Positions 1 to 64,000 of a stretch of 64,000 nucleotides of DNA are shown one piece after another. The notes below the pieces were generated by a model. The model did not search any database. It saw nothing but the letters and a program-made list of their open reading frames with translations, and was not told where the DNA came from. The position numbers and the translations under genes are program-made. How positions within the stretch are numbered: the stretch's first letter is position 1; every line of letters starts with the position of its first letter. Source of the stretch: an uncultured virus (IMG/VR IMGVR_UViG_3300033149_003138) (lineage: Duplodnaviria > Heunggongvirae > Uroviricota > Caudoviricetes). Where the stretch lies: the IMG/VR virus record IMGVR_UViG_3300033149_003138; one strand, written 5' to 3'.

Positions 1-2815
1 CATCACGGGTTCCTATCAGCAGGTTGCTAACATCAGCCTCTCTGGTCAGCTTGACTGGGCTAACAGCACCCAGACTCTACCTACTAACAGGTCTTCGATA
101 AACTACAGGTTCACGACCTACAACACGGATGGTAACAGTACCACAGCATCAGACACAATCACTCTTACAGAGCATCCACCAACTAATGACGCTGTAGGAC
201 ATAACCAGACATACGTGAACTATTTAACGAATTTCTACAGCCAATGGAGTCAGGGTGATGGGAGAACCATCGATAAGGCAAAGTTCCAGTGGAATGTCTC
301 AGGTTCATATGCTGATGTTGAAACGAAGGCTCTTAGCGGAGACTGGGCTAACTTCACGCAAACTGTACCCTTTAATGTTGCTGGTTCGACTCTTGGCTAT
401 AAGGTCATATGTAACAATACATGGGGAGAAGAGACAACGGCTACAGGTAGCTTCTTTGTCGTTGACCCGTCTCCTGTGAATAATATAGTGGGTCACAATC
501 AAACAGTTGCAAATCAGAATACGTTATTCTATAGTGAATGGTCAGTTGGGGGTGGAGGAACCCTTGATGAAGTCACGTTTTTCTGGGATACAGACGAAGA
601 TTTGGTCTTTGAGAACGAGACCGTATCTCTATCTGATGGATGGGCTAACGTCACAAAGTTTATCGAGGTATCTTGGCAAGGGAGATACATCACCTACTAT
701 TTCATAGCTAACAACACGTATGGAAATGAAACAACAACTGGGCTTCAAGGCTTCACCGTCGCTGGTTTAGCACCCATTTATTCCTCCGTATCATCTACAG
801 AGGGGCTTGGAAACATAGAGAATGACTTTACCTGTTACTGGGACAAAAGAGCAGGTCAATCAGATATTGCTCAGGTAATCTTCTCGTGGAACGCCACAGG
901 CTCCTTCGTAAACGAGACAATCACCATCACAGGCACACCAACATGGGCTAACGTCACAAAGACAAACCCCAAGCTGTATCAGAGAGATGTCTACTACATA
1001 TGGTATGCACAGAATCTTGACGGATATTGGAATAACACTGGTTTCAATAGCTGGACTATCCCTAGACCTGTACCTGATGAAGATGAGTATGCTTGGGAGT
1101 ATATAGACTTCTATAAGACAATAGCTAGACCGAAAAACGATCCATTCGGGTACTGGACAGAAGATTTCACTCTAAACTGGAACACCTCATCTGAACCATT
1201 ATCCCTTTCACGAGTAGTAAACGGCTATGGGTGGATGAGATCAGATTTAGCTGATGTAAGTTTTTGGAGTTATAATGGAACGAAACTTAATCACTGGATA
1301 AAAGGAAACAAGGCTTATGTGGCTATTCCTTATTGGGTGACGAACACGACCTCCCCAAACGGTATGTATTGCAGATGGGCTGATGAGTCGGATACAACGG
1401 TAGAAAATACTACTGCGGATGCTCGAAAGGTCTTCAGGATTTATGATCCTTTTGATTCCTTGAACACAACTATGTGGGAGATAAGCGGATCAGCATCAGT
1501 GACAGACGGTGTTTTGACGCTTGATGCGTCTGGTGGGAGTGACGCTTATATACGGAGTGTGGATGACAGCTTCAACTTCACGGTTTCCAATGACAACCCA
1601 GACATTGAGATGCAGATGAGAGTATCATGCAATCAGAATAGGAAATGTAGATTTGGTTGGTACTATAATGATAGCTGGATGGTTTATATCCGTAGAGGCG
1701 ATTCCAATGTAAACGACGAATGTGTTGCCATTGAAGACGGGGACTTAATCCTCTTCGCTGACGGGTCTGGTTCCTACAATTGGAATGACCTTAGTGGTAT
1801 ATTGCTTGAAGCTAACGTCAACTATTATAGCAGAGAAGCTGATCATTGGTTATTCTGGGGTCATGGTGGTTCAACGTCATACGGAGACATAAACCTCCCC
1901 TATTCTACACAGGTTGAGATTATTGCGAACCCCACCTCAACAGTGACTATTGACTGGATCAGAGTTTGGAACAGGCACGCCAAACCAGCTTATGAGGGAG
2001 GATTCGCAGATTTCCCTGTTGAAAGCCATACGTGGGTGATAGAAACTACCCCGTCATTCAGCGAAAACAACAATCCGACAACTACATCAGCTAGTTTCAC
2101 AAATCTGAACGATGATAGATACATCTTTGCTGGTCTTGAGAAAGACTACGATCTTGAACTAACTGGAAACGATATTGACGGTGCATCCGATCTATCTCTC
2201 CATGAGTTTGCACTTGAACTAGATGGAGATAAATGGATAAACGGCACTTATTACACATCATCCTCTACATGCACCTTAGACGCTGGTTCTGAGTATGGTC
2301 TTGTGATGGATTCCAGCCACTCCAGTCTAATGTTCAAACAAACCGTCACCATAAGCATAAGATTCGCATCCTCCACACCGTTAACCCCCTTCCTTGACTG
2401 TTGGTATCAGACAACGGATAGTTCATCAGACGTGTCAGGCTGGACAGAGTACACGGACTTAGCTCAGATAATTCTATACGAGGAAGACTCAGATGGAGGC
2501 GGGGGATCGCCTATCACTGGAGGTACAGATGATGAAGTTGAGAACGGTGATGAGGATGGGGAGACCTCTACAACAGACATTGATCAGGAGTACCTGATCG
2601 AGATAAAGAATCCGTTGACAGGTGAAGCAATCAACTTGATTCCAATCCCGTGGAAGTGGACTAGGGCACAGAAACTAGCGGTACTCTGGATACTGTTAAT
2701 CCTCATTCTTCTGCTTATGGGTGCAGTCTATAAACAGTTGAAGAATAGACAGAAGGAGAAAAGAAAAAATGCGAAATCCGTCAACGTCAATCCTCTTATT
2801 AAGATTAAGTATTAG
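1..2815 (+). CDS. Large membrane-anchored surface/virion glycoprotein-like protein (5'-truncated), with tandem beta-rich repeats and a DUF2341-like region
   Basis: Frame is open from position 2 (ITGSYQQVANISLSGQLDWANST...) into the 215 ORF. Four ~95-100-aa repeats are marked by WANxT. Many NxS/T sequons. The segment 'DLADVSFWSYNGTKLNHWI' resembles DUF2341. Acidic linker, then a C-terminal TM helix and basic tail. Confidence 0.7.
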   Translation, partial: ITGSYQQVANISLSGQLDWANSTQTLPTNRSSINYRFTTYNTDGNSTTASDTITLTEHPPTNDAVGHNQTYVNYLTNFYSQWSQGDGRTIDKAKFQWNVSGSYADVETKALSGDWANFTQTVPFNVAGSTLGYKVICNNTWGEETTATGSFFVVDPSPVNNIVGHNQTVANQNTLFYSEWSVGGGGTLDEVTFFWDTDEDLVFENETVSLSDGWANVTKFIEVSWQGRYITYYFIANNTYGNETTTGLQGFTVAGLAPIYSSVSSTEGLGNIENDFTCYWDKRAGQSDIAQVIFSWNATGSFVNETITITGTPTWANVTKTNPKLYQRDVYYIWYAQNLDGYWNNTGFNSWTIPRPVPDEDEYAWEYIDFYKTIARPKNDPFGYWTEDFTLNWNTSSEPLSLSRVVNGYGWMRSDLADVSFWSYNGTKLNHWIKGNKAYVAIPYWVTNTTSPNGMYCRWADESDTTVENTTADARKVFRIYDPFDSLNTTMWEISGSASVTDGVLTLDASGGSDAYIRSVDDSFNFTVSNDNPDIEMQMRVSCNQNRKCRFGWYYNDSWMVYIRRGDSNVNDECVAIEDGDLILFADGSGSYNWNDLSGILLEANVNYYSREADHWLFWGHGGSTSYGDINLPYSTQVEIIANPTSTVTIDWIRVWNRHAKPAYEGGFADFPVESHTWVIETTPSFSENNNPTTTSASFTNLNDDRYIFAGLEKDYDLELTGNDIDGASDLSLHEFALELDGDKWINGTYYTSSSTCTLDAGSEYGLVMDSSHSSLMFKQTVTISIRFASSTPLTPFLDCWYQTTDSSSDVSGWTEYTDLAQIILYEEDSDGGGGSPITGGTDDEVENGDEDGETSTTDIDQEYLIEIKNPLTGEAINLIPIPWKWTRAQKLAVLWILLILILLLMGAVYKQLKNRQKEKRKNAKSVNVNPLIKIKY

Positions 2816-3452
2816 CCTTCTGCTGGTGTCCCCCGTAGCCGTCTATGGGGGTAGCATACCAGACATAACAAACTTGAAGTCTGACCTGCTTATGGATGGG
2901 GTTCTTCCTGAAGGTGAACCCATACCTTTTACCGCTTATTTCCGTGACTCTGATGGAGGCGTTCAGGTTCAGAACGTCTTCGTGAACATAAGTTTCTCAG
3001 GCAAGCAACTGATACGGCTACAGTATTACTACGATGATTGGACTGTTCTTGAGGGAAACAAGTATTGTTACATTCACCATGCAGGGTCAAGGGTTGATGG
3101 AGATGTCAAGATTCTTAACTTTACCGTGGTCTTCAGACAGCTTCCCTTCATCCAGCCCCCAAATCCTCCACAGAAATACGTTGAGTTGGAGTTGGCTTTG
3201 AAGGCTCTGGATTCCACTGGTCTCGAAACGCAGTGGTGCTATTATCTCAGAGAAGTACAGCTAACTAGGGTTATCGAATCAGAACCCACAGACTCAGAGA
3301 TAAGACAGGACTACAACGATGTTGGTTACGTGCTTCTTTTTCTTCTCATTCCAGCCATTGCAGTCATCGTTATCCTGTATGGGATGAGCAGAAAAAGGAA
3401 AAGAACCTACGACCTGATTCCTACACCAGACCCATACACTTTTAACCCTTAA
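2769..3452 (+). CDS. Membrane-anchored exported protein
   Basis: N-terminal hydrophobic signal, beta-rich middle, C-terminal TM followed by RKRKR. Confidence 0.65.
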   Translation: MRNPSTSILLLRLSISLLLVSPVAVYGGSIPDITNLKSDLLMDGVLPEGEPIPFTAYFRDSDGGVQVQNVFVNISFSGKQLIRLQYYYDDWTVLEGNKYCYIHHAGSRVDGDVKILNFTVVFRQLPFIQPPNPPQKYVELELALKALDSTGLETQWCYYLREVQLTRVIESEPTDSEIRQDYNDVGYVLLFLLIPAIAVIVILYGMSRKRKRTYDLIPTPDPYTFNP

Positions 3453-3458
3453 AAGCAA

Positions 3459-3482
3459 AAATAGTTTTAATGGCTTCATCTC
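3459..3482 (+). promoter_or_regulatory. Degenerate class A promoter motif
   Basis: AAATAGTTTTAATGGCTTCATCTC resembles TTATAGTTTTGGTGCCTTCATCTC. Confidence 0.45.
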
Positions 3483-3703
3483 GTATCGATTACTCGGAAT
3501 ATACGATGATGATGATCGTCTACGTAATTCTCTATGCTGGAGTAATGTATGTGGTCTACCTGATGTTTGGTCAACGGGTAAGCATGGAGGAAACCGTGGC
3601 AATGGCAATAAGCATAGTCGTGACATCCGTCATATTCACCATGTTAATTATCAACCTATACCGAGCAAAAGTCATCAAAACAAATCCAGCAATTCTAAGC
3701 TGA
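3470..3703 (+). CDS. Small two-TM membrane protein (true start probably downstream, ~3506)
   Basis: Two hydrophobic segments. The annotated ATG lies inside the promoter motif. Confidence 0.55.
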   Translation: MASSRIDYSEYTMMMIVYVILYAGVMYVVYLMFGQRVSMEETVAMAISIVVTSVIFTMLIINLYRAKVIKTNPAILS

Positions 3704-3715
3704 CAATTCACGCTT

Positions 3716-3741
3716 GTTATTTAATACCACAATCGCTATAA
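3716..3741 (+). promoter_or_regulatory. Class C promoter (13-bp operator variant + ACAATCGCTATAA)
   Basis: GTTATTTAATACCACAATCGCTATAA, recurring at 9971 and 21000; ATG at 3769. Confidence 0.65.
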
Positions 3742-3768
3742 ACTGGTACGTCGTAACCATTATCATCG

Positions 3769-3966
3769 ATGTCTCAGCACAAGGTAAGGTTTGTTAAATT
3801 CAAAAAAAGAGATGATGAAGATGACTGGTTCAAAGTCTTCGTCACGATGCCTGAGAAAAACTTGAATGACCACTACTTTACCATAGTGCCCCAGCAATAC
3901 GTTGACGCTATAAACGAGATTTTCACGCTTCTGGATTTTGAGATCACCATAGAAGAAGAGACATAA
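3769..3966 (+). CDS. Hypothetical protein
   Basis: 65-aa ORF just downstream of the class C promoter. Confidence 0.55.
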   Translation: MSQHKVRFVKFKKRDDEDDWFKVFVTMPEKNLNDHYFTIVPQQYVDAINEIFTLLDFEITIEEET

Positions 3967-4031
3967 CTGGTATCTAATACCATAAACCTTTTATATGATA
4001 CACAGTGTATCAATTTCTGAGTAAGTATGGC
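3967..4031 (+). promoter_or_regulatory. Class B promoter: GGTATCTAATACC, TTTTATA box, TGATACACAGTGTATCA, GAGTAAGT-ATG
   Basis: Near-identical ~63-bp block at 14531 and 23007, each ending in ATGGC. Confidence 0.8.
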
Positions 4032-4377
4032 TGAAAGAGACTTACGAGAGCAGAGGAAGAACACCTCAAGAGTTTTCCCTATGCGCATGCGTAGATTCGT
4101 GAACGAAGATGAATTACCTCATTGGGTGAGACAGCTTCGCAGGATAGCTAAAGACGGGATTCTGGAAAAAGAGAACCGAATGCAGTATTTCTGGGAACAC
4201 ACACGATCTGAAGATTCCTTCAACGTAATACGTGAAGCACTACAGCTATTCGCAGAGATCGATGAGGTTCTGGTGGAATGGGTGCCCTCTGACGAAGACA
4301 TAGGCTTCTGGAGTCAGGAACCAGACGGACATAGAACCGTGGAACCTTACAATCTGGAAGATATGGGGAAATTCTAA
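4027..4377 (+). CDS. Hypothetical protein
   Basis: First gene after the class B promoter. Confidence 0.65.
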   Translation: MAERDLREQRKNTSRVFPMRMRRFVNEDELPHWVRQLRRIAKDGILEKENRMQYFWEHTRSEDSFNVIREALQLFAEIDEVLVEWVPSDEDIGFWSQEPDGHRTVEPYNLEDMGKF

Positions 4378-4378
4378 A

Positions 4379-4681
4379 ATGGATAAATCTAAGGAAAACG
4401 ATCCTGAACGGTACTTCCAAGACGAAGACTATGAACGCTTTATGGGCAACTCTGAGTTTGAAAAGGCTCTGAGGACTCAGGGAGAAAACAATTGGCAGAG
4501 AAGGCTTGGGCATGACCCGATATTCCACGCAAGGCTGGAACCCTTCTACAGTTGCCCTGAATGCGAATCCACCTGCTTCTACAGGGATGAGGAGGAAGGC
4601 AAAGACGGTCTTGAGATCATATATCACTGTAAAAAATGTGGCTGGGCTATCGACTCGATCTCAGGGAAGGTGTATAGCTGA
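4379..4681 (+). CDS. Zn-ribbon protein
   Basis: CPEC...CKKC. Confidence 0.6.
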   Translation: MDKSKENDPERYFQDEDYERFMGNSEFEKALRTQGENNWQRRLGHDPIFHARLEPFYSCPECESTCFYRDEEEGKDGLEIIYHCKKCGWAIDSISGKVYS

Positions 4682-5368
4682 TGTTTAGTATTAAATGCAA
4701 AAATTATGATTACTTCATCATACCAATAGGTTCAACAATCCCAATTGACGGCAGAATATCAGCAAAAGATGAGGTCGATGCAAGGCGAAAGATAGCAAAC
4801 AGGCATGATTACCCTATAGCGTACATAGGTGTAAAGCTGAGATCAATAACCTTCTATGGGAAACGTAGGGGTAGACACAATTGAAGATAAGGGACAAGGC
4901 AGAGATAATCTTAAAAAACGGGGAGACCGTCAGGCGAAACATTTACGCCATTCAGATAGGCAACACTTCAAGCACACTGTTCAGGTACGGGGGGCAGGTT
5001 TACTTCGTACATCTAGACGATGAAAAAAGATTCAGGCAGGGAAGAAAATCAATACTTCCTTACAACTTAAAATTGGGATGAAAATGGCTGAGATATATTT
5101 TGACTTCAGGATCACCCTTGAGGGAATCGAGACAGAGAAAGAGTTGCTGGACTGGATCAACTCTTCAAAGATTCTCCTAAAGAAGACGGCAAAGGAGATG
5201 GAGGGTAAGTCCACTGACAGGACTCTCAAGACAAGCGTGAAGCTGAGAGGTGCAACCCTATGAGAAACTTGATCGACAAATATCTGAACATCGAGGGCAG
5301 AGCCTTCAGAGGGGAAATCTCAGAGGAGACCCGAGCAAGGATGGAGAAGGTCATCAAAGACCAGCTAG

Positions 5369-6259
5369 GTGAGAGCATTGAGTAGAGGCTGTGGATCAAG
5401 GGTACCTGACGCACTCTACGCATGTATCCCCACTTCTCCCTACGGTAAACCAGCAGAATACTTCATCGTAGACCCAGCAATTCCCTTCAATCTCCCCCCA
5501 GACCACAACATAAGGGCACCCTTCTATTACCCAGACCCCAGTGGAACATACCACCTGCTAATGGGAGTGGGGGTCACATACTATCCTTTTGTCTCTGATT
5601 TCATTGAGGAAGCAAAAGTAATGGGGGTCAGTAAACGGCTACCTCAAAACTTTGACTACAGCAAGCTAGACCCACAATATTCGAACCTGATTCTGATACA
5701 CAAAAGGGCAATACCCAACTTCAGCTACCACATTGAGAGGGAAGATTACTACAACTGCCCAAGGCTGGAGTCAGGCAGGTTCTTCCAAGACGCTGAGAAG
5801 TACCCGAAAGATGATCTTATCGAGGTACTTAGAAACGGCAAAAAATGGGAAATGGCGCGTCACCAGTGTGTAGGAGACCTGTGGGCACTTAGCAGTGCTT
5901 TACACGTAGAGGAGAAACACGAGTTAGAGGACAACGGTGACGGCATGATGCACGTAGAGACCCCTAGTACACACTACCTTGTAGACCCAGCCTTTACCAT
6001 GAGGGGGGGAGACCGTCTGACGTGGGTGAACGACGCAGAGTACCAGACGGGTGTGTTCTTCAGGTTTCCAAGGTTCCACTTCGAGTACGTCAGATCAAAA
6101 CCCAAGGAAGCGGGTGACACTGTGATACTAGAAGGTGAGAGAAAAGTCCTCTCAGCCACAGAAGCAGAGAAGTTCAACGAGGAATACGAGACAGCACTGG
6201 AGAAGATTCAGGAGGTCTACGTTGACAAGGGATTCGGGTTCAAGGTGGTGAAAGAGTGA
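5369..6259 (+). CDS. Hypothetical protein
   Basis: 296-aa ORF coupled to its neighbours; no family recognised. Confidence 0.7.
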   Translation: MRALSRGCGSRVPDALYACIPTSPYGKPAEYFIVDPAIPFNLPPDHNIRAPFYYPDPSGTYHLLMGVGVTYYPFVSDFIEEAKVMGVSKRLPQNFDYSKLDPQYSNLILIHKRAIPNFSYHIEREDYYNCPRLESGRFFQDAEKYPKDDLIEVLRNGKKWEMARHQCVGDLWALSSALHVEEKHELEDNGDGMMHVETPSTHYLVDPAFTMRGGDRLTWVNDAEYQTGVFFRFPRFHFEYVRSKPKEAGDTVILEGERKVLSATEAEKFNEEYETALEKIQEVYVDKGFGFKVVKE

Positions 6260-7035
6260 CAGACAACGAGATAGAAATAGGGACATCAACCACCCTAGAG
6301 ATCGATAAAGAGTACCTAGTCCATATACAGGCAAAGCCACTGGAGTTTGCATACTTCCTGAAGAAACTCCAAGACAACCTGAAAGACGAACAGGGAGAAC
6401 CACTATCCCAGAGAGACCTAGCCAAATACCTGAGAGACATCGGTTACAGCATTGCTCAACCAGACATACACAGACACCTTAGCCTCTTCAACCTAGAGCC
6501 AAAATACTTGCAGATGTTCAAAGAGGGAAACATGGGGTTCATCACAGCCTACAAGATGTCACGCCTCTCACCCGATCTCAGGCAGGTGGTCTTCGAGTGC
6601 GCCTTACGTGAATGGGCAGACAACACCAAGGACATAGAGAACGAGGCAGATAAGCCCCCACTCAAAATCTACCAGAGGCACGTAGACACCATCAAACGCA
6701 AGCACTTGGCAAGCGACAACATCTTCCAAATCCTGATGAAGCAAGACGACTTCGAGGAACCATACGAGACCGTAACTGAAGAAGTCGAGGAAGAAACAAA
6801 ACTGATCGCTGAAGAAGTTATCAGCGAACACGATGTAGACAGCAACATCATGGAGACCGATGAACTGACCAACATAGTCAGTATGCTCAAGATCAGGGCA
6901 TCCGATGAAAAGAGAATCAAACCCACAGACCTACAGATGTACGCCACACAGTCCAAACACGTTCAAAAAGCCATAGAATTGATCTCCACCTATGTCAAAC
7001 AGGCTCTCGAAAAAGAAGGCTACAAGGTGCATTAA
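6256..7035 (+). CDS. ParB/Spo0J-type HTH domain protein lacking an obvious ParB N-terminal domain
   Basis: LSQRDLAKYL...IHRHLSLFNLEPKYLQMFKEGNMGFITAYKMSRL matches the Spo0J HTH and following-helix pattern. Confidence 0.55.
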   Translation: MTDNEIEIGTSTTLEIDKEYLVHIQAKPLEFAYFLKKLQDNLKDEQGEPLSQRDLAKYLRDIGYSIAQPDIHRHLSLFNLEPKYLQMFKEGNMGFITAYKMSRLSPDLRQVVFECALREWADNTKDIENEADKPPLKIYQRHVDTIKRKHLASDNIFQILMKQDDFEEPYETVTEEVEEETKLIAEEVISEHDVDSNIMETDELTNIVSMLKIRASDEKRIKPTDLQMYATQSKHVQKAIELISTYVKQALEKEGYKVH

Positions 7036-7775
7036 CATGATGAAGGCAAAACTTGTGGGCTATGACAAGGCTGACAAGGCGTACATAATCCAGATAAAGA
7101 CAAGCCTGCTCTCCCAGATATTCACCGTCGTAGCCCAAACAATATACTTTAGAAAAGACCGCAGAGAAAATGCAAAGACCCTGATCTGTGAAGAAATGCA
7201 CTCTTCATATTACTTTGAGGAACTAAAAAACAAACCCATCATGGTGGATAAACTAGAGATCGGGGAGTTTGGGGAAGAAGTTTACTTGGTCATAACTGAG
7301 GAAGAAGAATGATCCACGGAATAGAGTTGGTAGCAGATAACTATGACCAGATCAGAGAATACGTGGATAAAGCCAAAGATAAACACGATTCTGAAAATGA
7401 AGAAGGAGAGGCATCATAAAACGAGTCTATTTTTTAAGTGGGTGAAAGAAGGTCTTAAAACATGGAGTATATATCTAATGGATTTTTTTAGGTTTCTGCC
7501 TGTTTGTTTGAAATATAGGGTCTTTTTCCCTTTTGGTTTCATGGTGACATCTTGTTTCATAACAACTAATTTCGGATGGTATCTCTGCGTCTTTCATAAT
7601 AGTATTCAGGGAAATATCTTCATTCTAATTTCCTTCATAGTAATATTGTTTTACATGGAATACCTTCGTCAATTAAGGCTTCACATGATAAAGTGGCTAG
7701 GTGAACCAAGATTTATCCTGCTAAGAGAAAATATTCTGAGAAGCTACAAAATAATGTCAGAGGAATGGTATTAAC

Positions 7776-8429
7776 ATGGTTGTTGTTAGCAGGGAGGAAT
7801 ACGGGCTTTATCACCCAGAGGCAGTGAAACGGGGCTGGAATAAGAGAAAGGGGTGGTATTTGGTAGTCAAATACACGAGTACAGATGACTTCTTTTACGT
7901 TGATTTACCTGATTACATCCAGTCCGTCGTAGGCAAACGCATGGTTAGATCGGATACGAGAAAAGGGGCAATAGAGGCATTCAAAAAAGCAGTAAGAGAA
8001 TACGAGATAAGGGTTCTATCCAAGAGAAAAATAATCCTCTACTTATTTAGGGCAAATGTGAAAGGAGAAGTGAATGGGGAACCCTACGAGAAATACACTT
8101 TATCTCTTTATCATCAACAAAGAGAATTATCCTCTGCACTGAATCTTTGGTGGACTGTATGTTACGAGACAGGTCTTCCCGAACACACCAATGCAAAAGA
8201 AAATACATTATACTATAATCTCGATGGGAGCAAACTAGACTTACCCTACACAAGTAGAGAAGATCGTATAGCTATAGACTGGACAGAGGATCGTGAAGCC
8301 TTCTTCAGATCATTTAGTCAACAGCTAGCTGAGTTGGTCTACAAGGCTGATGGCTTTCTGAATAAGACAGATGATCTTCTGAAGCTGATCGATAGCGGAA
8401 ACTTGCTACCTTGGTTCAAGGAGGAATAA
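7776..8429 (+). CDS. Hypothetical protein
   Basis: 217-aa ORF in an operon-like run. Confidence 0.65.
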   Translation: MVVVSREEYGLYHPEAVKRGWNKRKGWYLVVKYTSTDDFFYVDLPDYIQSVVGKRMVRSDTRKGAIEAFKKAVREYEIRVLSKRKIILYLFRANVKGEVNGEPYEKYTLSLYHQQRELSSALNLWWTVCYETGLPEHTNAKENTLYYNLDGSKLDLPYTSREDRIAIDWTEDREAFFRSFSQQLAELVYKADGFLNKTDDLLKLIDSGNLLPWFKEE

Positions 8430-8846
8430 AGGTGTCAAGTAAAAATCCGAGAATCATGGAGACAATAATCGATGGGGAGACCTATAATTTAGGAAAACTT
8501 GATGCTAGGGTCAGATTGCCTATGGCTATTATTAAGGTAATAGAGAAGACTGGAGCAAATTATATGGCATATAGAATCATTAGCCATGAAGATAAACTTC
8601 CCATCATTATTGCATGTTATCCAATCTTGCGTGAAGATAATGTGATCAGGGAGATGCCTAAATGACTAGGTATTTCATCCGAGTCCAGCTTGTGCAGGAA
8701 CATGAAGCGAAAGGAGAGAAGGCTTTGAGAAGTTTTGATGTCCCTATACCTAAAGGAGTTCGTGGAGTCTATACGTCTGGTGGATACTTGGAGGCAGTGA
8801 CTTGGTACGAGAACCTTGAGCAGGTGATGACGGGGGGAAGTCGATT

Positions 8847-9224
8847 ATGAAACTGATGGAGATCAGGTTTCTTAAAAAGGGAAAACCAGTTAGAGTCCTC
8901 TGGGGCTTTGCAGACTTCCTGAGAAACCTTGATGACGGCTGGGAACCTCATCACTGGTACGCAAACTGGAAGGTCTTGCAGACGCAGGGAGATATGAAAA
9001 TGTATTTGACTCTAGCATCAAACTCAAGAAGTGGGTCACAGTCACCCATCCTTGTTGCAGATATAACTGTTAGGGACAACCCACCTAATCAGGCTGGAAG
9101 AGAGTATGACTTCGATAAAATGGATGGTGCAAAAGAGTGGGCAATGAAAAACGTAGTGCCCAAAGTGAAGGAGTTATTGAGGAAGTCAGGTATAGAGTAC
9201 GAAACCTTGATGGAGATTGAGTGA
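8847..9224 (+). CDS. Hypothetical protein
   Basis: 125-aa ORF with ATGA overlap. Confidence 0.6.
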   Translation: MKLMEIRFLKKGKPVRVLWGFADFLRNLDDGWEPHHWYANWKVLQTQGDMKMYLTLASNSRSGSQSPILVADITVRDNPPNQAGREYDFDKMDGAKEWAMKNVVPKVKELLRKSGIEYETLMEIE

Positions 9225-9423
9225 AGATGAACGTAACGATCTATATAGCTGTTCATCCATAGGGATACAGACCGTACTTCGATATGGCACATACATGGGA
9301 GAGACAGATAGGCAGATACCCACGGATCGGGGCTAAGAAAGAATTATGGTACGGCTGGTGGTTAGCTACATGGAACCCAGAAACCAAAACATTCGACGTT
9401 GAGGTTCAGGAGAAAGGTAGAGC

Positions 9424-9972
9424 ATGAAACCCCTGAATGAAGTAACCTCTCTCTCAGAATTATGGAAACATCCTGAGTGGAAGAGACGTAGTAAGGAATT
9501 TCTGAAAGACAAGTCCTGTGTGTGGTGTGGCAAAAAGACTGGAGACACTTACATAGACCAGAATGGCAAGAAACGAAAGGTAGGGCTATCACCACACCAC
9601 GTTGAAAAACATAAGTGGGGGCTTCCTCTCTATAAACAGATCAATACCCAGATGTTTAATAAGTGGTGGAAGAAACACGAAGAGGATCATGACTACGATC
9701 TACCTCTTGGTCTCTCTAAATCTGAGATAAAAAAGCAGGTCAAGTTTTTCTGGTCTCAGGATAACCGAGATAAAATCAAGTCTAGGTTTGAGGCGCGGAA
9801 AAGGGAGATTATTGATGACTATATCAACTTAGTTGAAGGCAAGGTAATTCCCTTTTGTGGTAGATGTCATTATGCTAGAAAGAAGGGGCTTGTAATCTGT
9901 CCCATGTGTAAGGAAAACTACTGTAAGCCACGAAACAAGTATTGTCGAGAATGTAAAGACAAGATGAAGTGA
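9424..9972 (+). CDS. HNH-like endonuclease / Zn-binding protein
   Basis: W..R...KSCVWCG...PHH...FCGRCH, plus C-terminal CPMC/CREC. Confidence 0.55.
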   Translation: MKPLNEVTSLSELWKHPEWKRRSKEFLKDKSCVWCGKKTGDTYIDQNGKKRKVGLSPHHVEKHKWGLPLYKQINTQMFNKWWKKHEEDHDYDLPLGLSKSEIKKQVKFFWSQDNRDKIKSRFEARKREIIDDYINLVEGKVIPFCGRCHYARKKGLVICPMCKENYCKPRNKYCRECKDKMK

Positions 9973-9996
9973 TATTTAATACCACAATCGCTATAA
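9971..9996 (+). promoter_or_regulatory. Class C promoter
   Basis: GATATTTAATACCACAATCGCTATAA; implies an in-frame TTG start at 10026. Confidence 0.65.
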
Positions 9997-10025
9997 ACTT
10001 CAAACCTGTTTTATCTCTGATCGTC

Positions 10026-10652
10026 TTGGATGAGCCTACAATAACTCGCGAAGAGGCAGACCGACTCATTGAAGAAGCCAAGGAAGACTATCAACGGGAT
10101 TATCTTGAGGAAGGTAAGCGATTCAAGTTGATCACAGAACACTATTCCCAGTTTGCACTTGCTAAAATGCTGGGCATCAGTAGAAGTTACATACGTCAAC
10201 GCCTTGAAATCTATGACAACTTAATACCTGAAGCAAAGGAAGCCCTCGAAAAGGAAAAGATCAAGTTCACACAGGCTCTCCTGTTAAGCAGGTGTCATGA
10301 CGAAGAAGCACAAAGAACACAACTCAAACAACTTCTAGCAGACAGGGAAAAGACTCTTGAAGAACAGATGAAACGAGAAGGAAAACTATTCAGAAAATTC
10401 AAAGGCTCTGCTTATGACTCCCTTCTACATGAATACGTAGTAACAACAAACGACAAAGAGTTTTCTGATGACTCCATTATGCTCGTACTCTGTGAGGATA
10501 AAACGGTTAAAACCCTTATTCAAGGACTCAGAAACAGGATCGCCCAAAAAGATTTTCCTGTAAAAGCAACTACTGTGAATAATCAGGTATATTTAGAAAG
10601 AACTGATAAAAAGAAAAAAGCAGACTCAGAGGTAGAAAAAGATGAGCAATAA
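10026..10652 (+). CDS. ParB/Spo0J-type HTH DNA-binding protein
   Basis: YSQFALAKMLGISRSYIRQRLEIYDNLIPEAKEALEKEKIKFTQALLLSR. Start moved from 9969 because that codon lies in the promoter motif. Confidence 0.65.
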   Translation: MDEPTITREEADRLIEEAKEDYQRDYLEEGKRFKLITEHYSQFALAKMLGISRSYIRQRLEIYDNLIPEAKEALEKEKIKFTQALLLSRCHDEEAQRTQLKQLLADREKTLEEQMKREGKLFRKFKGSAYDSLLHEYVVTTNDKEFSDDSIMLVLCEDKTVKTLIQGLRNRIAQKDFPVKATTVNNQVYLERTDKKKKADSEVEKDEQ

Positions 10653-11223
10653 AGGTAGCAGACTCTCAAAAATTCTTGACGCACAGGCATCCCTCTTCAG
10701 GTTGCTCTATAAACCATTTAGGCGAATCTTCACACCCGTTCTAGTCCCCTGTTTCTTTGGCATCCTGTTCTACGTGCTTGGATACACGCTGAAGTATTTC
10801 CCAGCCGTTGAAATCATCCTCAATAATGGGTTCTACGTCATGGGGATTCACACACAGTTTAGATTCGCTGAATTATTCGGCACACTGGGCTTGATGATCT
10901 CCATGATAGGAACCGTACTCACATCAAGTATGAATCTGACACCTAGAACTGACAGCCAAACACAGACCGTGGTTCCACTCAACGAAGCTGAAATCTACAC
11001 ACCAAAAACAAACATCTATGACCTAGCTGGAAATCTGACCCTCCTTGAGTTTTCACAGGAGAAAGCGTTGCACGACATTGAAATAGACAGCCTGTATCAC
11101 TTGGAGAAGGCAAAGGCTCAGGACATCCAGAGGGTGCTTGGTATCACACCAACACTAGCACAACAGATAATAGACGAAGCTAAAGAGGTTGTCAGGGACT
11201 TTAGAAGTCAAGGACTTATATAG
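10642..11223 (+). CDS. Two-TM membrane protein with C-terminal helix-hairpin-helix-like domain
   Basis: Two hydrophobic segments; C-terminal 'VLGITPTLAQQIIDEAKE' is RadA-N/HhH-like. Confidence 0.55.
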   Translation: MSNKGSRLSKILDAQASLFRLLYKPFRRIFTPVLVPCFFGILFYVLGYTLKYFPAVEIILNNGFYVMGIHTQFRFAELFGTLGLMISMIGTVLTSSMNLTPRTDSQTQTVVPLNEAEIYTPKTNIYDLAGNLTLLEFSQEKALHDIEIDSLYHLEKAKAQDIQRVLGITPTLAQQIIDEAKEVVRDFRSQGLI

Positions 11224-11236
11224 ACCCAATATTTTT

Positions 11237-11259
11237 TTATAGTTTTGATGCCTTCATCT
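11237..11259 (+). promoter_or_regulatory. Class A promoter
   Basis: TTATAGTTTTGATGCCTTCATCT, 12 nt before ATG 11272. Confidence 0.75.
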
Positions 11260-11271
11260 AACTAGATAGTA

Positions 11272-11667
11272 ATGGGCAAAAAAAGAAGGTCTCCCAAACC
11301 TCATAGGGTTAGGACTAAAGACCCAAGATACAACATCAACGGATATAACAGAGGCAAATCCATTTTCTTCGAATCCAAGTACAGGAAATACTCAGAAATG
11401 ATCAGGATTGACACACTTTCTACCGCCAAGGACTCTATTAAAAGGGTTCTTGATGAGTTTGAATCCGCTAAACAGCCAACCAAAATGAGAAGGCTGATCT
11501 CTGAGGCGAACTGTGCAAGTAACAGGGCTATGATCGCATCCAAGAACCCACGAAACAGTCCAGAAGAGAGAAAAGAGAGTGCAGAAGTCGCAAAACTGTG
11601 GAGGAAGGCACAGCAAACTCTCAGCCGTAAGTACGAGACAAGAAAAAAGAAGAGAAAACGTAGATAG
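11272..11667 (+). CDS. HPRY-leader protein 1 (basic, helical cargo)
   Basis: N-terminus MGKKRRSPKPHRVRTKDPRYNINGYNRG. Confidence 0.8.
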   Translation: MGKKRRSPKPHRVRTKDPRYNINGYNRGKSIFFESKYRKYSEMIRIDTLSTAKDSIKRVLDEFESAKQPTKMRRLISEANCASNRAMIASKNPRNSPEERKESAEVAKLWRKAQQTLSRKYETRKKKRKRR

Positions 11668-11707
11668 CCCACCAAATCATACACAGTCCCACCATTAAGT
11701 GACGAAA

Positions 11708-11757
11708 CGATTCATATTGTATCGGAAAACCTCTTATAGTTTCGTTGCCTTCATCTC
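11708..11757 (+). promoter_or_regulatory. 17-bp palindrome variant followed by class A promoter
   Basis: CGATTCATATTGTATCG (11708-11724), then CTCTTATAGTTTCGTTGCCTTCATCTC. Confidence 0.7.
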
Positions 11758-11769
11758 TCCTAGATAAAC

Positions 11770-12594
11770 ATGCAGAAGAGAAAAGGGTCTTCTGACGCAC
11801 TTATACTCGTTTTCTCCCTGCTCTTGATCGGTGCTGTAGTTTTCTACATGAGAGGTGGAAATATCGGAGTAACACAGGGAACGGGTGAAGGAACATCTTT
11901 GCCCTTCAACCTCAAGTTACCCGACTTTAACATCATTGTAAACGTGCCTGAGCAAGACGATGACACTCCAAGTGACCAAGATACTCCTCCACCCCCACCG
12001 CCTCCAGACGGCAACCCGCAGGACTACAAGGTGCCTACTTCACTTACGGTCTTTATTTCACCCAACCCAGTAAATAGAGGAGACTTCTTTATAGGAGACT
12101 GCATCAGCAATGGCTACAACACAGAGGTAACTTTGTATGCCAAACACAAGGGATCAGGTGAAACCGTCTCCTTCGGTGGTTGGCTTGGGGATGATGGTAA
12201 ATTTCAGCACGTACAACAAATCAACGTCGCAGGATACTGGGAGTTCTGGGCTACAGCCGATAACGGTAAAGTCGAGAGCAACCACGCCACCCTCACGGTT
12301 CAAGGTTTCCACATCTTGCAGGATGGACATGTAAGCATGTCCCTTGATCCCACTCAGATCATAAGGGTTTATAGCCACATGTCTGGTAATGTTCAACTGA
12401 TAGCCATAGATCACGCAATGGGCATGAGCATACCCCTGACATCCACTTCGATAAACTCAGGTGGTTTCGGAGATGTCCTTGTGGACTTCTCAGGAAGGGG
12501 GATGACTGGAGACTACGAGTTAGAGGCTATCCACTCAAACGGTCAAACCGCTAGTGGCTGGGATGGAACTAGCTGGGTACATCTAGGGAGGTAA
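11770..12594 (+). CDS. N-terminally anchored membrane protein with Ig-like domains
   Basis: N-terminal TM, poly-Pro linker, beta-rich domains (ISPNPV...YWEFWATA). Confidence 0.7.
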   Translation: MQKRKGSSDALILVFSLLLIGAVVFYMRGGNIGVTQGTGEGTSLPFNLKLPDFNIIVNVPEQDDDTPSDQDTPPPPPPPDGNPQDYKVPTSLTVFISPNPVNRGDFFIGDCISNGYNTEVTLYAKHKGSGETVSFGGWLGDDGKFQHVQQINVAGYWEFWATADNGKVESNHATLTVQGFHILQDGHVSMSLDPTQIIRVYSHMSGNVQLIAIDHAMGMSIPLTSTSINSGGFGDVLVDFSGRGMTGDYELEAIHSNGQTASGWDGTSWVHLGR

Positions 12595-12599
12595 GAAAA

Positions 12600-13733
12600 G
12601 TGCCAAGGAAGAGAAGATCGCCATATGAACATACGGTACATACCAAACATCCACGTTATAATGTACATCAATATCCAAGAGGTGTTGGTGAACCTCCTCC
12701 TCCTGCACCAAGACGTGACAGCAGATCAATTCGAGGTAGAAGCCTAATAACAAGGGAGGGTGTAACGAAGACAGCCCACGCATGGAGGATCGATGACAGC
12801 CTAAGCCCCAACAGGAAACACGTCTTCGATGAGAAGAACCGTGAGTGGCAGGTGCTTCATAACAGGAGAGACGTGCTGACCATAGACCACCCCTCAAACA
12901 GGGATGTTGTCTTGAAACTCTTGAAACAGGATTTGTCTATCGAAAGAAGGAATCTTCGATACGCTGAGAAAAGGAAACAGGCTGTCGAGAGGCGTATAAG
13001 CAGAGAAGGACACAGCCCTGCAACTAGGAACGCTATGAGGACAGTCAACAATCAGATAAAGCAATACCAGAATAACATAACGGCAATCGAAAAAAGAATG
13101 GAAAAACGAATCAAAGGTAAGCCAATAATCGTCAAGACTCCCAAAAAAAGGAAACCTGCTACCCCTAGACCAAAGAAAAACAAGAACCAGCTTGTAGGTC
13201 ACACCACACAGGAGACTGCCTATGTCATTGAGGACTATCCTTATGGAAGGAAACTCAGAACCAAGATGCGTATCTGGGTAGAGACCAGCAAGAAACACGG
13301 TCAAAGAGTGGTCAAACAAACACTCAACCCCAAGACAGGAAAATGGAATAAACCCAAGAAAAGCACCTATTCCCAGTTGGTATTGCTGGAGAAAGAGAAA
13401 AAGGCTGATGGTAGAGTATTCGTCAAAGATAAACACATCAACGTGAGAAGTGACACCACGCTAGATGACTTGAAAGAAATCGAGAAAACCTATGACTTAG
13501 ACGAAAACCAGCAGGATATACTTAAACGCCTCATGGTTGGCGTGAACGCTAGAAAGTACATCAAGTTTACTGCAACAACAACTAAGGTGGACTATGGAGA
13601 CCCAGACTTCAGGGTGAAGATGAAGAAACTGGAGAAAGAGGAAAAGACTCTAAAAGAGAGAAACAAGGAAATCCTTGATCAAGCCATAGGGATGAGCCAC
13701 AGGGAGTTAAAAAACAAAGACATCATTGAGTAG
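12600..13733 (+). CDS. HPRY-leader protein 2 (coiled coil + DYPYG...WNKPKKSTY domain)
   Basis: MPRKRRSPYEHTVHTKHPRYNVHQYPRG leader. Confidence 0.8.
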   Translation: MPRKRRSPYEHTVHTKHPRYNVHQYPRGVGEPPPPAPRRDSRSIRGRSLITREGVTKTAHAWRIDDSLSPNRKHVFDEKNREWQVLHNRRDVLTIDHPSNRDVVLKLLKQDLSIERRNLRYAEKRKQAVERRISREGHSPATRNAMRTVNNQIKQYQNNITAIEKRMEKRIKGKPIIVKTPKKRKPATPRPKKNKNQLVGHTTQETAYVIEDYPYGRKLRTKMRIWVETSKKHGQRVVKQTLNPKTGKWNKPKKSTYSQLVLLEKEKKADGRVFVKDKHINVRSDTTLDDLKEIEKTYDLDENQQDILKRLMVGVNARKYIKFTATTTKVDYGDPDFRVKMKKLEKEEKTLKERNKEILDQAIGMSHRELKNKDIIE

Positions 13734-13735
13734 CA

Positions 13736-14083
13736 ATGAACATCTCAAGGAACCCCACCAATTACCTTATCCCTCTTTTCATCTTATTATTTCTGGTAGC
13801 GGGTGGGGGATACCTTCTGCTGGGGGACTTCTACCAGCGTAAAGAAATGACCGTTGACATCTGGTACGTTGAAGAGATCACAGACCCATACACCGAATCA
13901 GGCACAGCGATTCAACTCACTTACAAAGACAGATTTTTCGGAGACAAAGTTCTCCTACTGAAGAAAACAGACCTGTCCAGTGGACTGACTAAAGGCAAGT
14001 TTCATCTTACGCTTGAGACACATGATAAGATGTTCAAAAGAACTAAGCCGTGGGAACTCGTTGACGCTGTGAGACTGGGTTGA
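13736..14083 (+). CDS. Membrane-anchored small protein
   Basis: N-terminal TM helix. Confidence 0.6.
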   Translation: MNISRNPTNYLIPLFILLFLVAGGGYLLLGDFYQRKEMTVDIWYVEEITDPYTESGTAIQLTYKDRFFGDKVLLLKKTDLSSGLTKGKFHLTLETHDKMFKRTKPWELVDAVRLG

Positions 14084-14135
14084 GTATCTACGTATTTCAG
14101 AAAACAAGATACCCTGTTTACCACATATATTTATA

Positions 14136-14152
14136 TGATACAATTTGTATCA
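14136..14152. promoter_or_regulatory. 17-bp palindromic site downstream of a TATA box
   Basis: TTTATA-TGATACAATTTGTATCA before ORF 14174. Confidence 0.7.
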
Positions 14153-14173
14153 GTTTATTGATGACTACTGATA

Positions 14174-14449
14174 ATGATGCCCAGCAACATATTGGCTCAA
14201 AACCTAGAGCCAACTGCCCAGATAAGGGATAGAAGCATCAATGAGTTAGTAGTCAGTGCTATTCCTTACGACAGGTATGTTTTCTGTGGAGAGGTAAGCC
14301 TAATCATCGAGAAGAATCTTGGCATAAAGATAGACGCTGAGAGGGTCAGAAAGATAGCCTTTAGAGATAACAGGGTTAAGAGGATGTGGACTCAGGATGG
14401 CTGGAAGATCACTCGAATGAAGACCATTTCAGATTACATAGAAACCTGA
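14174..14449 (+). CDS. Small winged-helix-like protein
   Basis: 91 aa; weak wHTH pattern. Confidence 0.45.
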   Translation: MMPSNILAQNLEPTAQIRDRSINELVVSAIPYDRYVFCGEVSLIIEKNLGIKIDAERVRKIAFRDNRVKRMWTQDGWKITRMKTISDYIET

Positions 14450-14530
14450 TATAAAAAACTCGATCTCACACCCCATACACTAGAATCTCTGAGACCCAAT
14501 AATTTATTTATTTTTACCAATATGGCGATA

Positions 14531-14593
14531 TGGTATCTAATACCATAAACCTTTTATATGATACACATTGTATCACATCTGAGTAAGTATGGC
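14531..14593 (+). promoter_or_regulatory. Class B promoter
   Basis: TGGTATCTAATACCATAAACCTTTTATATGATACACATTGTATCA...GAGTAAGTATGGC. Confidence 0.8.
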
Positions 14594-15059
14594 ATCGAAA
14601 GAGGAAAAAACGGCGTATGGCGACCTCTTCATCCAGTATGAAAAGGTTCTGATATGCCGAATATGTGGCAAGGTCATCCATCGTTTTGGGCATGGTTCAA
14701 GGAACCGTGATCCCCATGCTGAGAAACACTTCAAGGAAGGAAAAATAACGGGTAAGCGTGTTCAGTGGCACAACGACTCTCGATGGGAGTTCCACTATTT
14801 CCTGAAAGACGGTGTGGAGACCATCGATAGGGAGACCTTAAATCTCATTAAATCCTCGGTCATGGAAGACCCGAGGCTTGTCTATCCTAGACCAGACATA
14901 GAGTGCCCCATCAAGAAGTGCCCCGTATGTGGTGGGGCAGACTTCACAGCATACACAAACGGGCGAACCCCCACAAACAGCTATACCTTTCGAGTTGACG
15001 GCTGGATATGTGACAAATGTGACAGGCAGTTCAACCGAAACGGTCAGCGATTAAGGTGA
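14589..15059 (+). CDS. Zn-finger protein
   Basis: CRICG...H...H, CPVC and CDKC motifs. Confidence 0.6.
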   Translation: MASKEEKTAYGDLFIQYEKVLICRICGKVIHRFGHGSRNRDPHAEKHFKEGKITGKRVQWHNDSRWEFHYFLKDGVETIDRETLNLIKSSVMEDPRLVYPRPDIECPIKKCPVCGGADFTAYTNGRTPTNSYTFRVDGWICDKCDRQFNRNGQRLR

Positions 15060-15135
15060 ATCTGAAGGATGCAACCAGTGTGTCAGGTGCATCATGGACT
15101 ACTACAAAGAAGAAGGTCAAGGAGGCTAAAAACAG

Positions 15136-15822
15136 ATGATAGAGACCTTCTACACAGGCACTAACAGACCTGAACGAATCGAAAGCTACAGGCAGGGCAT
15201 CTTCTTTATGAACGGCACCAAGCAAAGGAACGCTGACGTGGGTGACTTTGGGGCTGGTGTCTACTTTGACCAGAGCAAGCACAGGGCTAGGTGCTATGGT
15301 AGATACGTTTTCCAAGTGGAGGTGGACATGGAGAAGATTCTATTCATCGGGAATGCCTACAGGGAGGAAGACGTGGAGAAGAACGCACCCTTCATTTACC
15401 CGATTCTAATGAAACCTGATCCTGAGAGGATCATGGGCAGGAAAATGATGACCGTTCAGGCGTCAAAGGATGAGAGGTGGGAGACAGCCGTAAAAATTAG
15501 GGAGGCTTGTCTGGAGAAAGGATACCTTGGAATCTACTCTGAGCAGGGTGTAGGAAAAGCAGGGGAGAAGGAACTGGTGCTTTTCAGTAATGAACCCGTG
15601 ACCAGCTATATCGAAGTCACCGATGAGGAACAGCTATCATTCGATGCACTCAAGGATCACGTAGGCGATAAAGTCACGGTCATTAATCCTTCCCTGAAAA
15701 GCTATGCTGAAGAAGGCGTGATCCTCTTCGTAAATATCTCAACCACAAATATACGGTTCTCTTTCAGGACTATGTGGATAAAAAACAAAAACCTAGAACT
15801 GGTGAAGAATCATGAAAACTAG
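15136..15822 (+). CDS. ADP-ribosyltransferase-fold protein
   Basis: FYTGT...DFGAGVYF...ARCYG...ELVLF follows the YHGT/GxGxYF/AxxYG/ExVxF pattern of phage ART domains (His replaced by Thr). Confidence 0.55.
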   Translation: MIETFYTGTNRPERIESYRQGIFFMNGTKQRNADVGDFGAGVYFDQSKHRARCYGRYVFQVEVDMEKILFIGNAYREEDVEKNAPFIYPILMKPDPERIMGRKMMTVQASKDERWETAVKIREACLEKGYLGIYSEQGVGKAGEKELVLFSNEPVTSYIEVTDEEQLSFDALKDHVGDKVTVINPSLKSYAEEGVILFVNISTTNIRFSFRTMWIKNKNLELVKNHEN

Positions 15823-16186
15823 GCTTGCTGTAATCCTAAATGGTAGAACATGGCATGTAGGGACTCTTATAGATGAAGATGCCTCTCCAGAGGATGAATC
15901 AGTTATCAATTCGCCTCATTTTGATAAATCATTTCGTCTACTTGAAAAACCTCAAGAACTGATATTCAGACTTAACAAAAATTATATGGACAGAGGATTT
16001 AAAGTGAATAAAATCGGTAAGGATGGATATTATTTAGTTATTTATCATGATCCAAACGAAGATAAAAAATACGATTACACCCAATGGGCTGGTTGGAGAG
16101 CCAAAATGGTTTTCGTAGACTCAAACACAAAACTGGTATCTAATACCACAAATCATTTAAACGATTCACATAGAGTAGGTGTGTGA
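15812..16186 (+). CDS. Hypothetical protein
   Basis: 124-aa ORF. Confidence 0.5.
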   Translation: MKTRLAVILNGRTWHVGTLIDEDASPEDESVINSPHFDKSFRLLEKPQELIFRLNKNYMDRGFKVNKIGKDGYYLVIYHDPNEDKKYDYTQWAGWRAKMVFVDSNTKLVSNTTNHLNDSHRVGV

Positions 16187-16197
16187 GTAGGTATGGC
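16134..16197 (+). promoter_or_regulatory. Class B-like promoter
   Basis: GGTATCTAATACC...TTTAAA...GAGTAGGTATGGC. Confidence 0.6.
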
Positions 16198-17383
16198 TGA
16201 AGGAAGAAAACTTAGAGATGTGCTTCCAGACGAAGCATATATCCAACTCAAGGATAAGGTCTACCAGCACCTAGATCAAATCGTCATCAAAGAGTACAGG
16301 TCTGGTGACTTAATCAACGAACCAGATACACCCTTCAAACAGAAGTACGTCTACCACTGGTATTTGCTTGAAAACTTCTACGCAGTAGGCTTCAACGAGA
16401 ACCCTTCAACAGGATGGAGTTTCCCAGTCACCAAGTATGGAGGCAGAAACCACAACTATCTCAGGATCATCTATCACGTCAAAAAGATACTTCAAGAGTA
16501 CCCTGACGTGGATCAGTGGACTCTAAGGCAAATGTATTACCGTCTTGTAGCTAGGCACATAATCCCGAACACGATAAACGAGTATAAGAAACTCTCAAGC
16601 TACCTGACCACGGCTAGAGAAGATGGAGTCGTAGACTACAAGAAATTCGAGGACAGAGCAAGGAAGGTTCTAGGCTACGGTGACACTGGTTATGAATCCA
16701 TTGACCAATTCATAGAAAACCAGATAAAAGACTTCCTGAAAAGTTATCGTTACTTCAGTTACAAGCAATGGCTCAATCAGAAGGACTATATCGAACTATG
16801 GCTAGAAAAGGATGCCCTAAGTTCCATCTTCAAAAACGTAGGTGACGGATTCAATCTTTATACATGTCCAACAAGAGGATACCCCAGCTACAGCTATGTC
16901 ATCGAGGCAGTGGAACGATTCTCCGAAATAGACAAACCAATAACCATCCTCTATTTCGGGGACTTCGATCCAAGTGGCTTGAACATCCCTGATAACCTCA
17001 TTGAACGCATCTACAGGTACGGTGACTTTGACGAAGGCTCAATAACCCTAGAACGGATTGCCTTGAACCCTGATCAAATAAACCAGTACCAGCTTCCACC
17101 TGCTCCTGCTAAGCGAACTGATGTAAGGTTCAAAGGCTTTGTTGAGGAAACAGGTACAGATCAGGTGGTTGAACTAGACGCACTTGAGCCAACAATCTTG
17201 AGAGACATTATCAAAGAAGCCATTTCTCAATATATCGATTCTCATCTATGGAACGAGATGATCCGAAAAACCAGTCGTGTGAAGGAACGACTCAAGGACA
17301 TAATCAGCAACGCTGAGATAGACCTTGATCAGGATTTGATTGATGAATTAAAAGAAGATGAAGATGAAGCAGATGAGTATTAG
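16193..17383 (+). CDS. Topo VI-A/Spo11/JetD-like Toprim protein with an extra N-terminal domain
   Basis: TLRQMYYRL, ELWLEKDAL, GYPSYS, ILYFGDFDPSG, RIALN, VELDALEP motifs. Confidence 0.75.
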   Translation: MAEGRKLRDVLPDEAYIQLKDKVYQHLDQIVIKEYRSGDLINEPDTPFKQKYVYHWYLLENFYAVGFNENPSTGWSFPVTKYGGRNHNYLRIIYHVKKILQEYPDVDQWTLRQMYYRLVARHIIPNTINEYKKLSSYLTTAREDGVVDYKKFEDRARKVLGYGDTGYESIDQFIENQIKDFLKSYRYFSYKQWLNQKDYIELWLEKDALSSIFKNVGDGFNLYTCPTRGYPSYSYVIEAVERFSEIDKPITILYFGDFDPSGLNIPDNLIERIYRYGDFDEGSITLERIALNPDQINQYQLPPAPAKRTDVRFKGFVEETGTDQVVELDALEPTILRDIIKEAISQYIDSHLWNEMIRKTSRVKERLKDIISNAEIDLDQDLIDELKEDEDEADEY

Positions 17384-17611
17384 AGGAAATAAGATCAGAA
17401 AAACATACCGAAAATGGTGGTTAGGTAAAAAGGTAAGAACCAGTTCCACTAGAGAATTTAAACGAGTGGTTGACTTGGAGTTCATTTCACCACCCAGCTT
17501 CGTCTACGGTATAGTGATCTTCCACTATGAAGATGGGTCAGAGGAGTCTTTTGGAGGTCATGGTATAAACGCCTTTAGACCAAGAAAACGTGATGTGGAG
17601 GTTCTTGAGGA

Positions 17612-18247
17612 ATGAGGCGAACCCCCCCAGAGGTCTTAGCCGATCTTGAGGAACTTAACCTCAACTATATCATGGCTGAATTAGAGTCAGAGTATCTTTA
17701 CCATATGACCCGATTCAATACCTTGAAGAAGATACTGAAAGACGGTAGGCTTATCGCAAGCATCACAAGAAGTTCCATTCCAGCCAAACACATCACCGTC
17801 AGCTTCACGTCTGGAAGGATGAACCACCTGAGTAAACTTCCAAATATGCCCATGCTGTTTGGGGCATGGAATAACTGTTATCTAAGGTTCAGGGCAGATG
17901 ATCTTGACGTTCTTCCAGTTGTCTACCCTTTTGGTAGGTGCCCTAAGTTTCAGTGGGGTTTGGGCTGGTGGAAGAAAGTAGCGGTCTTTGATGCTCATCG
18001 GTTAGTTAAGCCTGAGATCATCTACGAGACGTTCACTGACGAACAGTTAGAGCATCTTGTCTATAATCCTATGTGGCTTCTTGAGAACGAGCATAGGCAT
18101 TTCGGTGACGTGGTGCTTGAAGAACATGATTACACGATCCACGTAACAACTAGATACCAGCAGAAGTCCCTTGAGAAGATGGGTTTTGAGTCAGAGATCG
18201 ATAAAGAGTTGAGAAAAGTCTACCAAATATGTAACCGTCTGAAGTGA
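17612..18247 (+). CDS. Putative ART-fold protein (DarT-like N-terminal motif)
   Basis: LYHMT....LKKILKDGRL...VSFT...ENEHR. Confidence 0.45.
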   Translation: MRRTPPEVLADLEELNLNYIMAELESEYLYHMTRFNTLKKILKDGRLIASITRSSIPAKHITVSFTSGRMNHLSKLPNMPMLFGAWNNCYLRFRADDLDVLPVVYPFGRCPKFQWGLGWWKKVAVFDAHRLVKPEIIYETFTDEQLEHLVYNPMWLLENEHRHFGDVVLEEHDYTIHVTTRYQQKSLEKMGFESEIDKELRKVYQICNRLK

Positions 18248-19026
18248 TCTTATGCCACGATTTACAATCATTCTTGATGATGAAAAACATTCAAAACTTA
18301 CTCCAGAATTTCTAAAGCACCTAGCGAAAAAGGCATCTTCTTCTCTTGGCTTTAAAGTTATGACTGGTCAAATAGAGCCAATGTTTGATAAGGAACTTGT
18401 AGCCGTTGTTGGGATTTTGTCTGAGGCAGAGATTATCTGGGAAAAAGAAACAGGTGATAATATTGGATAAATTGGGTAGACCCTTCATAACTGTTGATAG
18501 GGTAGGATATGGCACAAAATATTTTCGTTCCTGTGTTGTGGTTCTTAAAAAAGATGATAAAGGAAAAATAGCATTTACTAACGGTTTGACAACGCAAAAA
18601 AATCTTTCAAGCTGGATAAAAGCAGAGGGGTTTAGATGGTTCTAATTTTTTATGAGGATTATTTAAACAATCCATCAATGCAAGCCCATCTTAGGATTGT
18701 AACTCTCTGTAGACCCTTAAAGGAAATAAAGGATGGAAAAACCCCTCATTGCCCTTATTGCGGTCAGTGGTTTCCTAAAGACCCTATGAAGTGGTCTTGG
18801 AATGAAGATTTGCATAGATTTGAGTGGCACTGTATTTCTCAAGATCAAGAAATCATAAGAGGGGGTATCGTTGTGGGCTGGAAAATGGGCTGTGTTAATG
18901 CGATTGGTGAAGAACCAGTAATTCGTCACTCTGGTTTTGAATCCGTTGATGAATTAACTACTGATGAAATCCAAAGACTGAGAGACATGGGCTACACTGA
19001 TGAAATGCTGGGGATCGTAGGAGGGT

Positions 19027-19647
19027 GTGGCAATGGGGAATAAGCCTGTCCAACTATCTTTTGAAGAATCAGTTATGCTCAGAATTGAGGAAGCTGAACA
19101 GAAATTCCGTGAAGCTATCAAAAAGGCAGAGGAAGCTGAGAGGTACAGGCTTTGGCTGGAAGAGATGGAGAAGAAGAAGAATGAGCAGGAGTACGTGCCT
19201 GTTAGCTTCCCACGGACTGATCATCTTCCCGTGGTTTTCAGGGTGAGCCTGAGAGGGTCAACGGTGCTTGGTAGAGCCTTCTGGGGTGATACGAGGAAGG
19301 AAAACTGGAGAGAGGAATCACACAGTTATGCCTTCGTTTTTCTTGATAACCTGTACAGGGATAAGCCTTGGACTTGGCACGATGAATTTAGTTGCTTTGA
19401 TGAGGCTGTCTTAGAGGTCTATTGGCACGAGTTTTTCCACCTGTATTTTGCGTTCAGGTTTGATGAGGATGTCGATACCTTTGACTGGGTTCCAGACGAA
19501 GACGGTTCTATGAAGAAACAGAATTATCGTCAGAACAGGTCACGGAAATGGAAGAATAATGAACGTGTCATTGACGCTGTAGCGGTAGCCATGATGAAGG
19601 CAACCTATGATAAATGGTGGGTTGATCTCTTTGCCGACGTGTCCTAG
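19027..19647 (+). CDS. Zincin-like HExxH protein
   Basis: EVYWHEFFHLY with a downstream NERVID. Confidence 0.5.
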   Translation: MAMGNKPVQLSFEESVMLRIEEAEQKFREAIKKAEEAERYRLWLEEMEKKKNEQEYVPVSFPRTDHLPVVFRVSLRGSTVLGRAFWGDTRKENWREESHSYAFVFLDNLYRDKPWTWHDEFSCFDEAVLEVYWHEFFHLYFAFRFDEDVDTFDWVPDEDGSMKKQNYRQNRSRKWKNNERVIDAVAVAMMKATYDKWWVDLFADVS

Positions 19648-20182
19648 ATGCAAGAGTGAAGACGTTGAGGCTGATGAACTTCACAAGAAGTGGATGTACA
19701 ACTGTAATAACTGTGGGAAGAACTGGTTCAGGTACAAGGATCACGACGAATATATCCCCAGTGACCAGCTATCTCCTGCTCAGAAGAAGTGGAGAAGAAT
19801 GGGTGCAAAGCCATGACCGACGTGTACGAGTGCAAACTTTGTGGAATGATCTTGATGAGAAGAGGCTTCAGCATCCACGCAAGAACGGTTCACGGACTTA
19901 CAAGAGATGACTATGATACAACCCCCGAGTCAAGGGATGACCTTGTAATCCTCTGTGATGGTCACAGATTCAAAAAGGGCAAGGTTGTCGGTAAATGGCT
20001 TTTCGAGGTTGACGGAGACTATAAAACGATCTTCAGGAGAGGCAACATACGAGCCTACAGGTTATGGGTCTCAGAGAGAATCAGATACGTCAACAATAAA
20101 TTCAAGGCGTCCTTGAGAACACCCACATACCTAGATGATTATAGGCAATAGCTAAAAACAGGTAGACGCAGTTTTCTATATC

Positions 20183-21025
20183 TTGGATTATGTAGCCCTA
20201 ACCGTTGCTAGAAATGAAGAAGAATACATTGAGCAAACCATCAAGAGTGTTCTTTCACAGACAGTACAACCAAAGGCATACATAATCATTGATGACGGGT
20301 CAACTGACAAGACCCCTGAAATAATAAAGTCCTACGTTGACAAGGGTATAATCTACTACAGGCTAAATGGTGAACGCCATGAGTTGAGAAGCTACAACCT
20401 GTGCAGGGCTGTCAACGTGGGGCACAAGTTGGCTGGGCGCATCTCACCTGACTGGTCTTACAGCCTGAAGATAGACGCTGACTCCGTTATCCCTGAAGAC
20501 TACGTTGAGAACTTGTTAGCCTATATGAAGAGGCACCCACGGCTGGGCATTGTCTCTGGTAGGATGAAAGGCAGAAAGATGTTCCACAGCAGACCCAGTG
20601 ACGGTGCTAGACTTTTCAGGAGGGAGTGCTGGGATGCTATCGGGGGGGTTGACTACGTTATAGGGTTTGACACTCACGCAGTAATCAAGTGTAACCAGTT
20701 TGGGTTTACCTCTCTAAACACTCCCGAGGAATACCTAGAGTTGAGAACCAGCAAAAGGCAGACCCTTCATGGATGGTACCTGTCTGGTATAACAAGATAC
20801 TATCTGGGTCTTCCCCTGTGGCACACGTTCTGTACGGCTATCCTGTATTTAAACGACAAGCCATACATACTTGGCTCCATTGTGATGTTCTTGACCCACA
20901 TCCTTCACATGTTTCACAGAAGAAACAATCGATTTGATTCAGATTATTATGGGTTCGCTAAGGGATACGTCTTGAAGGAGACGCTGGATAGAATCAGGTG
21001 TTATTTAATACCACAATCGCTATAA
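20183..21025 (+). CDS. Glycosyltransferase family 2
   Basis: ARNEEEYIEQTIKSVLSQT, IIIDDGSTD, KIDADS (DxD), FRRECWDAIGG. Confidence 0.9.
   Translation: MDYVALTVARNEEEYIEQTIKSVLSQTVQPKAYIIIDDGSTDKTPEIIKSYVDKGIIYYRLNGERHELRSYNLCRAVNVGHKLAGRISPDWSYSLKIDADSVIPEDYVENLLAYMKRHPRLGIVSGRMKGRKMFHSRPSDGARLFRRECWDAIGGVDYVIGFDTHAVIKCNQFGFTSLNTPEEYLELRTSKRQTLHGWYLSGITRYYLGLPLWHTFCTAILYLNDKPYILGSIVMFLTHILHMFHRRNNRFDSDYYGFAKGYVLKETLDRIRCYLIPQSL
21000..21025 (+). promoter_or_regulatory. Class C promoter
   Basis: GTTATTTAATACCACAATCGCTATAA, overlapping the end of the GT2 gene. Confidence 0.6.
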
Positions 21026-21055
21026 CGGTATTGCGCGTTTTTTCTATGAACCCAA

Positions 21056-21724
21056 TTGTCTAACGGAATATTATCAGCCATATTCAATCTCCTGCCTGAC
21101 TTCTACAGATTCAGAGAATACCTGTTTCTCTACGTTTTACTCTTCTATCTCAGTCAATACAGGTGGGGTAGAGAAAAAACAGATTACCTAAGCAGAATTA
21201 TCGTGAGAGGCATATGTGTTTTTCTCGTTATACTCGTATTTCTCTGGAGGACTCAACCCCCGTTAAACGAGATAATTGGATACTGGGGATGGATTTCCCC
21301 CGTGGAGTGGGTGGCGTTCATCCTGATCTCGTATCACACCCTACACAGGAAAACCTTGAACCCAACTCTCTCCCTTATCATGACTGGAATCGCTACAAAC
21401 GCTAGTGGATACATTTACGAGTTACCATATTTTGTCATGGATTACCTGAACGGACATAGACCATTCATCTTCGCTATACTAAAGGTGAATAGTAATAACA
21501 CCTTGCTTTTGAGCAGTCAGATAGTATCCATCTTCTTGTTGATGTTATTCTTAAAATACGAGACTGATTTCAAACCAAACTCAATCATGTTGGTTGGCTT
21601 ATCTACGATGTTAATGGGGTACGTCTTCTACCGATACCTTAACTATTACTTCGTGAGAATACCAACGATGTTCTTCATCTTAACCCTCTGGTCAGGAGTA
21701 TCTGAGGATAAGAAATGTGGCTAG
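21056..21724 (+). CDS. Polytopic membrane protein
   Basis: About 6-7 hydrophobic segments. Confidence 0.7.
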   Translation: MSNGILSAIFNLLPDFYRFREYLFLYVLLFYLSQYRWGREKTDYLSRIIVRGICVFLVILVFLWRTQPPLNEIIGYWGWISPVEWVAFILISYHTLHRKTLNPTLSLIMTGIATNASGYIYELPYFVMDYLNGHRPFIFAILKVNSNNTLLLSSQIVSIFLLMLFLKYETDFKPNSIMLVGLSTMLMGYVFYRYLNYYFVRIPTMFFILTLWSGVSEDKKCG

Positions 21725-22242
21725 ACTTAGGCTGTGCTAATTCACCGAGAGGGGACGTTAATATTGATCGTTACTATGAGGACTCCCCGCACACACAGCA
21801 ACAGATCAAGCCAAAGGAGATCAAAAATTTCATATTGGCATCAGCAGGACACACACCAATAAGAGATAATGCAATCTACGGTGTCTCAGGCTATCACCTT
21901 ATCGAACACCTACTCATCCCCACGGACTGCATATCCGACATGGTGAGAATGGCAAAGAAATACCTGATAATATGCGTGCCTAACCACCCGATTCTCTCAG
22001 AACATCATAGACACTTTTATTCATGGTCACAGAGGTCGCTAGAGACCCTTCTGGGTGAATATGGGCAGGTTGTTTACTCAAGGACAAGGCTCATGTGGTG
22101 GAACAGTGATAGGGCACTCAAAGCAGTCTCAAAGATGCCCCACCTTGCACTTAGAAGGCTAGTGATCCACTTATTGAACATGGTTTTAGGGACTGAAATA
22201 CTTGTCATAGTAGATGTGTCTGGTGAAAAGAAACATGATTAA
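21715..22242 (+). CDS. Class I SAM-dependent methyltransferase-like protein
   Basis: LDLGC...VNID...ASAGHTP...HLIEHL...VPN. Confidence 0.75.
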   Translation: MWLDLGCANSPRGDVNIDRYYEDSPHTQQQIKPKEIKNFILASAGHTPIRDNAIYGVSGYHLIEHLLIPTDCISDMVRMAKKYLIICVPNHPILSEHHRHFYSWSQRSLETLLGEYGQVVYSRTRLMWWNSDRALKAVSKMPHLALRRLVIHLLNMVLGTEILVIVDVSGEKKHD

Positions 22243-23005
22243 ACGAAGACTCAGCTTCATTAGAAACCTTATTAACCTCTTGATGAACCCAGTAAGATAC
22301 CTCTCATCTTTTATACCTAACCCCAGTCTCCGTGAGAAACCAATCGTCTGCGTGATGTGTGGCTACAACGAGCAGGATAACATAACAGACTCGTTGCTCA
22401 GTCTGGTGGGTAAAATAGATAAAATGATCTTCGTGGACAAGAACGGGGCACTCAGATACTATGTTATGCCGTTCATAACTGCCTTTGACATCGATTACTA
22501 TGTGAAACCAGAGTTGAACCTGCTTGAATCCCGAAAATTCGCAATAAACCAAACCCCAAAGGGATCATGGGTTATCTTTGTTGACGCAGACGAGATCATG
22601 TTAGCAAGCTCATCTTACCTGAGAAGCCTGATAAAACGAAATGTGTGCTATAGAACCCAGAAATATGTCACTCACAAGGAGTTTAATGAACTATACGCCA
22701 TGAACGACTATCACCCTTTCATCATGCTTAACGATGGGGGAATCTACTTTGCTCCCCCTAAAGACCTGCCCAGATACCGAGGTAGAGCCGTCAACTTGAA
22801 AACGGTCTGCATCGAGAACAGGTCATGGTGCAAGAGCAAGAGACACCAGTATTACCGTACAAACTATTGGAGGGCATGGCAAGCCTCAGAATACAAGCAT
22901 CTCCCGATAGAGGAATACATATTGGCTGTTAACGGCGAAATCCCTGACGATAAGACCGTTGAAGAATGGTATGATTGGATCACATCCAAAGGAACCCAGC
23001 TATAA
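22235..23005 (+). CDS. Glycosyltransferase family 2-like protein
   Basis: GYNEQDNI, IFVD, SRKFAI, WVIFVDADE. Confidence 0.7.
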   Translation: MIKRRLSFIRNLINLLMNPVRYLSSFIPNPSLREKPIVCVMCGYNEQDNITDSLLSLVGKIDKMIFVDKNGALRYYVMPFITAFDIDYYVKPELNLLESRKFAINQTPKGSWVIFVDADEIMLASSSYLRSLIKRNVCYRTQKYVTHKEFNELYAMNDYHPFIMLNDGGIYFAPPKDLPRYRGRAVNLKTVCIENRSWCKSKRHQYYRTNYWRAWQASEYKHLPIEEYILAVNGEIPDDKTVEEWYDWITSKGTQL

Positions 23006-23006
23006 A

Positions 23007-23070
23007 CTGGTATCTAATACCATAAACCTTTTAAATGATGCACAGTGTATCAAAACCGAGTAAGTATGGC
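23007..23070 (+). promoter_or_regulatory. Class B promoter
   Basis: CTGGTATCTAATACCATAAACCTTTTAAATGATGCACAGTGTATCA...GAGTAAGTATGGC. Confidence 0.8.
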
Positions 23071-23380
23071 GAAATCAGAACTATCCCAACAGTTAGAAAC
23101 CGAGTATCATAGCATCATGAAGGAATCTATAAAACACGGTAAATGGATAAAACCCTACTGTGCCCAGAAATTCCACTTTTTCCCAAACAAATCTATTCTT
23201 GATGAATGGGGTCATAAACGGAGTGCCTGTTATGATCATATCACTGAGAAAGGTGACTTGGCTCTTGAGGGGTATCCAGAATATCAGCCCAATAAAGACA
23301 TAAATCAAAAAGGTCACTGGGAAAACGTCTGCAAGGCATGCATGCGTCAGGTTAAATTCAAACAGTTACATCAATGGTGA
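23066..23380 (+). CDS. Hypothetical Cys/His protein
   Basis: Start set to the ATG at the end of the class B promoter; H...C...CKAC. Confidence 0.55.
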   Translation: MAKSELSQQLETEYHSIMKESIKHGKWIKPYCAQKFHFFPNKSILDEWGHKRSACYDHITEKGDLALEGYPEYQPNKDINQKGHWENVCKACMRQVKFKQLHQW

Positions 23381-23915
23381 TAAATATAATGTTGAAGAAC
23401 TGCCCCTTCTGCGGAGCATCTAGGATGGACGTACATTTTGGGGGCTGGATTGCAGACATTCAGGGATGTTATGGCTGTGCCAAATGCGGTTCTATAATCC
23501 CAAGTCGAAGCTACAGTGAAGGAACTAATTGGAGACCAAAATTCTTCTCCGAGATAATCCCTGAGTTTATAGAATATGCAAACCAGATCAGAGAAAGTCG
23601 GGGCTTATCTCCCTTAAAAGAAGTTAAAGAGAACGGGAAAAAGATTATTCCTATAAATGAGGGGGGAGAATCGTGATGGATATTGATGAATCTGTAATAA
23701 AAAGAATGACACAGGCTCAGGCTGAACGCCAAAGCAGACATTGGCGTAACAAGGGTAGATATGCCCAAATGTCAAAATGTGAATTTTGCGGTAAACCCGT
23801 AGGAAGCAAATACTACAGCCTACCAGACTGCAACGAAACAGGTGTAGGTGTCTGTCTATGCAAAGCCTGTGCTAAAGAAGCAAGACGTAAAGGAAAAAAA
23901 TAAGGTAATAAAATA

Positions 23916-24245
23916 ATGGTAATAGGATTCCATGTACCTGAAGCAAGGTCTCAACTTCTCGAAGAAGGAGAAGTCTACACGTATCGCTGGAAACGCAGAG
24001 CCTTTTTCAGAGATCATGATGGAAAAGCTGAATATACATGGGCGAACAGTGGAAGAGGCACCAAAAAAATAGCAGATGTGAAAATAATCGAAATAAAACA
24101 GTTTGATGGAACGATAGAAGGAAACCTTGAACCATATCACTTAAAAAGTGGATTCTGGAATACTGCAAGCTGGTGCCTAGAAATCACAGAAATGGGACTA
24201 AGGGCTACTGATAATGGCTGGTTATACCACGTTATACTCATCTGA
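23916..24245 (+). CDS. ASCH/PUA-like protein
   Basis: QLLEEGEVYTYRW...SGF...W...LYHV. Confidence 0.45.
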   Translation: MVIGFHVPEARSQLLEEGEVYTYRWKRRAFFRDHDGKAEYTWANSGRGTKKIADVKIIEIKQFDGTIEGNLEPYHLKSGFWNTASWCLEITEMGLRATDNGWLYHVILI

Positions 24246-24290
24246 AGACTCTTTTATACAGAACCATGATCCAAAGAAAAAACCTTGACT

Positions 24291-24317
24291 GGTATTAGAT
24301 ACCACAACAGCTATAAA
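24291..24317 (+). promoter_or_regulatory. Inverted 13-bp operator + ACAACAGCTATAAA promoter
   Basis: GGTATTAGATACCACAACAGCTATAAA; identical block at 56444. Confidence 0.7.
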
Positions 24318-24341
24318 TCCCAGACTCTCAACTAATCTAGT

Positions 24342-24794
24342 ATGGCTCTAGTCCACCTAATCTACGTCTACCTTGCTGGAATAGCATTGATGTTCATCAG
24401 ACTAAAGATGACCAAAGGAAAACTCACCGAAAAACAGAGAGAGTGGGAAGTAGTAACTATCATTCTGGTCATGATCTCCTTCCTATACATCTACGTGGGG
24501 ATTGACGTTGTAATGCCTAAAACCGTGGAAGAAGAGTTTACCGTATTCTGGAGTTGGCAGGAGTTTGGACATGCAAGACCCCAGACCGTCATACTCACAT
24601 ATGGAAGGGATAAACGAATCTTCTATGGAACCTACACCTTCGAGAATAACACAAGCTACAGAGTGAAGTGGAGTTACCCACGCCTCCAGCTAAGGCAGTC
24701 AACCTACGGCAAACGCGTAGACCTCATCTACATGGAGGAAATACCACTGATCCCAGAGGATGCACACTACGTCAACAGGACTGATACAAGATGA
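24342..24794 (+). CDS. Two-TM membrane protein
   Basis: Two N-terminal hydrophobic helices. Confidence 0.6.
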   Translation: MALVHLIYVYLAGIALMFIRLKMTKGKLTEKQREWEVVTIILVMISFLYIYVGIDVVMPKTVEEEFTVFWSWQEFGHARPQTVILTYGRDKRIFYGTYTFENNTSYRVKWSYPRLQLRQSTYGKRVDLIYMEEIPLIPEDAHYVNRTDTR

Positions 24795-25171
24795 ATCAAG
24801 ACGAAGAGAAACCAGCTTTCTGGGAACAGTTCAACAGGGTACGAGTAGCTTACCAGTATTACATAGCCTTCTGGTTTGCGATACCTGCCTTCTTGGGGAT
24901 CATCTACGAGAAATGGGTTGAACCCTATTTCTTAGTGAAGTATATCCCCACACTAAACCACTTCGTACTTCTATCTGTGGTTGTTGGCATACCAGCACTT
25001 CTGCTTCTTTCAAAATATCACTACGAGAGGAAGCCAAACAGACCCAAATACGAGTTAGCAAAACTCGACATGAAGGTGAACCCTTGGAACCGTAGCATTG
25101 CTCAGGCAATAACCTACTTGGCTAACGGTGAAAACGAGAAAGCCAAAGAGGTGCTGGAAGAATGGGTCTAG
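24791..25171 (+). CDS. Two-TM membrane protein
   Basis: Two TM helices; ATG embedded in the 17-bp palindrome at 24782-24798. Confidence 0.6.
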   Translation: MNQDEEKPAFWEQFNRVRVAYQYYIAFWFAIPAFLGIIYEKWVEPYFLVKYIPTLNHFVLLSVVVGIPALLLLSKYHYERKPNRPKYELAKLDMKVNPWNRSIAQAITYLANGENEKAKEVLEEWV

Positions 25172-26337
25172 CCCTCAAACACAGAGCCAAAGACTTCATC
25201 AACAGACACGAGACCCTGTGGAGCATCAAGAGAGGGCTTTATGCCCAACTCTACAACTATCGAGACTGGAGAAGAGGCGTACCTAACTGGGTTATAGCCC
25301 CACAGGACATCCAGATCGACACCCACAACTACTGTAGTTCAACCCACGAACCAGACGAAGAAGGCAACCTGATCCACAGATATGCTGGGTGCGTCTTCTG
25401 CAACGTAAAGGCTGGGGGTTCCTTCAAGATTCCACGAGGTAGAATGGAGGATGACCTGTTATTCTACATAATCGAATACTGGGGCAGTAAGAAGCATCTT
25501 GGGGTGGAGAACATCTGCCCATACGTGAACGGTGACTTGATCATCGACGATCGTGCCCACGAGATATATGATGCTAGTGAGAAAGTTGGTCTCAAAGTTG
25601 TACTGGACACGAGTGCAAACGTCTACAGGAACCGAGACTACCTTATTCACCCTAACCTCAGATACATAAGGTTCAGCCTCTCAGCGATAACCCCTGAGAC
25701 CTATGAGAAAGTGCAGGGATGCCCCAAGTTCGATGAGGCAATGAAGACCTTCCACTACGTCATGGAAAACAAGTACCCCACGCAGACCGTTGAGATGCAC
25801 TTCATGGTCTGCAAATACAATGAACACGAGATAGAGGACTACATATCTTACTTCCAGAAATACAAAGTCAAGATCAAGGTATTCCCTCTCCACGAGATGC
25901 CTGACATACAGCTAAACAGCACAGCCTCCCTCCCCTCAGAGAAGTGGAGAAACGTATCAGACAGCCTAGAGGCATGGATTAACAGCAGACCCGTCTTCAT
26001 CTATCCCAATGGTTACAGGGAACGACAGGTCATGAGGTCTAACAGGACTTGTCAGGGTATGGCTTTCGCAGTACAATGGGATGGGCTGATACTCCACTGC
26101 ACAGACGCACCACCCGACTACGAGGACTCACCCTTCTACCTTGGGCACGTCAAGGCAGACGGCACAGGACAAGACATGCTAGAAGCATGGCACCAGAGAA
26201 ACCGTCAGAGGATCAACCACCCAGCCTGTAGAGTATGTAATGCTCGTAGACCCGATTGGTATAAGATACTGGAGAAATATGGATTGGCTGATAAAGAGGA
26301 AATAACTCATTATCTGAATTGGAGGGCTGAAAAATGA
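25162..26337 (+). CDS. Radical SAM/SPASM-type protein with expanded Cys motif
   Basis: QIDTHNYC-x18-CVFC, GDLIID, RFSLSAITPETYEKVQG, C-terminal C...QWDG..LHC...CRVC. Confidence 0.75.
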   Translation: MGLALKHRAKDFINRHETLWSIKRGLYAQLYNYRDWRRGVPNWVIAPQDIQIDTHNYCSSTHEPDEEGNLIHRYAGCVFCNVKAGGSFKIPRGRMEDDLLFYIIEYWGSKKHLGVENICPYVNGDLIIDDRAHEIYDASEKVGLKVVLDTSANVYRNRDYLIHPNLRYIRFSLSAITPETYEKVQGCPKFDEAMKTFHYVMENKYPTQTVEMHFMVCKYNEHEIEDYISYFQKYKVKIKVFPLHEMPDIQLNSTASLPSEKWRNVSDSLEAWINSRPVFIYPNGYRERQVMRSNRTCQGMAFAVQWDGLILHCTDAPPDYEDSPFYLGHVKADGTGQDMLEAWHQRNRQRINHPACRVCNARRPDWYKILEKYGLADKEEITHYLNWRAEK

Positions 26338-27309
26338 TGTCATATAAATGGACAGTTGAAGACTGGAAGGAGTTCTGGGGTACAGTTAAAAAACTGCTTA
26401 AAGAACAGAAACAGAACCAAGTTATTGAGGATTTAGAGGAATGGAGAAAGAAGGCTCATAAAGAATTTAGAGAACGCCACATTCGGAGGATAATCAACTT
26501 TGATCATAGATAAACACACTGAACTGAAGGGAGAAGTATGTACTGCATAGACCCAGAGGAAGAACACCAGTTAGAGATAAACGAACTCTGTGAAACCATT
26601 GTTAAGCTATCTAACAAGATCAGCGAACAAAACCATAAGCTAAACGATATACAGAAGGTAATCAATCAATGGACTTTGGAAAATGGGAGGATATATCCCT
26701 TCTATTATGTCGTTGATGAGCTTAATTCCATTATCAAACACAGGAGGTGGTCATTGAATGACATCCGTAAGAAAACACAAAAGAGGGCTGATTGATGGGT
26801 AAATGCGAGAAAGGTGGATCAAATAACGGCTCTGGGGTATATTGCACTGGAGAAGAATGTGGGTGCGGTGCATTAAAGCATTGGAGTTGTAAAGATTGTG
26901 GGCATACTACCCACTACTTTCACGCAATAAAGCGAGGAAGAGAGGTTCTACGCATCCTAAAAGAGGAGAGTCAAGTCGATGGTTTCACCTAGACGTTATC
27001 TAGCCCATCACAAAGAAGAGGCAGACAGGATTAGAAACCTTCTTTCTCAATTCGGTTCTAGCGGTGAAGTTGCTGGGTTCTGGTGTGTGAAGGGAACCAG
27101 AACGACAATCCTAGACTGCATAAGATGTGAATATGACAACTTCTGCCCAAATTCACACCCGCCTCTTGAAAGAGACTACAACCCCGACGGGTCTAACCCT
27201 TGGCGTGGTGACATGGCTCTCCGTTTCCTGATGACTGACAGACCACTAGGCAACAGGGATGACTGGATGTGGCTACAGCACCCAGAGATAAGGGAGGCAT
27301 GAGTCAAAA

Positions 27310-27915
27310 ATGAGTGTTCTTATTCCAACAAAGAAAGAGACAGACGATGAGATAATTACCATCAAAGAGAATCCGCTTGATGATTATGTCCTAGAGATTA
27401 TAACCAGTAACGAAGAAGGTCTATCCAAAGCTAGGAATGGGTTGGTTGACTTAGCTAAAGAAAGTCCACTGATCTTCCTTGACGATGACATCTGGTTATC
27501 AACTGACTTACTTGACCTCATTGATGATCTTGCCCCTAAGTGGACTGAAAAAATGCTCTACATGGCTGAGGGAGGCAACCACCCAACAAGCAGAGTCATG
27601 ATCCTAACCAAAGAACTCTTTGATGATATAGGAGGCTTCGATGAGAACATCAAGTACAACGGAGAGGACTATGACTTCTATCTTAGGGCACTTAAGAAAG
27701 GATACTGGGTTACAATAATACCCAGTACCGAGATCAGGCACAAGCCCCATAAGAAATCAAACTGGTTCAAGTATCACTTCGAGGCACCATATGTCAGGAT
27801 CAAACACCATAAGGTTGGTGTCAATTTCTTCTTCTATAGGAATCCACTGGTCATGCTTCTACGAATGGCTGGATTCCTCTACTACAAGCTGATCAAAGGA
27901 GTCAAACCTATATGA
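27310..27915 (+). CDS. Glycosyltransferase family 2
   Basis: SVLIPT, SKARNG, IFLDDD, IGGFDE, GEDYD. Confidence 0.85.
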   Translation: MSVLIPTKKETDDEIITIKENPLDDYVLEIITSNEEGLSKARNGLVDLAKESPLIFLDDDIWLSTDLLDLIDDLAPKWTEKMLYMAEGGNHPTSRVMILTKELFDDIGGFDENIKYNGEDYDFYLRALKKGYWVTIIPSTEIRHKPHKKSNWFKYHFEAPYVRIKHHKVGVNFFFYRNPLVMLLRMAGFLYYKLIKGVKPI

Positions 27916-28417
27916 CCGAGAAAACCAAACTCTACGATTATTTTGATGCTCTTCTAGCCATTATGCAGGAGGATCAGGAACAGTTGGAGAAGAAAAGAGA
28001 CCAGATAAGGAACTTGAAGGAGAAATTCAGTTTCCTTGAAGAGGCTAAAAGCATAACCATCTCATCGATACCTAATGAGATAGGTAATATTGCTGACAGT
28101 ATAGACATTGCCCTGCTTCACAACAAGAATGTTCAAAGGCGAGTTGCAGACGCAATGGAGATGGTAAAGAAGGCTGAAAAATGAACAGGCAACCAGTAAT
28201 AATCTATGACTGCGATAAGGCACCAGAGGGTGTCCACGGCTGGATCACTTCAATAACTGACAGAGGCGAAATATGGCTTCTCTGGGAGAACGAAAATGGC
28301 ACAAAGAGCAGAGCCAAAGTAACAACAAACACGGCAAGTCTCTTTGTGGGCGATCGTCTGCTCACTCCAGAGGACATTGCTAGGTTCTGGGATGCGGGGC
28401 TTAAGACGTGATACACA

Positions 28418-28591
28418 TTGTATCAAAAACCAAAGGACTACTTTAAGATTGAAAAAAGAATACATCTGTTCTTTATCGGTCTAGCGATGATCTTCATGGT
28501 TTTAGGTGAAAAAAAGGGAATATTCTTAACTGCCTTCATGGACTTTGGCGTTCTCTGCATCTACTACTGGGGGATCAGAAAAGATAAATAG
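28418..28591 (+). CDS. Small two-TM membrane protein (not in ORF track)
   Basis: TTG start inside palindrome 28409-28425; MYQKPKDYFKIEKRIHLFFIGLAMIFMVLGEKKGIFLTAFMDFGVLCIYYWGIRKDK. Confidence 0.5.
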   Translation: MYQKPKDYFKIEKRIHLFFIGLAMIFMVLGEKKGIFLTAFMDFGVLCIYYWGIRKDK

Positions 28592-28610
28592 TTTTGGTGC
28601 CTTCATCTCC
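28583..28610 (+). promoter_or_regulatory. Class A promoter
   Basis: GATAAATAGTTTTGGTGCCTTCATCTCC. Confidence 0.75.
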
Positions 28611-28620
28611 TTAGATGGGT

Positions 28621-29316
28621 ATGAGCAGGAAAAGGAAAAGCCCAAGACGGCACACTGTCCACACGAAGCACCCAAGATATAACATACCCAAATACAGCAG
28701 AGGCGTCTTTGCTGGAGGGGAGGGTATGGGTGTTCATACAGAAGGTGGAGGCATTGGTTTCAGCTACCCAAGGACTGATCCAAGTTCACGTTTATACGCA
28801 TGGGGTGAAAAAGGGCTTTCTGATACCCCTGCTCTATATACAAACGAATACAACTCTATTGCTGTTGGAGGCAAAGATCACGCTTTATTGAAGATACTCA
28901 GTGAAGTAGAGCCGTCTGATGAACCTAACAGTTATAAGATGGTTGGGAAACAATATCTAAAAGACAGATATTTTGTGCCCCATCAAGCACACACCGTTGC
29001 TAAAATAACTCCATACGGGATCAAGAAGATCATCAAACCCAAGACCTACTTCCCAGAAGCACTCAGGAATCTTCAAAACAACGGGGCTGTCGTTGTCAGT
29101 GGAAACAAGAGAAACTACTATGCAAGGATAACTCCCAAGGGTAGAGAAATACTAGCGATCTTGGAGGATAAATACGGTGACACGAGAACAGGGGAACCAG
29201 TGATGACTCTAACAAGGTGGGATGGTAAAACAGATAGCGGTTCACCTTACTATGCTTTAAGGCAGAAGGGTCTATCTCATAGACAGGCTGTTGACGTTAT
29301 CGAGGGAAGGGTGTAA
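28621..29316 (+). CDS. HPRY-leader protein 3
   Basis: MSRKRKSPRRHTVHTKHPRYNIPKYSRG; wHTH-like 'ITPKGREIL' segments. Confidence 0.8.
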   Translation: MSRKRKSPRRHTVHTKHPRYNIPKYSRGVFAGGEGMGVHTEGGGIGFSYPRTDPSSRLYAWGEKGLSDTPALYTNEYNSIAVGGKDHALLKILSEVEPSDEPNSYKMVGKQYLKDRYFVPHQAHTVAKITPYGIKKIIKPKTYFPEALRNLQNNGAVVVSGNKRNYYARITPKGREILAILEDKYGDTRTGEPVMTLTRWDGKTDSGSPYYALRQKGLSHRQAVDVIEGRV

Positions 29317-29319
29317 TAG

Positions 29320-30270
29320 ATGATGCGTCTTTCAAGTTCAAATCGTGAGACAGGTCTAGCAGTAACGATCATTGGCTTATTCTTCATGATTTCCATATTT
29401 CTGATCCCATTCAATGTTGCTTGGAGCAAATACGGCGACTCCTCAATAACCATACACGTCTACAAGTACGCTGATCCCCCTGAAAGCTGGTCAGGCACAG
29501 ATAACCAAGCAGGTGGAGCATGGGTGAATATAGAGCCTACCGTAGCTGGGGCACATCTTGTAGATGTATTCGGCAAAGTCCCACCTACAACAACGGATAC
29601 CTACGGCATAATGTCATGGTACTGTGATATAGGGGTCTACAAGTGGACAGTTAAGTACGATGGAAAACAGCTTGTTGGCTATGTTCAGACTGAGCAAGAT
29701 GTAACCTCAAGAATTAACGTCTATGTCTATGATGGGAAGGTGAACTATAACCCACCTGAACACGAATATACAGGAGAGCCTCCAGAGACCACTCCAACAG
29801 AGACAACTGAAGGAGACAAGACCGTTCTGGTGACAACCACCCCAGAAACAGGTCTCAGAGTGGTTGTTATTGGCATGGGTGGGAACGTTTATGTTAGTCA
29901 CGTTGAAACTCCTGTACAATTCACAGTGACCAAACCCTCAGACTTCATCGAAGTCATCTGGGTGGATAACCTTGAGGGCTATACCACGCCTGAGACTTGG
30001 AGAGGAACGATTACCACGGACACAAAGATCGTAGGGAAGTATCTCAGACCAGAAAACGAAGGGGAAGAGGACTCAGAGACGGAAGTAATTGCCTATCCCG
30101 ATGAGACTGAGGCATCGTCCACACAAGAGGAACCGTCAGAGAAAGGAGAGAAACAGACATACATTGATAGGAAGATCGATAAACTGAAGACAGACCTAGT
30201 TTATCAGTTGATATTTGGCATGGGGGCACTTACCGCACTGTTCGGCATCTTCCTTGTGGTTAAACCCTAG
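29320..30270 (+). CDS. Membrane protein with N- and C-terminal TM helices and beta-sandwich ectodomain
   Basis: TM at both ends, Thr/Glu-rich linkers. Confidence 0.7.
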   Translation: MMRLSSSNRETGLAVTIIGLFFMISIFLIPFNVAWSKYGDSSITIHVYKYADPPESWSGTDNQAGGAWVNIEPTVAGAHLVDVFGKVPPTTTDTYGIMSWYCDIGVYKWTVKYDGKQLVGYVQTEQDVTSRINVYVYDGKVNYNPPEHEYTGEPPETTPTETTEGDKTVLVTTTPETGLRVVVIGMGGNVYVSHVETPVQFTVTKPSDFIEVIWVDNLEGYTTPETWRGTITTDTKIVGKYLRPENEGEEDSETEVIAYPDETEASSTQEEPSEKGEKQTYIDRKIDKLKTDLVYQLIFGMGALTALFGIFLVVKP

Positions 30271-30304
30271 CGATAATCTCTTATAGTTTTGGTGCCTTCA
30301 TCTC
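30271..30304 (+). promoter_or_regulatory. Class A promoter
   Basis: CGATAATCTCTTATAGTTTTGGTGCCTTCATCTC. Confidence 0.8.
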
Positions 30305-30311
30305 AAGTAGA

Positions 30312-31241
30312 ATGTCGTTAAAGAAGAAAGACATTAACACTTACGGTTATCTGTTCATTGCATTGGCTCTTGCTATCTTCATAGGTGGTATGGGGCTAAC
30401 AATGGTAAAAGATGAAAGCCACACAGTAACGGTTTATCGTGGATACACCATCTATAAGGCACCAGATGACACACTTCCCCCCAATCCTCAAGACCTTGGT
30501 GGAGATTATTACTACGCTAAGCATTACTGGAATGATCCTCAGCAAACACTTCAAGACATATACGACTTTATTGATGATGAAATAGCTAAATCACCGAAAT
30601 GTGTGGTACACTTTACAGTTCAGAAAAGAGTCATAACAGACCATGGTGATGGACACCGATCTAGGGACTATTACGGTCTCCAAGATGTTGGTGTCTTCCT
30701 ATACCGTGATGGTGAAAAAGCAATATTCGAAAGTCAAAGAACAGATCAAGATGGAGTAGCATATTTTGACAGTGTACCTGTAGGAGAATACGACTTTACC
30801 GTGGTCACAACGGGGTACGAAAAAAGCAACGTGAACACTCAAAACTGGGTTGAGGAAGGAACCATCTACTACAAGAGAATAATCCTTTACGAGGAAACAA
30901 TATACGAGAACACTGACACCACGGAAGACACGACTGACACCACTGAAGAACCTCCGTCTGATCCACCACCTGACACAACTTCCGACGGCGATCCAGTGAA
31001 TGAACTTGATCAAGCCCTTTTTGATGAAGATAACGAGGTAACTGACGAATACCCTGAAGATGCTGAGTTTGAAGAAGAATGGAAGGCACCTTGGGAGGGA
31101 GGAGGGCAGGAACAGCTAACGGGTAGCTACGATCAACACTATGATGAAGGATTCAACATGATGACTCTAGCTGTAGGCGTTCTTGGAACCACAGGTATAT
31201 TGATGCTACTCTTTGCCCAGATGTTCACGAGGAAGAGATAA
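30312..31241 (+). CDS. Membrane protein with carboxypeptidase-regulatory-like (CnaB-type) domain
   Basis: TM at both ends; TDQDGVAYFDSVPVGEYDFTVVTTGYE; acidic stalk. Confidence 0.7.
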   Translation: MSLKKKDINTYGYLFIALALAIFIGGMGLTMVKDESHTVTVYRGYTIYKAPDDTLPPNPQDLGGDYYYAKHYWNDPQQTLQDIYDFIDDEIAKSPKCVVHFTVQKRVITDHGDGHRSRDYYGLQDVGVFLYRDGEKAIFESQRTDQDGVAYFDSVPVGEYDFTVVTTGYEKSNVNTQNWVEEGTIYYKRIILYEETIYENTDTTEDTTDTTEEPPSDPPPDTTSDGDPVNELDQALFDEDNEVTDEYPEDAEFEEEWKAPWEGGGQEQLTGSYDQHYDEGFNMMTLAVGVLGTTGILMLLFAQMFTRKR

Positions 31242-31885
31242 TGAGAAGAAAATCCCCACGAAAGCATACCGTTCATACGAAGCACCCTAGATACAATGTA
31301 CCCCAGTATCCAAGAGGCTCTGATGGGTTTCCACTTCCTTCTAGCCCAACCGAAAAAGAAAGACAGAAACCGAGGGGATTCTGGGAAGAAAGATACTACA
31401 GCCTATTCACCCAGCCTCCACCCTATCGAGAACCTGAAAACCTGAAATATGTTCCAGAAGAACAGTGGCAATATGCCTATTTTTGTGAAAAATCTGGAAG
31501 AGGCTCTGAAAACGCACTTAGATACATTGACCCCACGACAACCGCTACACCGATGTTTGACAACATGCTTGAGAATCCAGACTACTTCCTAAAGAATAAG
31601 GGGAAGTCCTTTGAGATAATCTGGATGTCCCCTCAAAGATACTTTGAAACATGTGCCAAGAATAGAACAGAATACTCAGGAGAATACGCCTCTGCACGAA
31701 ACGAGAGAGAAATGGTAAATGATGAACTTGCTAGAAAATACGCTAACATGATGGAAGGGGGGACATACTTCCCAATGCCAAACATAGATGAGTTTGGAGG
31801 TCAAGAAGGCAGACACAGGGCTAGGGCACTGGAGATGCTTGGCGTAAAACGATTCCCCGTTATGAGAATAAGACAGGTCTCATGA
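31241..31885 (+). CDS. HPRY-leader protein 4 with ParB/sulfiredoxin-like domain
   Basis: Leader MRRKSPRKHTVHTKHPRYNVPQYPRG; C-terminal QEGRHRARALEMLGVKRFPV. Confidence 0.75.
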   Translation: MRRKSPRKHTVHTKHPRYNVPQYPRGSDGFPLPSSPTEKERQKPRGFWEERYYSLFTQPPPYREPENLKYVPEEQWQYAYFCEKSGRGSENALRYIDPTTTATPMFDNMLENPDYFLKNKGKSFEIIWMSPQRYFETCAKNRTEYSGEYASARNEREMVNDELARKYANMMEGGTYFPMPNIDEFGGQEGRHRARALEMLGVKRFPVMRIRQVS

Positions 31886-31901
31886 TCTAAGAGGAAAAAA
31901 G

Positions 31902-33296
31902 ATGGGTAAGAAAAGGAAAAGCCCCAAACGTCACACAGTCCATACAAAGCACCCACGGTACAGGGTGCCACGGTATCCTAGAGGCTCTGATCTACCTCCT
32001 GCCTCCCCCAGCTTGCGTTCTTCACCTCAGAAAAGGGATATTCGTGCTGAGATGCTTGCTCATCAGAGAGGCATGGGAAGGCGTGGGGTTAAGTCAAGGT
32101 TTTCCAGAAGACAGGTTGTGCGTGTTCACCGTGATAGATCACCCAAGGCTAAGGAGGTTGATGAGAGTCTACAGGCAAGAGTGACTGACGATTACAATGT
32201 ATGGATGAGAGACCCAAACAGGTACGATGTCTATGGTGTAGACTATTTTCCTGTTCCTGTGAAGGAGGGAGACCTTGACTGGAATTACAGGGCAATCGAA
32301 GAATCCATGAGAGACTATTATCAGATGGATGACAAGAAGCATCCTAGACCTAAGCCTGTGTTCCATACTGATGGGGCTTCTTATGAGAGGGCTTTTGGCA
32401 GTCCTGCTGTGCCACACGCCTTCTATGAAGGAGAAACCAATGAGATTCACTTTTCCCCCCGAGCAACACGGTTGTTGAGGGAAGGTAAAATCTCGAATAA
32501 AGAGGACTTATGGGCTTTCAAGACTGTGGTTCATGAATATGAACATGCTAGAGGTTCAACGAGAAAGAATACTGGTTCTGCCTTTGATGAAGGTTCAACA
32601 GAGTTGTTAGCTGAGAGATACGCATACATGGCTTTGCAGATGCCTCCAAAACTCAGAGAGGAACTTAAAGAAACATCTTCACCTGCCTATACTGCGTCAA
32701 CATACTCTGTGGCTTCAGTGGCTTTAATTGTCAATGACTACAAGGATGAAAAGGCTATAGAGTGGCTGAAAGACCTTAGAACCGCTACACCGAGAAAACA
32801 GAAATCCATAATACAAAAAGCTGAAGATAAGCTGATAAAAGCTAAAGTGATTCCTGACAACCGAACACTGAGGAAAAAAATCAAGCGTTATGAAAAGAAA
32901 TCTCAGGAATATTGGGACAAAGCGGATAAACTTCGATCTAATGACGAAGAGGGGTCGTTAAGAAAACTTCTTGGGTATCGTGGTGTTGACGATGGGGGTG
33001 TCTTAGATGTTAGCACTGGTCTACCCGATGAAGAAGCATTAGGAGAAATGCCTTGGCTTAAACCCTACGCTGACAAGTTCGTTAGATTACGGACTGAACG
33101 AAAGGAAGCTATAGAAAAGGCTCACGAAAACAGGAAAAAGGCAGATAAATTGAAGGAGAACATAAAAGACCCAGACATCTTCACAGCAAGCCATAAAGAC
33201 ATAGATCAAGAATCCCTTGCATTCAAAGAGCCTTATTTCAAAGTCATCAAAGTCAAAGGAGCAGATTATTCAGGTAGATGGTGGATTGACGTATGA
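31902..33296 (+). CDS. HPRY-leader protein 5 with zincin metallopeptidase-like domain
   Basis: Leader; HAFY...TVVHEYEHA...FDEGSTELLA. Confidence 0.75.
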   Translation: MGKKRKSPKRHTVHTKHPRYRVPRYPRGSDLPPASPSLRSSPQKRDIRAEMLAHQRGMGRRGVKSRFSRRQVVRVHRDRSPKAKEVDESLQARVTDDYNVWMRDPNRYDVYGVDYFPVPVKEGDLDWNYRAIEESMRDYYQMDDKKHPRPKPVFHTDGASYERAFGSPAVPHAFYEGETNEIHFSPRATRLLREGKISNKEDLWAFKTVVHEYEHARGSTRKNTGSAFDEGSTELLAERYAYMALQMPPKLREELKETSSPAYTASTYSVASVALIVNDYKDEKAIEWLKDLRTATPRKQKSIIQKAEDKLIKAKVIPDNRTLRKKIKRYEKKSQEYWDKADKLRSNDEEGSLRKLLGYRGVDDGGVLDVSTGLPDEEALGEMPWLKPYADKFVRLRTERKEAIEKAHENRKKADKLKENIKDPDIFTASHKDIDQESLAFKEPYFKVIKVKGADYSGRWWIDV

Positions 33297-33829
33297 AACG
33301 AAGAACGCCTGTACAACACACAGTAAAGACTAAGCACCCACGCTACAAAGTTCCAAAATATATCAGGGGTCTAGGAACCAGATCAATACAGACTTGGAGA
33401 GTGTACAAGTCATACCCAAATACCCCCGTGGAATACTTTGGCTATACAAGAGACCCAAATCAGGCTCTCTGGATAACGATTGACGGTAGGCTGATAAGTG
33501 GTTCAAAAAACAACAAAAATCCGTGGAGTGACTATCAGCACGCTGACATTGTGAATGCCTATGGTTATCCAAGTTCAGACGTTGAGGCAAGGATTTGGCA
33601 GAAAAGTACAGGTGCTATTCGTATGCGAAGATCGAGTATGTCACCTGACGCTACTCTTAACATAGAACTATATCAAAGACCAACACCCGCCCAGATAAGG
33701 GCAATATCCAAAGCTGTAGGCAGGGAAGGAACCATTTACGTTGACTATTGGGATGAAAGTGGCAACCCAAAAATCAGCCGTAGAGTCAGGAACGCAGGTG
33801 AACTGAAAAGGATGCTTGATTACGCATGA
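33293..33829 (+). CDS. HPRY-leader protein 6
   Basis: MKRRTPVQHTVKTKHPRYKVPKYIRG. Confidence 0.8.
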   Translation: MKRRTPVQHTVKTKHPRYKVPKYIRGLGTRSIQTWRVYKSYPNTPVEYFGYTRDPNQALWITIDGRLISGSKNNKNPWSDYQHADIVNAYGYPSSDVEARIWQKSTGAIRMRRSSMSPDATLNIELYQRPTPAQIRAISKAVGREGTIYVDYWDESGNPKISRRVRNAGELKRMLDYA

Positions 33830-34761
33830 AACGTCAAATCAACTACCCTTCAAAAAGGAAGCCTCCTAGAAAACACGTTGTAAAAACGAAACACCCACGA
33901 TATGTTATACCAAAATACACGAGAGGAAAAGGGTTCCTTCCCTCTAAAACTGTTAAAAGAATAGAGGGTGGAAAATTCATTCACTATGATGACCCGAACC
34001 TATCTCAAGAAGAAAAAATCAGAAGACAACAGAGTGTAATCAGGCTTTTAATGAGAACAGTACCAGATCGTAACCACGGAGAATTTAACCAGATAGTCAT
34101 CGGTGAATACTATGATGGTAAGCGAATAAAATCAATGGGTGTCGCACACCCAGCAGGTGTCATGCAATTACACCCTAACCTAGTTGACATGTACTTTGAG
34201 CCAACAACCGACACATCTCACATCAGCCTCAGCAATACAATATTACATGAATACGGTCACTATGACTATTGGTTTGGACTGGATGAAGACTCAAAGACAG
34301 AGTGGAAAAGATGGTACAACGAGGACTACGCTAAACAAGGTCACAAGTACCCTCTAGGTGCAAGGCTATCTTATGGAACTATAATTGACCCAAAAAGCAG
34401 TTACAGGGAGGCATACGCCGAGGCGTATGCTTTCTATAATAGTCCAAGCAAGAGACAGAGAGAGGGGTTCAAAGAACTTCATCCAGAAATCTATGAGAAA
34501 TTCAAAGAACTATCTAAAATTAAACCAAAGCCCCCGATAAAAAACTATGACAACCATCTCTCAAAAATGACTGGGCAAAAGAAATACAGAAGATTTAACA
34601 AGAAGAAATTTGAGTTAGAGAAAGCGAACTTGGATAAAGAAGCACTAAAACATTTCAAGAAGAACTGGACTCGATACCGTTCAAGAAGGTCAGTGAAATA
34701 CCGTGATCCCAAGGGTAGAGAAAGATACGCTATATACGCGGAGGTTCTAACCAGACCATGA
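33826..34761 (+). CDS. HPRY-leader protein 7 with zincin metallopeptidase domain
   Basis: Leader; TILHEYGHYDY...SY...REAYAEAYAFY...FKELHPEIY. Confidence 0.8.
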   Translation: MKRQINYPSKRKPPRKHVVKTKHPRYVIPKYTRGKGFLPSKTVKRIEGGKFIHYDDPNLSQEEKIRRQQSVIRLLMRTVPDRNHGEFNQIVIGEYYDGKRIKSMGVAHPAGVMQLHPNLVDMYFEPTTDTSHISLSNTILHEYGHYDYWFGLDEDSKTEWKRWYNEDYAKQGHKYPLGARLSYGTIIDPKSSYREAYAEAYAFYNSPSKRQREGFKELHPEIYEKFKELSKIKPKPPIKNYDNHLSKMTGQKKYRRFNKKKFELEKANLDKEALKHFKKNWTRYRSRRSVKYRDPKGRERYAIYAEVLTRP

Positions 34762-35105
34762 CTAGAAGGCACACAGTTCGCACCAAGCATCCACGGTACA
34801 AAGTCCCAGCCTATGAGAGGGGAGGCAAAAGGCTGGGGTTTCTTCCTCCTGAACGTGTAGAGTTTCCTTTAAATGATCCGATTGAGGCAGAAGCCTCTGT
34901 AAACAGGATTGACGAATACTGGGACAAGTCTAACCCCATAGAGCAAGAGGTAATGCTTGAGTCCCTGAAGCAAGGTGCTATAAAAACCAAGGGACTTCTT
35001 GAGGGAAGAGAGATCACAGACCCACAGGAACAGATGAGGGTCTACAAGTCGTACTTGATATATGCAAACGCCTATCAAGCATTTTCAACCCGAATGCTCA
35101 CATAA
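34758..35105 (+). CDS. HPRY-leader protein 8
   Basis: MTRRHTVRTKHPRYKVPAYERG. Confidence 0.75.
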   Translation: MTRRHTVRTKHPRYKVPAYERGGKRLGFLPPERVEFPLNDPIEAEASVNRIDEYWDKSNPIEQEVMLESLKQGAIKTKGLLEGREITDPQEQMRVYKSYLIYANAYQAFSTRMLT

Positions 35106-35164
35106 CTATAGGTCATTTTAAGACTATTTACCCTAGCCCAAGTAACCAACAAAAATTTACGGGT

Positions 35165-35181
35165 TGATACAACATGTATCA
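35165..35181. promoter_or_regulatory. 17-bp palindromic site
   Basis: TGATACAACATGTATCA upstream of a class B-like start (GGGTAAGTATGGC). Confidence 0.65.
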
Positions 35182-35241
35182 CTATACTGGTATCTCGTAA
35201 CAGTTAAATAATGCTGGTTAAAATATAACCTCTGGGTAAGT

Positions 35242-35484
35242 ATGGCTAGTTCAGTTCGCTTTGGATCAACAACAGTATTGATTCTACCCCCTGAAGTTAT
35301 CTCTCGAAGAAAAGTGATAAAATGCGAAAACTGCCCCAAGACTCTATCTGAAGATGAGATCGCAGTCAGTAAGCAGAGAGGTGGGCAACCAGTGAAATAT
35401 TACTGCACCGAATGTGCCCAACAGCTATTTATGTTGACTGATGAAGAGTACAAACACGCTATGGAGGTCTTAGGCTCTGCCTAG
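35242..35484 (+). CDS. Zn-finger protein
   Basis: CENC...CTEC. Confidence 0.55.
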   Translation: MASSVRFGSTTVLILPPEVISRRKVIKCENCPKTLSEDEIAVSKQRGGQPVKYYCTECAQQLFMLTDEEYKHAMEVLGSA

Positions 35485-35843
35485 AAAAAAGGAGTGCCCA
35501 TACTGCGGAGAGTGGGTGCCTAGTCTTGGTCTACACATAAAATATCGTCATCCAATTAAATGGCAAGGCTCTATGAAAAAAACTCTGGAGAAATACCCAC
35601 GTACAACCCTTGTCTACGAATGTAACCTTTGTGGAGAAAGACTGGAGGATCGGAAAATAGAGACACAGATAAAACACCTGAAAACAAAACATGATATACT
35701 TAACATGACTACTGTTAGAGAATTGTCAAGGTACTTTGAAGAGGTGTACCCAGAATGAACGTGATGATGAGGGCAGAACGAATCGAACTGGATACCAAAA
35801 CAGATGACGCAGGATGTTGTATCTTATCGGAGTTGACTGATCA

Positions 35844-36596
35844 ATGACTAAACCAGAGTCAAAACGAGCAATAAAAGCTAGAACATCAAACATGTATCCA
35901 GAGACTAAGACATGGAACCCCTTCGTAGGGTGTCTCTACGACTGCACCTACTGTGAAAAATCCTTCAAAAGCCAATTGAAGAGAGTAGCATGGAACATAA
36001 GCTGTCCTCAATGCTACAAATATGAGCCTCATGAACACCCAGAACGACTCAACAAGATTCCCAGTGCCCCTATAGTCTTCGTGGTGGGAACTGGTGACAT
36101 AGCATTCTGCCCAGAACCCTTCGTAAGAAGAATCTTCAATGCCATAGATCAACACAAACCAAGAATAGAAAAAACCTACTACTTCCAGAGCAAGAACCCA
36201 GCCATATTCAACAACTACATGGATTGGTTCAACGAGAATACAGACAAGGTTATACTCCTAACAACTCTTGAAACCAATAGAAACAATGGATACAGAAAAA
36301 TATCAAAGGCACCACTACCAATTCAGAGATACAAAGACTTCTATGACTTAGAGTACCCCAGAAAAGTTGTAACCATAGAACCTGTAATGGACTTTGATCT
36401 ACACGAGTTTCTTGAATGGATATTCAAGCTGACTGAGCAACAAACACTTGAATACATCTGGTTTGGATACGACTCTAAAAACAGTGGTCTACCAGAACCC
36501 TCAACACAACTAGCACAGGAGTTTGTCAACAAACTACAAGAAGAACTAATCGAAGTTAGAGGAAAAACTTTGAGGGATGTAAAACTTGCCAACTGA
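35844..36596 (+). CDS. DUF5131 / phage Gp37Gp68-like radical SAM protein
   Basis: TWNPFVGCLYDCTYC, FVVGTGD, FQSKNP, TTLETN, VTIEPVMDF. Confidence 0.75.
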   Translation: MTKPESKRAIKARTSNMYPETKTWNPFVGCLYDCTYCEKSFKSQLKRVAWNISCPQCYKYEPHEHPERLNKIPSAPIVFVVGTGDIAFCPEPFVRRIFNAIDQHKPRIEKTYYFQSKNPAIFNNYMDWFNENTDKVILLTTLETNRNNGYRKISKAPLPIQRYKDFYDLEYPRKVVTIEPVMDFDLHEFLEWIFKLTEQQTLEYIWFGYDSKNSGLPEPSTQLAQEFVNKLQEELIEVRGKTLRDVKLAN

Positions 36597-36781
36597 GACA
36601 TTCACAATCAAAGGAAGATGTGGAAAAATTCTTCACGGTAAAATATGGAAGCAGGGTGGAACGCTGAAGTGCCCAAATCACTGGAGTTTCAATACTTACC
36701 CTAAACCCTCAATCGAAGACCTGAGACAAGATATGCTAACATGTTGTAAGGACTGTGAAGAACTGAAGAAGGAGGCTTCAG

Positions 36782-37021
36782 ATGCCTAGATACGGCACTG
36801 CCTATATGGAGGTAAAGAGGATCATTCTAAAAAAAGAGCCAAGAAAAAGGTTCAAGGCAAGTGATCTTGTGCCTCTTCTTGAGAAACGTCTTGGATACGA
36901 CGTAAACTCGAAACGAGTGGGTCAATGCTTGAGAAGACTGCGTGATTCTGGTCTAGTGAGAAAGATACCTGTAACGGGGGAATCCTGTGACTGGGAGTTA
37001 GTGGAGGCTGTAATGCAATGA
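36782..37021 (+). CDS. Winged-helix DNA-binding protein
   Basis: FKASDL...VGQCLRRLRDSGLVRK...WEL. Confidence 0.6.
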   Translation: MPRYGTAYMEVKRIILKKEPRKRFKASDLVPLLEKRLGYDVNSKRVGQCLRRLRDSGLVRKIPVTGESCDWELVEAVMQ

Positions 37022-37376
37022 TGGAAGCTAGAATCGAGTCAAAAGAGGACTTATACCAAACTGGTCTCGACATCCTAAGAGAGCATTCAGAGGAAATCAT
37101 GGTCAGGGTGATGAGAAGCAGGAGAGAGGACAAGGGTAACTTTGCTTATCTTGAGTCTGAAGACATAAAAAGAGAACGAAGGATAGCTAAGGCTCTAAGT
37201 CACATGCTTTGGAGGCTTCATCTGGAGATCGAGGGTAAGACAGAGACCGAGAAAGGCTATTGTGGCTGGATGTGCAAGGATTGTTGGTTCAAGCGTTACA
37301 GGTTTCACTCCCAGAGGGCACCAAATCACTGGTGTAACTGGGAGAAAGAGGGTTGGTACTGTCAATCGGAGTGTGA

Positions 37377-37856
37377 ATGCGAGTGAGTGAACCAAGTGGA
37401 GAATACTGCACCAGATACGTGACTTATGACTATGATCACCCGTGGAACCCATGCAGGTGTCCCAACTGTGGTTCCTTTCTTCCCTCCTCCTTCCCAATGG
37501 ATAAACCGTTTAACTGCCCAAAATGCGGTGAAGTCCTAGAGATTATCCCTGACGTTGATAAAGTAACTGGAAAAGAAGATCATTATAAAGGTAGAATCTG
37601 CATGAAACCAGATCACCTCAAGACAGAAGAAGAGAAAGAGGAACAGAGAAGATACATGGAGTGGAAGAGGTCAAACCCAAGACCAAAGCGGAGAAAGAAG
37701 ACCGACAAGTGGGCTATGGGAGAGGGCTTCGCTAGACGTGTCTGGGTGGGAGCAGACGGAGAGTTCATCAAGATTAACGGTGAAAGGGTTTCAATAGAGG
37801 ATGAGAGGATTCTTCTCATATATGAAGGAGACCTTAGTTGGGAGGTAAAGACTTGA
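37377..37856 (+). CDS. Double Zn-ribbon protein
   Basis: CPNCG...CPKCG. Confidence 0.5.
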   Translation: MRVSEPSGEYCTRYVTYDYDHPWNPCRCPNCGSFLPSSFPMDKPFNCPKCGEVLEIIPDVDKVTGKEDHYKGRICMKPDHLKTEEEKEEQRRYMEWKRSNPRPKRRKKTDKWAMGEGFARRVWVGADGEFIKINGERVSIEDERILLIYEGDLSWEVKT

Positions 37857-38191
37857 CACCACATCAAGACATAATGAATGAAAGAGACTCAGACGAATGG
37901 ACTCTATCTTGGATGAAATGGCTTAAGGAGATCAACAATGATGAATAACTGGGAGGAACTTATAGCAAATAAACCCTTTTCTCTTGAATCATTAGTGTGT
38001 GATGAAGTCGGAAACGACGTTGAAACCGAACACGAAAAATGGGTGAAAAAGATAATCTCAGAGGGAGATAAGATGCACTCCCTACTAGAGAAAATCATTG
38101 ACATTGTTGATAAATGGAAGCCCCTCGACTACAGCATATGTGCCTCTTTTCAATCACTGGAAGACATTCATTCTTTGCTGGAGAATTATAG

Positions 38192-38509
38192 ATGATTTTC
38201 AACGATGATCACGTTGCACAGATATTCGAGGGTACAAAGACTCAGACTCGAAGGGAATCAAACAGATACATTGTAGGAAGAGAATATGCGATCCAGAGAG
38301 GAAGAGGCAAAAAGTCTGAGGGCAGGATTCTTATAGTCAGGAAGTGGGTGGAGACAAATCCATATGACAAGATCAGCGTTGAGGATGCTAAGGCAGAGGG
38401 AGGATACCTACCAGTTGACTACGAAATTCTCTATAACGAGATGCACCCAAACTGGGTTGAACGATACTGTTACGAGTTTAAAATCACAAAGTTGGCTAAC
38501 TGGGAATGA
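38192..38509 (+). CDS. ASCH domain protein
   Basis: IFEGTKTQTRR...ISVEDAKAEG. Confidence 0.75.
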   Translation: MIFNDDHVAQIFEGTKTQTRRESNRYIVGREYAIQRGRGKKSEGRILIVRKWVETNPYDKISVEDAKAEGGYLPVDYEILYNEMHPNWVERYCYEFKITKLANWE

Positions 38510-39108
38510 ATTGGCTTTTCTTTCTCAGGTGGTGGTACTGCCGATGGTGGCATTATGATGACAAGTGGCTGAATTACCGAGATAAGATAGTCCATCTGGT
38601 CTTCATGGCTGGTATCATGTTCTGGTCTCTAAAGGTGTCATCCTTTTGGGGCTTCAACAAGACGGGGGTGATCTTCACCTTATTCAACCTTGGTTTACTG
38701 AAGGAGGCTAGGGACTATTTTATAGGATGGAGACATGAAGATGACCCAACCAATCTTTTCTATTCGAACATAGAGATTATCTTTGACATTTTATCAAACG
38801 TGTTGGGCATGGTTTTTGGATGGGTAATCTTCCATAACTATGGTGGTATCATCAGCGGATGGGCTTTAATTTCTATGATGGGGTTAACATACTTTCTTCA
38901 TAACATCCATTTTGATGTTGAGGGAAATAATGCACTGGTCTTTAACAGGCTGTACATTCTTGATGACTACCCGATTCCATCAGGTAAGGTGGAAGGCAAG
39001 GAAGACCTTCTATACATGTGGGCTGAGAACAGAATCGTAGCCTTCCATAAATGGCTATCAGATGAATACGTTAAGAAGTGGGAGAAAGAGGAAAATGGGC
39101 GTACCTGA
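38506..39108 (+). CDS. Membrane protein
   Basis: DKIVH motif plus ~4 hydrophobic segments. Confidence 0.6.
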   Translation: MNWLFFLRWWYCRWWHYDDKWLNYRDKIVHLVFMAGIMFWSLKVSSFWGFNKTGVIFTLFNLGLLKEARDYFIGWRHEDDPTNLFYSNIEIIFDILSNVLGMVFGWVIFHNYGGIISGWALISMMGLTYFLHNIHFDVEGNNALVFNRLYILDDYPIPSGKVEGKEDLLYMWAENRIVAFHKWLSDEYVKKWEKEENGRT

Positions 39109-39352
39109 AGGCAAAACCAGAGTAAGAGCAAGGTTTGGCATAAAACCCAACCCAATCCATAAAACCTTCGTGGTAGAACTAGAGGCTATGCTAACCAAAA
39201 ACAGAGTCCTAGAACTGAACATAGAGGCAAAGGGAATAGAGCAAGTATGCTCCATGATCAAGGAGTACAGAGAAAAAGGGTGGACACCAGTTGAAGAATG
39301 GGAAGAAAAAGAAGCAAAACACTATAGGTAAAAAAACAGGCTATCTCTATGA

Positions 39353-40067
39353 GATGAAAGCAAAAGACTGGATATTAACAATAATTCTGCTTGCAGTCGT
39401 AGCTACACTCAGCTATTTCTGGTACCTGACCTTCATCTACAAGCCATATCCCTACAGCGATCCCGCACTTCTTGATACCGAACTTGTAAACAACGAAAGC
39501 CTAGTGACGATCAAACTGATCAACTCTCTGAATGAAAGATCAGAAGAGGGAATCTATTGCCGTATCACGAACCCAGTCACGGATGAACGATGGGAGTACC
39601 TGTCAAACAAAGAAGGAAAAGTATGGGTGCTGGTCAACAACACTGAAAACATACGTGTGTACCTGAGTGGAGAAGGATTCCACTCCGAGATAGTTACCTT
39701 CGTCATCACTATGGGAGACAAACAGAACGTCATACACGCCGTAAAACCATTCAACAAGATAAGGTTCTTCGTGCAGGTAGCAAACAGCACCCACGGGATA
39801 CAAGATGCAGAGGTTTACTTTGACGGCTCACAGATTCCAGTGGTCACTGATCAAGACGGTCTAGCTTACATTGAGATCGATGAGCCAAGGACAATGGAGT
39901 ACCTCATAATACCTCCTGAAATCTATGGGGAGCCATACGCATCATCTTACACGGTTGATGATTACTGGGTCTGGGACAAAGTAACCGTCTTCTTTGAAAA
40001 AACACCTAAATACGAACCAGTCTACACATACATTTCCCTTGAAGGCTTTGGGGCACCCTCTGGATAA
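39353..40067 (+). CDS. Membrane-anchored protein with carboxypeptidase-regulatory-like domains
   Basis: N-terminal TM; SNKEGKV and TDQDGLAY repeats. Confidence 0.65.
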
Positions 40068-40080
40068 TGCCCCTATTTCC

Positions 40081-40114
40081 CAATAATCTCTTATAGTTTT
40101 GGTGCCTTCATCTC
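40081..40114 (+). promoter_or_regulatory. Class A promoter
   Basis: CAATAATCTCTTATAGTTTTGGTGCCTTCATCTC. Confidence 0.8.
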
Positions 40115-40126
40115 ACCTAGATAGTT

Positions 40127-41191
40127 ATGGGTAAGAGGCGTTCCCCCCATCGGCACAATGTTCACACCAAACACCCCAGATACAATGTGAATCAGTATAG
40201 TCGTGGTATTGGACTGCCTTCAAACAAACTTATCGAAAGCAGGGAACTTTACAATCTACAGGATAAGTGGCTTGAACACTACTATTTCGGAGATAGAAAT
40301 AGCAGAAACTATCTTGATAACAAAGACCGTAGTAAAATACATGAACACACTATGGATGCAATGAGAGAGTTATCTAAGACTCACTCAGGCTCAGGATACG
40401 TTTACGAAAAGCTGGATAGGATCGAATCAATATATCTGGATGACTATCTCCTCTGGAAGCATTCAAAATCTGGATACCGTCCTTCAGCCAAATACTTCGA
40501 TTTCTTAAGTTTAACCGATAACGATAAAAGGATAATGGCTAAATGGAGGGACTTAGAGAACAGGCACCTCAGACCTAAATATAATGAAATCACAGACCCG
40601 CTTAGAAGAAACGCAATAATCGACTTGATGAATTTAGCTATCATCGAATCAAGAGACAAGCCTGACTTGGATGAGTTTGTACACGGATACTTAAAGGCAA
40701 GAGATTCAATTAACGCATACTTCTACAGCACTAAGAAGCTGTCCAATCAACATGTGCTAAGAGAGTATGGAACCAACCCAAAACACCTTTCTGAAAAACA
40801 AAGAATAAACGTGCTTCTCTTATCGATGAAAGAACGGATGCTTGCAGAAGACTTAGGATACAGTTATTTTGAGCCACTGGTCTACTCCAAGAAGGAACGT
40901 CTATCCCAGTTATCCGAAAACTGGTCTGAAACGGCTGATCGAATTAAAGAAATCCATTATGAAAACAAAAACGCATTTAAAGTCAAAAGAGAACAGGAAG
41001 AAGCTGTCTATGACTTTTATTATGATAGAATCCATCGCGCAAACTCCAATGCAAGTCTTGTACTAATCCAGAACGAGTTTGAGAATGACCCTAGAGTATC
41101 TTCTGAAATGGATCAAGACTTCAAAAAATACATCCGTAAAATAAGGTCTGAAAAAGGATTCTACCCAAACCCTCCCGATAATCTCTTATAG
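40127..41191 (+). CDS. HPRY-leader protein 9
   Basis: MGKRRSPHRHNVHTKHPRYNVNQYSRG; its stop codon is the TAG within the next promoter. Confidence 0.8.
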   Translation: MGKRRSPHRHNVHTKHPRYNVNQYSRGIGLPSNKLIESRELYNLQDKWLEHYYFGDRNSRNYLDNKDRSKIHEHTMDAMRELSKTHSGSGYVYEKLDRIESIYLDDYLLWKHSKSGYRPSAKYFDFLSLTDNDKRIMAKWRDLENRHLRPKYNEITDPLRRNAIIDLMNLAIIESRDKPDLDEFVHGYLKARDSINAYFYSTKKLSNQHVLREYGTNPKHLSEKQRINVLLLSMKERMLAEDLGYSYFEPLVYSKKERLSQLSENWSETADRIKEIHYENKNAFKVKREQEEAVYDFYYDRIHRANSNASLVLIQNEFENDPRVSSEMDQDFKKYIRKIRSEKGFYPNPPDNLL

Positions 41192-41222
41192 TTTCGGTGC
41201 CTTCATCTCCTTGTAGATAGCT
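41176..41222 (+). promoter_or_regulatory. Class A promoter
   Basis: CGATAATCTCTTATAGTTTCGGTGCCTTCATCTCCTTGTAGATAGCT. Confidence 0.8.
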
Positions 41223-41969
41223 ATGGGCAAAAGAAGATCACATAGCATTAATTACCCCTCCAAAAGGAAACGCCCAATAAAACATACTGTACACACCGTA
41301 CACCCTAGATACCAAACCCCTGTCTATTCACGGGGATCAAGAATACCAACCACGCCTAGAGAAACAAAGGCTTTCACAAGAAATGTTAAGAAATTCATTA
41401 GAAACTCAGAAACCAATCAGATAACGGGATTAGCCAAAGTAGAAGATGTTCAGAAGGTCTTCGGTAAGAAGGCTGTAAGAGACATCATCCTATCTGGTGA
41501 AGCATACTGCCCACGACCCAACTTCATCAAGGTGACTGATTCAGCTTCAAACTCAATATTTGGTGAAGACCATGACAAAGTAGTGAAAATGGCTCATGAA
41601 TCGAAGACATTTAATGACTTTGGCAGAGCCTTCATAAAGTATTTCTACGATCCATCAAGAAGTGCAAAGGATGTAAAGATTGGAGAAGTGATTAAATTCA
41701 CACCTCCTAAAAGTGCAGGTGGATACTACGACAGGAAACCTTGGTATGGAAGTGAACGCCTAAGACAATACAATGATTCTTCAGTAAGTGGTAGAGTCAC
41801 GAAAATAAACCCTAAAAGCATCAAGATCGTTCAAGACTTTGAACCTGATTCATGGAACTATAGACATGAATATAAAGTGCCAAAAGACGCAAGAGCCTCC
41901 AGAGATTTAGGAAAATTCTTGGGAAAAGATGAGGCATGGCTTAAAAGAACCTACAACAAATACCACTAA
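41223..41969 (+). CDS. HPRY-leader protein 10
   Basis: MGKRRSHSINYPSKRKRPIKHTVHTVHPRYQTPVYSRG; KOW/SH3-like 'GRVTKINPKSIKI'. Confidence 0.8.
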   Translation: MGKRRSHSINYPSKRKRPIKHTVHTVHPRYQTPVYSRGSRIPTTPRETKAFTRNVKKFIRNSETNQITGLAKVEDVQKVFGKKAVRDIILSGEAYCPRPNFIKVTDSASNSIFGEDHDKVVKMAHESKTFNDFGRAFIKYFYDPSRSAKDVKIGEVIKFTPPKSAGGYYDRKPWYGSERLRQYNDSSVSGRVTKINPKSIKIVQDFEPDSWNYRHEYKVPKDARASRDLGKFLGKDEAWLKRTYNKYH

Positions 41970-42014
41970 TCTGGTGAGTAGCTTTCAGAAGCTAAACAAT
42001 ACAAGTATATCCAG

Positions 42015-42109
42015 ACCGATAATCTCTTATAGTTTTGGTGCCTTCATCTCCTTGTAGATGGCTATGGGCAGGAAAAGAAAAAGCCCAAGAAAACACAGCG
42101 TTCATACAA
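42015..42109 (+). repeat. Class A promoter + leader cassette, copy 1 of a 95-bp near-identical repeat
   Basis: 93/95 identical to 43855-43949. Confidence 0.85.
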
Positions 42110-42579
42110 AACATCCACGTTACAACGTCAAGAAGTACGAGAGAGGTCAAAGATGTGAATACCCTTCTGGTTCTCTGAGAAACAGTCAATCACCAAAAAT
42201 CTACTTCCCCAATCAAACTCTATCCGACTTTAAGGAAGGAGACCTTGTTGGGGTCTGGGAGATAAACAAGTCAGGAACATGGTATCTCTGGAGAGGCTGG
42301 AAGATCGATAAGATACTCCCCAGTGGCACAATCATCATGACCAACTCAGCACAGAGGCTAGGGCAGGTAAGATGGTATGGTGGGGAGAACTTAGCCAAAC
42401 GAATGGTTAAGATGTCACGAAAAGATCATCTCTACGACTATTTCAAATATTGGATATACATATACCATGACCCCAAAAAGTTAGATAAACTTTCTAAACA
42501 AATCTCCTACTCAGACCTGCCTGAAGAAGACAAGAAGACCCTGTATGAACACATCAGGGTAAAGACAGGTGTAATGTAA
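42064..42579 (+). CDS. HPRY-leader protein 11
   Basis: MGRKRKSPRKHSVHTKHPRYNVKKYERG. Confidence 0.8.
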   Translation: MGRKRKSPRKHSVHTKHPRYNVKKYERGQRCEYPSGSLRNSQSPKIYFPNQTLSDFKEGDLVGVWEINKSGTWYLWRGWKIDKILPSGTIIMTNSAQRLGQVRWYGGENLAKRMVKMSRKDHLYDYFKYWIYIYHDPKKLDKLSKQISYSDLPEEDKKTLYEHIRVKTGVM

Positions 42580-43259
42580 TGACAAAGAAGCGCAAACCTC
42601 CAAAACGCCACACGGTTCAGACAAAGCACCCTCGATATAATTTACCTGAATACCTGAGAGGTAGGGGTGGACAAGGATCGTGTGGCGGTACACCTTTGAG
42701 GGATGGATCAGGTGGGGGGGTGGGAAACATTGTAAACCCCAAAAAAACATCTGAATCAAGAAGCCCCAACTATGATGTAATCAGGGACATATATGCGTTA
42801 AGTTCTGGTACTATGGCTACTATTACAGGTAAAAGAAAATACACTGAAATTAATGAGGAGATAAATAAGTTTGCCAAATTTGTTGAAAAATCTTTCATCA
42901 AGTTCGATTCTTGGCAAGATGCTTGGGACTGGTATAGTAGACCACGTTCAAACAAGCGTCTACAGAAGTCAATCCAGACCCCCGATAAGATAATCTTCAG
43001 AGGAAAAATCTACACTTGGGCTGGTTCAAACTATGGTTATGATAACAAAGAAGTCGCAAAAAAAATGGCTAAAAGCGATAGACGGGTTGGCAAGAAGTCT
43101 ATCATTAGAACCATTACAGGCACAAACCCGCCCTATAAGGGAAAGAAATGGTACGTGGTCTACTCAAGACACACACCCAAATCCATCAAAAGACTCTACT
43201 CTGATGAGAGAGTACAACGTGAACGGATAGCTTGGATGAAGAAAGAGGGGCTTGTCTAA
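42579..43259 (+). CDS. HPRY-leader protein 12
   Basis: MTKKRKPPKRHTVQTKHPRYNLPEYLRG; cargo paralogous to 43904. Confidence 0.8.
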   Translation: MTKKRKPPKRHTVQTKHPRYNLPEYLRGRGGQGSCGGTPLRDGSGGGVGNIVNPKKTSESRSPNYDVIRDIYALSSGTMATITGKRKYTEINEEINKFAKFVEKSFIKFDSWQDAWDWYSRPRSNKRLQKSIQTPDKIIFRGKIYTWAGSNYGYDNKEVAKKMAKSDRRVGKKSIIRTITGTNPPYKGKKWYVVYSRHTPKSIKRLYSDERVQRERIAWMKKEGLV

Positions 43260-43837
43260 TGGGCAGGAAGAAACCAGTCAAACACACGGTTCACACGAGG
43301 CACCCCCGATACAACGTCCCTCAATATCCTAGAGGATCAGATAAAGGAAAAACTAGAAAAACAGCGTCTTTACACCCGTTATCAAATAATAAAATAAAAC
43401 ACTTTTCTGAATGGGATGGTACAAGAAGAACCTATAGAGCCGAATACATACTTAAAAGATATAACCCTAAAACAGCGAAAGAGATCGCTAAAATATTATA
43501 TGAAGGGATGAACCAAGAATGTAAAACGATTTATGATGTTCAATATCCAATGTTTCTTAAAGATAAAAATTTAGTCAAGTATGTCACGGAATCAAGACCA
43601 GAATCCCCAGATTGGCACAACTACTACATAACACATGTTGATATGGTAGATATTAACGCAGACTTATGGAAACTGTCACCTACGTTACGAAAGAGATACC
43701 CATCTAAAAAGAAAATGTTCATGGGCACTGATATAGGGGCAGGATGGCATAACCAAATGAAGGACGTAAGCAAAGAAATATCTCGATTAAGGAAGAAAGA
43801 TGAACGAAAAGGAATAAAAAAGAAGATATTAATTTAA
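43259..43837 (+). CDS. HPRY-leader protein 13
   Basis: MGRKKPVKHTVHTRHPRYNVPQYPRG; TAATG coupling to the upstream gene. Confidence 0.8.
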   Translation: MGRKKPVKHTVHTRHPRYNVPQYPRGSDKGKTRKTASLHPLSNNKIKHFSEWDGTRRTYRAEYILKRYNPKTAKEIAKILYEGMNQECKTIYDVQYPMFLKDKNLVKYVTESRPESPDWHNYYITHVDMVDINADLWKLSPTLRKRYPSKKKMFMGTDIGAGWHNQMKDVSKEISRLRKKDERKGIKKKILI

Positions 43838-43854
43838 TTAAATTTTTTTAGTTA

Positions 43855-43949
43855 ACCGATAATCTCATATAGTTTTGGTGCCTTCATCTCCTTGTAGATA
43901 GCTATGGGCAGGAAAAGAAAAAGCCCAAGAAAACACAGCGTTCATACAA
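43855..43949 (+). repeat. Class A promoter + leader cassette, copy 2
   Basis: 93/95 identical to 42015-42109. Confidence 0.85.
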
Positions 43950-44254
43950 GGCACCCTAGATACAACGTCCTTGAATACTTAAGGGGTAAGAGAGGCAGAG
44001 GATCGTGTGGAGGGACACCACGGTTTGATGGCTCTGGTGGTGGAATAGGTAACAGACAAAACGCCAAGGTCATCCACGACGCATACAACCTCAGCAGTGG
44101 AACGATGGCTACTCTAACGGGTAAAAAGAAGTATAGTGAACTAGACAAAATTCAAAACGACTTTGCCCAGTGGGTCGAAGGCTCTCCCAGAGACTTCAAC
44201 ACATGGCAAGAGGCATGGAGAGCCTATGAAAAGGAAACTGGGGGTAACTACTAA
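43904..44254 (+). CDS. HPRY-leader protein 14
   Basis: MGRKRKSPRKHSVHTRHPRYNVLEYLRG. Confidence 0.8.
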   Translation: MGRKRKSPRKHSVHTRHPRYNVLEYLRGKRGRGSCGGTPRFDGSGGGIGNRQNAKVIHDAYNLSSGTMATLTGKKKYSELDKIQNDFAQWVEGSPRDFNTWQEAWRAYEKETGGNY

Positions 44255-45015
44255 TGGGGAGAAAGCGCAGAAGTCCACGTCGGCACACCGTCCACACGAA
44301 GCACCCCCGATACAATGTGAATCGGTACGGTAGGGGTGTTGAGGGTCATAGCGGTGAGAAGCTGAGAAAACGCATCCAAAAGTCTGCTCTATCTGGATAT
44401 GATTCTAAATACTATGAAAAAGTTCAAAACCCGTTATTCCCTGACAGAAGTTTCATTCATGTGAAACCGTATCTCAGTGGGAGAAGAACTATCTCCTACC
44501 AGTGGGAGAAGATAATTGCAGACAAAACCTTGTGGAAGGACTTGCTGAGGAGCAAGGGATTCAAAAAGGTAGCATCGTCACCTGATGGGAAATCGGATAT
44601 AATCTACCGTAACCCACAGGATATGTACATCATCGTTCAGAGAGAACACGATGTTGACTTCCCAGAAAAAGGTGGGGTTGATCTTGGGTACGTGAGATTC
44701 GATGCACACCCTGATCTACACGAAAGGCTATGCACCCTTGTTAATGACTTCAGAGGAATGGGAAAAGTACCAGAGTTTGACATCGATTACATTGCACAGA
44801 GAGAGCCGAGAGTGAGAAGAGGCATTTTATTCTGGTCTAAAGACGGGGAAACCCAGCCTTCCGCTACTGATTTCAAGCCTGTCAGTTTACAGATGGAGGA
44901 CTTGCAGAAACAGAAGAACCGTATAAAAAGTTCCTCTAAAAACGATGCTGAAAAGAGATTCTATACTAACATGATTAACGCAAAGATAAAAGCACTCAAA
45001 GACGTAAGGAATTGA
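44254..45015 (+). CDS. HPRY-leader protein 15
   Basis: MGRKRRSPRRHTVHTKHPRYNVNRYGRG. Confidence 0.8.
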   Translation: MGRKRRSPRRHTVHTKHPRYNVNRYGRGVEGHSGEKLRKRIQKSALSGYDSKYYEKVQNPLFPDRSFIHVKPYLSGRRTISYQWEKIIADKTLWKDLLRSKGFKKVASSPDGKSDIIYRNPQDMYIIVQREHDVDFPEKGGVDLGYVRFDAHPDLHERLCTLVNDFRGMGKVPEFDIDYIAQREPRVRRGILFWSKDGETQPSATDFKPVSLQMEDLQKQKNRIKSSSKNDAEKRFYTNMINAKIKALKDVRN

Positions 45016-45338
45016 TGACAATGGGTAAGAAACGTAAAAACCCCAAACCCCACACTGTTCACACGAAGCACCCACGTTATAATGTGCCTAAGTATTCAAG
45101 AGGTAGTGGTACTGTACTGAATAAAGACTCCATCAGTCAAGAAGTTTCCGACTCATCCTCTGAGGTGGGTGTCAGATATTTGAAGCCCCCTGAAGAGAGA
45201 AACCCCTATTCCCCTTTCTATACTATGCAAAAATGTAGAAAATGTGGCTACAGGGGATATGCTGAGGAATTTAAAGGTACCATGCGATTGACATGCCCTA
45301 AATGTGGTGCAAGAGGGTATATCGACATTCTCAATTAA
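45015..45338 (+). CDS. HPRY-leader protein 16 with Zn ribbon
   Basis: MGKKRKNPKPHTVHTKHPRYNVPKYSRG; CRKCG...CPKCG. Confidence 0.8.
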   Translation: MTMGKKRKNPKPHTVHTKHPRYNVPKYSRGSGTVLNKDSISQEVSDSSSEVGVRYLKPPEERNPYSPFYTMQKCRKCGYRGYAEEFKGTMRLTCPKCGARGYIDILN

Positions 45339-45456
45339 TTTCATCCTATAGTTATTCTCATTTTTTGACAGGCAAATATTATACATATGTCACCCCCTGT
45401 AATGTCCTATGGGAATCGGACAAAATCGGAGTCCGTTTTACTAGGGGTTTTTCTGG

Positions 45457-46380
45457 ATGAATCCGACGAATGAAGCAAAGATAATGCGCCTCTTCGAGAG
45501 GGACAACAGAGACTATACAGCCTATGAAATAGCTTATTCAGCCAAAATAAGCAAAAATAGCGTTTATTCCACACTCACTAGAATGATAAGAAAAGGGCTG
45601 GTAAGACGCGTAGAACGTGGAATATATCGTGCAAATCCCACCATAGGGGTGGGTGATATTTCTGAGCCTATGAGGATTCAGAACATCAGACTTGTCAGCC
45701 GAAAAATGGATGGGAAGTCGATTGAGCCTCCTTCTTGGCTGGATTATAAGCCTTTTGTGGGTTATGTTCATGAGTTGGAGTTGTTGGGGCTGGGGAGGAC
45801 TGAGGAGGATAAGGTTCGGCTGAGGTTTCAGATTGGTAGTAAACGAGCCAAGTTGACTTTCACGGTGAAGGCACCTCTGGGGCTGGATTTATATGGGTTT
45901 CAGTTTGCTTTGCAGTGGCTCTATGATCGTCTTGATCAGTATGGTTTCTCGGGGGATGTTCACTGGATTGTGGATCGTGGGACTGAGATGTTCAAGGATT
46001 ATCCTAATGTGGATTTGGATGCTCTGGGGTCTAAGGCGATTACTCTTGGTGAGTTTAATGGTTGGGTTGAGAAAATTTATCAGAAGGCTTACGGGATGAG
46101 GCGTGAGTTGAAGCTGGATCATCAGACTAGCCTTGACGCTATTATGGCTGTCACTATGGGTGGTTTCAGTGCTGGGCAGGTGTTGAACATGAATGCTTTG
46201 GCTATCAGGGAGATGGAGAAAAGCAACAGGGCTTTGAAGTCTTGGAGTGTTGGTGCTTCTGAGACTCAGAGGGCACTTCAGGATATGATGCCCCCTTTCA
46301 TGAATGCGATCTATAAGATTATAGATAAAATTGATGATATTTCACGTAGGATGACGCGTCTGGAGGATAAGCTGGATTGA
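45457..46380 (+). CDS. Winged-helix (TrmB-like HTH) protein with unknown C-terminal domain
   Basis: TAYEIAYSAKISKNSVYSTLTRMIRKGLVRRVERGIY; C-terminal coiled coil. Confidence 0.7.
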   Translation: MNPTNEAKIMRLFERDNRDYTAYEIAYSAKISKNSVYSTLTRMIRKGLVRRVERGIYRANPTIGVGDISEPMRIQNIRLVSRKMDGKSIEPPSWLDYKPFVGYVHELELLGLGRTEEDKVRLRFQIGSKRAKLTFTVKAPLGLDLYGFQFALQWLYDRLDQYGFSGDVHWIVDRGTEMFKDYPNVDLDALGSKAITLGEFNGWVEKIYQKAYGMRRELKLDHQTSLDAIMAVTMGGFSAGQVLNMNALAIREMEKSNRALKSWSVGASETQRALQDMMPPFMNAIYKIIDKIDDISRRMTRLEDKLD

Positions 46381-46637
46381 GTCTGGGTGACTTCACTGGT
46401 GCTGAGGATAACTCTGATAGGGAGCAACTTGATGTGACTTTTATCGGAAAGTATAAGGGCTACGGTATCTTTCTTCACCCGCTATATGGATACCAGATTA
46501 CTAGGATGGATGAGCCGAACCTGATCAACGTGGGCATACACATCCATGATATTGAAGTAGCACATATATTCATTGACGAACTGCCTGAGCCACCCAGCTT
46601 CTATGATAAACTTCTAAGCAAACCCAATAGAGACTGA
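46377..46637 (+). CDS. Hypothetical protein
   Basis: 86 aa; its 3' end is duplicated at ~47084-47148. Confidence 0.55.
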   Translation: MSLGDFTGAEDNSDREQLDVTFIGKYKGYGIFLHPLYGYQITRMDEPNLINVGIHIHDIEVAHIFIDELPEPPSFYDKLLSKPNRD

Positions 46638-46690
46638 TTCAACTTGTATCAGCTTACCAATAATTTTTTATAGTTTTGGTGCCTTCATCT
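46570..46690 (+). repeat. Imperfect ~120-bp direct repeat, left copy (gene 3' end + 17-bp palindrome + class A promoter)
   Basis: TCATTGACGAACT...TGATTCAACTTGTATCAGCTTACC...TTATAGTTTTGGTGCCTTCATCT; recurs at 47084-47200. Confidence 0.8.
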
Positions 46691-46695
46691 CTATT

Positions 46696-47079
46696 ATGGG
46701 TAGGAAGCGTAAGTCCCCAGTCAAACATACGGTTCATACGAAGCATCCTCGATATAACGTGCCTCAGTATCCTAGAGGCTCTGGATTTCCCCCTGTTTCT
46801 CAAGTTAAGCGTCGCGACACGGACTCCTTTATTCGTTATGTTAAAACACAGGTTATAGACGTATTACAGCCTTTTTACGTTGTTTTCAATAACCCGAAAG
46901 TGGGGGACATACCTGTAAACGCTGACGATTATAGTGGGGCACGCTATCTTCTAAGCTATTATGAACCTGATCAGCCTAATGCTATAAATAATGTATTTTA
47001 TGACCCATATCATAACGTGGTTGTAGAGTATAGTGATGATTGGTCTCATTCTACTGAATGGAAAGACCTCAATCTCTAA
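46696..47079 (+). CDS. HPRY-leader protein 17
   Basis: MGRKRKSPVKHTVHTKHPRYNVPQYPRG. Confidence 0.8.
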   Translation: MGRKRKSPVKHTVHTKHPRYNVPQYPRGSGFPPVSQVKRRDTDSFIRYVKTQVIDVLQPFYVVFNNPKVGDIPVNADDYSGARYLLSYYEPDQPNAINNVFYDPYHNVVVEYSDDWSHSTEWKDLNL

Positions 47080-47083
47080 ATTA

Positions 47084-47200
47084 TCATTGATGAACTTCCT
47101 GAATCTCCCAGCTTCTACGATAAGCTGTTAAATAAAAGAAGAATTTGATTCAACTTGTATCAGCTTACCGATAATCTCTTATAGTTTCGATGCCTCCACT
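47084..47200 (+). repeat. Imperfect direct repeat, right copy
   Basis: TCATTGATGAACTT...TGATTCAACTTGTATCAGCTTACCGATAATCTCTTATAGTTTCGATGCCTCCACT. Confidence 0.8.
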
Positions 47201-47287
47201 TGTTAATTCACATCGGGTTGAACTATGTTCATATTGAGTTGAACTGGGGTCGATAAAATTTTTTATATTATTAAGGAGTTATAAACT

Positions 47288-47560
47288 CTAGCCCCGTACC
47301 AAGGAGTGCTTGGGGCAGAACTCGGTTGCACTCTTCGGGTTCTAGCCACGCGGGGAAGCCGTTGACTCGGGGAGAGCAACGTTCAGGGCAGGGCGTATCG
47401 TGAGCCTCGAAAATGAGGTAATATGCGTATCCCAGCAAGCCCATCCGTAAAGAGCCCCGATGAGGCATTTTTCCTCTTGTGCGGATATGTTATTCTCTGG
47501 GGAAGCAGGTTTACCAAAACACCATATACTGTTGAGGTAGACCGACAGATACACGCCTCT
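47288..47560 (+). ncRNA. Candidate structured non-coding RNA, family unknown
   Basis: GC-rich and lacking a long + strand ORF. Six hand-found helices with G-U pairs on the + strand. TATA-like box at ~47259-47268. Confidence 0.55.
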
Positions 47561-47612
47561 TAATGATATTTTACGGCAACTGCTATAAGCGTTATAATAT
47601 AACCTACCTCTA

Positions 47613-47882
47613 ATGAGGCGTGGTGAGAGGGTTCAATGTTTTCACTGTGGCTGGATAAGGTATTTAGATCAACCTGAACCCGCAAACCCGAATACATGGG
47701 ATCATGACAAGTATTTCTTCTGTTCTAACTCACGCCATAACGAGATAAGAAGAGACATGTTCAGCGTATATTGTAAGAGACACTGTAATGACTTCAGGGA
47801 CAGAAAGAGTGAAATTCCTGTACAGGCACCCTCTGAAAGATACCCTAAAGGAACCATAATGGAAATGACTGATACGATGTGA
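47613..47882 (+). CDS. Cys-rich Zn-binding protein
   Basis: CFHC...C...C..HC; preceded by GCTATAA promoter. Confidence 0.5.
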   Translation: MRRGERVQCFHCGWIRYLDQPEPANPNTWDHDKYFFCSNSRHNEIRRDMFSVYCKRHCNDFRDRKSEIPVQAPSERYPKGTIMEMTDTM

Positions 47883-49903
47883 GTCAGATGAATCCGCTTG
47901 AGAAGAATAAGCTGATCCTTGGCGATTGCATAGAAGTCATGCAAACATGGGAACCAAACACAGTTGACTGCATCGTAACTGATCCACCCTATTTCCTGTT
48001 AAATGATAGTGGGAAAGGATTTATGGGCAAGGAATGGGACAGCGTATCTGATCAGAATTGGCAGAGCCTTAAATATCACACAGGATTTGCCCTGTTTGTG
48101 GTGAAGGCTTTGTCGTTGCTACAAGTCGGCTTAAACACGGAAGAGGAAAATACTGTTCAAGAAAATGCCAATATGAAGCAAGAAGAAAACAAAGTAAACC
48201 AAACACAAACTGCATCGTATGTGGAAAACCAATCCATCGTACTAAGCCCACAAAATATGGATCAGTCTGTTCAAGGGCTTGTCTTTACGAGGGAAAGCGT
48301 AGAGGGATTATTGGGCGTGATGTTCAAAAACCGTATAATCGAAAAGCAACCTCTAAGCCTACCAGAAAATGTCTTGTTTGTGATACCGACTACATACCTA
48401 GAAAAAAGACTCAAAAATATTGTTCCAGATCATGTTTTGAAAAAGCACATCGAAGAAATATGCGAGGGAAAAACAATCCATCTTACATCGATGGAAGAAG
48501 CAAAAATAAACGCTGTTACAGAGGCGATGATTGGGAAGAACAGCGAAAGAAATGCTACAAACGAGATCACTATACCTGTCAGGTCTGTGGAAAACATTGT
48601 GGAAGAAAAGAGATACAGGCTCATCACATCATACCCTACAAAGAGAAAGGAACTAACGACTTATCTAACCTCATTACTCTATGCAATGTATGTCACGCCC
48701 AAGTCGAGGCAGGAACTATACAAATCCCTCTGCTTTGACAGCCTATTTCCAGCCTTCATCGAGATGTATCGTGTGTTGAAGCATGGTGCTTTGGCTTTCG
48801 TTATGAGCAGTCCACGTCAGGACTTAATGTGGAGGATGTGCAAGCTATTAGAGGACACAGGATTCGTTCTCACGCAGAGCTACTTAAACTGGATATACAA
48901 AACAGGTATGCCAAAAGGCATGAATGTCAGTAAAGGTATAGATAAAAAATTAGGTTTGCTTTCTGAACGAGAGATCATTAGTTACTACACCATTCCTCCA
49001 GATTCGGATGCAGGGAACGCAGGTATGAACTATTCAGATATGCCTATCAATGGAAATGTTTACCAAGACCCTCATAGAGATACTAGACGTGCTGAACTGA
49101 CAAAACCTGCCTCTAAGGAGGCTGAACAATGGGATGGTTGGTATAGCATTGCTGGTTTGAAACCTGCTCATGAACCCATTTTGATGGTGTATAAGCCTCT
49201 ATCAGAACCTACGATTGTTGATAATGTTTTGAAGCATGGTGTTGGGGCTATTAACGTTGATGCCTGTAGAATACCCATAGTAGAGAGGGACACTACAAGC
49301 CGACCAAACATATTCGGTAAAAAATATGAGGAGGGAGATCATGTTTACGGTCAAGGTTTAGGCTATGGTGTTCCCATGCTCTCAGAAAAAGGTCGTTTTC
49401 CTGCCACTGTTCTTGTCTCTGATAGGGCAATAGACACTGGAAAACAAAGTAAAAGTGGTGCAAAACTTCCCCACCATAAGATGATTAAAAAAGCAAACGT
49501 CTACGGTAAATATAATGCAATTACAGGTTACAATTATCCTGAAGATGTTGGTGATCAGAGCAGGTATTTTGACCTTGATGCATGGGCAAAGCATCATGGG
49601 ATTCTCGATGTGCCTAAGCCTTCTCCATCTGAACGGGATCAGGGTCTTGACGGGAGGAATAAGCATCCGACGGTGAAGCCTGTTCATCTTATGGCTTATC
49701 TTGTTGCTTTGGGGTGTCCTGTGGGTGGTGTGGTGCTTGATCCTTTCATGGGAAGTGGCACTACCTGTATGGCTTGCAGGACGCTGGGGAGAAACTACGT
49801 TGGTATCGAGATTGAAGAAGATACGTATAATGATGCTGTGAAACGTGTTTCCTCTGTGGTTCCTTCTCTGTTTTTCTATGATGAGACGATGAAAGATGAG
49901 TGA
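47879..49903 (+). CDS. DNA N4-cytosine/N6-adenine methyltransferase (beta-type motif order) with a 233-codon insertion
   Basis: ILGDCIEVM, VDCIVTDPPY, RVLKHG, LKPAHEPI, HPTVKPVHLM, VVLDPFMGSGTT. Confidence 0.9.
   Translation: MSQMNPLEKNKLILGDCIEVMQTWEPNTVDCIVTDPPYFLLNDSGKGFMGKEWDSVSDQNWQSLKYHTGFALFVVKALSLLQVGLNTEEENTVQENANMKQEENKVNQTQTASYVENQSIVLSPQNMDQSVQGLVFTRESVEGLLGVMFKNRIIEKQPLSLPENVLFVIPTTYLEKRLKNIVPDHVLKKHIEEICEGKTIHLTSMEEAKINAVTEAMIGKNSERNATNEITIPVRSVENIVEEKRYRLITSYPTKRKELTTYLTSLLYAMYVTPKSRQELYKSLCFDSLFPAFIEMYRVLKHGALAFVMSSPRQDLMWRMCKLLEDTGFVLTQSYLNWIYKTGMPKGMNVSKGIDKKLGLLSEREIISYYTIPPDSDAGNAGMNYSDMPINGNVYQDPHRDTRRAELTKPASKEAEQWDGWYSIAGLKPAHEPILMVYKPLSEPTIVDNVLKHGVGAINVDACRIPIVERDTTSRPNIFGKKYEEGDHVYGQGLGYGVPMLSEKGRFPATVLVSDRAIDTGKQSKSGAKLPHHKMIKKANVYGKYNAITGYNYPEDVGDQSRYFDLDAWAKHHGILDVPKPSPSERDQGLDGRNKHPTVKPVHLMAYLVALGCPVGGVVLDPFMGSGTTCMACRTLGRNYVGIEIEEDTYNDAVKRVSSVVPSLFFYDETMKDE
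48073..48738 (+). CDS. Zn-finger-repeat HNH endonuclease nested out of frame inside the methyltransferase gene
   Basis: Frame is open 48073-48738 with three CxxC...CSRxC repeats and RDHYTCQVCG...AHHIIP...NLITLCNVCH. The first ATG is only at 48460. Confidence 0.75.
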   Translation: MSHRICPVCGEGFVVATSRLKHGRGKYCSRKCQYEARRKQSKPNTNCIVCGKPIHRTKPTKYGSVCSRACLYEGKRRGIIGRDVQKPYNRKATSKPTRKCLVCDTDYIPRKKTQKYCSRSCFEKAHRRNMRGKNNPSYIDGRSKNKRCYRGDDWEEQRKKCYKRDHYTCQVCGKHCGRKEIQAHHIIPYKEKGTNDLSNLITLCNVCHAQVEAGTIQIPLL

Positions 49904-50465
49904 TGTTGAGATCACGAAGAAGCTGACGAAGATCGGTATGCTCTACTTGAAGTCTAACGGGTGTTTCATCGTTGCTCCAGAGGCTAAGGTTCGCAGGACT
50001 ATGGGTTCTCTTGTACCTGATGATCTTGACAACCACAAGATCATTGACTTGCTGGGGGTGGGCAAGAAGTACATCCCATATGATAAGCAGGTAGAGGATG
50101 AACGTGGTTATAGAAAGACCTTCTTTGAGATATTGAGAGGCGTTGAGATTAAGGTTTCTCGTTCTGACTTCAAGAGGGGCTTCATCCAGAGTGGATGTAA
50201 CTATCACTACTTGATGTTTCCCAAAGGTCTCATTGAGAGAGATGAGGTTCCAACGGGGGTTGGGGTGGTGTCCGTTGACATTGACTCTTTCATGTGGTCA
50301 AAATGGGGAACTAGGTTGTATCTCCACGGCGTCGAGACTTTACGGAGACCACGGTTTCAAAAGATCAGTGATAGAGACTTTAACCATTCTGTTCGTCACA
50401 TAGGTAAGCTGTGTTCTGATCAGATGATCAGGTGGGCACGAGATGACCTTAGAGAAAAGCGGTGA
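49896..50465 (+). CDS. MmcB-like PD-(D/E)XK nuclease
   Basis: IIDLLGV...GVEIKVSRSDFKRG...CNYHYLMFP. Confidence 0.7.
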   Translation: MSDVEITKKLTKIGMLYLKSNGCFIVAPEAKVRRTMGSLVPDDLDNHKIIDLLGVGKKYIPYDKQVEDERGYRKTFFEILRGVEIKVSRSDFKRGFIQSGCNYHYLMFPKGLIERDEVPTGVGVVSVDIDSFMWSKWGTRLYLHGVETLRRPRFQKISDRDFNHSVRHIGKLCSDQMIRWARDDLREKR

Positions 50466-50646
50466 TATTGCCGTCTATAGTCTTGATGAGGTCTTCTACG
50501 ACGCTAGGGCTAGGGATGGGACTTGGTGTACGATGCCTTACGACAAGACAGGTGAGAGGGCTGACGGCACACCCATCTTCTCACACCCCGATGGATGCCC
50601 CAATTTCCCTAAATATGTGAAGACTGTAAAGAAAAACGTCTGTTAG
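50443..50646 (+). pseudogene. Probable truncated metal-binding (DUF2284-like) gene fragment
   Basis: WCTMPY...HPDGCPNF, then an abrupt end where the sequence turns AT-rich. Confidence 0.3.
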
Positions 50647-50755
50647 CTTAGCTTCCTTCTATATCATTAACAACATAAAAAACACGTTGCATACTTCTGA
50701 TACTGCAATTTCAAATCGCATCGTTTATATCTATTAACAAGGACGTTAAATCTGT

Positions 50756-51067
50756 ATGAATCCCTGTGAAGAAACTATTCTTGTAAACCTTTTCGGTTTA
50801 TGTCCTGAGACCAAAATAATCAGCTTTTTCATGGATTTCCCTCTCAATGACTTCATGCAGAAGGAAGTATGTGAGACAACTGGGCTTAACCCTAGAACCG
50901 TCAGTAAAAGATTATCGAAGTTCAATGAGATTGGCATACTTAGAGTGACTAGAAAAGTCGGCAAAGCCACTTTTTATCAACTCGATGGAAAACATGCAAT
51001 CGTGAAAAAAATTAAAGAGTTAGTTGAAACAACGTCTTTTCAAAATATTTTATCTTTAACGAGTTGA
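50756..51067 (+). CDS. Archaeal-type winged-helix transcription regulator
   Basis: QKEVCETTGLNPRTVSKRLSKFNEIGILRVTRKVGKATFYQL. Confidence 0.75.
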   Translation: MNPCEETILVNLFGLCPETKIISFFMDFPLNDFMQKEVCETTGLNPRTVSKRLSKFNEIGILRVTRKVGKATFYQLDGKHAIVKKIKELVETTSFQNILSLTS

Positions 51068-51192
51068 CCTTCAGCATGTCTGCACCTAGTACAATATCCG
51101 AAACGTTCTACCCTCTGGTTATGAAACTCTCTTTCATGGATCACTGTTTCTGGTGTAAGTGATAGGTTCTTGGCTACTTCTCTATATGTGTT

Positions 51193-51696
51193 GTGTGGCA
51201 AAGGGCAATTGCTATAAAATACCAATCTGAATATTTTATCGAAATGACCCCACGTTCAAATTACCTCCTGCTCGATGAAATTATCACACTTGTAACTTGG
51301 CTTCCCTTTGTACTGGGCTATGGGGTATTCCTTCTATTCTGGATGGGTTTCTGGGAGACCTTTAGAACTTCATTTTTTTGTGGTTTGGCTGTGTTCATCT
51401 TCTTTGGAGTGCTTTCTTTTGGTTCTATCAAGGCTGGAATTATTCACAAGGAGTTTGGCTGGGGTAGAGAAGAGTTTAGATGGATCAAACAGAATCTTGT
51501 GTTTCTCTGTAACTCATGCAATAACCCCATGACTTTTACACAGAAACTTTCATTCAAAGAAGACAGAGACATGTACTTGGTTATCGATGGTAAATGCCCC
51601 TTCTGTGGTTACACTATCCAAAAGAACATCCCAACCCCAGACACTCTGAAATCCTGTGTAGGTGAAATCAAACCGAGAACCAAAAAAGGTGAATAG
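51193..51696 (+). CDS. Membrane protein with Zn ribbon (true start probably 51244)
   Basis: Two TM helices; CNSC...CPFC. Confidence 0.55.
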   Translation: MWQRAIAIKYQSEYFIEMTPRSNYLLLDEIITLVTWLPFVLGYGVFLLFWMGFWETFRTSFFCGLAVFIFFGVLSFGSIKAGIIHKEFGWGREEFRWIKQNLVFLCNSCNNPMTFTQKLSFKEDRDMYLVIDGKCPFCGYTIQKNIPTPDTLKSCVGEIKPRTKKGE

Positions 51697-51934
51697 GTTT
51701 TGTCTGTGAAGGAAAAAGAGGAGATGCAGGAAGCCATAGCTGAGATAGAAAACACACTATCTAAAGTTATGGAAATCTTCTTTACTAAACTCTTACCTTA
51801 CTTGAGAATAGCTGATCATCGTGAATTGATTAAACCCCTTGGCGAACTTTGTTTTCACCATGAGACCTTTTTGAAGTCTTGGAGACGATTCTTAGAGAAA
51901 ATACCCATGACCGAATCTGTTAATTGATAAAAAA

Positions 51935-52270
51935 TTAGTTGGGTGTCTGTCCGTAGTGGTTTTCATACCATGTTAAGGCTCTTTTGTTGGCTATCTTCCG
52001 TCTGCCCCATCTGCACTTCTTCACTAGCTTCCATTCACCAGTGGTCTTGAGGTATCTGTACTTTAGCGTGTAGAATCCTTTCTTCCCTGTCTCTGGGTCT
52101 AGGGTCTTCCAAGGTGTGTATGCGAAATAATAGAGGGTTCCTTCCCATCCTTCTGGTGGTTCATAGTAGAGGAAGTCGTTCTTGTTTCTCTTTGATCCAG
52201 TTATTCCGTACTGTCTAGCTATGTCATTGATGATCGCTAGTGCCTTGTCCATCCCTTTCATCTCAGACAA
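51935..52270 (-). CDS. Hypothetical protein
   Basis: 111-aa minus-strand ORF filling a gap with no plausible + strand gene. Confidence 0.65.
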   Translation of the reverse strand: MSEMKGMDKALAIINDIARQYGITGSKRNKNDFLYYEPPEGWEGTLYYFAYTPWKTLDPETGKKGFYTLKYRYLKTTGEWKLVKKCRWGRRKIANKRALTWYENHYGQTPN

Positions 52271-52272
52271 GC

Positions 52273-52419
52273 CTATTCCCCCAATGAAAAAATATGGGAG
52301 AGTAGTTCATAGTCCCTCTCTCTCCCACATTTGGGGCATACATAGACTTCTCTGCCCTTCTGCTTTTCCATCCTGACCTTGCAGGATGGGCACATTGGTT
52401 CTCTTTTTTTCTTAGGCAT
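52273..52419 (-). CDS. Small Zn-ribbon protein (not in ORF track)
   Basis: MPKKKREPMCPSCKVRMEKQKGREVYVCPKCGRERDYELLSHIFSLGE; stop 2 nt before the next minus-strand start. Confidence 0.55.
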   Translation of the reverse strand: MPKKKREPMCPSCKVRMEKQKGREVYVCPKCGRERDYELLSHIFSLGE

Positions 52420-52503
52420 TTTTCATACCTACAATACTATACACACTATGAACTTTAGGATTTTATGGAACATTATAATATAAAGCATTACAATCACACA
52501 TGA

Positions 52504-52529
52504 TTTATTCAAACAATTGTTTCAATAAA
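52504..52529. promoter_or_regulatory. 26-bp near-perfect palindrome in a divergent AT-rich intergenic region
   Basis: TTTATTCAAACAATTGTTTCAATAAA (one mismatch). Confidence 0.5.
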
Positions 52530-52854
52530 ACACTTAATGAATGCTATATTTGTTTGTTATCTTTGATATGTTTTCAGGCAACACCGTCACCAGTTTCACC
52601 GCACTCTCCTCTTTTTATTCCTGAGATAGAGTTATTAGATACACAGATGTTTGGCTCAATATGCGTAACCAAATAGCAATTAGAAGGGCAGACAACGGCT
52701 ATGTTATGACTATGTTTTCAACTGAACCCCACATAAGCAATAAAATTGATCAGGAGAAGCTGAGATATACGATTCATTCTGATGTTGAAAGCGTAGTATG
52801 CGCTGTAGAGAAAGTATTAAACATCGTTGAATCAATGCTAAAGACAGATTAGCC

Positions 52855-53286
52855 TTGGAAACTGAGTTTAACATAAGAAACACACATGATGGAAGAATCT
52901 TCATAACTAAATATGATCCTAAACATGGAAAACTCAACATCTGTGGTGAAATTACAAAAGACTTTCAGGGAGAACAGGTTTATGTTACCAAACACCGTGA
53001 TTTACTCAGGAAATACCAGAGTCTAGGTGTTGATCAAGATATTCTTGAATACCTTTCTGATGAAGGGATAGACGCTATATACTTTGTACATGGTAAAAGA
53101 CCGCCTTACAACATATACCTGTCATCAGTAGATAACCATCTACACGCTGGTCTTGCCGTCGTAGCATCAAACTCTGAAAGTCTTCCCATGCACATACCTG
53201 TAAGACAGATGACTAACATCCAGTACAACCCCATGCAGAGGAAACTTACCGACTACCGTGTACCCCCCGCATCTCATCTCCTGTAG
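52855..53286 (+). CDS. Hypothetical protein
   Basis: 143-aa ORF. Confidence 0.6.
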   Translation: METEFNIRNTHDGRIFITKYDPKHGKLNICGEITKDFQGEQVYVTKHRDLLRKYQSLGVDQDILEYLSDEGIDAIYFVHGKRPPYNIYLSSVDNHLHAGLAVVASNSESLPMHIPVRQMTNIQYNPMQRKLTDYRVPPASHLL

Positions 53287-53323
53287 GACAATCGCTATAA
53301 GTGTTATCTAATAGCATTTAATC

Positions 53324-53659
53324 ATGGGAGAGAAAAGAGTCGTAATCAAACTAGAAGACGAAAGCTACGGTTTTCCTCTCAGGGTCAGAGATGAGAATGA
53401 CCCGTTCAGCACTGGAAGCAGAGGCTTCAGTTGTAACGGGCAAAGATTCTATCACGAGGGCAAGGGCTACATAGAGCAGGAGGCAACTAAAAAGGACTCA
53501 TGGAGAGACCATACCTACGGACAACTCTTCGGACACCTGAAACATGAAATTGAGGAGATAGGCAGAAGCAAAGCTCGAACCATTCGAATTCACAACTGTA
53601 TAGACGCCCTTATCCTCTCCTGTTTCTTAGTAGATAAGATACTGGAGGCTGATGGCTGA
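53324..53659 (+). CDS. Possible MazG-like all-alpha nucleotide pyrophosphohydrolase
   Basis: LFGHLKHEIEEI...NCID; preceded by ACAATCGCTATAA and a 13-bp operator variant at 53303. Confidence 0.35.
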   Translation: MGEKRVVIKLEDESYGFPLRVRDENDPFSTGSRGFSCNGQRFYHEGKGYIEQEATKKDSWRDHTYGQLFGHLKHEIEEIGRSKARTIRIHNCIDALILSCFLVDKILEADG

Positions 53660-54476
53660 TGAGTCCCTTATTGCTTAAAGGGAAACTCTGCACCTCTGTC
53701 AAGAAACTTGAAGAGACCATTAACCCCAAGGAGGTGAAAGAATGATTACACCCTGCTGGGTCTCCGAACTCCTAAATGCCTTTGAACGGTGGTCTCTATT
53801 GTTTGCAGTAGCTGGGCTCATCTTAGAGCTAATTGGTTTCGCAACAATCGGGACTAGATGTGTCTGGCTAAACCCCGTATTCGTAGTTACAGGATACATG
53901 GGTCTCTTCATTGGCTCTGCCTTTTACCTGATCTCAACATTGATGCTATCCATTTTCCCCAACGAAGAATGCAAGCATCCATTGAGTCAGATAAAAGAGG
54001 GATAGAAAACGAGTAAAACACAAAAGGAGATTCTGAAAGAGCTTCTTGATGAAGTTCAACTAAAAACATTTGATTTAGCTGGATGGTATCAAGCAAAAAG
54101 AAAAAAGGCAACTCCACCTCTCACTGAGTTAGAACTGATCACCCTGCGCCAAGCAGAACAGTTCCTTGACCATATTGAGACCTTCGCAGATAGGCTAATT
54201 GAATTCGAAACATCAGATACTAAGAGGACACCGCCATGAGTATAACACAGGAAGAGGTCGAATTAGTTTGTCTAGAATAGTGAAAATAAAGGGCAAAAAA
54301 TACAGACTACATAGTCAACGTCAACCTCATCGAAATAGGCTCAAAACCAGAGGGCTAAACCCATTCCATTTTTTTGAGACAATATTTGTATAACATATTC
54401 AACATGTTTACTTGTAATCATCCGTGAAACCATACGGCAATACCTATAAGTGGTATCTAATACCCTTTATCCAGCT

Positions 54477-54587
54477 ATGACTCTACTGGGGAAGACTCTT
54501 CTAGGCGTGCTTATGGTATGTTCCATCCTCATAGGGGTTCTGCTATGGTACATTAATAAACGGATGAATGAAATGGAAACTGAGTGA
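54477..54587 (+). CDS. Small single-TM protein (not in ORF track)
   Basis: MTLLGKTLLGVLMVCSILIGVLLWYINKRMNEMETE, after CTATAA + GGTATCTAATACC (54452). Confidence 0.45.
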   Translation: MTLLGKTLLGVLMVCSILIGVLLWYINKRMNEMETE

Positions 54588-54593
54588 TACAAT

Positions 54594-56351
54594 GTGAATC
54601 ATGGCATATTGCTGGGTTTTGAGGTTGGAACTGCAAAAAAGGTCTACATGCCTGAAGGTCACGCCACTGTCACAGGGATGACTCAATTATCGGGGAAAAC
54701 CACGACGCTTGAGGCTCTGGTTGAACGTGGAAACATCACGGCAATAGCGTTCCTTACTAAACGAGGGGAATCAGGGTTCAAGGGGCAACGGTTTATCCAG
54801 CCCTACTATCAAGAGCAGACTGGTAACACTGGAATAATTGACTGGGTGTACGTTGAGAGCATCCTTGAAGCCACTATGGGTGAAAAGATGAGACTTGAAC
54901 GTAGCTTCATAATCAACGCCTGTAATGGCAGAGGTAACATGAAACCAGCCAAAAGCCTTCAAGATGTCTACGAAAACTTCAAGATCGGCAGAAAAGAGGC
55001 TAAACGTGGCTTCGATGAGTCCATCTTCACCAACCTGTCAGCTTACTTTGAGATAGTCCTACCTGAGATTAAGAAACACAGCTTCGCAGACAAACTCGAC
55101 CTCACAAAAGGCTTCAACGTGATGAACCTCATAGATATGCCTGAGCAGATGCAACAGCTTGTAATCAGGGCAACTATGGAGTACGTGTACTCAAAATGCT
55201 CAAAGACCGTGGTGATCATTCCAGAAGCACACAAGTTCATACCTCCCTCTAAAACACCAGTCAAACCCATTGCCCTGAAACTGATTAGAGAAGGTGCAAG
55301 CCTTGGCAACTACGTCTGGATAGACACGCAGGAGACTACATCTGTAGACAAGCAACTGTTGAAGCAGGTCTCAATCTGGATCATGGGCTACCAGCAGGAG
55401 AAGAACGAAGTCAAGAACATCCGTGAGCATCTGGGCAGGAAGGTCAAGATAGATGAGATAACCAACTTGAAGCTGGGGCACTTCTTGGCTTTGCTGAGGA
55501 AGAAGATATACCACGTCTATGTTCTTCCTGCTGGTGTCTCTGAACAGGTGGGGAAGAACGTGGCACTTGGCAAGGTTGAGCCACAGGTGATCAAAGAGTG
55601 GTTGCAGAAAGCAAGGTCAGGAGAAGATGAGGAAATGTACAAGCAAAGGTGCAAGGAACTTGAGGAAGAGATTAGAGTCCTCAATAAGAAACTGGAAGAA
55701 GCTGAAAAGGCAGAGGACTCCAGCGTTCTTCAAGAACAGGTAAATGAACTTGAGACTAGGCTGAAAGAGGCTGAGGGCAATGCCAAGCACTTCGAGGCTG
55801 AGTTTGAGGCTGAGAAGAACAGGGCTGACGGTCTCACCCTCCAGTACGAACAGATGGAAAAACGGCTAAACAAGATGAATGCCTTCGTAACATCGTTCCA
55901 AGACTTCATCATGGATACGGTTACTCCGTATCTGCCTGATGAGGATTTCCAGCCTCCTATAGCCTCTCCTTTGCCTGTGAACGAGGTTGAGAGACCTGAA
56001 TCCGTTGACTTGACTGTTGACCAGCCGATCCTTAACGTAAACGTGGTCAGGAAGGTCGAAAAGCTAGAGATAGATGTAACTAGAACACAAGGTCAGATAT
56101 ACTATCTCTACGCTACGGGTGAACTTGATGGACTTGAGAAGATCAACACAAGCATCATGATAGGCTTGCTTGAGGATCATGGGTGGAACCGTTCACCTCA
56201 GATCAAGAATTACCTTGATGACATGGAGAAGTATGGCTTCCTTGAAGCCATAGGCAAAGAGGCTAGGATGATCAACTACAGGGTCAGGATTCCCTCTGAT
56301 GAGGCTAAGAAACGTGGTCTCATCAGATATACGGAGAAAGTAGTAAATTGA
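54594..56351 (+). CDS. HerA/FtsK-superfamily P-loop ATPase with coiled coil and C-terminal wHTH-like domain
   Basis: HATVTGMTQLSGKTTT (Walker A), VVIIPEAHKF (variant Walker B), REG..LG...DTQ. Confidence 0.7.
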   Translation: MNHGILLGFEVGTAKKVYMPEGHATVTGMTQLSGKTTTLEALVERGNITAIAFLTKRGESGFKGQRFIQPYYQEQTGNTGIIDWVYVESILEATMGEKMRLERSFIINACNGRGNMKPAKSLQDVYENFKIGRKEAKRGFDESIFTNLSAYFEIVLPEIKKHSFADKLDLTKGFNVMNLIDMPEQMQQLVIRATMEYVYSKCSKTVVIIPEAHKFIPPSKTPVKPIALKLIREGASLGNYVWIDTQETTSVDKQLLKQVSIWIMGYQQEKNEVKNIREHLGRKVKIDEITNLKLGHFLALLRKKIYHVYVLPAGVSEQVGKNVALGKVEPQVIKEWLQKARSGEDEEMYKQRCKELEEEIRVLNKKLEEAEKAEDSSVLQEQVNELETRLKEAEGNAKHFEAEFEAEKNRADGLTLQYEQMEKRLNKMNAFVTSFQDFIMDTVTPYLPDEDFQPPIASPLPVNEVERPESVDLTVDQPILNVNVVRKVEKLEIDVTRTQGQIYYLYATGELDGLEKINTSIMIGLLEDHGWNRSPQIKNYLDDMEKYGFLEAIGKEARMINYRVRIPSDEAKKRGLIRYTEKVVN

Positions 56352-56443
56352 GATCATTTAATCAACTTTTACTCTTGATAAATAGATTTGAAGAACACTA
56401 TCCATATTTGAAGGTGGTTGATCTTTGAAGGGCTGGTCATACT

Positions 56444-56470
56444 GGTATTAGATACCACAACAGCTATAAA
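56444..56470 (+). promoter_or_regulatory. Inverted 13-bp operator + ACAACAGCTATAAA promoter
   Basis: Identical to 24291-24317; implies an ATG start at 56496. Confidence 0.7.
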
Positions 56471-56614
56471 CTCATACCATGACTTTATTTTCAGTATGGC
56501 TCGAAATATAGAGGACATAAAACAAATCATCATTGACATGTTTCATACCTTCAATAGAGGGGCATTGACTGACGAAGAGATGATGTTTCTCTATATGGTG
56601 AAGAGTGGGTGGAT

Positions 56615-56956
56615 ATGAGCAGAAAAACACTTGGTAAAACTTTCGGCAGAAGAGGACATGAAATCGATACCGTCAAGGATCAGGTACGAAGACTCATGAT
56701 ACAGTACCCTCTCACAAGGGACAACGATCTTCTTCTCATCTTCACATATCTGGAGAAACACATGGGTTTAAAGATGCCTCCACTTGAGCAAAGACATCTT
56801 AACTATGGTGGAATCTGTGGCACAATAATGAGAGTCAGACGTACAATACAGAACACAGACAAGGTGCTTCTCCCAAACAGTGCAGAGGTTAGACGGCAGA
56901 GGCGAATCAAGGAAGAAGACTTCAGGGAATGGGCACGTAGACAGAAGAAAGAGTGA
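56615..56956 (+). CDS. Hypothetical basic protein
   Basis: YPLTRDNDLLL...TIMRVRRTIQN. Confidence 0.6.
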   Translation: MSRKTLGKTFGRRGHEIDTVKDQVRRLMIQYPLTRDNDLLLIFTYLEKHMGLKMPPLEQRHLNYGGICGTIMRVRRTIQNTDKVLLPNSAEVRRQRRIKEEDFREWARRQKKE

Positions 56957-59187
56957 GGACGAAGATTCTGAAATGGTGATTGAGAAAAAAGATAAGAAAT
57001 CATTCACAGTTTACGCCCTTATCGTATTGGTTTTTGCCTGTTGCATGGGTGTTTTCTTTATACAAGTGGATGATTGGAACCGAGACCGAAACACCATTGT
57101 CTCTGACGGAGAAATTATATACATCTATGCTTTTAGAGAAGATGGTATCTCATACCTCTCCTTTACTCTTGAGGATGGAACCGCCTTCTATGGAAGAGAG
57201 AAATATTATAATCATCTTCGTATAGGTGACTGTGTTCAAGTGGAAACTGCTTTCGGTCAAATACGTTCTGTTAGGCTGTTAAAGGAGGGAGATTAATTGA
57301 GTATGGTAAATCCTAAAGTTGAGGTCTTCTTCAAGAAAAGCAGACGCATCCATGACAAAACCTTCTCCATGATTGATGTCAGGATAGAGAAGGAGGGTCA
57401 GGAACCAGTAGAGAACCTTGTTGATCTCATCCAGATAGAAGGTAATGCTTATCCACCACTTCACATCGACTGTTACCGAAATGGTTGGTACAGGTTTTGG
57501 AATATCAAGGATGCTTCTTTCGTCGGCAGTGTCTTGGTGGTGACCCCCAAGGGGGCTTCTTAACATATGGGCATCCTGTGTAGGGTTTTCGGTCATATTT
57601 GGGATGAAGCACCAGATGGAAAAATGAGGTGTAAACGCTGTGATGCTTATGAAGACTACCCCTATCTTGTCTATAGGCTAAAGAGAGGAGTAGGGGAAAC
57701 GGAGTGTGCTATGCTCCTAACTATATTGGTCACCCTTTTCTTCATAGGGTTCAGTGTGCTGGTAACCTTTCTAGTGGATATAGGAATGGGGAAATGAGAT
57801 GCAAACCATCTACTATAATGGATACAAAACACTTCTGATAGAGACCCGTGATGTCAAGTTGTTGCAGTCAGTAGAACCATCTCCTGAGAAAACAGAGGTC
57901 TATGAGGCTATTGCCAATGCAAGGCATCAGGGCATTGAAAGGATTCTGATACCGACGAAGAAAGTTTTTTCATCTTTCGATAATTTTCTCAAACATGCTG
58001 TCCTCAGTTTTGAGATACGGTTTTGTTACATGGGCATAATAAGCGGTTCGGATAATCAGGAGAGTGATACAAGTTGAATCAGAACATCCCTTTGTTAGCC
58101 GTCTGTCAGGCACTCTGCATGATGGTTGATGACTGTGTAGATCAGATGGAGAAGACGCTTAAGAAACTCCGTCAATCAGAGTCGTTGTTGGACTCCTTTG
58201 ATCGTCTAAACCGTCTGGGTGAGTCTCCTGAAGGTCTACCAAAGGTCGTTCTTGAGGCAATGGTCGAGCCTTATGACTCTATAGAACTTGAGCAGTTATT
58301 GTCCTTCGTGGAGGAGGTAATAAAACCAAAGCAAGAATAGTGGTTCATCTTGGTTGTGCAGTCAAAGCTGAAGGAGGGAACAGGTGACAAGTCCAATGAA
58401 TGTCGATACTGTGTGTACGGGATACAGAAGAAGACTCGATACGGCTGTGCCCCTTCACAGGATGCAGGTTTCTTCAGGTGCCCTAACTGTGGCTACTGTA
58501 ACAGCTTCAAACCAATAACAGATGACTACGCTGAAACAGAGTTTGACCTGATGGAACCAGATGACCCAGAATACCCACTCGTAAAAACCACTTTCAATAG
58601 ATGGAAATGGAGGAAGAATGTTGAGTAGGAGAAGCGACTTCAGGCTGATCGGGGGATTAATCCTATTCACTGTGGGGCTATCCTCAATCCTTTACGGTCT
58701 CTCAGAAAACACGGACTACATATTATATGGCGCGGTAGTCTTAGCTGTTAGTTACCTGATTCTACCCCCAGAAGAACATGAGATACCGTTCAACCCTGAG
58801 ATAGACTTCTTGATGAGGATTATCACGGATAACTACACAAGACAGGGTTCCCTGTCGATGAGGGATGAGGAAGACAGAGACATCCTGAAAATAGACTTTG
58901 AGCCTCCCCACCCACCAGAGGAGAATAACCATCATGAATCATCAACAGATTAACAATCTGAAGGTAGGTGCTACCTATGAACTTCAGGAAGAATATACGT
59001 ATAAAATCGACTTCTTAGGAGACAAATCACCAGTAATCCCTAAAGGCACCCAAATGAAATATCTGCACTCTGTACTTAATGGATATGTATTTGGGTTCGA
59101 TAAAGTCTTTGAAAGCCCTCTTGGATTAGAATGCACCTTTGGTAGATCAAGGCTACTGAAAATGAAACTCAAGGAGGTTGAATCCTG

Positions 59188-59529
59188 ATGCCTGTCGATT
59201 TCGTATTGAAACGACGCTTGAAGGGCTTCGAGGAATACGGTGATCTCTATGAAGCCATAAAATCGGGTAGAAAGAAGGTAGAGTATCGAGATGCAACAAA
59301 TCACTGGATGGTTAGGCTCCTATCAGAAAAGGGCATACTATTCAAAAACTTCTACAAAGGTAGATCGATGGAGTTTACGGGAAGCTATCTTAAACATGAT
59401 ACAGCCGTCTTCAGGGTTGGATATACCAAGTACCCAAGACTCGTTGCAGACATAACAAAGATCGTCTTCAACTATGACTCAAAACAGTATGAAGTACACA
59501 TTGATAACGTAAGGGAGGAAACCCAATGA
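59188..59529 (+). CDS. ASCH domain protein
   Basis: YEAIKSGRKKVEYRD...FRVGY. Confidence 0.7.
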   Translation: MPVDFVLKRRLKGFEEYGDLYEAIKSGRKKVEYRDATNHWMVRLLSEKGILFKNFYKGRSMEFTGSYLKHDTAVFRVGYTKYPRLVADITKIVFNYDSKQYEVHIDNVREETQ

Positions 59530-60513
59530 GATGCCCCGTATGTGGAGCCAATATCGAGGTGACGGAGTTTAAAGATGGAACCATCCTTATTCGTAAAGAC
59601 TGTCTATGTGAAGTTTCCACCGATTCTAAAGAAGTGAGGAAAACATGTTAAAAACAGGTAATCCTTGTAAAAAATGCGGAAGCACTAACACAGTCGTTTG
59701 TGTTGGCGGTTTCGCTATGTCGGTTAGTGGGTCTGGTACTTCTCCTAAACTCACGGCTGTTTTGACCTGTTTTGATTGCGGTGAAAAAGAATCAGAATCC
59801 ATTGATTCAGATAAAGTGAGGGAGGAAGAAATATGAAGGTAACGATAGAGGTATATATAGAAAAAGAAGAGTTTGGATATAGGGCTACAATCGGTCTGAA
59901 CTCAGCATTTGGAGCAACAATAAACGAAGCACTACATAGGGCTGTAGATCAAGCGTTCCCAGGGAGAGGTCTTCATGAGTTGCCCCCGTTGTGGAACCCA
60001 TCTTGAAAACTACAACAATCAGGAAGGTGGGTGGTGCCCTGACTGTGAAGAATGGTTCCCACCTGATATTATAGAGGAAGTAATGGAGGAAGAAGATCAT
60101 GTGTAGGGGCTGTTTCTTTGTTAAAATAGATATTCCCAGTGGTGGGGATATTGATGGGTGTTACAAGAAGTTGATCATCGAGGATTTAGTCAGAGAGGCT
60201 ATGATGCACATTGTTGGGCATCAATCCCGTTCTTATGACGTGATGGGTTCTGTACAGGATTTGATGCCCACGGATGACGAATCCTGCTTTGAAGGGATAC
60301 CTGATTACGAGGGTCTATCCTACAAAGAGGCTAACAGTAGGTTCTGGGATGATAGGGAAAAGGCTCATCAAGAATTTACTGAGAAAATGAAGCCTATCGT
60401 AGAAAAGAGAGTCTGGACTAAATTAGAGGATTATGGCTGGAAGATTCTTCGTGTAAATAACTGTATGCAGATTCGCTGGACTAACACTAAATACAAAAAG
60501 AGGGTGCCTAAAA

Positions 60514-61173
60514 CTGGTTGACATCGGCTACAGTACTCTGGGTGATCTCATCAACGCTATCGGGATTATTGGTGATGACTGGGACATTCCAATCAAAGAC
60601 TATTCTGCACCTGATATTGAAGTCACCCTAGAGATCACAAACGAGTGTATTCACGCCTGTCCCTTTTGCAGTACCAATTCAGTCATGCCCTGTTATGGAG
60701 TACAGATACCCCTCAACAAACTATTAACCTTTGTACACTTCATAGCCAATAAATTCAACATAACAAGGATCAACATATCTGGTGGTGAACCTCTTCTTCA
60801 CCCTGAGATCGGTCACATAATCATCCAGTGCATGAGTTACGTAGAACATGATAAAATATGGCTTTACTCAAACCTTATCAAGAATCTGATATTCAATGCC
60901 TATGTAATGGAAGAGTTTGGAGAGATTCATGCAAACGTAATTCTGGGTGCAGGTCTAGATATACACGTTCCCTCCAAGAAAGTTGATATGATCCATTTCC
61001 TGAAGCTGGTGCCACACGGTAGAGCAGAAGAATGGAAAACAGTTCCCATGAAGGTCTCAGGGAACTTCGAGGTAAGCGAACATGATTGTACCGCCTGCAG
61101 TCACGTCCTCCTTCAAGCAGACGGGAAAATTGTTGATGCTCCCTGTAAAAAATCATATGGTGAAACAAAATGA
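60514..61173 (+). CDS. Radical SAM protein (probable CTG start)
   Basis: EVTLEITNECIHACPFC lies upstream of the track's ATG in the same open frame; ISGGEPLLHP. Confidence 0.75.
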   Translation: MVDIGYSTLGDLINAIGIIGDDWDIPIKDYSAPDIEVTLEITNECIHACPFCSTNSVMPCYGVQIPLNKLLTFVHFIANKFNITRINISGGEPLLHPEIGHIIIQCMSYVEHDKIWLYSNLIKNLIFNAYVMEEFGEIHANVILGAGLDIHVPSKKVDMIHFLKLVPHGRAEEWKTVPMKVSGNFEVSEHDCTACSHVLLQADGKIVDAPCKKSYGETK

Positions 61174-62089
61174 GTCTTAACTACGAAGAAGCTGTTAGGA
61201 TGATCCGTGAATCGAATCTGAAGAGGCTGTCAGAGAAAGAGAGGCAAAAATACATCGATGACGGTCAATTCGTTGTATTAGAGTCCCTGTCGCATAACAT
61301 GGGAACCTTACACACAACCATTCGTAAAGTATTCTGTCCTTTATGTGGAGATGGATTCAATCAGAAAGGGAAATTCGGGTGTTTTGGTGGATTCTATACA
61401 CCAAATACCTGTGGTAACTGTGGGTTCCCAATCAAAAAGACCCTAGAGGAAAAACAAGATGAGCAACATGATTAGAGTTGGAGATAAGACTTTGACTTTT
61501 GAGGAGGCAAAGGAGGTTGACAGGTTCATGCTTCGATATAACATATTGAGGGCTTGGGGCTGGTCTCACAGCAAGGCTATCAAGAAAGCCCAAGAAATAG
61601 GAGACAAGAGAAAATGAGTGAACTTGATGAGGCTCTGAATTACGTGCCCCTCAACGATGAGGGCACCGACGTTGTTTGCCGTCACGGGTCTAGATGGATT
61701 TACTGGATTCAAGAAAGTAAATGGGTTGACGTTGTTAGGCGTTCTGACTGTGAATGCCCTGACCCTCCACGCCCTGAGATAATCAAACAGGTTGCCGTTG
61801 ACGCTGACAACATCGAGAAATATGCACCGTTCTGGGTCAGAAGCATCTTCAGTAACATGAAGGAACTTTTCGATAAATACGAGGTGCTTGTAGGTGAAGT
61901 CGGTGAACTTCAGCACACTGAACCTATAGAAGAGGAAGATAAGACTGGTGACTGGTTTTATGATCCAGATGATCTTGCTAAATACATAAAGGATGAGCAA
62001 AAGTACATCGATAACCTCATCCAGCTTCTCGTAAGAGAAACAAGCATCCAGTCTTGTGATCTACCTGTTAAACCAAGGAGGCTTATCTA

Positions 62090-62482
62090 ATGAGCAAACC
62101 CACCCAAAAGGAACTCATCAAGTTCAGAACTGATGAGAAGATTAGGCTCGAAAAAGAACGCCACAGGCTGTCAATGCTGGAGATGCAGACTGAACATAAA
62201 CAGTATATCGAGGAACAGCAAATAGAGATAGAAAATTCCATAATATCCTTCAATAAAGAGTTGGAGAGACTTAAACATGAGTTAGAACTTGTAGAGAAAC
62301 AGATGGAACTGACAAACGCACAGACCGAACTAGCAATCCAGTCTCAACAAGCATACGAAGCAATGAAAGATGCTAACATCAACCCTCAGCCTTTCGATGA
62401 GGAACGGTTTGTCGAGATTTTCCTTAAAAAAATGATGGAACTCGATGAACTGAAGAAAAAAAACAAACATATTGGAGGCTGA
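62090..62482 (+). CDS. Coiled-coil protein
   Basis: E/K/Q-rich heptads. Confidence 0.55.
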   Translation: MSKPTQKELIKFRTDEKIRLEKERHRLSMLEMQTEHKQYIEEQQIEIENSIISFNKELERLKHELELVEKQMELTNAQTELAIQSQQAYEAMKDANINPQPFDEERFVEIFLKKMMELDELKKKNKHIGG

Positions 62483-62530
62483 CTAAAAACGTCTCTAAAT
62501 TCAGGTGGAGGAAATAAGCACATCCAGCTT

Positions 62531-63013
62531 GTGAAATCTGCCTCTCACCACGTTATTGAGACCTTCAACTTAGATAAGATGGAGGTTGGGTACGAGGAAC
62601 GCGGTCTCGATGTTGACATACATATGAGGATGGGTCTTGGTGGTAGTGGCTACACTAATGCAAGGTTCAGTTTCAGACCTGACATGGTTGTATGCACCTT
62701 CAAGAAGAGAGATGATAAATTGCGTTTTAGTGATAGAAAATGGGAGAAGTTTGAGGATAGTAATTGGATCGTCTTCGAGGCTGAGACCAACCCACGTAAC
62801 ATATTCAACAATCTTCTGAAGATGACGGCATACGAGACGATCAGGGCAAAGCCTCAGCTTGGTCGTGTAGCCTATGCCTTTGTCCTTCTCACGTTCACTA
62901 AATATGAAAAATTCTTGGCGAAACGAAGCATTGACCCTTTTGATGAGGCATGGCTTTTCAATGAGGAAAACATGCAGTCAGAGCCAAAGATAATACGGGA
63001 TGATACAATATGA
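62531..63013 (+). CDS. PD-(D/E)XK-like nuclease
   Basis: FRPDMVV...IVFEAET. Confidence 0.45.
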   Translation: MKSASHHVIETFNLDKMEVGYEERGLDVDIHMRMGLGGSGYTNARFSFRPDMVVCTFKKRDDKLRFSDRKWEKFEDSNWIVFEAETNPRNIFNNLLKMTAYETIRAKPQLGRVAYAFVLLTFTKYEKFLAKRSIDPFDEAWLFNEENMQSEPKIIRDDTI

Positions 63014-63474
63014 ATCAACCTGTGTTTTTGACCCTGCAACTGCTTGGCATCCTTTTCATCACAGTAACGGTTCACGAGTTAGCCCACTACTTTGCCTGTA
63101 GACACTATGGCATACTCAGGGGCTATGGTATCTGGAAGGGAAACCCGACAATAGACAACTCCGACTATAATGCTGTTGTGGTCTTGGTTGGATTTCTCTC
63201 TTCAATTCCAATGTATCCCTTAATGTGGCTGGTGCCCATTTATGGATGGAGAGTCCCATTCTCCTACTGGATCATATACTGGGCAATCGCATCTGGATAT
63301 GACCTGTACCAGTTCTTCAAACACTCGATTCTAGGCATACCATACATGGATGAAACATACCCTGTAGGCGAATTGGGGGGGTGGTGGTTATACATACCAT
63401 ACAAGGAAGGTGGTTTATCTCTGTTTAAAGAACCACATCATCCCGTCCGTCAATACGGAGGGCAAATGGAGTGA
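63010..63474 (+). CDS. Membrane zinc metalloprotease-like protein (HExxH, M50-like)
   Basis: TVHELAHY within a hydrophobic segment; SGYD downstream. Confidence 0.6.
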   Translation: MNQPVFLTLQLLGILFITVTVHELAHYFACRHYGILRGYGIWKGNPTIDNSDYNAVVVLVGFLSSIPMYPLMWLVPIYGWRVPFSYWIIYWAIASGYDLYQFFKHSILGIPYMDETYPVGELGGWWLYIPYKEGGLSLFKEPHHPVRQYGGQME

Positions 63475-63594
63475 ATATCTGTTTTACTTGTGCTAAGAAT
63501 GAAACTAAGTGCAAGACGTTTCTATATAGAAAATGGTATGCTTACATGAGGGAATCTTGTACCCTATACTTCCAGAAAGAGGGAGAGTCGAAGG

Positions 63595-64000
63595 ATGGTA
63601 TTTCCTAAACATTATGTAGGTCGCTATCCTAAGCTCGCCAAACATCTGAGTGAAAACGGGTTCATAGTTTACTCAATGGAAATGGTGTCGCGGGAGATAG
63701 TTCACCCAAAGAACTATGTTGTTGATGTGGTTGCAGTTAAATCAAATGAGATATGGGCTTTTGAGTATAAAAGTTTCAATGACCCTGTAAAAAAAGCTAA
63801 GTTACAAGTGGAAAATTATGTAAAATGTTTTGATCGTGTAGTAGTCGTGGCTGAAAATTTAACCGCTTTAACACGGCATAGAGAGTTTTTCCGTGAACTT
63901 GGGGTTGGGGTATGGTGGGTTAAAGATAATGTCTTTGAAGTTCTTGATGAGCCACAGCTTCAGAATCCTACTCTCTTAAAAAAACCTAACTTTTATCATA
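63595..64000 (+). CDS. PD-(D/E)XK nuclease-like protein (3'-truncated)
   Basis: VVDVVAVK...WAFEYKS...QVENY..CFDRVVVV; open to the window end. Confidence 0.65.
   Translation, partial: MVFPKHYVGRYPKLAKHLSENGFIVYSMEMVSREIVHPKNYVVDVVAVKSNEIWAFEYKSFNDPVKKAKLQVENYVKCFDRVVVVAENLTALTRHREFFRELGVGVWWVKDNVFEVLDEPQLQNPTLLKKPNFYH

Follow-up and report, generated by a model that had tools for sequence, protein, structure and literature searches.

A shared N-terminal leader on mostly unrelated proteins of an archaeal virus-like element, a candidate address tag

Why would 17 mostly unrelated proteins encoded by one element all begin with the same peptide? The question arose from a sequence-only reading of the 64 kb stretch of DNA analysed here in full (the window), and a six-frame scan with the motif H-x-V-x-T-x-x-P-R-Y-x4-Y-x-R-G recovers all the ORFs that it had listed: there are 17 occurrences, all on the plus strand, at 17 ORFs between 11272 and 47079. 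The shorter pattern PRY-x4-Y-x-RG, also observed 17 times, appears in none of 200 base shuffles and in none of 200 residue shuffles. In 17/17 ORFs, the start codon lies 4–20 codons before the first invariant His and an in-frame stop is found at most 39 codons upstream, so that the motif is truly N-terminal. The literal beginning M-G-[RK]-K-R-K-S-P initially attributed to every copy has to be relaxed, since the core is common to all but the start is not uniform: 33826 and 41223 are extended, 34758 is devoid of KRKSP and 12600 starts with GTG.

Nine residues (H11, V13, T15, P18, R19, Y20, Y25, R27 and G28) are invariant in 17/17 window leaders, including the PRY and YxRG positions singled out from the outset. 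The codons behind them are scrambled: the mean pairwise identity of the 17 leaders is 0.78 and 0.83 at the first and second codon positions vs. 0.38 at the third, every invariant residue is encoded by 2–5 synonymous codons, and Arg19 uses five, drawn from both Arg codon families. The leader is therefore under selection at the level of the peptide, as had been proposed from the differing codons.

When considered over the 108 family members retrieved from databases (see below), the leader is tripartite. A polybasic run whose length varies (3 to 24 residues) comes first, then a core of 18 residues in which the spacing is fixed (H-x-V-x-T/P-K/R-H/D-P-R-Y-x4-Y-x-R-G), and lastly a stretch where Gly, Ser and Pro are over-represented (11%, 11% and 8.5% in the 15 residues after RG vs. 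6%, 6% and 4% in the protein bodies). Its mean net charge is +7.6 and acidic residues are nearly absent. With the same spacing, H11, V13, R27 and G28 are found in 108/108 members, and R19, Y20 and Y25 in at least 106/108. Such a conservation of exact positions, and not just of composition, argues for one specific reader. AlphaFold2 (AF2) gives the leader region a low pLDDT, about 60 in 31241 (the ParB-like protein) and below 50 in 31902 (the putative zincin); this region holds 3–4 prolines and is modelled with short strands or a 3-residue helix only (pLDDT at most 60). A hydrophobic segment (19-residue window, Kyte–Doolittle above 1.6) is present in 1/108 members and in none from the window, which agrees with the earlier statement that these proteins carry neither a transmembrane segment nor a hydrophobic signal; by the same scan, the leader misses the hydrophobic core of Sec, Tat and archaeal class III (pilin-type) signal peptides. 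We also discarded N-myristoylation (Gly2 in 24/108 only), a PPxY-type late domain (Pro23 in 11/17 only) and a three-His metal site (His in 76/108 at position 14 and in 69/108 at position 17).

A profile of the leader identified 108 representative proteins among 1.84 billion, and 108/108 matches begin at residues 1–15 of the protein. Related metagenome contigs are syntenic, carry multiple leader copies and retain the promoter described below; at 8/14 related loci, at least two leader genes lie within 1.2–14 kb, and the leader persists on orthologues of one body in different elements, also where an insertion is present. None of the Pfam matches reported for the 108 representatives falls in the leader, and 0/17 window leader proteins match any PHROG. 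In IMG/VR, neither the profile (0 loci) nor a degenerate DNA pattern of the core (0 matches) finds it, and it is unmatched in GenBank phage records. Two loci in GTDB species genomes are best regarded as chance matches, one (L001) being an internal partial match without Y-x-R-G and the other (L002) having no HMM hit. Among the papers listed by a full-text literature search for the motif, all were unrelated, and passages of a Bathyarchaeia-virus preprint and of a 2026 Asgard-virome paper mention no such leader. Altogether, the leader looks undescribed, in line with the sequence-only reading, which had recognised no known family and expected N-terminal, multi-copy matches confined to related elements. 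The profile matches are indeed N-terminal, multi-copy in related elements and absent from the reference genomes scanned; the leader was encountered neither as a Pfam domain, nor at an internal position, nor in a single-copy host gene.

Behind this constant peptide, the proteins differ widely. In the window they measure 107–464 aa, with bodies of 75 to about 435 residues past the leader. Relatedness was judged with BLASTP, phmmer and BLAST, complemented by two structure models. Among the 17 bodies, BLASTP or phmmer relates a single pair out of 136 at E < 0.01 (42579/43904), so the claim that sequences diverge after RG holds, and 16/17 bodies are unrelated at the sequence level. The 108 representatives fall into 51–58 body groups (at least 50 body types), the two larger BLAST groups joining 20 and 17 bodies. 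Compared to the other 87 ORFs of the window, the bodies are basic (median pI 9.4 vs. 6.7; p = 0.002) and poor in cysteine (0.62% vs. 1.87%; p = 0.0004), even though 5/17 are neutral or acidic.

NTP_transf_2 (P0077) and DUF7678 (P0012) exceed their Pfam cut-offs behind the leader among the 108 representatives, WLM and SprT-like matches remaining below theirs. The domain labels first given to the bodies can be kept in a weaker form: the zinc ribbon of 45015 (Pfam E = 4e-5) is below the curated cut-off, the ParB/Srx label combines a motif with a weak but consistent fold match, and the zincins combine a motif with weak fold matches. For 31241, whose body is modelled with a pLDDT of about 90, nine of the 10 chains that VIA-align returns at Z ≥ 2 are of ParB/Srx type (best: sulfiredoxin 6ky4, Z 5.2, rmsd 3.3, 75 aligned), and QEGRHRARALE is invariant in the 7/7 members of its body family; Foldseek gives no match at E ≤ 0.001, Pfam no hit and IMG/VR no relative of this body. 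We consider it as a candidate ParB/Srx-like protein. Proteins 31902 and 33826 are putative metalloproteases (HExxH). In the family of the former, H211, E212, H215, F228, D229, E230, G231 and E234 (HEYxH...FDEGxxE) are invariant in 7/7 members, and the AF2 model shows a strand–helix topology around residues 125–244 (pLDDT 65–88). Neither Pfam (E ≤ 5) nor Foldseek (E ≤ 0.001) matches this protein, the latter tool returning weak minigluzincin rows only (4jix, prob 0.38; 4qhi, prob 0.28), while the VIA-align list of the 464-aa model is filled by a coiled-coil hairpin (319–426) and does not address the catalytic core. The assignment of 33826 comes from its HEYGH motif alone. A complex prediction between the HExxH core of 31902 (residues 95–335) and the leader scored 0.00, a value obtained without controls that says nothing either way. 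Finally, the body family of 12600 is widespread in relatives, and ESM Atlas gave no usable match for this protein.

All 17 leader genes are distributed over nine transcription units, each headed by one conserved archaeal-type promoter (Table 1), and every full copy of this promoter (9/9) heads such a unit. The only other genes of the nine units are four, and all four encode membrane-anchored proteins. The promoter is conserved at nine sites of five related contigs. Seven of the 17 leaders directly follow it, while the other ten are internal to their unit, several with their own GGAGG-like site. At eight junctions, neighbouring genes share 1 or 4 nt, which fits the earlier description of the genes as clustered and translationally coupled. 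Moreover, 42064 and 43904 show 86% identity at their heads, over 139 nt that include the promoter.

Table 1. Promoter copies, leader genes and accompanying membrane-protein genes in the window (genes are designated by their start position).
Feature	Position	Strand	Description
Promoter copy 1	11238..11259	+	TATA-like box and conserved TGCCTTCATCT block; heads 11272
Leader gene 1	11272..11667	+	131 aa; first gene after promoter copy 1; sole copy with D at position 17
Promoter copy 2	11735..11756	+	heads 11770 (membrane protein), 12600 (leader), 13736 (membrane protein)
Non-leader regulon member	11770..12594	+	N-terminal membrane anchor, Pro-rich stalk, beta-rich domain
Leader gene 2	12600..13733	+	377 aa; GTG start; GGGAGG ribosome-binding site; 69% identity with L008
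Non-leader regulon member	13736..14083	+	small protein, N-terminally anchored
Promoter copy 3	28587..28608	+	heads 28621 (leader), 29320 (membrane protein)
Leader gene 3	28621..29316	+	231 aa; 71% identity with L004
Non-leader regulon member	29320..30270	+	N- and C-terminal membrane segments; acidic stalk
Promoter copy 4	30282..30303	+	heads 30312 (membrane protein) and five leader genes (31241-35105)
Non-leader regulon member	30312..31241	+	N- and C-terminal membrane segments; weak CarboxypepD_reg/SdrD-B matches; L013 homologue 42% identical
Leader gene 4	31241..31885	+	214 aa; candidate ParB/Srx-like body, GxQEGRHRARALE motif
Leader gene 5	31902..33296	+	464 aa; HEYEH...FDEGxxE putative metalloprotease, then coiled coil, conserved WW-x-D-V C-terminus
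Leader gene 6	33293..33829	+	178 aa; 56% identity with L014
Leader gene 7	33826..34761	+	311 aa; HEYGH motif; leader with basic N-terminal '..NYP..' extension
Leader gene 8	34758..35105	+	115 aa; short leader form without KRKSP
Promoter copy 5	40092..40113	+	
Leader gene 9	40127..41191	+	354 aa
Promoter copy 6	41187..41208	+	
Leader gene 10	41223..41969	+	248 aa; extended leader with basic '..NYP..'
Promoter copy 7	42028..42049	+	heads three leader genes
Leader gene 11	42064..42579	+	171 aa
Leader gene 12	42579..43259	+	226 aa; body paralogous to 43904 body
Leader gene 13	43259..43837	+	192 aa
Promoter copy 8	43868..43889	+	heads three leader genes
Leader gene 14	43904..44254	+	116 aa; body paralogous to 42579 body
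Leader gene 15	44254..45015	+	253 aa
Leader gene 16	45015..45338	+	107 aa; candidate four-Cys zinc-ribbon body
Promoter copy 9	46669..46690	+	
Leader gene 17	46696..47079	+	127 aa; acidic body

The nature of the element bears on any role of the leader. Searches of the 64 kb window with Pfam, PHROGs and NCBIfam detected no capsid, portal, scaffold or prohead protease (including S78/U9/herpes-type), and no encapsulin or HK97-fold shell gene; Rfam reports no family. Identical proteins are encoded on contigs of up to 93,986 bp, so that roughly one third of the element lies outside the window. The sole virus-linked gene encodes a HerA/FtsK-type ATPase, whose similarity to HerA, the STIV packaging NTPase B204 and a terminase PHROG is weak. 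It is unmatched in GenBank phage records; in IMG/VR, it retrieves 70 loci with an alignment query and none with a single protein, and the leader is found at 0/70, which means that the ATPase does not co-occur with the leader. Besides the ATPase, only four window ORFs have any tblastn match in IMG/VR. The lineage being absent from this database, even “virus” is a label that we infer. We regard the element as a large, uncharacterised archaeal virus-like element, though it could be a plasmid-like replicon without a particle; bin labels only hint at Thorarchaeota as the host.

Several known systems put a constant peptide on varied proteins. The capsid targeting sequence (CTS) of the T4 internal proteins is removed by the prohead protease gp21. 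Like it, the leader is a short N-terminal peptide common to unrelated, co-expressed proteins (17/17 N-terminal; 1/136 body pairs related), the tagged set may include a protease, and the invariant motif at the end of the tag is a possible cutting site. The comparison extends to giant phages such as SPN3US, whose ejection proteins are cleaved (PMC9026906, PMC9958956, PMC5694885). Yet there is no sequence likeness to the CTS, the leader being much longer, far better conserved and strongly basic; the setting is archaeal, and the 64 kb window yielded neither a prohead or scaffold gene nor a protease of S78/U9 type. Encapsulin cargo-loading peptides (PMC8346489, PMC11664910) are short conserved terminal tags that bring diverse enzymes to one shell through a flexible linker and can be transferred between cargo types. 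The conserved 18-residue core followed by a G/S/P-enriched stretch recalls this layout, but most encapsulin tags sit at the C-terminus, are hydrophobic or Gly-rich, and have an HK97-fold shell gene as neighbour, whereas the leader is polybasic and no such gene was detected in the window. The basic core-protein precursors of adenovirus and ASFV-like giant viruses are clipped at Gly-Gly-type sites by clan CE cysteine proteases. Here too, an Arg/Lys-rich terminal segment ends in a small-residue motif, on proteins that would accompany the genome, and a protease of the element may clip it, but the end motif is Y-x-R-G and the candidates are HExxH proteins only. Polymorphic toxins and RiPP-type sets also associate a constant leader with a variable body, and multiple tandem copies with a constant N-terminus and hypervariable C-terminal parts are common to these sets and ours. 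However, leader genes abut or overlap without intervening small ORFs or immunity genes, the bodies are folded proteins of 75–435 aa rather than short core peptides, and neither an RRE-type modifying enzyme nor a secretion domain was seen. Finally, the N-terminal amphipathic helix of bacterial microcompartment encapsulation peptides is missing from the proline-containing leader.

The explanation that we tentatively favour is a modular N-terminal tag, peculiar to this lineage, for addressing or docking. Borne on a flexible linker, it would gather a co-regulated set of proteins, most likely at the DNA core or particle of the element, and may be clipped. At face value, plain DNA binding accounts equally well for the basic bodies and the S-P-[KR]-[KR]-like start. 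The leader would then be a DNA- or RNA-binding arm (polybasic run, Arg/Tyr contacts, R-G-x-G end) that parks enzymes on element or host DNA, with no need for a protein receptor or a particle. Its charge, the variable length of its polybasic run, as expected of electrostatic binding, and bodies linked to nucleic acids (ParB/Srx-like fold, sub-threshold WLM/SprT-like, NTP_transf_2, zinc ribbons) all speak for such a tether, which we nonetheless hold to be rather unlikely: non-specific DNA-binding tails normally keep composition and not positions, while four positions are fixed here in 108/108 members, the neutral or acidic bodies fit poorly, and the leader matches no known DNA-binding family. 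The core might instead be read away from any particle, by machinery for export or transfer (coupled, for instance, to the HerA/FtsK-type ATPase and to the membrane proteins of the regulon), by a replication compartment or condensate, or by a chaperone or protease, whether of the host or of the element. Membrane-anchored proteins as the only companions in the regulon, a HerA/FtsK superfamily ATPase encoded nearby, the lack of detected capsid genes in the window and conserved Arg/Tyr residues, which would suit multivalent interactions, are consistent with this possibility; we judge it unlikely, given the 0/70 co-occurrence with homologous ATPases, the lack of a hydrophobic signal and the lack of an identified candidate receptor.

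Two further explanations dispense with sorting or with the peptide itself. The leader could be the slow-evolving remnant of an old, much-duplicated family, or serve each protein locally (stability, autoinhibition). The paralogous pair 42579/43904 and the BLAST groups of 20 and 17 bodies point in this direction, and remote homology was assessed with structures for two models only; yet body sizes span 75 to about 435 residues, folds and domains appear distinct (ParB/Srx-like, HExxH helix topology, zinc ribbon, NTP_transf_2, DUF7678) and an enriched linker separates leader from body, which makes this scenario improbable. That the conserved entity would be the nucleic acid, either a 5′ coding element for leaderless mRNA translation or a recombination cassette, is scarcely credible: the promoter does directly precede 7/17 leaders and the 42064/43904 heads are 86% identical, promoter included, but the scrambled third codon positions and the five codons of Arg19 largely refute it, and the ten internal leader genes, several with their own ribosome-binding-like sites, also speak against it.

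Returning to the address tag, the leader does behave as a separate N-terminal module on unrelated bodies, as the sequence-only reading had it, but the capsid, scaffold, portal or prohead-protease genes that would back a packaging role were not detected in the 64 kb window. Its targeting role, partner, destination and cleavage are what we infer, as follows. Many unrelated proteins of the element, most of them basic and poor in cysteine, would receive the tag and be expressed alongside a few membrane-anchored ones, all from a single archaeal promoter dedicated to them, probably as leaderless or near-leaderless mRNAs. One common partner would read the fixed core and so bring the whole set to one place, most likely the DNA-containing core or particle of the virus-like element. 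Both HExxH proteins, which themselves carry the leader, would accompany the others and may cut the tag off at the invariant Y-x-R-G. A bolder version, somewhat doubtful as it stands, is that elements of ~90 kb, possibly of Asgard (Thor-) hosts, run a sorting code of their own, using the promoter and a 28-residue “zip code” to load an exchangeable set of at least 50 kinds of enzymes and binders into the particle or onto the genome for delivery to the next cell, metalloproteases cutting at Y-x-R-G.

How archaeal viruses choose the proteins that travel with their genome is essentially unknown, and most sediment archaea have no cultured model. What is new here is a promoter heading nine units, a 108-protein N-terminal family, syntenic multi-copy relatives and basic, cysteine-poor bodies. 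In a lineage of elements that is unstudied, the leader flags every member of a co-regulated protein set, and its 18-residue core, the 108 family representatives and the promoter that goes with them offer a sharply defined handle for searches. As an address label, it would allow candidates for delivered or core proteins to be recognised by sequence alone; it would also predict a conserved receptor, perhaps with a protease of new specificity, and the peptide might serve elsewhere for loading. As a DNA-binding arm, it would be a new, unusually position-specific nucleic-acid-binding peptide. Were the sorting code true, an archaeal mobile element would for the first time have a defined sorting signal, and one that is portable as a tag for loading cargo.

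A six-frame scan of the window for P-R-Y...Y-x-R-G recovered 17 sites, all on the plus strand and exactly at the ORFs to which the sequence-only reading had assigned a common leader, i.e., a basic N-terminal peptide of about 28 residues. The stricter pattern PRY-x4-Y-x-RG, found 17 times in the window, never appeared in any of 200 base shuffles, nor in any of 200 shuffles of the translated plus strand. Since the first invariant His lies 4–20 codons past the start codon (GTG in 12600; ORFs are named by start coordinate) in 17/17 leader ORFs and an in-frame stop occurs at most 39 codons upstream in every one of them, the leader is truly N-terminal. Across the 17 aligned leaders, H11, V13, T15, P18, R19, Y20, Y25, R27 and G28 are invariant and R5, P8 and H17 nearly so. 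The announced invariance of PRY and YxRG thus stands, but the uniform M-G-[RK]-K-R-K-S-P start does not, as the extreme N-terminus varies; 34758 has just M-T-R-R ahead of the leader His, and 33826 and 41223 carry an extra basic '..NYP..' extension. Within the core of 18 codons, identity between pairs averages 0.78, 0.83 and 0.38 at codon positions 1, 2 and 3, respectively, identical residues share the same codon in only 40% of comparisons, and each invariant residue is encoded by 2–5 synonymous codons (five for Arg19, from both Arg codon families). As had been argued from the differing codons, selection acts on the leader peptide, not on the DNA. The heads of 42064 and 43904 (86% identity over 139 nt, promoter included) look like the sole recently homogenised pair.

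A profile built from the leader alignment was searched against 1.84 billion representative proteins (cut-off E ≤ 0.001) and matched 108 of them, 17 at E ≤ 1e-10, with 11 of the window's own proteins among the matches. The match starts at residues 1–15 in 108/108 proteins and no reported Pfam match lies in the leader of any of them, so that the expected N-terminal placement and the position outside characterised Pfam domains extend to the whole set; a hydrophobic window exists in 1/108. H, V, R and G stand at constant spacing in all 108 proteins, and Arg19, Tyr20 and Tyr25 are retained in 106, 107 and 106 of them, respectively; at position 17, 69 proteins have H and 29 have D. Ahead of the His lie 3–24 residues (48% Arg+Lys, 14% Pro), the leader has a mean net charge of +7.6, and Gly, Ser and Pro are enriched in the 15 residues after R-G. 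Orthologues of one body (the part following Y-x-R-G) generally retain the leader. Within the ParB-like family, it is recognisable in 6 of 10 non-window sequences, including that of the related locus L013, with a four-residue insertion; of the others, two have a variant without P-R-Y, one is degenerate and one is N-terminally truncated. In the leader of the L013 zincin orthologue, four residues are likewise inserted between R-Y and Y-x-R-G. Relatives of 31241 (P0233, P0236, P0234) have N-G-K or E-G-K in place of H-P-R-Y, along with two additional residues, or, in one case, only a degenerate remnant of the leader; because of these leaders, the family must be wider than the profile search shows.

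Behind the leader, similarity at E < 0.01 (BLASTP or phmmer) links only 1/136 body pairs, 42579/43904, in line with the earlier description of mostly unrelated cargo. Pfam gave no match for 16/17 leader proteins and sub-threshold zinc-ribbon matches alone for 45015, and PHROGs matched none of the 17. Loose BLAST linking sorts the 108 proteins into 51 body groups, stricter linking into 58 (45 singletons); the single-occurrence domains found behind the leader include NTP_transf_2/Polbeta (P0077) and DUF7678 (P0012), above their Pfam cut-offs, and WLM (P0013) and SprT-like (P0020), below them. The AlphaFold2 model of 31241 (11 sequences) has a body pLDDT of about 90 from residue 45 and of about 60 in the leader. 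It has no Foldseek match at E ≤ 0.001. A structural search against representatives reached Z ≥ 2 for only 10 chains; nine are ParB/Srx-type entries (sulfiredoxins, free serine kinase, Osa, PadC, SbnI, Atu1540, pNOB8 ParB-N, KorB), and the best match is 6ky4 (Z 5.2, rmsd 3.3 Å over 75 residues). Because these matches come together with a QEGRHRARALE motif invariant in the family, a ParB/Srx-like body is a reasonable, though not proven, reading of the model. In seven orthologues of 31902, H211, E212, H215, F228, D229, E230, G231 and E234 are invariant, i.e., HExxH plus a downstream acidic helix. The 31902 model is mediocre (mean pLDDT 62.8), with a strand-helix arrangement around the HExxH helix, and its Foldseek rows are weak (minigluzincins 4jix, probability 0.38, and 4qhi, probability 0.28), hence 'zincin' is a motif-level call; 33826 is a candidate zincin from its HEYGH motif only. 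In the 31902 family, the alignment with orthologues also shows a variable coiled coil and then a conserved C-terminal W-W-[ILV]-[DN]-[DV], which could be a second docking motif. The bodies are more basic than the other 87 ORFs (median pI 9.4 vs 6.7, Mann–Whitney p = 0.002) and poorer in Cys (0.62% vs 1.87%, p = 0.0004), and several belong to DNA-linked families.

A new observation of the present analysis is that the leader set shares a promoter. The 22-mer TATAGTTTTGGTGCCTTCATCT has 9 copies in the window at ≤3 mismatches (0 expected), each followed by an ATG at a distance of 5–14 nt (median about 13), and 9/9 units headed by these copies contain leader genes (see the table). The only non-leader genes of these units (11770, 13736, 29320, 30312) all encode an N-terminal membrane anchor, and two of the four additionally have a membrane segment at the C-terminus and an acidic stalk. 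On five related contigs, nine sites with the consensus ATAAyCTCTTATAkTTTTGdTGCCTTCATCTC precede leader genes and a 30312 homologue, with the ATG about 22 nt past the TATA-like box; the window copies carry 8–14 extra bases. The archaeal TATA box is usually centred near -26, so transcription in these relatives is predicted to start at the ATG, and their leader-regulon mRNAs would be leaderless. GGAGG-like sites, read by eye, occur ahead of several internal leader genes; leaderless first genes with Shine-Dalgarno sites on internal genes are an archaeal habit, which the leader units appear to follow. Since other window genes are headed by a different, second promoter class with a GGTATCTAATACC palindrome, the leader genes form a distinct regulon. 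In this second class, the palindrome closely precedes both a TTTTATAT/TTTTAAAT box and a conserved GATACA...TGTATCA inverted repeat, which suggests a separate operator-controlled regulon. Finally, the leader-regulon promoter has a tenth copy, a degenerate one, which precedes no ORF but about 380 nt of ORF-poor sequence with a higher GC content; this stretch has no Rfam match and may be a non-coding RNA under this promoter (RNA fold of 47270-47560, z = -2.5).

Coordinates of promoters and other features in the window
Feature	Position	Unit or remark
Leader promoter copy	11238	11272 (leader)
Leader promoter copy	11735	11770, 12600 (leader), 13736
Leader promoter copy	28587	28621 (leader), 29320
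Leader promoter copy	30282	30312, then five leader genes
Leader promoter copy	40092	40127 (leader)
Leader promoter copy	41187	41223 (leader)
Leader promoter copy	42028	three leader genes
Leader promoter copy	43868	three leader genes
Leader promoter copy	46669	46696 (leader)
Degenerate leader promoter copy	47168-47230	
Same copy with ORF-poor stretch	47168-47610	
GGTATCTAATACC-class promoters	about 3970-4026, 14527-14593, 16130-16170, 23004-23070	
Looser GGTATCTAATACC-class copies	before 14174, 21056, 24342, 35242, 47613, 53324	
31902 C-terminal motif	33275-33296	
Sequon-rich protein	215-2815	866 aa
Family-2 glycosyltransferases	20183-23005, 27310-27915	several
Radical-SAM-type proteins	35844-36596, 25162-26337, 60685-61173	three
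P-loop ATPase	54594-56351	

A scan of JGI metagenome contigs yielded 14 leader loci, of which 8 have at least two leader genes within 1.2–14 kb and other ORFs matching window genes, and the leader is thus multi-copy in related elements, as foreseen. One of these loci, L013 (14 kb of a 48-kb contig), is colinear with window positions 29320-39108 (two membrane proteins, ParB-like leader gene at 69% identity, zincin, small leader gene, and homologues of 35242, 39291 and 38506). The leader was not found in IMG/VR, in GenBank phage records or, except for two chance-level loci, in GTDB (one genome per species). Contigs with proteins identical to the window's extend to 93,986 bp, and relatives are encoded on contigs of 58,755, 92,735 and 109,486 bp.

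All called genes of the window are on the plus strand, and it contains no tRNA. Its recognisable genes encode a topoisomerase-like protein (phrog_6247, E 9e-71; identity of 32–38% with ORFs annotated as 'DNA topoisomerase' in phages), a ParB-HTH protein, family-2 glycosyltransferases, radical-SAM proteins, an N6/N4 DNA methyltransferase, and TrmB/IclR-type and other winged-helix regulators. One radical-SAM-type protein, 35844, has a CxxxCxxC motif and is encoded immediately 3' of the main leader operon. The dense N-x-S/T sequons, acidic stalk, single C-terminal membrane helix and basic tail of the 866-aa protein suggest a glycosylated protein of the surface or envelope. The P-loop ATPase belongs to the HerA/FtsK superfamily and contains a C-terminal domain in addition to a long coiled coil; among solved structures, it comes closest to HerA (profile E 7e-4) and to the STIV packaging NTPase B204 (E 0.097), and it matches a terminase PHROG at E 2e-9. 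It has 586 scored relatives, with hundreds of relatives in sediment metagenomes, and some are from bins labelled Thorarchaeota or Bathyarchaeia by depositors, and a zincin orthologue carries a Thorarchaeota bin prefix also seen among them. Seventy IMG/VR contigs (roughly 8–140 kb) encode ATPases 26–43% identical to it; the leader is absent from all 70, and they otherwise share almost nothing with the window. The ATPase may be a hallmark of a broad, undescribed archaeal element group. The 64-kb window, at most about two thirds of the element, showed no recognisable gene for a capsid, portal or scaffold. The element is probably a large archaeal virus-like or plasmid-like one, perhaps hosted by Thorarchaeota.

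In the portions of the literature available to us, the leader comes closest by function to the capsid targeting sequence of T4, to the ejection proteins that giant phages process, and to the cargo-loading peptides of encapsulins. The first is defined by its companion prohead scaffold and protease, the last by an HK97-fold shell; since none of these was found in the 64-kb window, we do not file the leader with either type. Sec, Tat and pilin-type signal peptides are excluded because the leader has no hydrophobic core, and a microcompartment tag because it has no helix.

How the leader works admits several readings. That it acts at the mRNA level is scarcely credible, the codon analysis of its core being strongly against it. 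It is also quite improbable that it is merely the conserved N-terminus of a family, and a decayed paralogue family is opposed by the unrelated bodies, which include independently known domains. Docking to some other machine, be it for export, a compartment or a chaperone, is unlikely, and a self-sufficient DNA/RNA-binding arm rather doubtful. Tentatively, we favour an address label read by one common partner over a generic basic tail or decayed paralogues because of six features combined: core positions that are fixed and not just basic in composition, the Gly/Ser/Pro stretch, many unrelated bodies, retention by orthologues, N-terminal placement and a private promoter. Such a partner would read the leader core and gather the tagged proteins. 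With basic, Cys-poor and in several cases DNA-linked bodies, the element's DNA-protein core would be the most economical destination, together with a particle should the element have one. Since two HExxH proteins are themselves tagged and the Y-x-R-G end is invariant, a natural guess is that these putative, co-localised proteases would remove the tag at Y-x-R-G.

Follow-up and report, generated by a model that had tools for sequence, protein, structure and literature searches.

A candidate structured non-coding RNA with two predicted loop–loop contacts in a likely virus of Bathyarchaeia

The locus and its genomic setting

The locus is a stretch of about 280 nt (positions 47291 to ~47572) with a GC content of 54%, set between flanks of 29–31% GC (Table 1). 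It lies in the window, whose 64,000 nucleotides are bases 1–64000 of a virus record that is 93,986 bp long, complete, and carries direct terminal repeats. With a GC fraction of 0.541 it is among the four richest of all 270-nt genome windows (mean 0.432, s.d. 0.039), and the GC optimum falls at 47290–47559 (flanks 0.29 and 0.31). The stretch is single copy within the virus, and all three plus-strand frames are closed across it, leaving no plus-strand ORF. The earlier note described the surroundings as wall-to-wall coding, which is overstated: the genome has 30 gaps of more than 120 nt between ORFs of at least 70 aa.

On viral codon usage, the two minus-strand ORFs that cross the stretch reach −0.05 and −0.03, compared with −0.03 ± 0.10 for 125 antisense shadow frames and a 5th percentile of 0.11 for long viral genes, and they fall below 63 of the 65 small plus-strand ORFs. 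The 70-aa ORF has 0 relatives among 1.84 billion proteins, and the exact sequence of either ORF is absent from the protein collection searched. The earlier note had named conservation of these ORFs as proteins as a refutation of the RNA gene; they look non-coding.

The host is likely to belong to the Bathyarchaeia, a class of deep-sediment archaea, because relatives of a Toprim-like protein and of an ATPase family of the virus occur there. Of the first 36 genome loci with a relative of the Toprim-like protein (16193–17383; PHROG 6247, ‘DNA topoisomerase’), 33 are named Bathyarchaeia or Bathyarchaeota, and its nearest cellular relatives are in that class. The ATPase family (genome 74279–76492) is present in 12 of 401 Bathyarchaeia genomes, in a search confined to that class, and has no match in the viral contig collection. 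The viral ATPase contains an insertion of ~340 aa that is missing from its relatives and is likely to be an intein. The structure model of an intein-free relative (pLDDT 83) is nearest to the STIV/STIV2 B204, PH1 and A32-like packaging ATPases and to HerA.

Upstream of the stretch, a basic HPRY leader is found on 17 ORFs, within window positions 11272–47079. This leader may resemble the basic, His-containing stretch of ribosomal protein eL42/L44e; Pfam gives no eL42/L44e-type match for it. HPRY relatives in marine-sediment metagenome fragments retain the leader together with the class A promoter. On the downstream side, the N6/N4 DNA methyltransferase ORF (window 47879–49903, 674 aa) has an in-frame insert of ~230 aa without stops, which overlaps a 92-aa HNH endonuclease ORF (48460–48738) in another frame of the same strand.

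Table 1 Features of the locus and of a second structured element
Feature	Coordinates	Strand	Remarks
Degenerate duplicate of 46570–46690	47080–47205	+	One repeat match 79%; in-frame paralogous peptide
Two palindromic operator-like sites, TTCA-N8-TGAAC, 21 bp apart	47206–47245		Directly upstream of BRE
Archaeal BRE CGATAAAA and TATA box TTTTTTATATT	47251–47269	+	Predicted +1 ~47291
Two minus-strand ORFs	47271–47468 (65 aa); 47342–47554 (70 aa)	−	Shadow frames, not genes
5′ domain	47291–47355	+	Stem 47292–97/47350–55, hairpin H1 47299–313, hairpin H2 47317–43
Hairpin H3	47360–47381	+	Loop 47367–72 (UCGGGG), predicted 5′ strand of second pseudoknot
3′ multibranch domain	47391–47558	+	Closing stem 47391–96/47553–58 encloses H4, H5 and H6
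H4; long H5; H6	47404–19; 47430–502; 47508–43	+	Within 3′ multibranch domain
T-rich tail	47560–47573	+	Likely terminator, from archaeal oligo-T termination
Class C promoter and palindrome	47574–47612	+	Serves downstream 89-aa ORF 47613–47882; bounds RNA gene
Second ORF-free structured element, ~270 nt	Genome 71854–72120 (region 71821–72160), outside window		Behind class C promoter without ATG

Promoter, operator-like sites and boundaries

The earlier note placed a TATA box and a class A promoter copy upstream of the stretch, and both are present. The combined BRE and TATA pattern has two matches in the genome, of which the other drives the HPRY gene at 46696. From the start of TTATA to the first ATG, class A promoters measure 28–37 nt in 10 of 12 copies; counted from 47263, the shortest of these spacings (28 nt) leads to 47291, where the 5′ helix begins. 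Another TATA-like word, at 47279–86, would put the RNA start near 47310 and yield the alternative fold B described below. The sigma-70 type of promoter scan is inapplicable to archaeal promoters.

The palindromes directly upstream of the BRE are putative transcription-factor sites. With patterns derived from the very sites tested, one form gives two matches in the 64 kb, both of them these sites, where 0.25 would be expected (2 of 100 shuffles), and another form gives three, all here (0.97 expected; 7 of 100 shuffles).

The class A promoter at 47168–47203, regarded in the earlier note as an orphan, sits inside a degenerate tandem duplicate whose source (46570–46690) comprises the 3′ end of ORF 46377–46637 and a class A promoter. 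In frame after the stop (47077–79) of the HPRY gene 46696–47079 there is a 22-aa peptide paralogous to the C terminus of ORF 46377–46637, followed by the decayed class A promoter, as in a tandem cassette duplication (46377–46690 and 46696–47205). The orphan promoter is probably a by-product of this duplication and need not drive the RNA. As it belongs to a decayed duplicate, little can be read from it about shared regulation with the HPRY genes; of the 12 class A copies, 7 precede HPRY genes and 3 precede genes of other kinds. A partnership between the RNA and the HPRY proteins, proposed speculatively before, has no direct support. Part of the H5 loop (47459–47468) looks by eye like the reverse complement, less one base, of the conserved element of class A promoters that adjoins the start site upstream.

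Archaeal transcription terminates at oligo-T, and the T-rich tail would end the transcript immediately before the class C promoter of the next gene. The ATG of ORF 47613 lies at +36 of this promoter (47577), and the other class C copies have values of 32–45. The stretch thus has a boundary at either end and, with a separate promoter serving the downstream gene, is not needed as a leader. The palindrome GGTAT-N3-ATACC recurs beside class C promoters (for example in the gaps at 3971, 14534, 16137, 23011, 53304 and 54453), with a variant at 47591–47603, and is likely to be the operator of a viral repressor.

The GC island is also flanked by an inverted repeat that matches at 10 of 11 positions (47265–75 and 47559–69), as would be expected of a DNA element, either a MITE-like insertion between 11-nt inverted repeats or an origin or recombination site that forms hairpins. 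A repeat of this quality turns up in 19 of 300 shuffles of the AT-rich flanks, the stretch is single copy and none was found in 802 genome searches, and its folding is strand-specific with G–U pairs, unlike that of the element at 71854–72120. We consider a DNA element very unlikely, and reject a MITE on the chance-level repeat and the single copy.

Predicted fold of the plus-strand transcript

The coordinates and sequence words of the earlier note are correct, and much of the fold that it drew by hand recurs in the full-length ensemble. This holds for the helices AGAACUCGG/UCGGGUUCU at 47317–43 (p 0.66), CGUUG/CAACG at 47360–81 and GGUUUACC/GGUAGACC at 47508–43 (p 1.0). Elsewhere the outer or inner parts differ. 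The hairpin CCAAG/CUUGG (47299–313) stands, but GCCCC/GGGGC cannot enclose it in full, because there are only four G residues (47312–15) and two of these are shared; 47292–97 pairs preferentially with 47350–55 (p 0.61 versus 0.17). GCCUC/GAGGU (47404–19) is recovered (p 0.88), but the GCGUAU/AUAUGC helix around it appears only when sub-domains are folded separately and not in the full-length fold. Likewise AUCCGUA/UGCGGAU (47443–86) is predicted with p 0.95, but in place of the inner GAGG/CCUC the model pairs AAGAG with CUCUU. The 5′ and 3′ ends of the stretch do not pair in the predicted folds.

The plus strand folds at −99.7 kcal/mol, with z of about −2.1 to −2.2. This is better than shuffled sequence, as the earlier note had anticipated for a functional RNA, but modestly so (z −2.12, with 5 of 200 shuffles as low, and 34 of 1,712 in the larger set); the minus strand is not better (z −0.47, 62 of 200). 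The signal comes from the 5′ domain (47290–356; z −2.82, 0 of 150 shuffles) and from the final hairpin (z −2.72, 1 of 150); the parts between them have z of −1.2 to −1.5, with 47386–500 and 47425–505 alone at −1.2 to −1.3. Across 1,252 genome windows of 271 nt on both strands, the raw energy is the fourth lowest and the composition-corrected rank is 16, within the best 1–2% of windows, so that energy alone does not single out the stretch. The folding of the plus strand is strand-specific and includes G–U pairs.

Loop–loop contacts and a competing fold

Complementarity between the first two hairpin loops had been noted before as GAGTG and CACTC, and is longer than claimed: GAGUGC (47304–09) and GCACUC (47328–33) form six Watson–Crick pairs. 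A 6-bp loop–loop match occurs in 38 of 1,712 shuffles for any loop pair and in 9 of 1,712 for adjacent hairpins. We found a second, non-nested contact of six pairs that the earlier note had missed, between the H3 loop and the H5 loop (47455–60, CCCCGA), the latter forming the predicted 3′ strand of the second pseudoknot. At least two non-nested 6-bp contacts are seen in 47 of 1,567 shuffles, and in 2 of 1,567 when equally low energy is also demanded; these odds flatter the case, because the rule was set after the contacts had been seen, as is true of the pseudoknot and shared-hairpin tests generally.

The predicted nested fold (fold A) has a close competitor. In fold B, 47331–41 pairs with 47364–74 to give a long rod that buries one strand of each pseudoknot. 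With pseudoknot energy excluded, fold B is only 0.6 kcal/mol above fold A; its probability is 0.31 at 37 °C, and at 15 °C it is the dominant fold. The two extra pseudoknot helices would tip the balance towards fold A. Whether the kissing fold is functional we judge to be close to an even question, leaning slightly towards no.

Two near-isoenergetic 5′ folds would also suit an RNA that regulates the downstream operon (the 89-aa Cys/His ORF and the DNA methyltransferase) through base pairing or through a switch between folds A and B, and the 3′ end (47552–59) is complementary to 8 nt at the start of ORF 47613. A complement of at least 8 nt at that start is present in 22 of 300 shuffles, however, the next gene is served by a separate promoter and would lack a leader, and the stretch matches no riboswitch family. 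Regulation of this kind is, in our estimate, improbable.

In the minimum-energy structure H1 and an extended H2 meet at the junction without a linker. If they stack end to end in this way, an intramolecular kiss would be barred unless the 3-bp GGC/GCC stem opens, and the loops could then pair only between molecules.

Searches for homologues and earlier descriptions

Homologues were sought in several collections. Blastn against phages gave one chance match only, and against plasmids none. The 401 genomes of the Bathyarchaeia class contain no homologue (chance matches of 20–34 nt in 4 of the 401), and the 401 phylum genomes have 0 matches to the stretch. A single-sequence covariance model found 0 in 43 genomes and records and 0 in 150 class genomes; run over 44 sources it recovered only the stretch itself, the best E value in the rest of the virus being 0.17. 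Pattern scans of the viral contigs for the kiss returned 94 loci, all chance, and for the second pseudoknot 17 loci, the best scoring 7.5 bits over 34 positions. The HPRY motif was not found in the genomes scanned, and no member of the virus family was found in the viral contig collection. A metagenome scan for the HPRY family gave 15 loci, of which five are short family fragments (1.3–4.8 kb), and none of these five short fragments holds a copy of the RNA.

These negatives are weak, because no close relative's DNA was among the sequences searched. Proteins of relatives are known on contigs of 92.7, 68.8, 67.0 and 58.8 kb; as the close relatives are known as proteins alone, the empty searches are no sign that the RNA lacks conservation. 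With no homologue found, there is no covariation to draw on.

Searches of the open-licence literature turned up no description of this RNA, or of any structured non-coding RNA of a Bathyarchaeia virus. Duan et al. describe four Bathyarchaeia virus families, and ‘ncRNA’ and ‘non-coding’ occur 0 times in the available portion of their text (PMC10541130).

The same searches bear on the possibility that the stretch has not been selected as an RNA at all, being a decayed or captured piece of GC-rich DNA, or else an unstructured transcript, with folding at the high end of what chance produces. The modest z (about −2.2) and rank, the two near-equal 5′ folds, the lack of a homologue in any search and the recent duplication next door are what this would predict. 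It must also let several features coincide, however: the BRE/TATA distance, a unique operator pair, a sharp rise in GC where +1 is predicted and two pairs of complementary loops. No source sequence is present in the 401 class and 401 phylum genomes. We regard this explanation as unlikely, and a real viral non-coding RNA gene at 47291 to ~47572 as probable. For the functional RNA proposed earlier, the promoter placement, the GC island, the missing coding signal and the strand-specific folding are all in favour, though short of proof.

Comparison with known RNA classes

The stretch matches no Rfam family at gathering score, in agreement with its earlier description as novel, and at E ≤ 10 it collects only sub-threshold miRNA, snoRNA and sRNA scores. 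No model of the riboswitches and self-cleaving ribozymes of Rfam 15 matches. By eye, some words of the stretch may look like those of TPP, group I, twister, pistol and hammerhead RNAs; for each of these the order or the core is missing and Rfam gives no support. ARAGORN predicts 0 tRNA or tmRNA genes in the window and in the whole genome, which removes both identities. A box C/D or H/ACA guide RNA is rejected on the longest host rRNA complement, which at 8–9 nt falls below the 10 nt required here of a guide and is at shuffle level in a target set of one 16S and two partial 23S rRNAs of Bathyarchaeia rather than of the true host; no canonical K-turn is visible by eye in the stretch. The phi29 pRNA model (RF00044) has no match on the whole virus, in a run whose control set lacked a true pRNA.

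Archaeal RNase P RNA (RF00373) is similar in length and likewise combines a multibranch fold with loop-derived pseudoknots, and we presume a likeness between a few short words of the stretch and its conserved regions. The stretch differs in lacking a P1 helix that closes both ends and in showing no similarity to host copies. RF00373 finds no match at E ≤ 10 on the whole virus, although controls matched, and no other Rfam type of RNase P RNA matches the stretch. The archaeal SRP RNA model (RF01857) has 0 matches at E ≤ 10 on the whole virus, with 12 of 14 controls matched; 4 of 5 Bathyarchaeia genomes match this model. Alignment to three RNase P and four SRP RNAs of Bathyarchaeia is at shuffle level (best 17 of 300).

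The 5′ domain nonetheless resembles the SRP Alu domain in topology. As described in the accessible part of the structural report, the Alu core has a loop–loop pseudoknot of five Watson–Crick pairs, is tRNA-like and sits at the ribosomal factor site, and the UGU linker between its two hairpins is conserved, as in the B. subtilis structure (PMC4231752). The stretch has the same closing stem and two hairpins, with loops able to form 5–6 consecutive Watson–Crick pairs, but lacks the UGU linker that this source describes; its linker is 0–3 nt (GGC). Its 6-bp loop complement is a predicted Alu-core-like feature, with which fold B competes. Like archaeal SRP RNA it is a stand-alone RNA of ~300 nt behind a TATA box. 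It differs in having no end-pairing helix 1, long helix 5 or S domain with helix 8, in being virus-encoded, in its second long-range loop contact and in the absence of any model or alignment similarity.

Its length of ~280 nt, stable-RNA-like promoter and Alu-like 5′ topology, along with the presumed RNase P words, might suggest that the virus captured an RNA of a known class (SRP RNA, RNase P RNA or a ribozyme), which then diverged too far for the models to recognize. Against this, no Rfam model matches at E ≤ 10, nor do RF00373 or RF01857 on the virus although their controls did, the alignments to Bathyarchaeia RNase P and SRP RNAs are at shuffle level and the ends do not pair. We see little chance that this is the explanation.

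Adenovirus VA RNAs are viral decoy RNAs that come as a pair, and GOLLD and ROOL are large, ornate phage RNAs. The stretch would share with all of these the character of a structured, ORF-free viral transcript with its own promoter, and with the VA RNAs the presence of two candidate RNAs in one virus (see below). It differs in having no sequence or model match to them, in its archaeal host and in being far shorter than GOLLD and ROOL.

A second structured element in the same genome

Outside the window, the element at genome 71854–72120 gives the top composition-corrected residual of the genome fold scan, with z −6.1 on both strands (0 of 200 shuffles each). It has no Rfam match, and the 12 genomes that have the ATPase contain no copy. 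Sequence homology between this element and the stretch is rejected, their alignment being at shuffle level. The pattern CTC-N0-2-GGGG-N0-2-GAG nevertheless has its only genome matches in these two elements, and an AGCCCCG loop is present in both (a word with 12 genome copies); both features were seen first and counted afterwards. In the second element, the AGCCCC loop at 71973 could pair with a GGGGUU loop near 72073.

The element folds on both strands, whereas the stretch at 47291 to ~47572 does so on the plus strand only. Four GTGATCTA inverted repeats lie 3′ of it, near the convergence of plus- and minus-strand transcription, and an integrase-like gene (labelled by eye) is close by. It may be a non-coding RNA or an origin, as its symmetry and the nearby inverted repeats also fit a DNA origin.

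Discussion

The case for an RNA gene is stronger now than in the earlier note, through the promoter geometry, the operators, the second pseudoknot and the sister element, although the statistics are modest and the function is inferred. Known from a single sequence, it is at present a good lead and not a discovery.

What the RNA would do is best approached through its lack of pairing partners. Within the virus genome, complementary 11-mers are at chance level (21, compared with 11.9 ± 5.7), and neither the viral start regions nor the Bathyarchaeia rRNAs compared (one 16S and two partial 23S) contain an antisense target beyond chance. Given this, and a fold that seems suited to tertiary compaction, a protein-binding role is the likeliest. 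We picture the host polymerase transcribing from +1 at ~47291 to the T-rich tail, under the control of the two upstream operators. The transcript of ~280 nt would fold compactly, locked by the two loop–loop pseudoknots with fold A winning over fold B, and would bind a host factor in trans as a decoy or scaffold. We put this role forward tentatively, and doubt it more than we credit it. The most speculative step is the partner, for which our first guess would be the translation apparatus, because the topology of the 5′ domain is that of the SRP Alu core, a tRNA-like structure that the available text of PMC4231752 places at the ribosomal factor site.

The chief rival to a decoy or scaffold acting in trans is self-association in the manner of phi29 pRNA, with intermolecular kissing that would form a ring at the packaging ATPase or a scaffold gathering basic HPRY-tagged proteins. 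According to the accessible portion of PMC4201828, pRNA has a three-way junction with two complementary loops, and the stretch shares with it a virus-encoded, ORF-free RNA, a predicted junction and loop pair of this kind, and a genome with a packaging-type ATPase. The zero-linker junction would favour pairing between molecules, the model of the ATPase relative is nearest to B204, PH1, A32-like ATPases and HerA, and the RNA gene stands at the end of the last HPRY cluster, preceded by a copy of the class A promoter. The stretch is, however, longer than pRNA, and its gene is not beside packaging genes but 27 kb from the ATPase, whose fold is nearest to B204/A32/HerA. There is no Phage_pRNA match, and no portal, connector or HK97-type capsid is detected by PHROGs (17 proteins) or Pfam (115), most of the proteins being without a family. 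We know of no A32-type motor that needs RNA, which also counts against self-association. Duplication accounts for the class A copy, and the five short HPRY metagenome fragments are without an RNA copy. Self-association therefore seems improbable to us.

Taking both structured elements together, one could imagine a family of Bathyarchaeia viruses with an A32/B204-type ATPase in which a pair of RNAs shares a GGGG-loop/AGCCCC-loop kissing module and assembles, together or as rings, into a ribonucleoprotein scaffold for HPRY cargo or into a tRNA- or Alu-like ribosome mimic. We hold this to be a long shot; such a class was not found in our archaeal-virus searches.

If the stretch is transcribed and folded as predicted, it would be a compact two-pseudoknot RNA outside all 4,227 Rfam families, small enough for probing and cryo-EM. 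Were it so, archaeal viruses, like phi29 or adenovirus, would use RNA for packaging or host subversion.

Follow-up and report, generated by a model that had tools for sequence, protein, structure and literature searches.

How can a viral DNA methyltransferase (MTase) gene contain a second gene and still be read from end to end? The question is raised by a stretch of 64,000 nucleotides from an uncultured virus of the Caudoviricetes (IMG/VR IMGVR_UViG_3300033149_003138; the whole stretch is hereafter called the window), which is metagenomic and probably archaeal virus-like. An initial annotation described an HNH endonuclease frame within an MTase open reading frame (ORF) and proposed a homing-type element that leaves its host gene unharmed, relying on an open host frame rather than on splicing. 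The analyses reported here support this proposal through stop avoidance, independent relatives, a disjunct distribution, a flank transferred with the insert and the lack of an intron or intein signal. We place a probability of roughly 0.8 on the reading that a homing-type cassette lies in the MTase gene, that the host gene is read through unspliced and that the nuclease is made separately.

The methyltransferase gene and the frame nested in it

The MTase ORF begins with a GTG that overlaps the stop of the upstream gene and runs from GKEWDS through 233 codons to LFPAFIEMYRVLKHG with zero stops (Table 1). Its match to the Pfam family PF01555 is confined to residues 287-654 (107 bits), and the best matches among solved structures were CcrM (6pbd), DpnA (5hek) and MboIIA (1g60). 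Motif IV (DPPY) is N-terminal to motif I (FxGxG), which is the beta-class order, and the gene product is predicted to be a beta-class N6-adenine/N4-cytosine DNA MTase. A blastn search of GenBank phages with the MTase gene gave no match. Among public sequencing runs, no RNA run and a single DNA run (X1) were listed as sharing sequence with the window; X1 had 5% of the words and covered only positions 49012-49205, outside the insert, and one 35-base piece of low identity.

The stop-free insert and the second plus-strand frame with three zinc-finger repeats and an HNH domain, both claimed in the initial annotation, were borne out. Read in the MTase frame, the insert matched no Pfam family. The hidden frame is predicted from its motifs and Pfam match to encode an HNH (His-Me finger) endonuclease of PF01844, and its HNH domain also matched the HNH protein of phage GVE2 (5h0m; E 5e-5). 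Its protein shares 58 and 53% identity with the HNHs nested in two related loci, L001 and L010, respectively, and 22/22 Cys/His positions are common to all three. A scan of genome contigs with the HNH alignment returned one distant match, in a Nannocystaceae MAG. As had been noted, the stop codon of this frame (TGA, 48736-48738) overlaps the right copy of a direct repeat, and the frame lacks ATG, GTG and TTG over the 129 codons upstream of 48460. In L001 and L010 the third codon of the HNH gene is an ATG, and it is here that the window deviates by a 9-nt gap. All of the zinc and catalytic residues are intact in the window HNH despite the missing ATG; since this copy is without the start codon of its relatives, expression of the window nuclease may be weak or absent.

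The absence of an upstream start could also be explained if the nuclease were a fusion produced by -1 ribosomal frameshifting from the MTase frame soon after 48073, as the initial annotation had suggested, and the offset of the HNH frame from the host frame is indeed exactly -1. We found this suggestion unsupported and regard it as very unlikely: no X XXY YYZ slippery heptamer was seen by eye between 48073 and the first CxxC, the ATG present in L001 and L010 has been lost from the window in the 9-nt gap, and P0001-P0003 have at the place of the ATG a Leu-Cys pair, for which the codon table allows an ATG in the -1 frame.

Table 1. Features of the nested locus, in window coordinates.
Feature	Position	Strand	Remarks
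Host gene, predicted beta-class N6/N4 DNA methyltransferase ORF	47879..49903	+	674 aa, open across insert; PF01555 E 1.8e-30
Catalytic motif IV DPPY, residues 35-38	47981..47992	+	D35, P36, P37 invariant (8-sequence alignment)
Flank co-transferred with insert (FLLNDSGKGFMGKEWDS), 17 codons	47993..48043	+	Loop exceeds that of insert-free relatives by 6 residues
Direct repeat (9/10), left copy GACAGCGTAT	48038..48047	+	Count at chance level
Insert read in MTase frame, 233 codons	48044..48742	+	Stop-free; low-confidence fold
Hidden frame, predicted HNH endonuclease, -1 relative to host	48073..48738	+	Open stop-to-stop; 221 codons + TGA
Zinc ribbon 1 (C6, C9 ... C28, C32; CPVC..CSRKC)	48088..48168	+	Cys invariant in window, L001, L010
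Zinc ribbon 2 (C47, C50 ... C66, C70; CIVC..CSRAC)	48211..48282	+	Cys invariant in window, L001, L010
Zinc ribbon 3 (C100, C103 ... C117, C121; CLVC..CSRSC)	48370..48435	+	Cys invariant in window, L001, L010
Sole canonical start in HNH frame	48460..48462	+	Product 92 aa, without zinc ribbons
Predicted HNH catalytic domain (CxxC..HH..N..CxxCH)	48577..48705	+	PF01844 E 4.4e-13, aa 169-211
Direct repeat (9/10), right copy GACAGCCTAT	48737..48746	+	699 bp from left copy
SAM-binding motif I DPFMGSGTT, residues 621-629	49739..49765	+	D621, P622, F623, G625, S626, G627, T629 invariant

Host-frame stop codons and the fate of the insert

Across the window insert, the MTase frame has 0 stops and the third frame 16; the inserts of L001 and L010 also have 0 each in the host frame, and their third frames contain 27 and 24, respectively. 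When the HNH codons were resampled according to the codon usage of the window, the probability of zero stops was 0.0008 for the window and 0.00085 for L001. Permutation of each gene's own synonymous codons, the more conservative test, gave 0.00075 for the window, 0.015 for L001 and 0.099 for L010, with L010 alone being non-significant. The three copies differ from each other at 29-46% of third-codon positions and still have zero stops, whereas 7/7 of the free-standing or frame-breaking HNH relatives have 7-14 stops in the equivalent frame. A sample unbiased by the host frame was provided by 90 loci found via the HNH protein, two of which (L001 and L010) occupy the window's site, both with open host frames. 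These codon statistics indicate that the openness of the host frame is selected stop avoidance via codon choice, beyond what chance would give.

The comparison of frames further indicates that the HNH frame is dominant over the host frame in the insert, as pairwise identity is 53-59% in the HNH frame, 35-55% in the host frame and 36-49% in the third-frame control. Selection on the amino acids of the in-frame peptide was rejected, and only stop avoidance can be claimed, because identity in the host frame (0.35-0.55) is no higher than that in the third-frame control (0.36-0.49). The in-frame insert has just two isolated Cys, so that a 'zinc clasp' of CxxC pairs at its ends is absent. AlphaFold2 assigned pLDDT values <50 to residues 36-287. 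The in-frame peptide may form a disordered loop, a reading that we hold weakly because the model is poor overall (mean 46, from a shallow 8-row alignment).

That the nuclease insertion killed or split the MTase gene, the open frame being luck or recent history, is extremely unlikely. The source's gene call does begin at M270, inside the insert (P0005), and covers the last 405 codons only, and orphan methylases of phages are often dispensable, as described for the relatives of mycobacteriophage ShiLan (PMC11855218). Against this stand the zero stops of the three diverged copies, the 56 read-through representatives described below and the catalytic motifs, which are kept in all aligned insert-bearers (DPPY and FxGxG in 6/6) despite MTase cores that are 34-55% identical.

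The open frame might instead be a by-product if the insert were removed by unrecognised splicing, through either an unknown class of RNA intron or non-canonical protein splicing. Homing endonuclease genes are usually carried by introns or inteins, and in L010, L006, L045 and L050 related HNH genes occupy a shifted frame of inteins, whose splicing requires that the host frame stay open. A self-splicing intron structure was looked for and none was found: Rfam intron families had no match in the window at E up to 10, where only sub-threshold miRNA/snoRNA noise appeared, nor in L010, L011 and L013, and the RNA fold of 48000-48790 was no better than that of shuffled sequences (z -0.64). The in-frame insert has no Pfam Hint or intein match, and it starts with VSDQ and ends with CFDS followed by L, so that the terminal residues of inteins are absent, as the initial annotation had it. 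The HNH ORF takes up 666 of the 699 insert bases, and the 33 bases outside it are too few to hold either the core of an intron or a Hint domain. RNA splicing would moreover impose no selection for an open frame, yet stop avoidance was found. Removal by splicing is thus unlikely, and the earlier suggestion of excision at the RNA or DNA level found no support. We infer that the host gene is read through without splicing.

Relatives of the insert and the extent of the mobile patch

A word-index search found 4 read-through proteins, and a search of the whole library recovered 56 cluster representatives (clusters at 50% identity) with the same insert, 35 of them at E<=1e-10; as the query for this family was the read-through peptide, copies with a broken host frame would be missed. 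The HNH frame is not generally broken in these homologues: the motif CxxC..HH..CxxCH can be encoded in the -1 frame by 52/56 insert-bearers, in the +1 frame by 0/56, and in the -1 frame by 1/119 insert-free relatives. For P0001-P0004, 81-86 of the 92-94 invariant HNH residues are encodable, vs. 9-25 in shifted controls.

Alignment with insert-free MTase homologues confirmed the insertion, as exactly 12 residues separate WDx from RVLK in 100/100 of the regex-matched close relatives. The MTase core of the window shares 54-58% identity with >100 insert-free relatives, against 36-40% with other insert-bearers. In a FastTree phylogeny of 128 sequences, a sample skewed to the nearest relatives of the window, the window is the sole insert-bearer within a clade of 121 (support 0.94). 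Such a disjunct distribution across the MTase phylogeny looks like a sign of homing by a mobile element, while the distribution alone would also be compatible with precise loss rather than gain of the insert.

The loop that follows motif IV bears on the same point. It has 9 residues in 6/6 regex-matched insert-bearers, in L010 by eye and in 33/39 family members with a readable N-terminus, and 3 residues in 100/100 regex-matched insert-free relatives. Over the 17 codons of this flank (FLLNDSGKGFMGKEWDS) the window is identical to insert-bearers at 12-14/17 positions and to its own MTase clade at 8-9/17. Judged from these alignments, the flank arrived with the insert and has probably replaced the sequence that the nuclease targets, and the mobile patch begins directly after DPPY, at 47993. 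The mosaic pattern is consistent with co-inheritance of the 9-residue loop, and both point to a mobile element.

The 9/10 direct repeat by which the insert had been delimited in the initial annotation proved an unreliable boundary. Both copies are present, 699 bp apart, and the count of such repeats is at the level of chance: the same 821 bases contain 19 repeat families of similar quality, and about 9-10 pairs matching at 9/10 positions are expected from pair counting. No junction-flanking DNA repeat is found in L001 and L010, and a target-site duplication is unsupported. A second candidate, the 11/12 repeat CACCCTATTTCC / CAGCCTATTTCC (47985 / 48739), is also at chance level and is out of frame because its spacing, 754, cannot be divided by 3. 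Deletion of one unit of the 9/10 repeat does give a compact MTase junction, as had been stated, but one that is 3 residues short of the closest insert-free relatives (WDS+LFPAFIEMY vs. WDK+ALPPxEAFxEMY).

We propose that the homing-type cassette combines a complete HNH gene (three zinc ribbons and HNH) in the -1 frame with 17 preceding codons that replace the motif-IV loop, and that selection holds the MTase frame stop-free through the nuclease gene while the cassette stays unspliced. The MTase would for these reasons be made as a single chain, presumably active, with a probably unstructured loop of ~230 residues separating the DPPY loop from the helix that follows. The nuclease would be a separate product of internal initiation, for which the relatives have the ATG at codon 3; in the window, which has lost this ATG through the 9-nt gap, it is probably weakly expressed (from an ATA/ATT start) or recently silenced. 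An active nuclease would presumably cut insert-free alleles near the region coding for DPPY/FMGKxWD, and repair of the cut allele would copy the cassette and its flank into the insert-free gene.

Comparison with known elements and the wider HNH lineage

I-HmuI and MobE combine HNH with extra DNA-binding modules, a conserved coding target and co-conversion of the flank, and nucleases of this type either ride on group I introns that splice themselves out or occupy intergenic positions. The window element is similar in joining HNH to extra DNA-binding modules and, as proposed here, in a conserved coding target and co-conversion of the flank; it differs in its location inside an apparently unspliced coding frame. 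Inteins with an out-of-frame HNH, seen in L006, L010, L045 and L050/L051, likewise have a nuclease overprinted on an open host-frame peptide; there the peptide is removed by protein splicing, whereas a Hint domain is missing from the insert in the window.

The closest layout is that of the 'ShiLan domain', an out-of-frame HNH hidden in the DNA methylase gp65 of mycobacteriophage ShiLan (Arsenault, Gosselin & Gogarten, 2025; PMC11855218). ShiLan gp65 and the window MTase belong to the same host enzyme family, with DPPYGLEFMGKDWD, GFPKS, LKPSYEP and NIDACRI in common; both have a stop-free host frame with an HNH and zinc ribbons in the -1 (third) frame, neither has an intron or intein signature, both are disjunctly distributed, and in each the fold of the in-frame peptide is of low confidence (PMC11855218). 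The two elements differ in insertion site (17 codons downstream of DPPY, following WDS, in the window and after EPVCVAVKP in ShiLan), in HNH family (PF01844, C-terminal after three ribbons, vs. PF13392 between two ribbons), in start codon (none for the window HNH, a GTG located 18 bp from the insert start in ShiLan) and in virus (metagenomic and probably archaeal virus-like vs. an actinophage). A length-variant co-transferred flank is documented for the window element, unlike for ShiLan. In a tblastn comparison of the window HNH with ShiLan (E 1e-3), the gp65 insert was unmatched and gp107 was the only match. With no match to the gp65 insert, another site and another Pfam family, the window element is not the ShiLan domain proper. 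The layout itself was thus already published in 2025 for mycobacteriophage methylases (PMC11855218), and the novelty lies in the insertion site, in the HNH family PF01844, in a host that is probably archaeal virus-like and in the flank transferred with the insert.

In T4-like phages, the MobA / gene 60 cassette is an HNH homing cassette in a conserved gene that carries a diverged replacement of the target region, termed 'HomR' (bioRxiv 10.1101/2022.08.31.505936). The FLLNDSGKGFMGKEWDS patch of the window behaves like such a replacement as it is described there. Unlike the window host, which is one open frame, the MobA host gene is split and needs a 50-nt translational bypass.

Other arrangements were observed among the HNH relatives. 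The HNH gene of L024 is free-standing just upstream of the same MTase gene. In L011, L013, L023 and L104, a MobA-like cassette duplicates the MTase N-terminus and leaves a conserved 6-nt coding gap ('TAAC NN') inside DPPY, which a translating ribosome would need to bypass or read across. We tentatively suggest, as a possibility rather than an expectation, that one HNH lineage has several ways of living with the same MTase gene, namely free-standing, MobA-like with a gap, and nested with a cleavage-resistant flank, and that the 230-residue peptide retained in an active enzyme is possibly useful. If this were true, the window element would be one of several alternative homing-cassette solutions, and the same lineage would include the shortest programmed coding gap known.

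The findings add a large environmental lineage (at least 56 clusters at 50% identity) to a kind of element described only in 2025, in mycobacteriophages, and the statistics show that the host frame is kept open through codon choice. A cassette that imports its own replacement of the adjacent host sequence points to the cut site of its nuclease. Because gene callers miss overprinted genes, such MTases and nucleases are probably under-annotated in viral metagenomes, and the locus offers a testable example of an enzyme that tolerates, beside its catalytic loop, a large peptide apparently free of sequence constraint.

Open host frame and hidden HNH gene

The layout proposed in the initial annotation, i.e., an MTase insert lacking stops, with zinc ribbons and an HNH domain in a second frame, was correct on re-reading and by Pfam analysis (see table). 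The MTase ORF continues from TDPPYFLLNDSGKGFMGKEWDS through 233 codons to LFPAFIEMYRVLKHG and on to DPFMGSGTT with 0 stops. The N6_N4_Mtase domain (PF01555, E 1.8e-30) is confined to residues 287-654, and the 233-codon insert read in the MTase frame had no Pfam match. The -1 frame product has three zinc ribbons (CxxC...CSRxC) and, at residues 169-211, an HNH domain (PF01844, E 4.4e-13). The source's own gene call (P0005, 405 aa; window 48686-49903) starts at M270, within the insert, and the annotation of this locus missed both the full 674-codon MTase frame and the HNH frame.

All long, real-looking ORFs (≥120 aa) in window 1-64000 are on the + strand, and no tRNAs were found there. As just 5 of the 55 ORFs scanned had a Pfam family (ParB-HTH, two glycosyltransferases, TrmB and DUF7342), the element is very dark. 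The best isolate matches to the window HNH were haloarchaeal tailed viruses (26-30% identity), and the window is probably an archaeal virus-like element.

When the HNH protein was held fixed and synonymous codons were redrawn from the window codon usage, 0.08% of 20,000 draws had an open MTase frame (mean 5.4 stops per draw); permutation of the insert's own synonymous codons left it open in 0.075%. The third frame of the insert has 16 actual stops. Relatives were sought via the HNH protein, i.e., sampled without bias for an open host frame, and a scripted screen covered 90 loci drawn from viral and metagenome collections. The close relatives at the window's site, L001 and L010 (HNH identity 58 and 53%), each lie inside a fully open MTase ORF; their own-codon permutation P values were 0.015 and 0.099, respectively, and the test is conservative for both, as stop-prone codons are already scarce in their codon usage. 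In the equivalent frame, all seven free-standing or host-frame-breaking relatives (L011, L012, L013, L023, L024, L002 and L004) contain 7-14 stops, and the contrast with these non-nested relatives is the decisive evidence on the openness of the host frame.

Among the window, L001 and L010, identity is 53-59% in the HNH frame and, over the same columns, 35-55% in the host frame and 36-49% in the third-frame control. Given that host-frame identity is no better than this control, selection is claimed to keep the host frame open, and not to act on the sequence of the in-frame peptide. An AlphaFold2 model (8-row alignment) had pLDDT <50 at residues 36-287 and 70-88 in several core blocks; because it was poor overall (mean pLDDT 46), it hints only weakly that the insert peptide may be an unstructured loop.

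A self-splicing intron was a rival named beforehand. Rfam searches at E up to 10 found no intron in window 47000-50500, the RNA fold of 48000-48790 had a z of -0.64, and the HNH ORF takes up 666 of the 699 bases; no Rfam intron was found in L010, L011 or L013 either. The insert also lacks an intein domain (Pfam) and intein termini, the latter as first annotated. The two 10-mers of the 9/10 direct repeat do lie at 48038 and 48737, 699 bp apart. Their proposed role as a boundary signal was set aside: the 821-base region has 19 direct-repeat families of similar quality, and the junction repeat is absent from L001 and L010. The core proposal of the initial annotation, a homing-type element that spares its host gene via an open frame, is supported.

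Coordinates of the window ORFs and of related arrangements at other loci
Feature	Location	Strand	Remarks
MTase ORF, 674 aa	47879..49903	+	GTG start overlapping stop of upstream ORF
HNH frame, 221 codons	48073 to TGA 48736-48738	+	Open frame, -1 relative to MTase frame
Nested-HNH intein	L006:1550-4036		HNH 3175-3795
Nested-ORF intein	L045:1864-4821		ORF 3441-4256
Nested-HNH intein	L050 and L051:2462-4861		HNH 3105-3944
Nested-HNH intein	L010:279-2591		Second HNH 1393-2106
MTase with in-frame TAA unit	L011:1540-2320; L013:170-870; L023:3376-4150
MTase with in-frame TAA unit	L104, 1127-2790 of its reverse complement	-
Free-standing 2-ribbon HNH	L024:3483-5602		Directly upstream of intact insert-free MTase
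HNH between terminase pieces	L007:1-1682		HNH 482-1060
Insert before HPTVKP	L023:4136-5713; L024:3980-5602

Family size and nuclease expression

Searched by word index, the in-frame insert matched four read-through MTases of 692-735 aa (P0001-P0004), and phmmer against 1.84 billion cluster representatives gave 56 matches at E≤1e-3 (35 at E≤1e-10), most of them 570-950 aa long, the insert spanning residues ~50-285; this sample is skewed towards open frames because the read-through peptide was the query. As the family is known as proteins alone, we scored the residues encodable in the -1 frame from each neighbouring amino-acid pair. In P0001-P0004, 81-86 of the 92-94 HNH residues that do not vary between the window, L001 and L010 were encodable, compared to 9-25 in shifted controls, as were 21-22 of 21-22 Cys/His positions. 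The motif CxxC..HH..CxxCH was encodable in the -1 frame of 52/56 family members, in the +1 frame of 0/56 and in 1/119 of the window's nearest MTase relatives.

In both L001 and L010, the third codon of the nested HNH gene is ATG (YSMQI...), and 23 nt upstream of it both carry GATAGTTTAAAT (L001 3955-3992; L010 440-476), which, speculatively, could be an archaeal TATA-like box from which a leaderless mRNA of the nuclease is transcribed within the host gene. In the window, a 9-nt gap falls precisely at the place of the ATG, with neither ATG nor GATAGTTTAAAT box there, and the earliest ATG/GTG/TTG of its HNH frame is at 48460. All 22 Cys/His positions of the window HNH are intact; it may initiate at ATA 48073 or ATT 48085, or be freshly silenced.

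Mobility and the co-transferred flank

Over 439 trimmed core columns, the window MTase shares 54-58% identity with the 39 sequences of the set nearest to it (relatives being the best 120 of 5040 matches), nearly all insert-free and 398-543 aa long, and 36-40% with other insert-bearers. In a FastTree phylogeny of 128 sequences, weighted towards the window's neighbours, the window belongs to a clade of 121 (support 0.94) where no other member bears its insert, and the remaining insert-bearers fall outside this clade, interleaved with insert-free L024.

The window gene is a mosaic. Agreement with its own insert-free clade and with the insert-bearers is, respectively, 7-19 and 9-13 over the 27 residues up to DPPY (the 7/27 belonging to P0014, whose N-terminus is shortened), 8-9 and 12-14 over the 17 residues from DPPY to the insert, and 43-51 and 17-32 over the 70 residues past the insert. 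From DPPY to FMGK, the loop spans 9 residues (FLxNxSGxG) in 6/6 insert-bearers matched by regex and, judged by eye, in L010, compared to 3 residues in 100/100 regex-matched insert-free relatives (24 further sequences were unmatched, and the 'insert' row of P0061 is a regex artefact). In the 39 of 56 family members with a readable N-terminus, it is 9 residues in 33, 10 in 2 and 3 in 4. By loop length and mosaic pattern, the mobile unit therefore starts directly after DPPY and includes a diverged replacement of the host DPPY-to-FMGK loop, which suggests that the nuclease target lies within DPPY/FMGKxWD coding DNA. The T4 MobA cassette, as outlined in bioRxiv 10.1101/2022.08.31.505936, likewise has a diverged host-region replacement ('HomR').

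Known arrangements and related insertions

An out-of-frame HNH, the 'ShiLan domain', is reported for the methylase gp65 of mycobacteriophage ShiLan (PMC11855218), and inteins carrying endonucleases in another frame were described in a 2025 preprint. By its sequence, gp65 belongs to the same MTase family as the window's enzyme. However, its insert follows EPVCVAVKP, whereas that of the window follows WDS; its HNH belongs to PF13392, with ribbons on both sides, in contrast to PF01844; and tblastn found no match between the window HNH and the gp65 insert. Since the kind is already published, the novelty lies in the insertion site, the HNH family and the documented co-transferred flank, and probably in the host domain.

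Four diverged loci (L011, L013, L023 and L104) are laid out alike. A remnant MTase N-terminus is followed by an HNH with two ribbons, of which L104 retains a decayed 46 aa, and then by another complete N-terminus that ends in TDPP; next come an in-frame TAA and a single codon (TAACTT, TAACTA, TAACCC or TAACCA), YGLSFMGK... and an intact MTase. Purifying selection is found on both sides of the stop (downstream dN/dS ~0.1-0.3, with dS saturated), and a 6-nt skip at the TAA unit restores DPPY. By analogy, this looks like a miniature MobA/gene-60-type cassette whose 6-nt coding gap might be crossed by bypass or read-through. The free-standing HNH of L024, of the same lineage, parallels the Sashimi/Tiff81 versus Pacc40 case as outlined in PMC11855218. 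At L007, the HNH gene separates two terminase large subunit pieces in different frames, which gene splitting or an intron might explain. An extra variable insert of 100-150 aa before HPTVKP in L023, L024, P0004 and P0037 (between SER..GL and HPTVKP) is Ser/Thr/Ile-rich and matched no known family.

Inteins with an open frame and an HNH gene in another frame were found in a terminase, a tape-measure-like protein and an MTase. Those of L006, L045 and L050 match Pfam Intein_splicing (34-52 bits), and that of L010, at the ShiLan gp65 intein site, was identified by eye alone; the nested ORFs match HNH_3 or HNH in L006, L050 and L010, and that of L045 had no Pfam match. Among close relatives of the window MTase, P0041, P0048 and P0065 have read-through inserts of ~280 aa after LKPA.E...KPF, at the ShiLan-domain site, and P0056 has one after GFPKAYDV, a third insertion site. 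The -1 frame of all four can encode 2-3 zinc ribbons and that of P0056 an HNH motif as well; the hidden frame is -1 in every case screened. The MTase family of the window seems a hot spot for nuclease genes hidden in this way.
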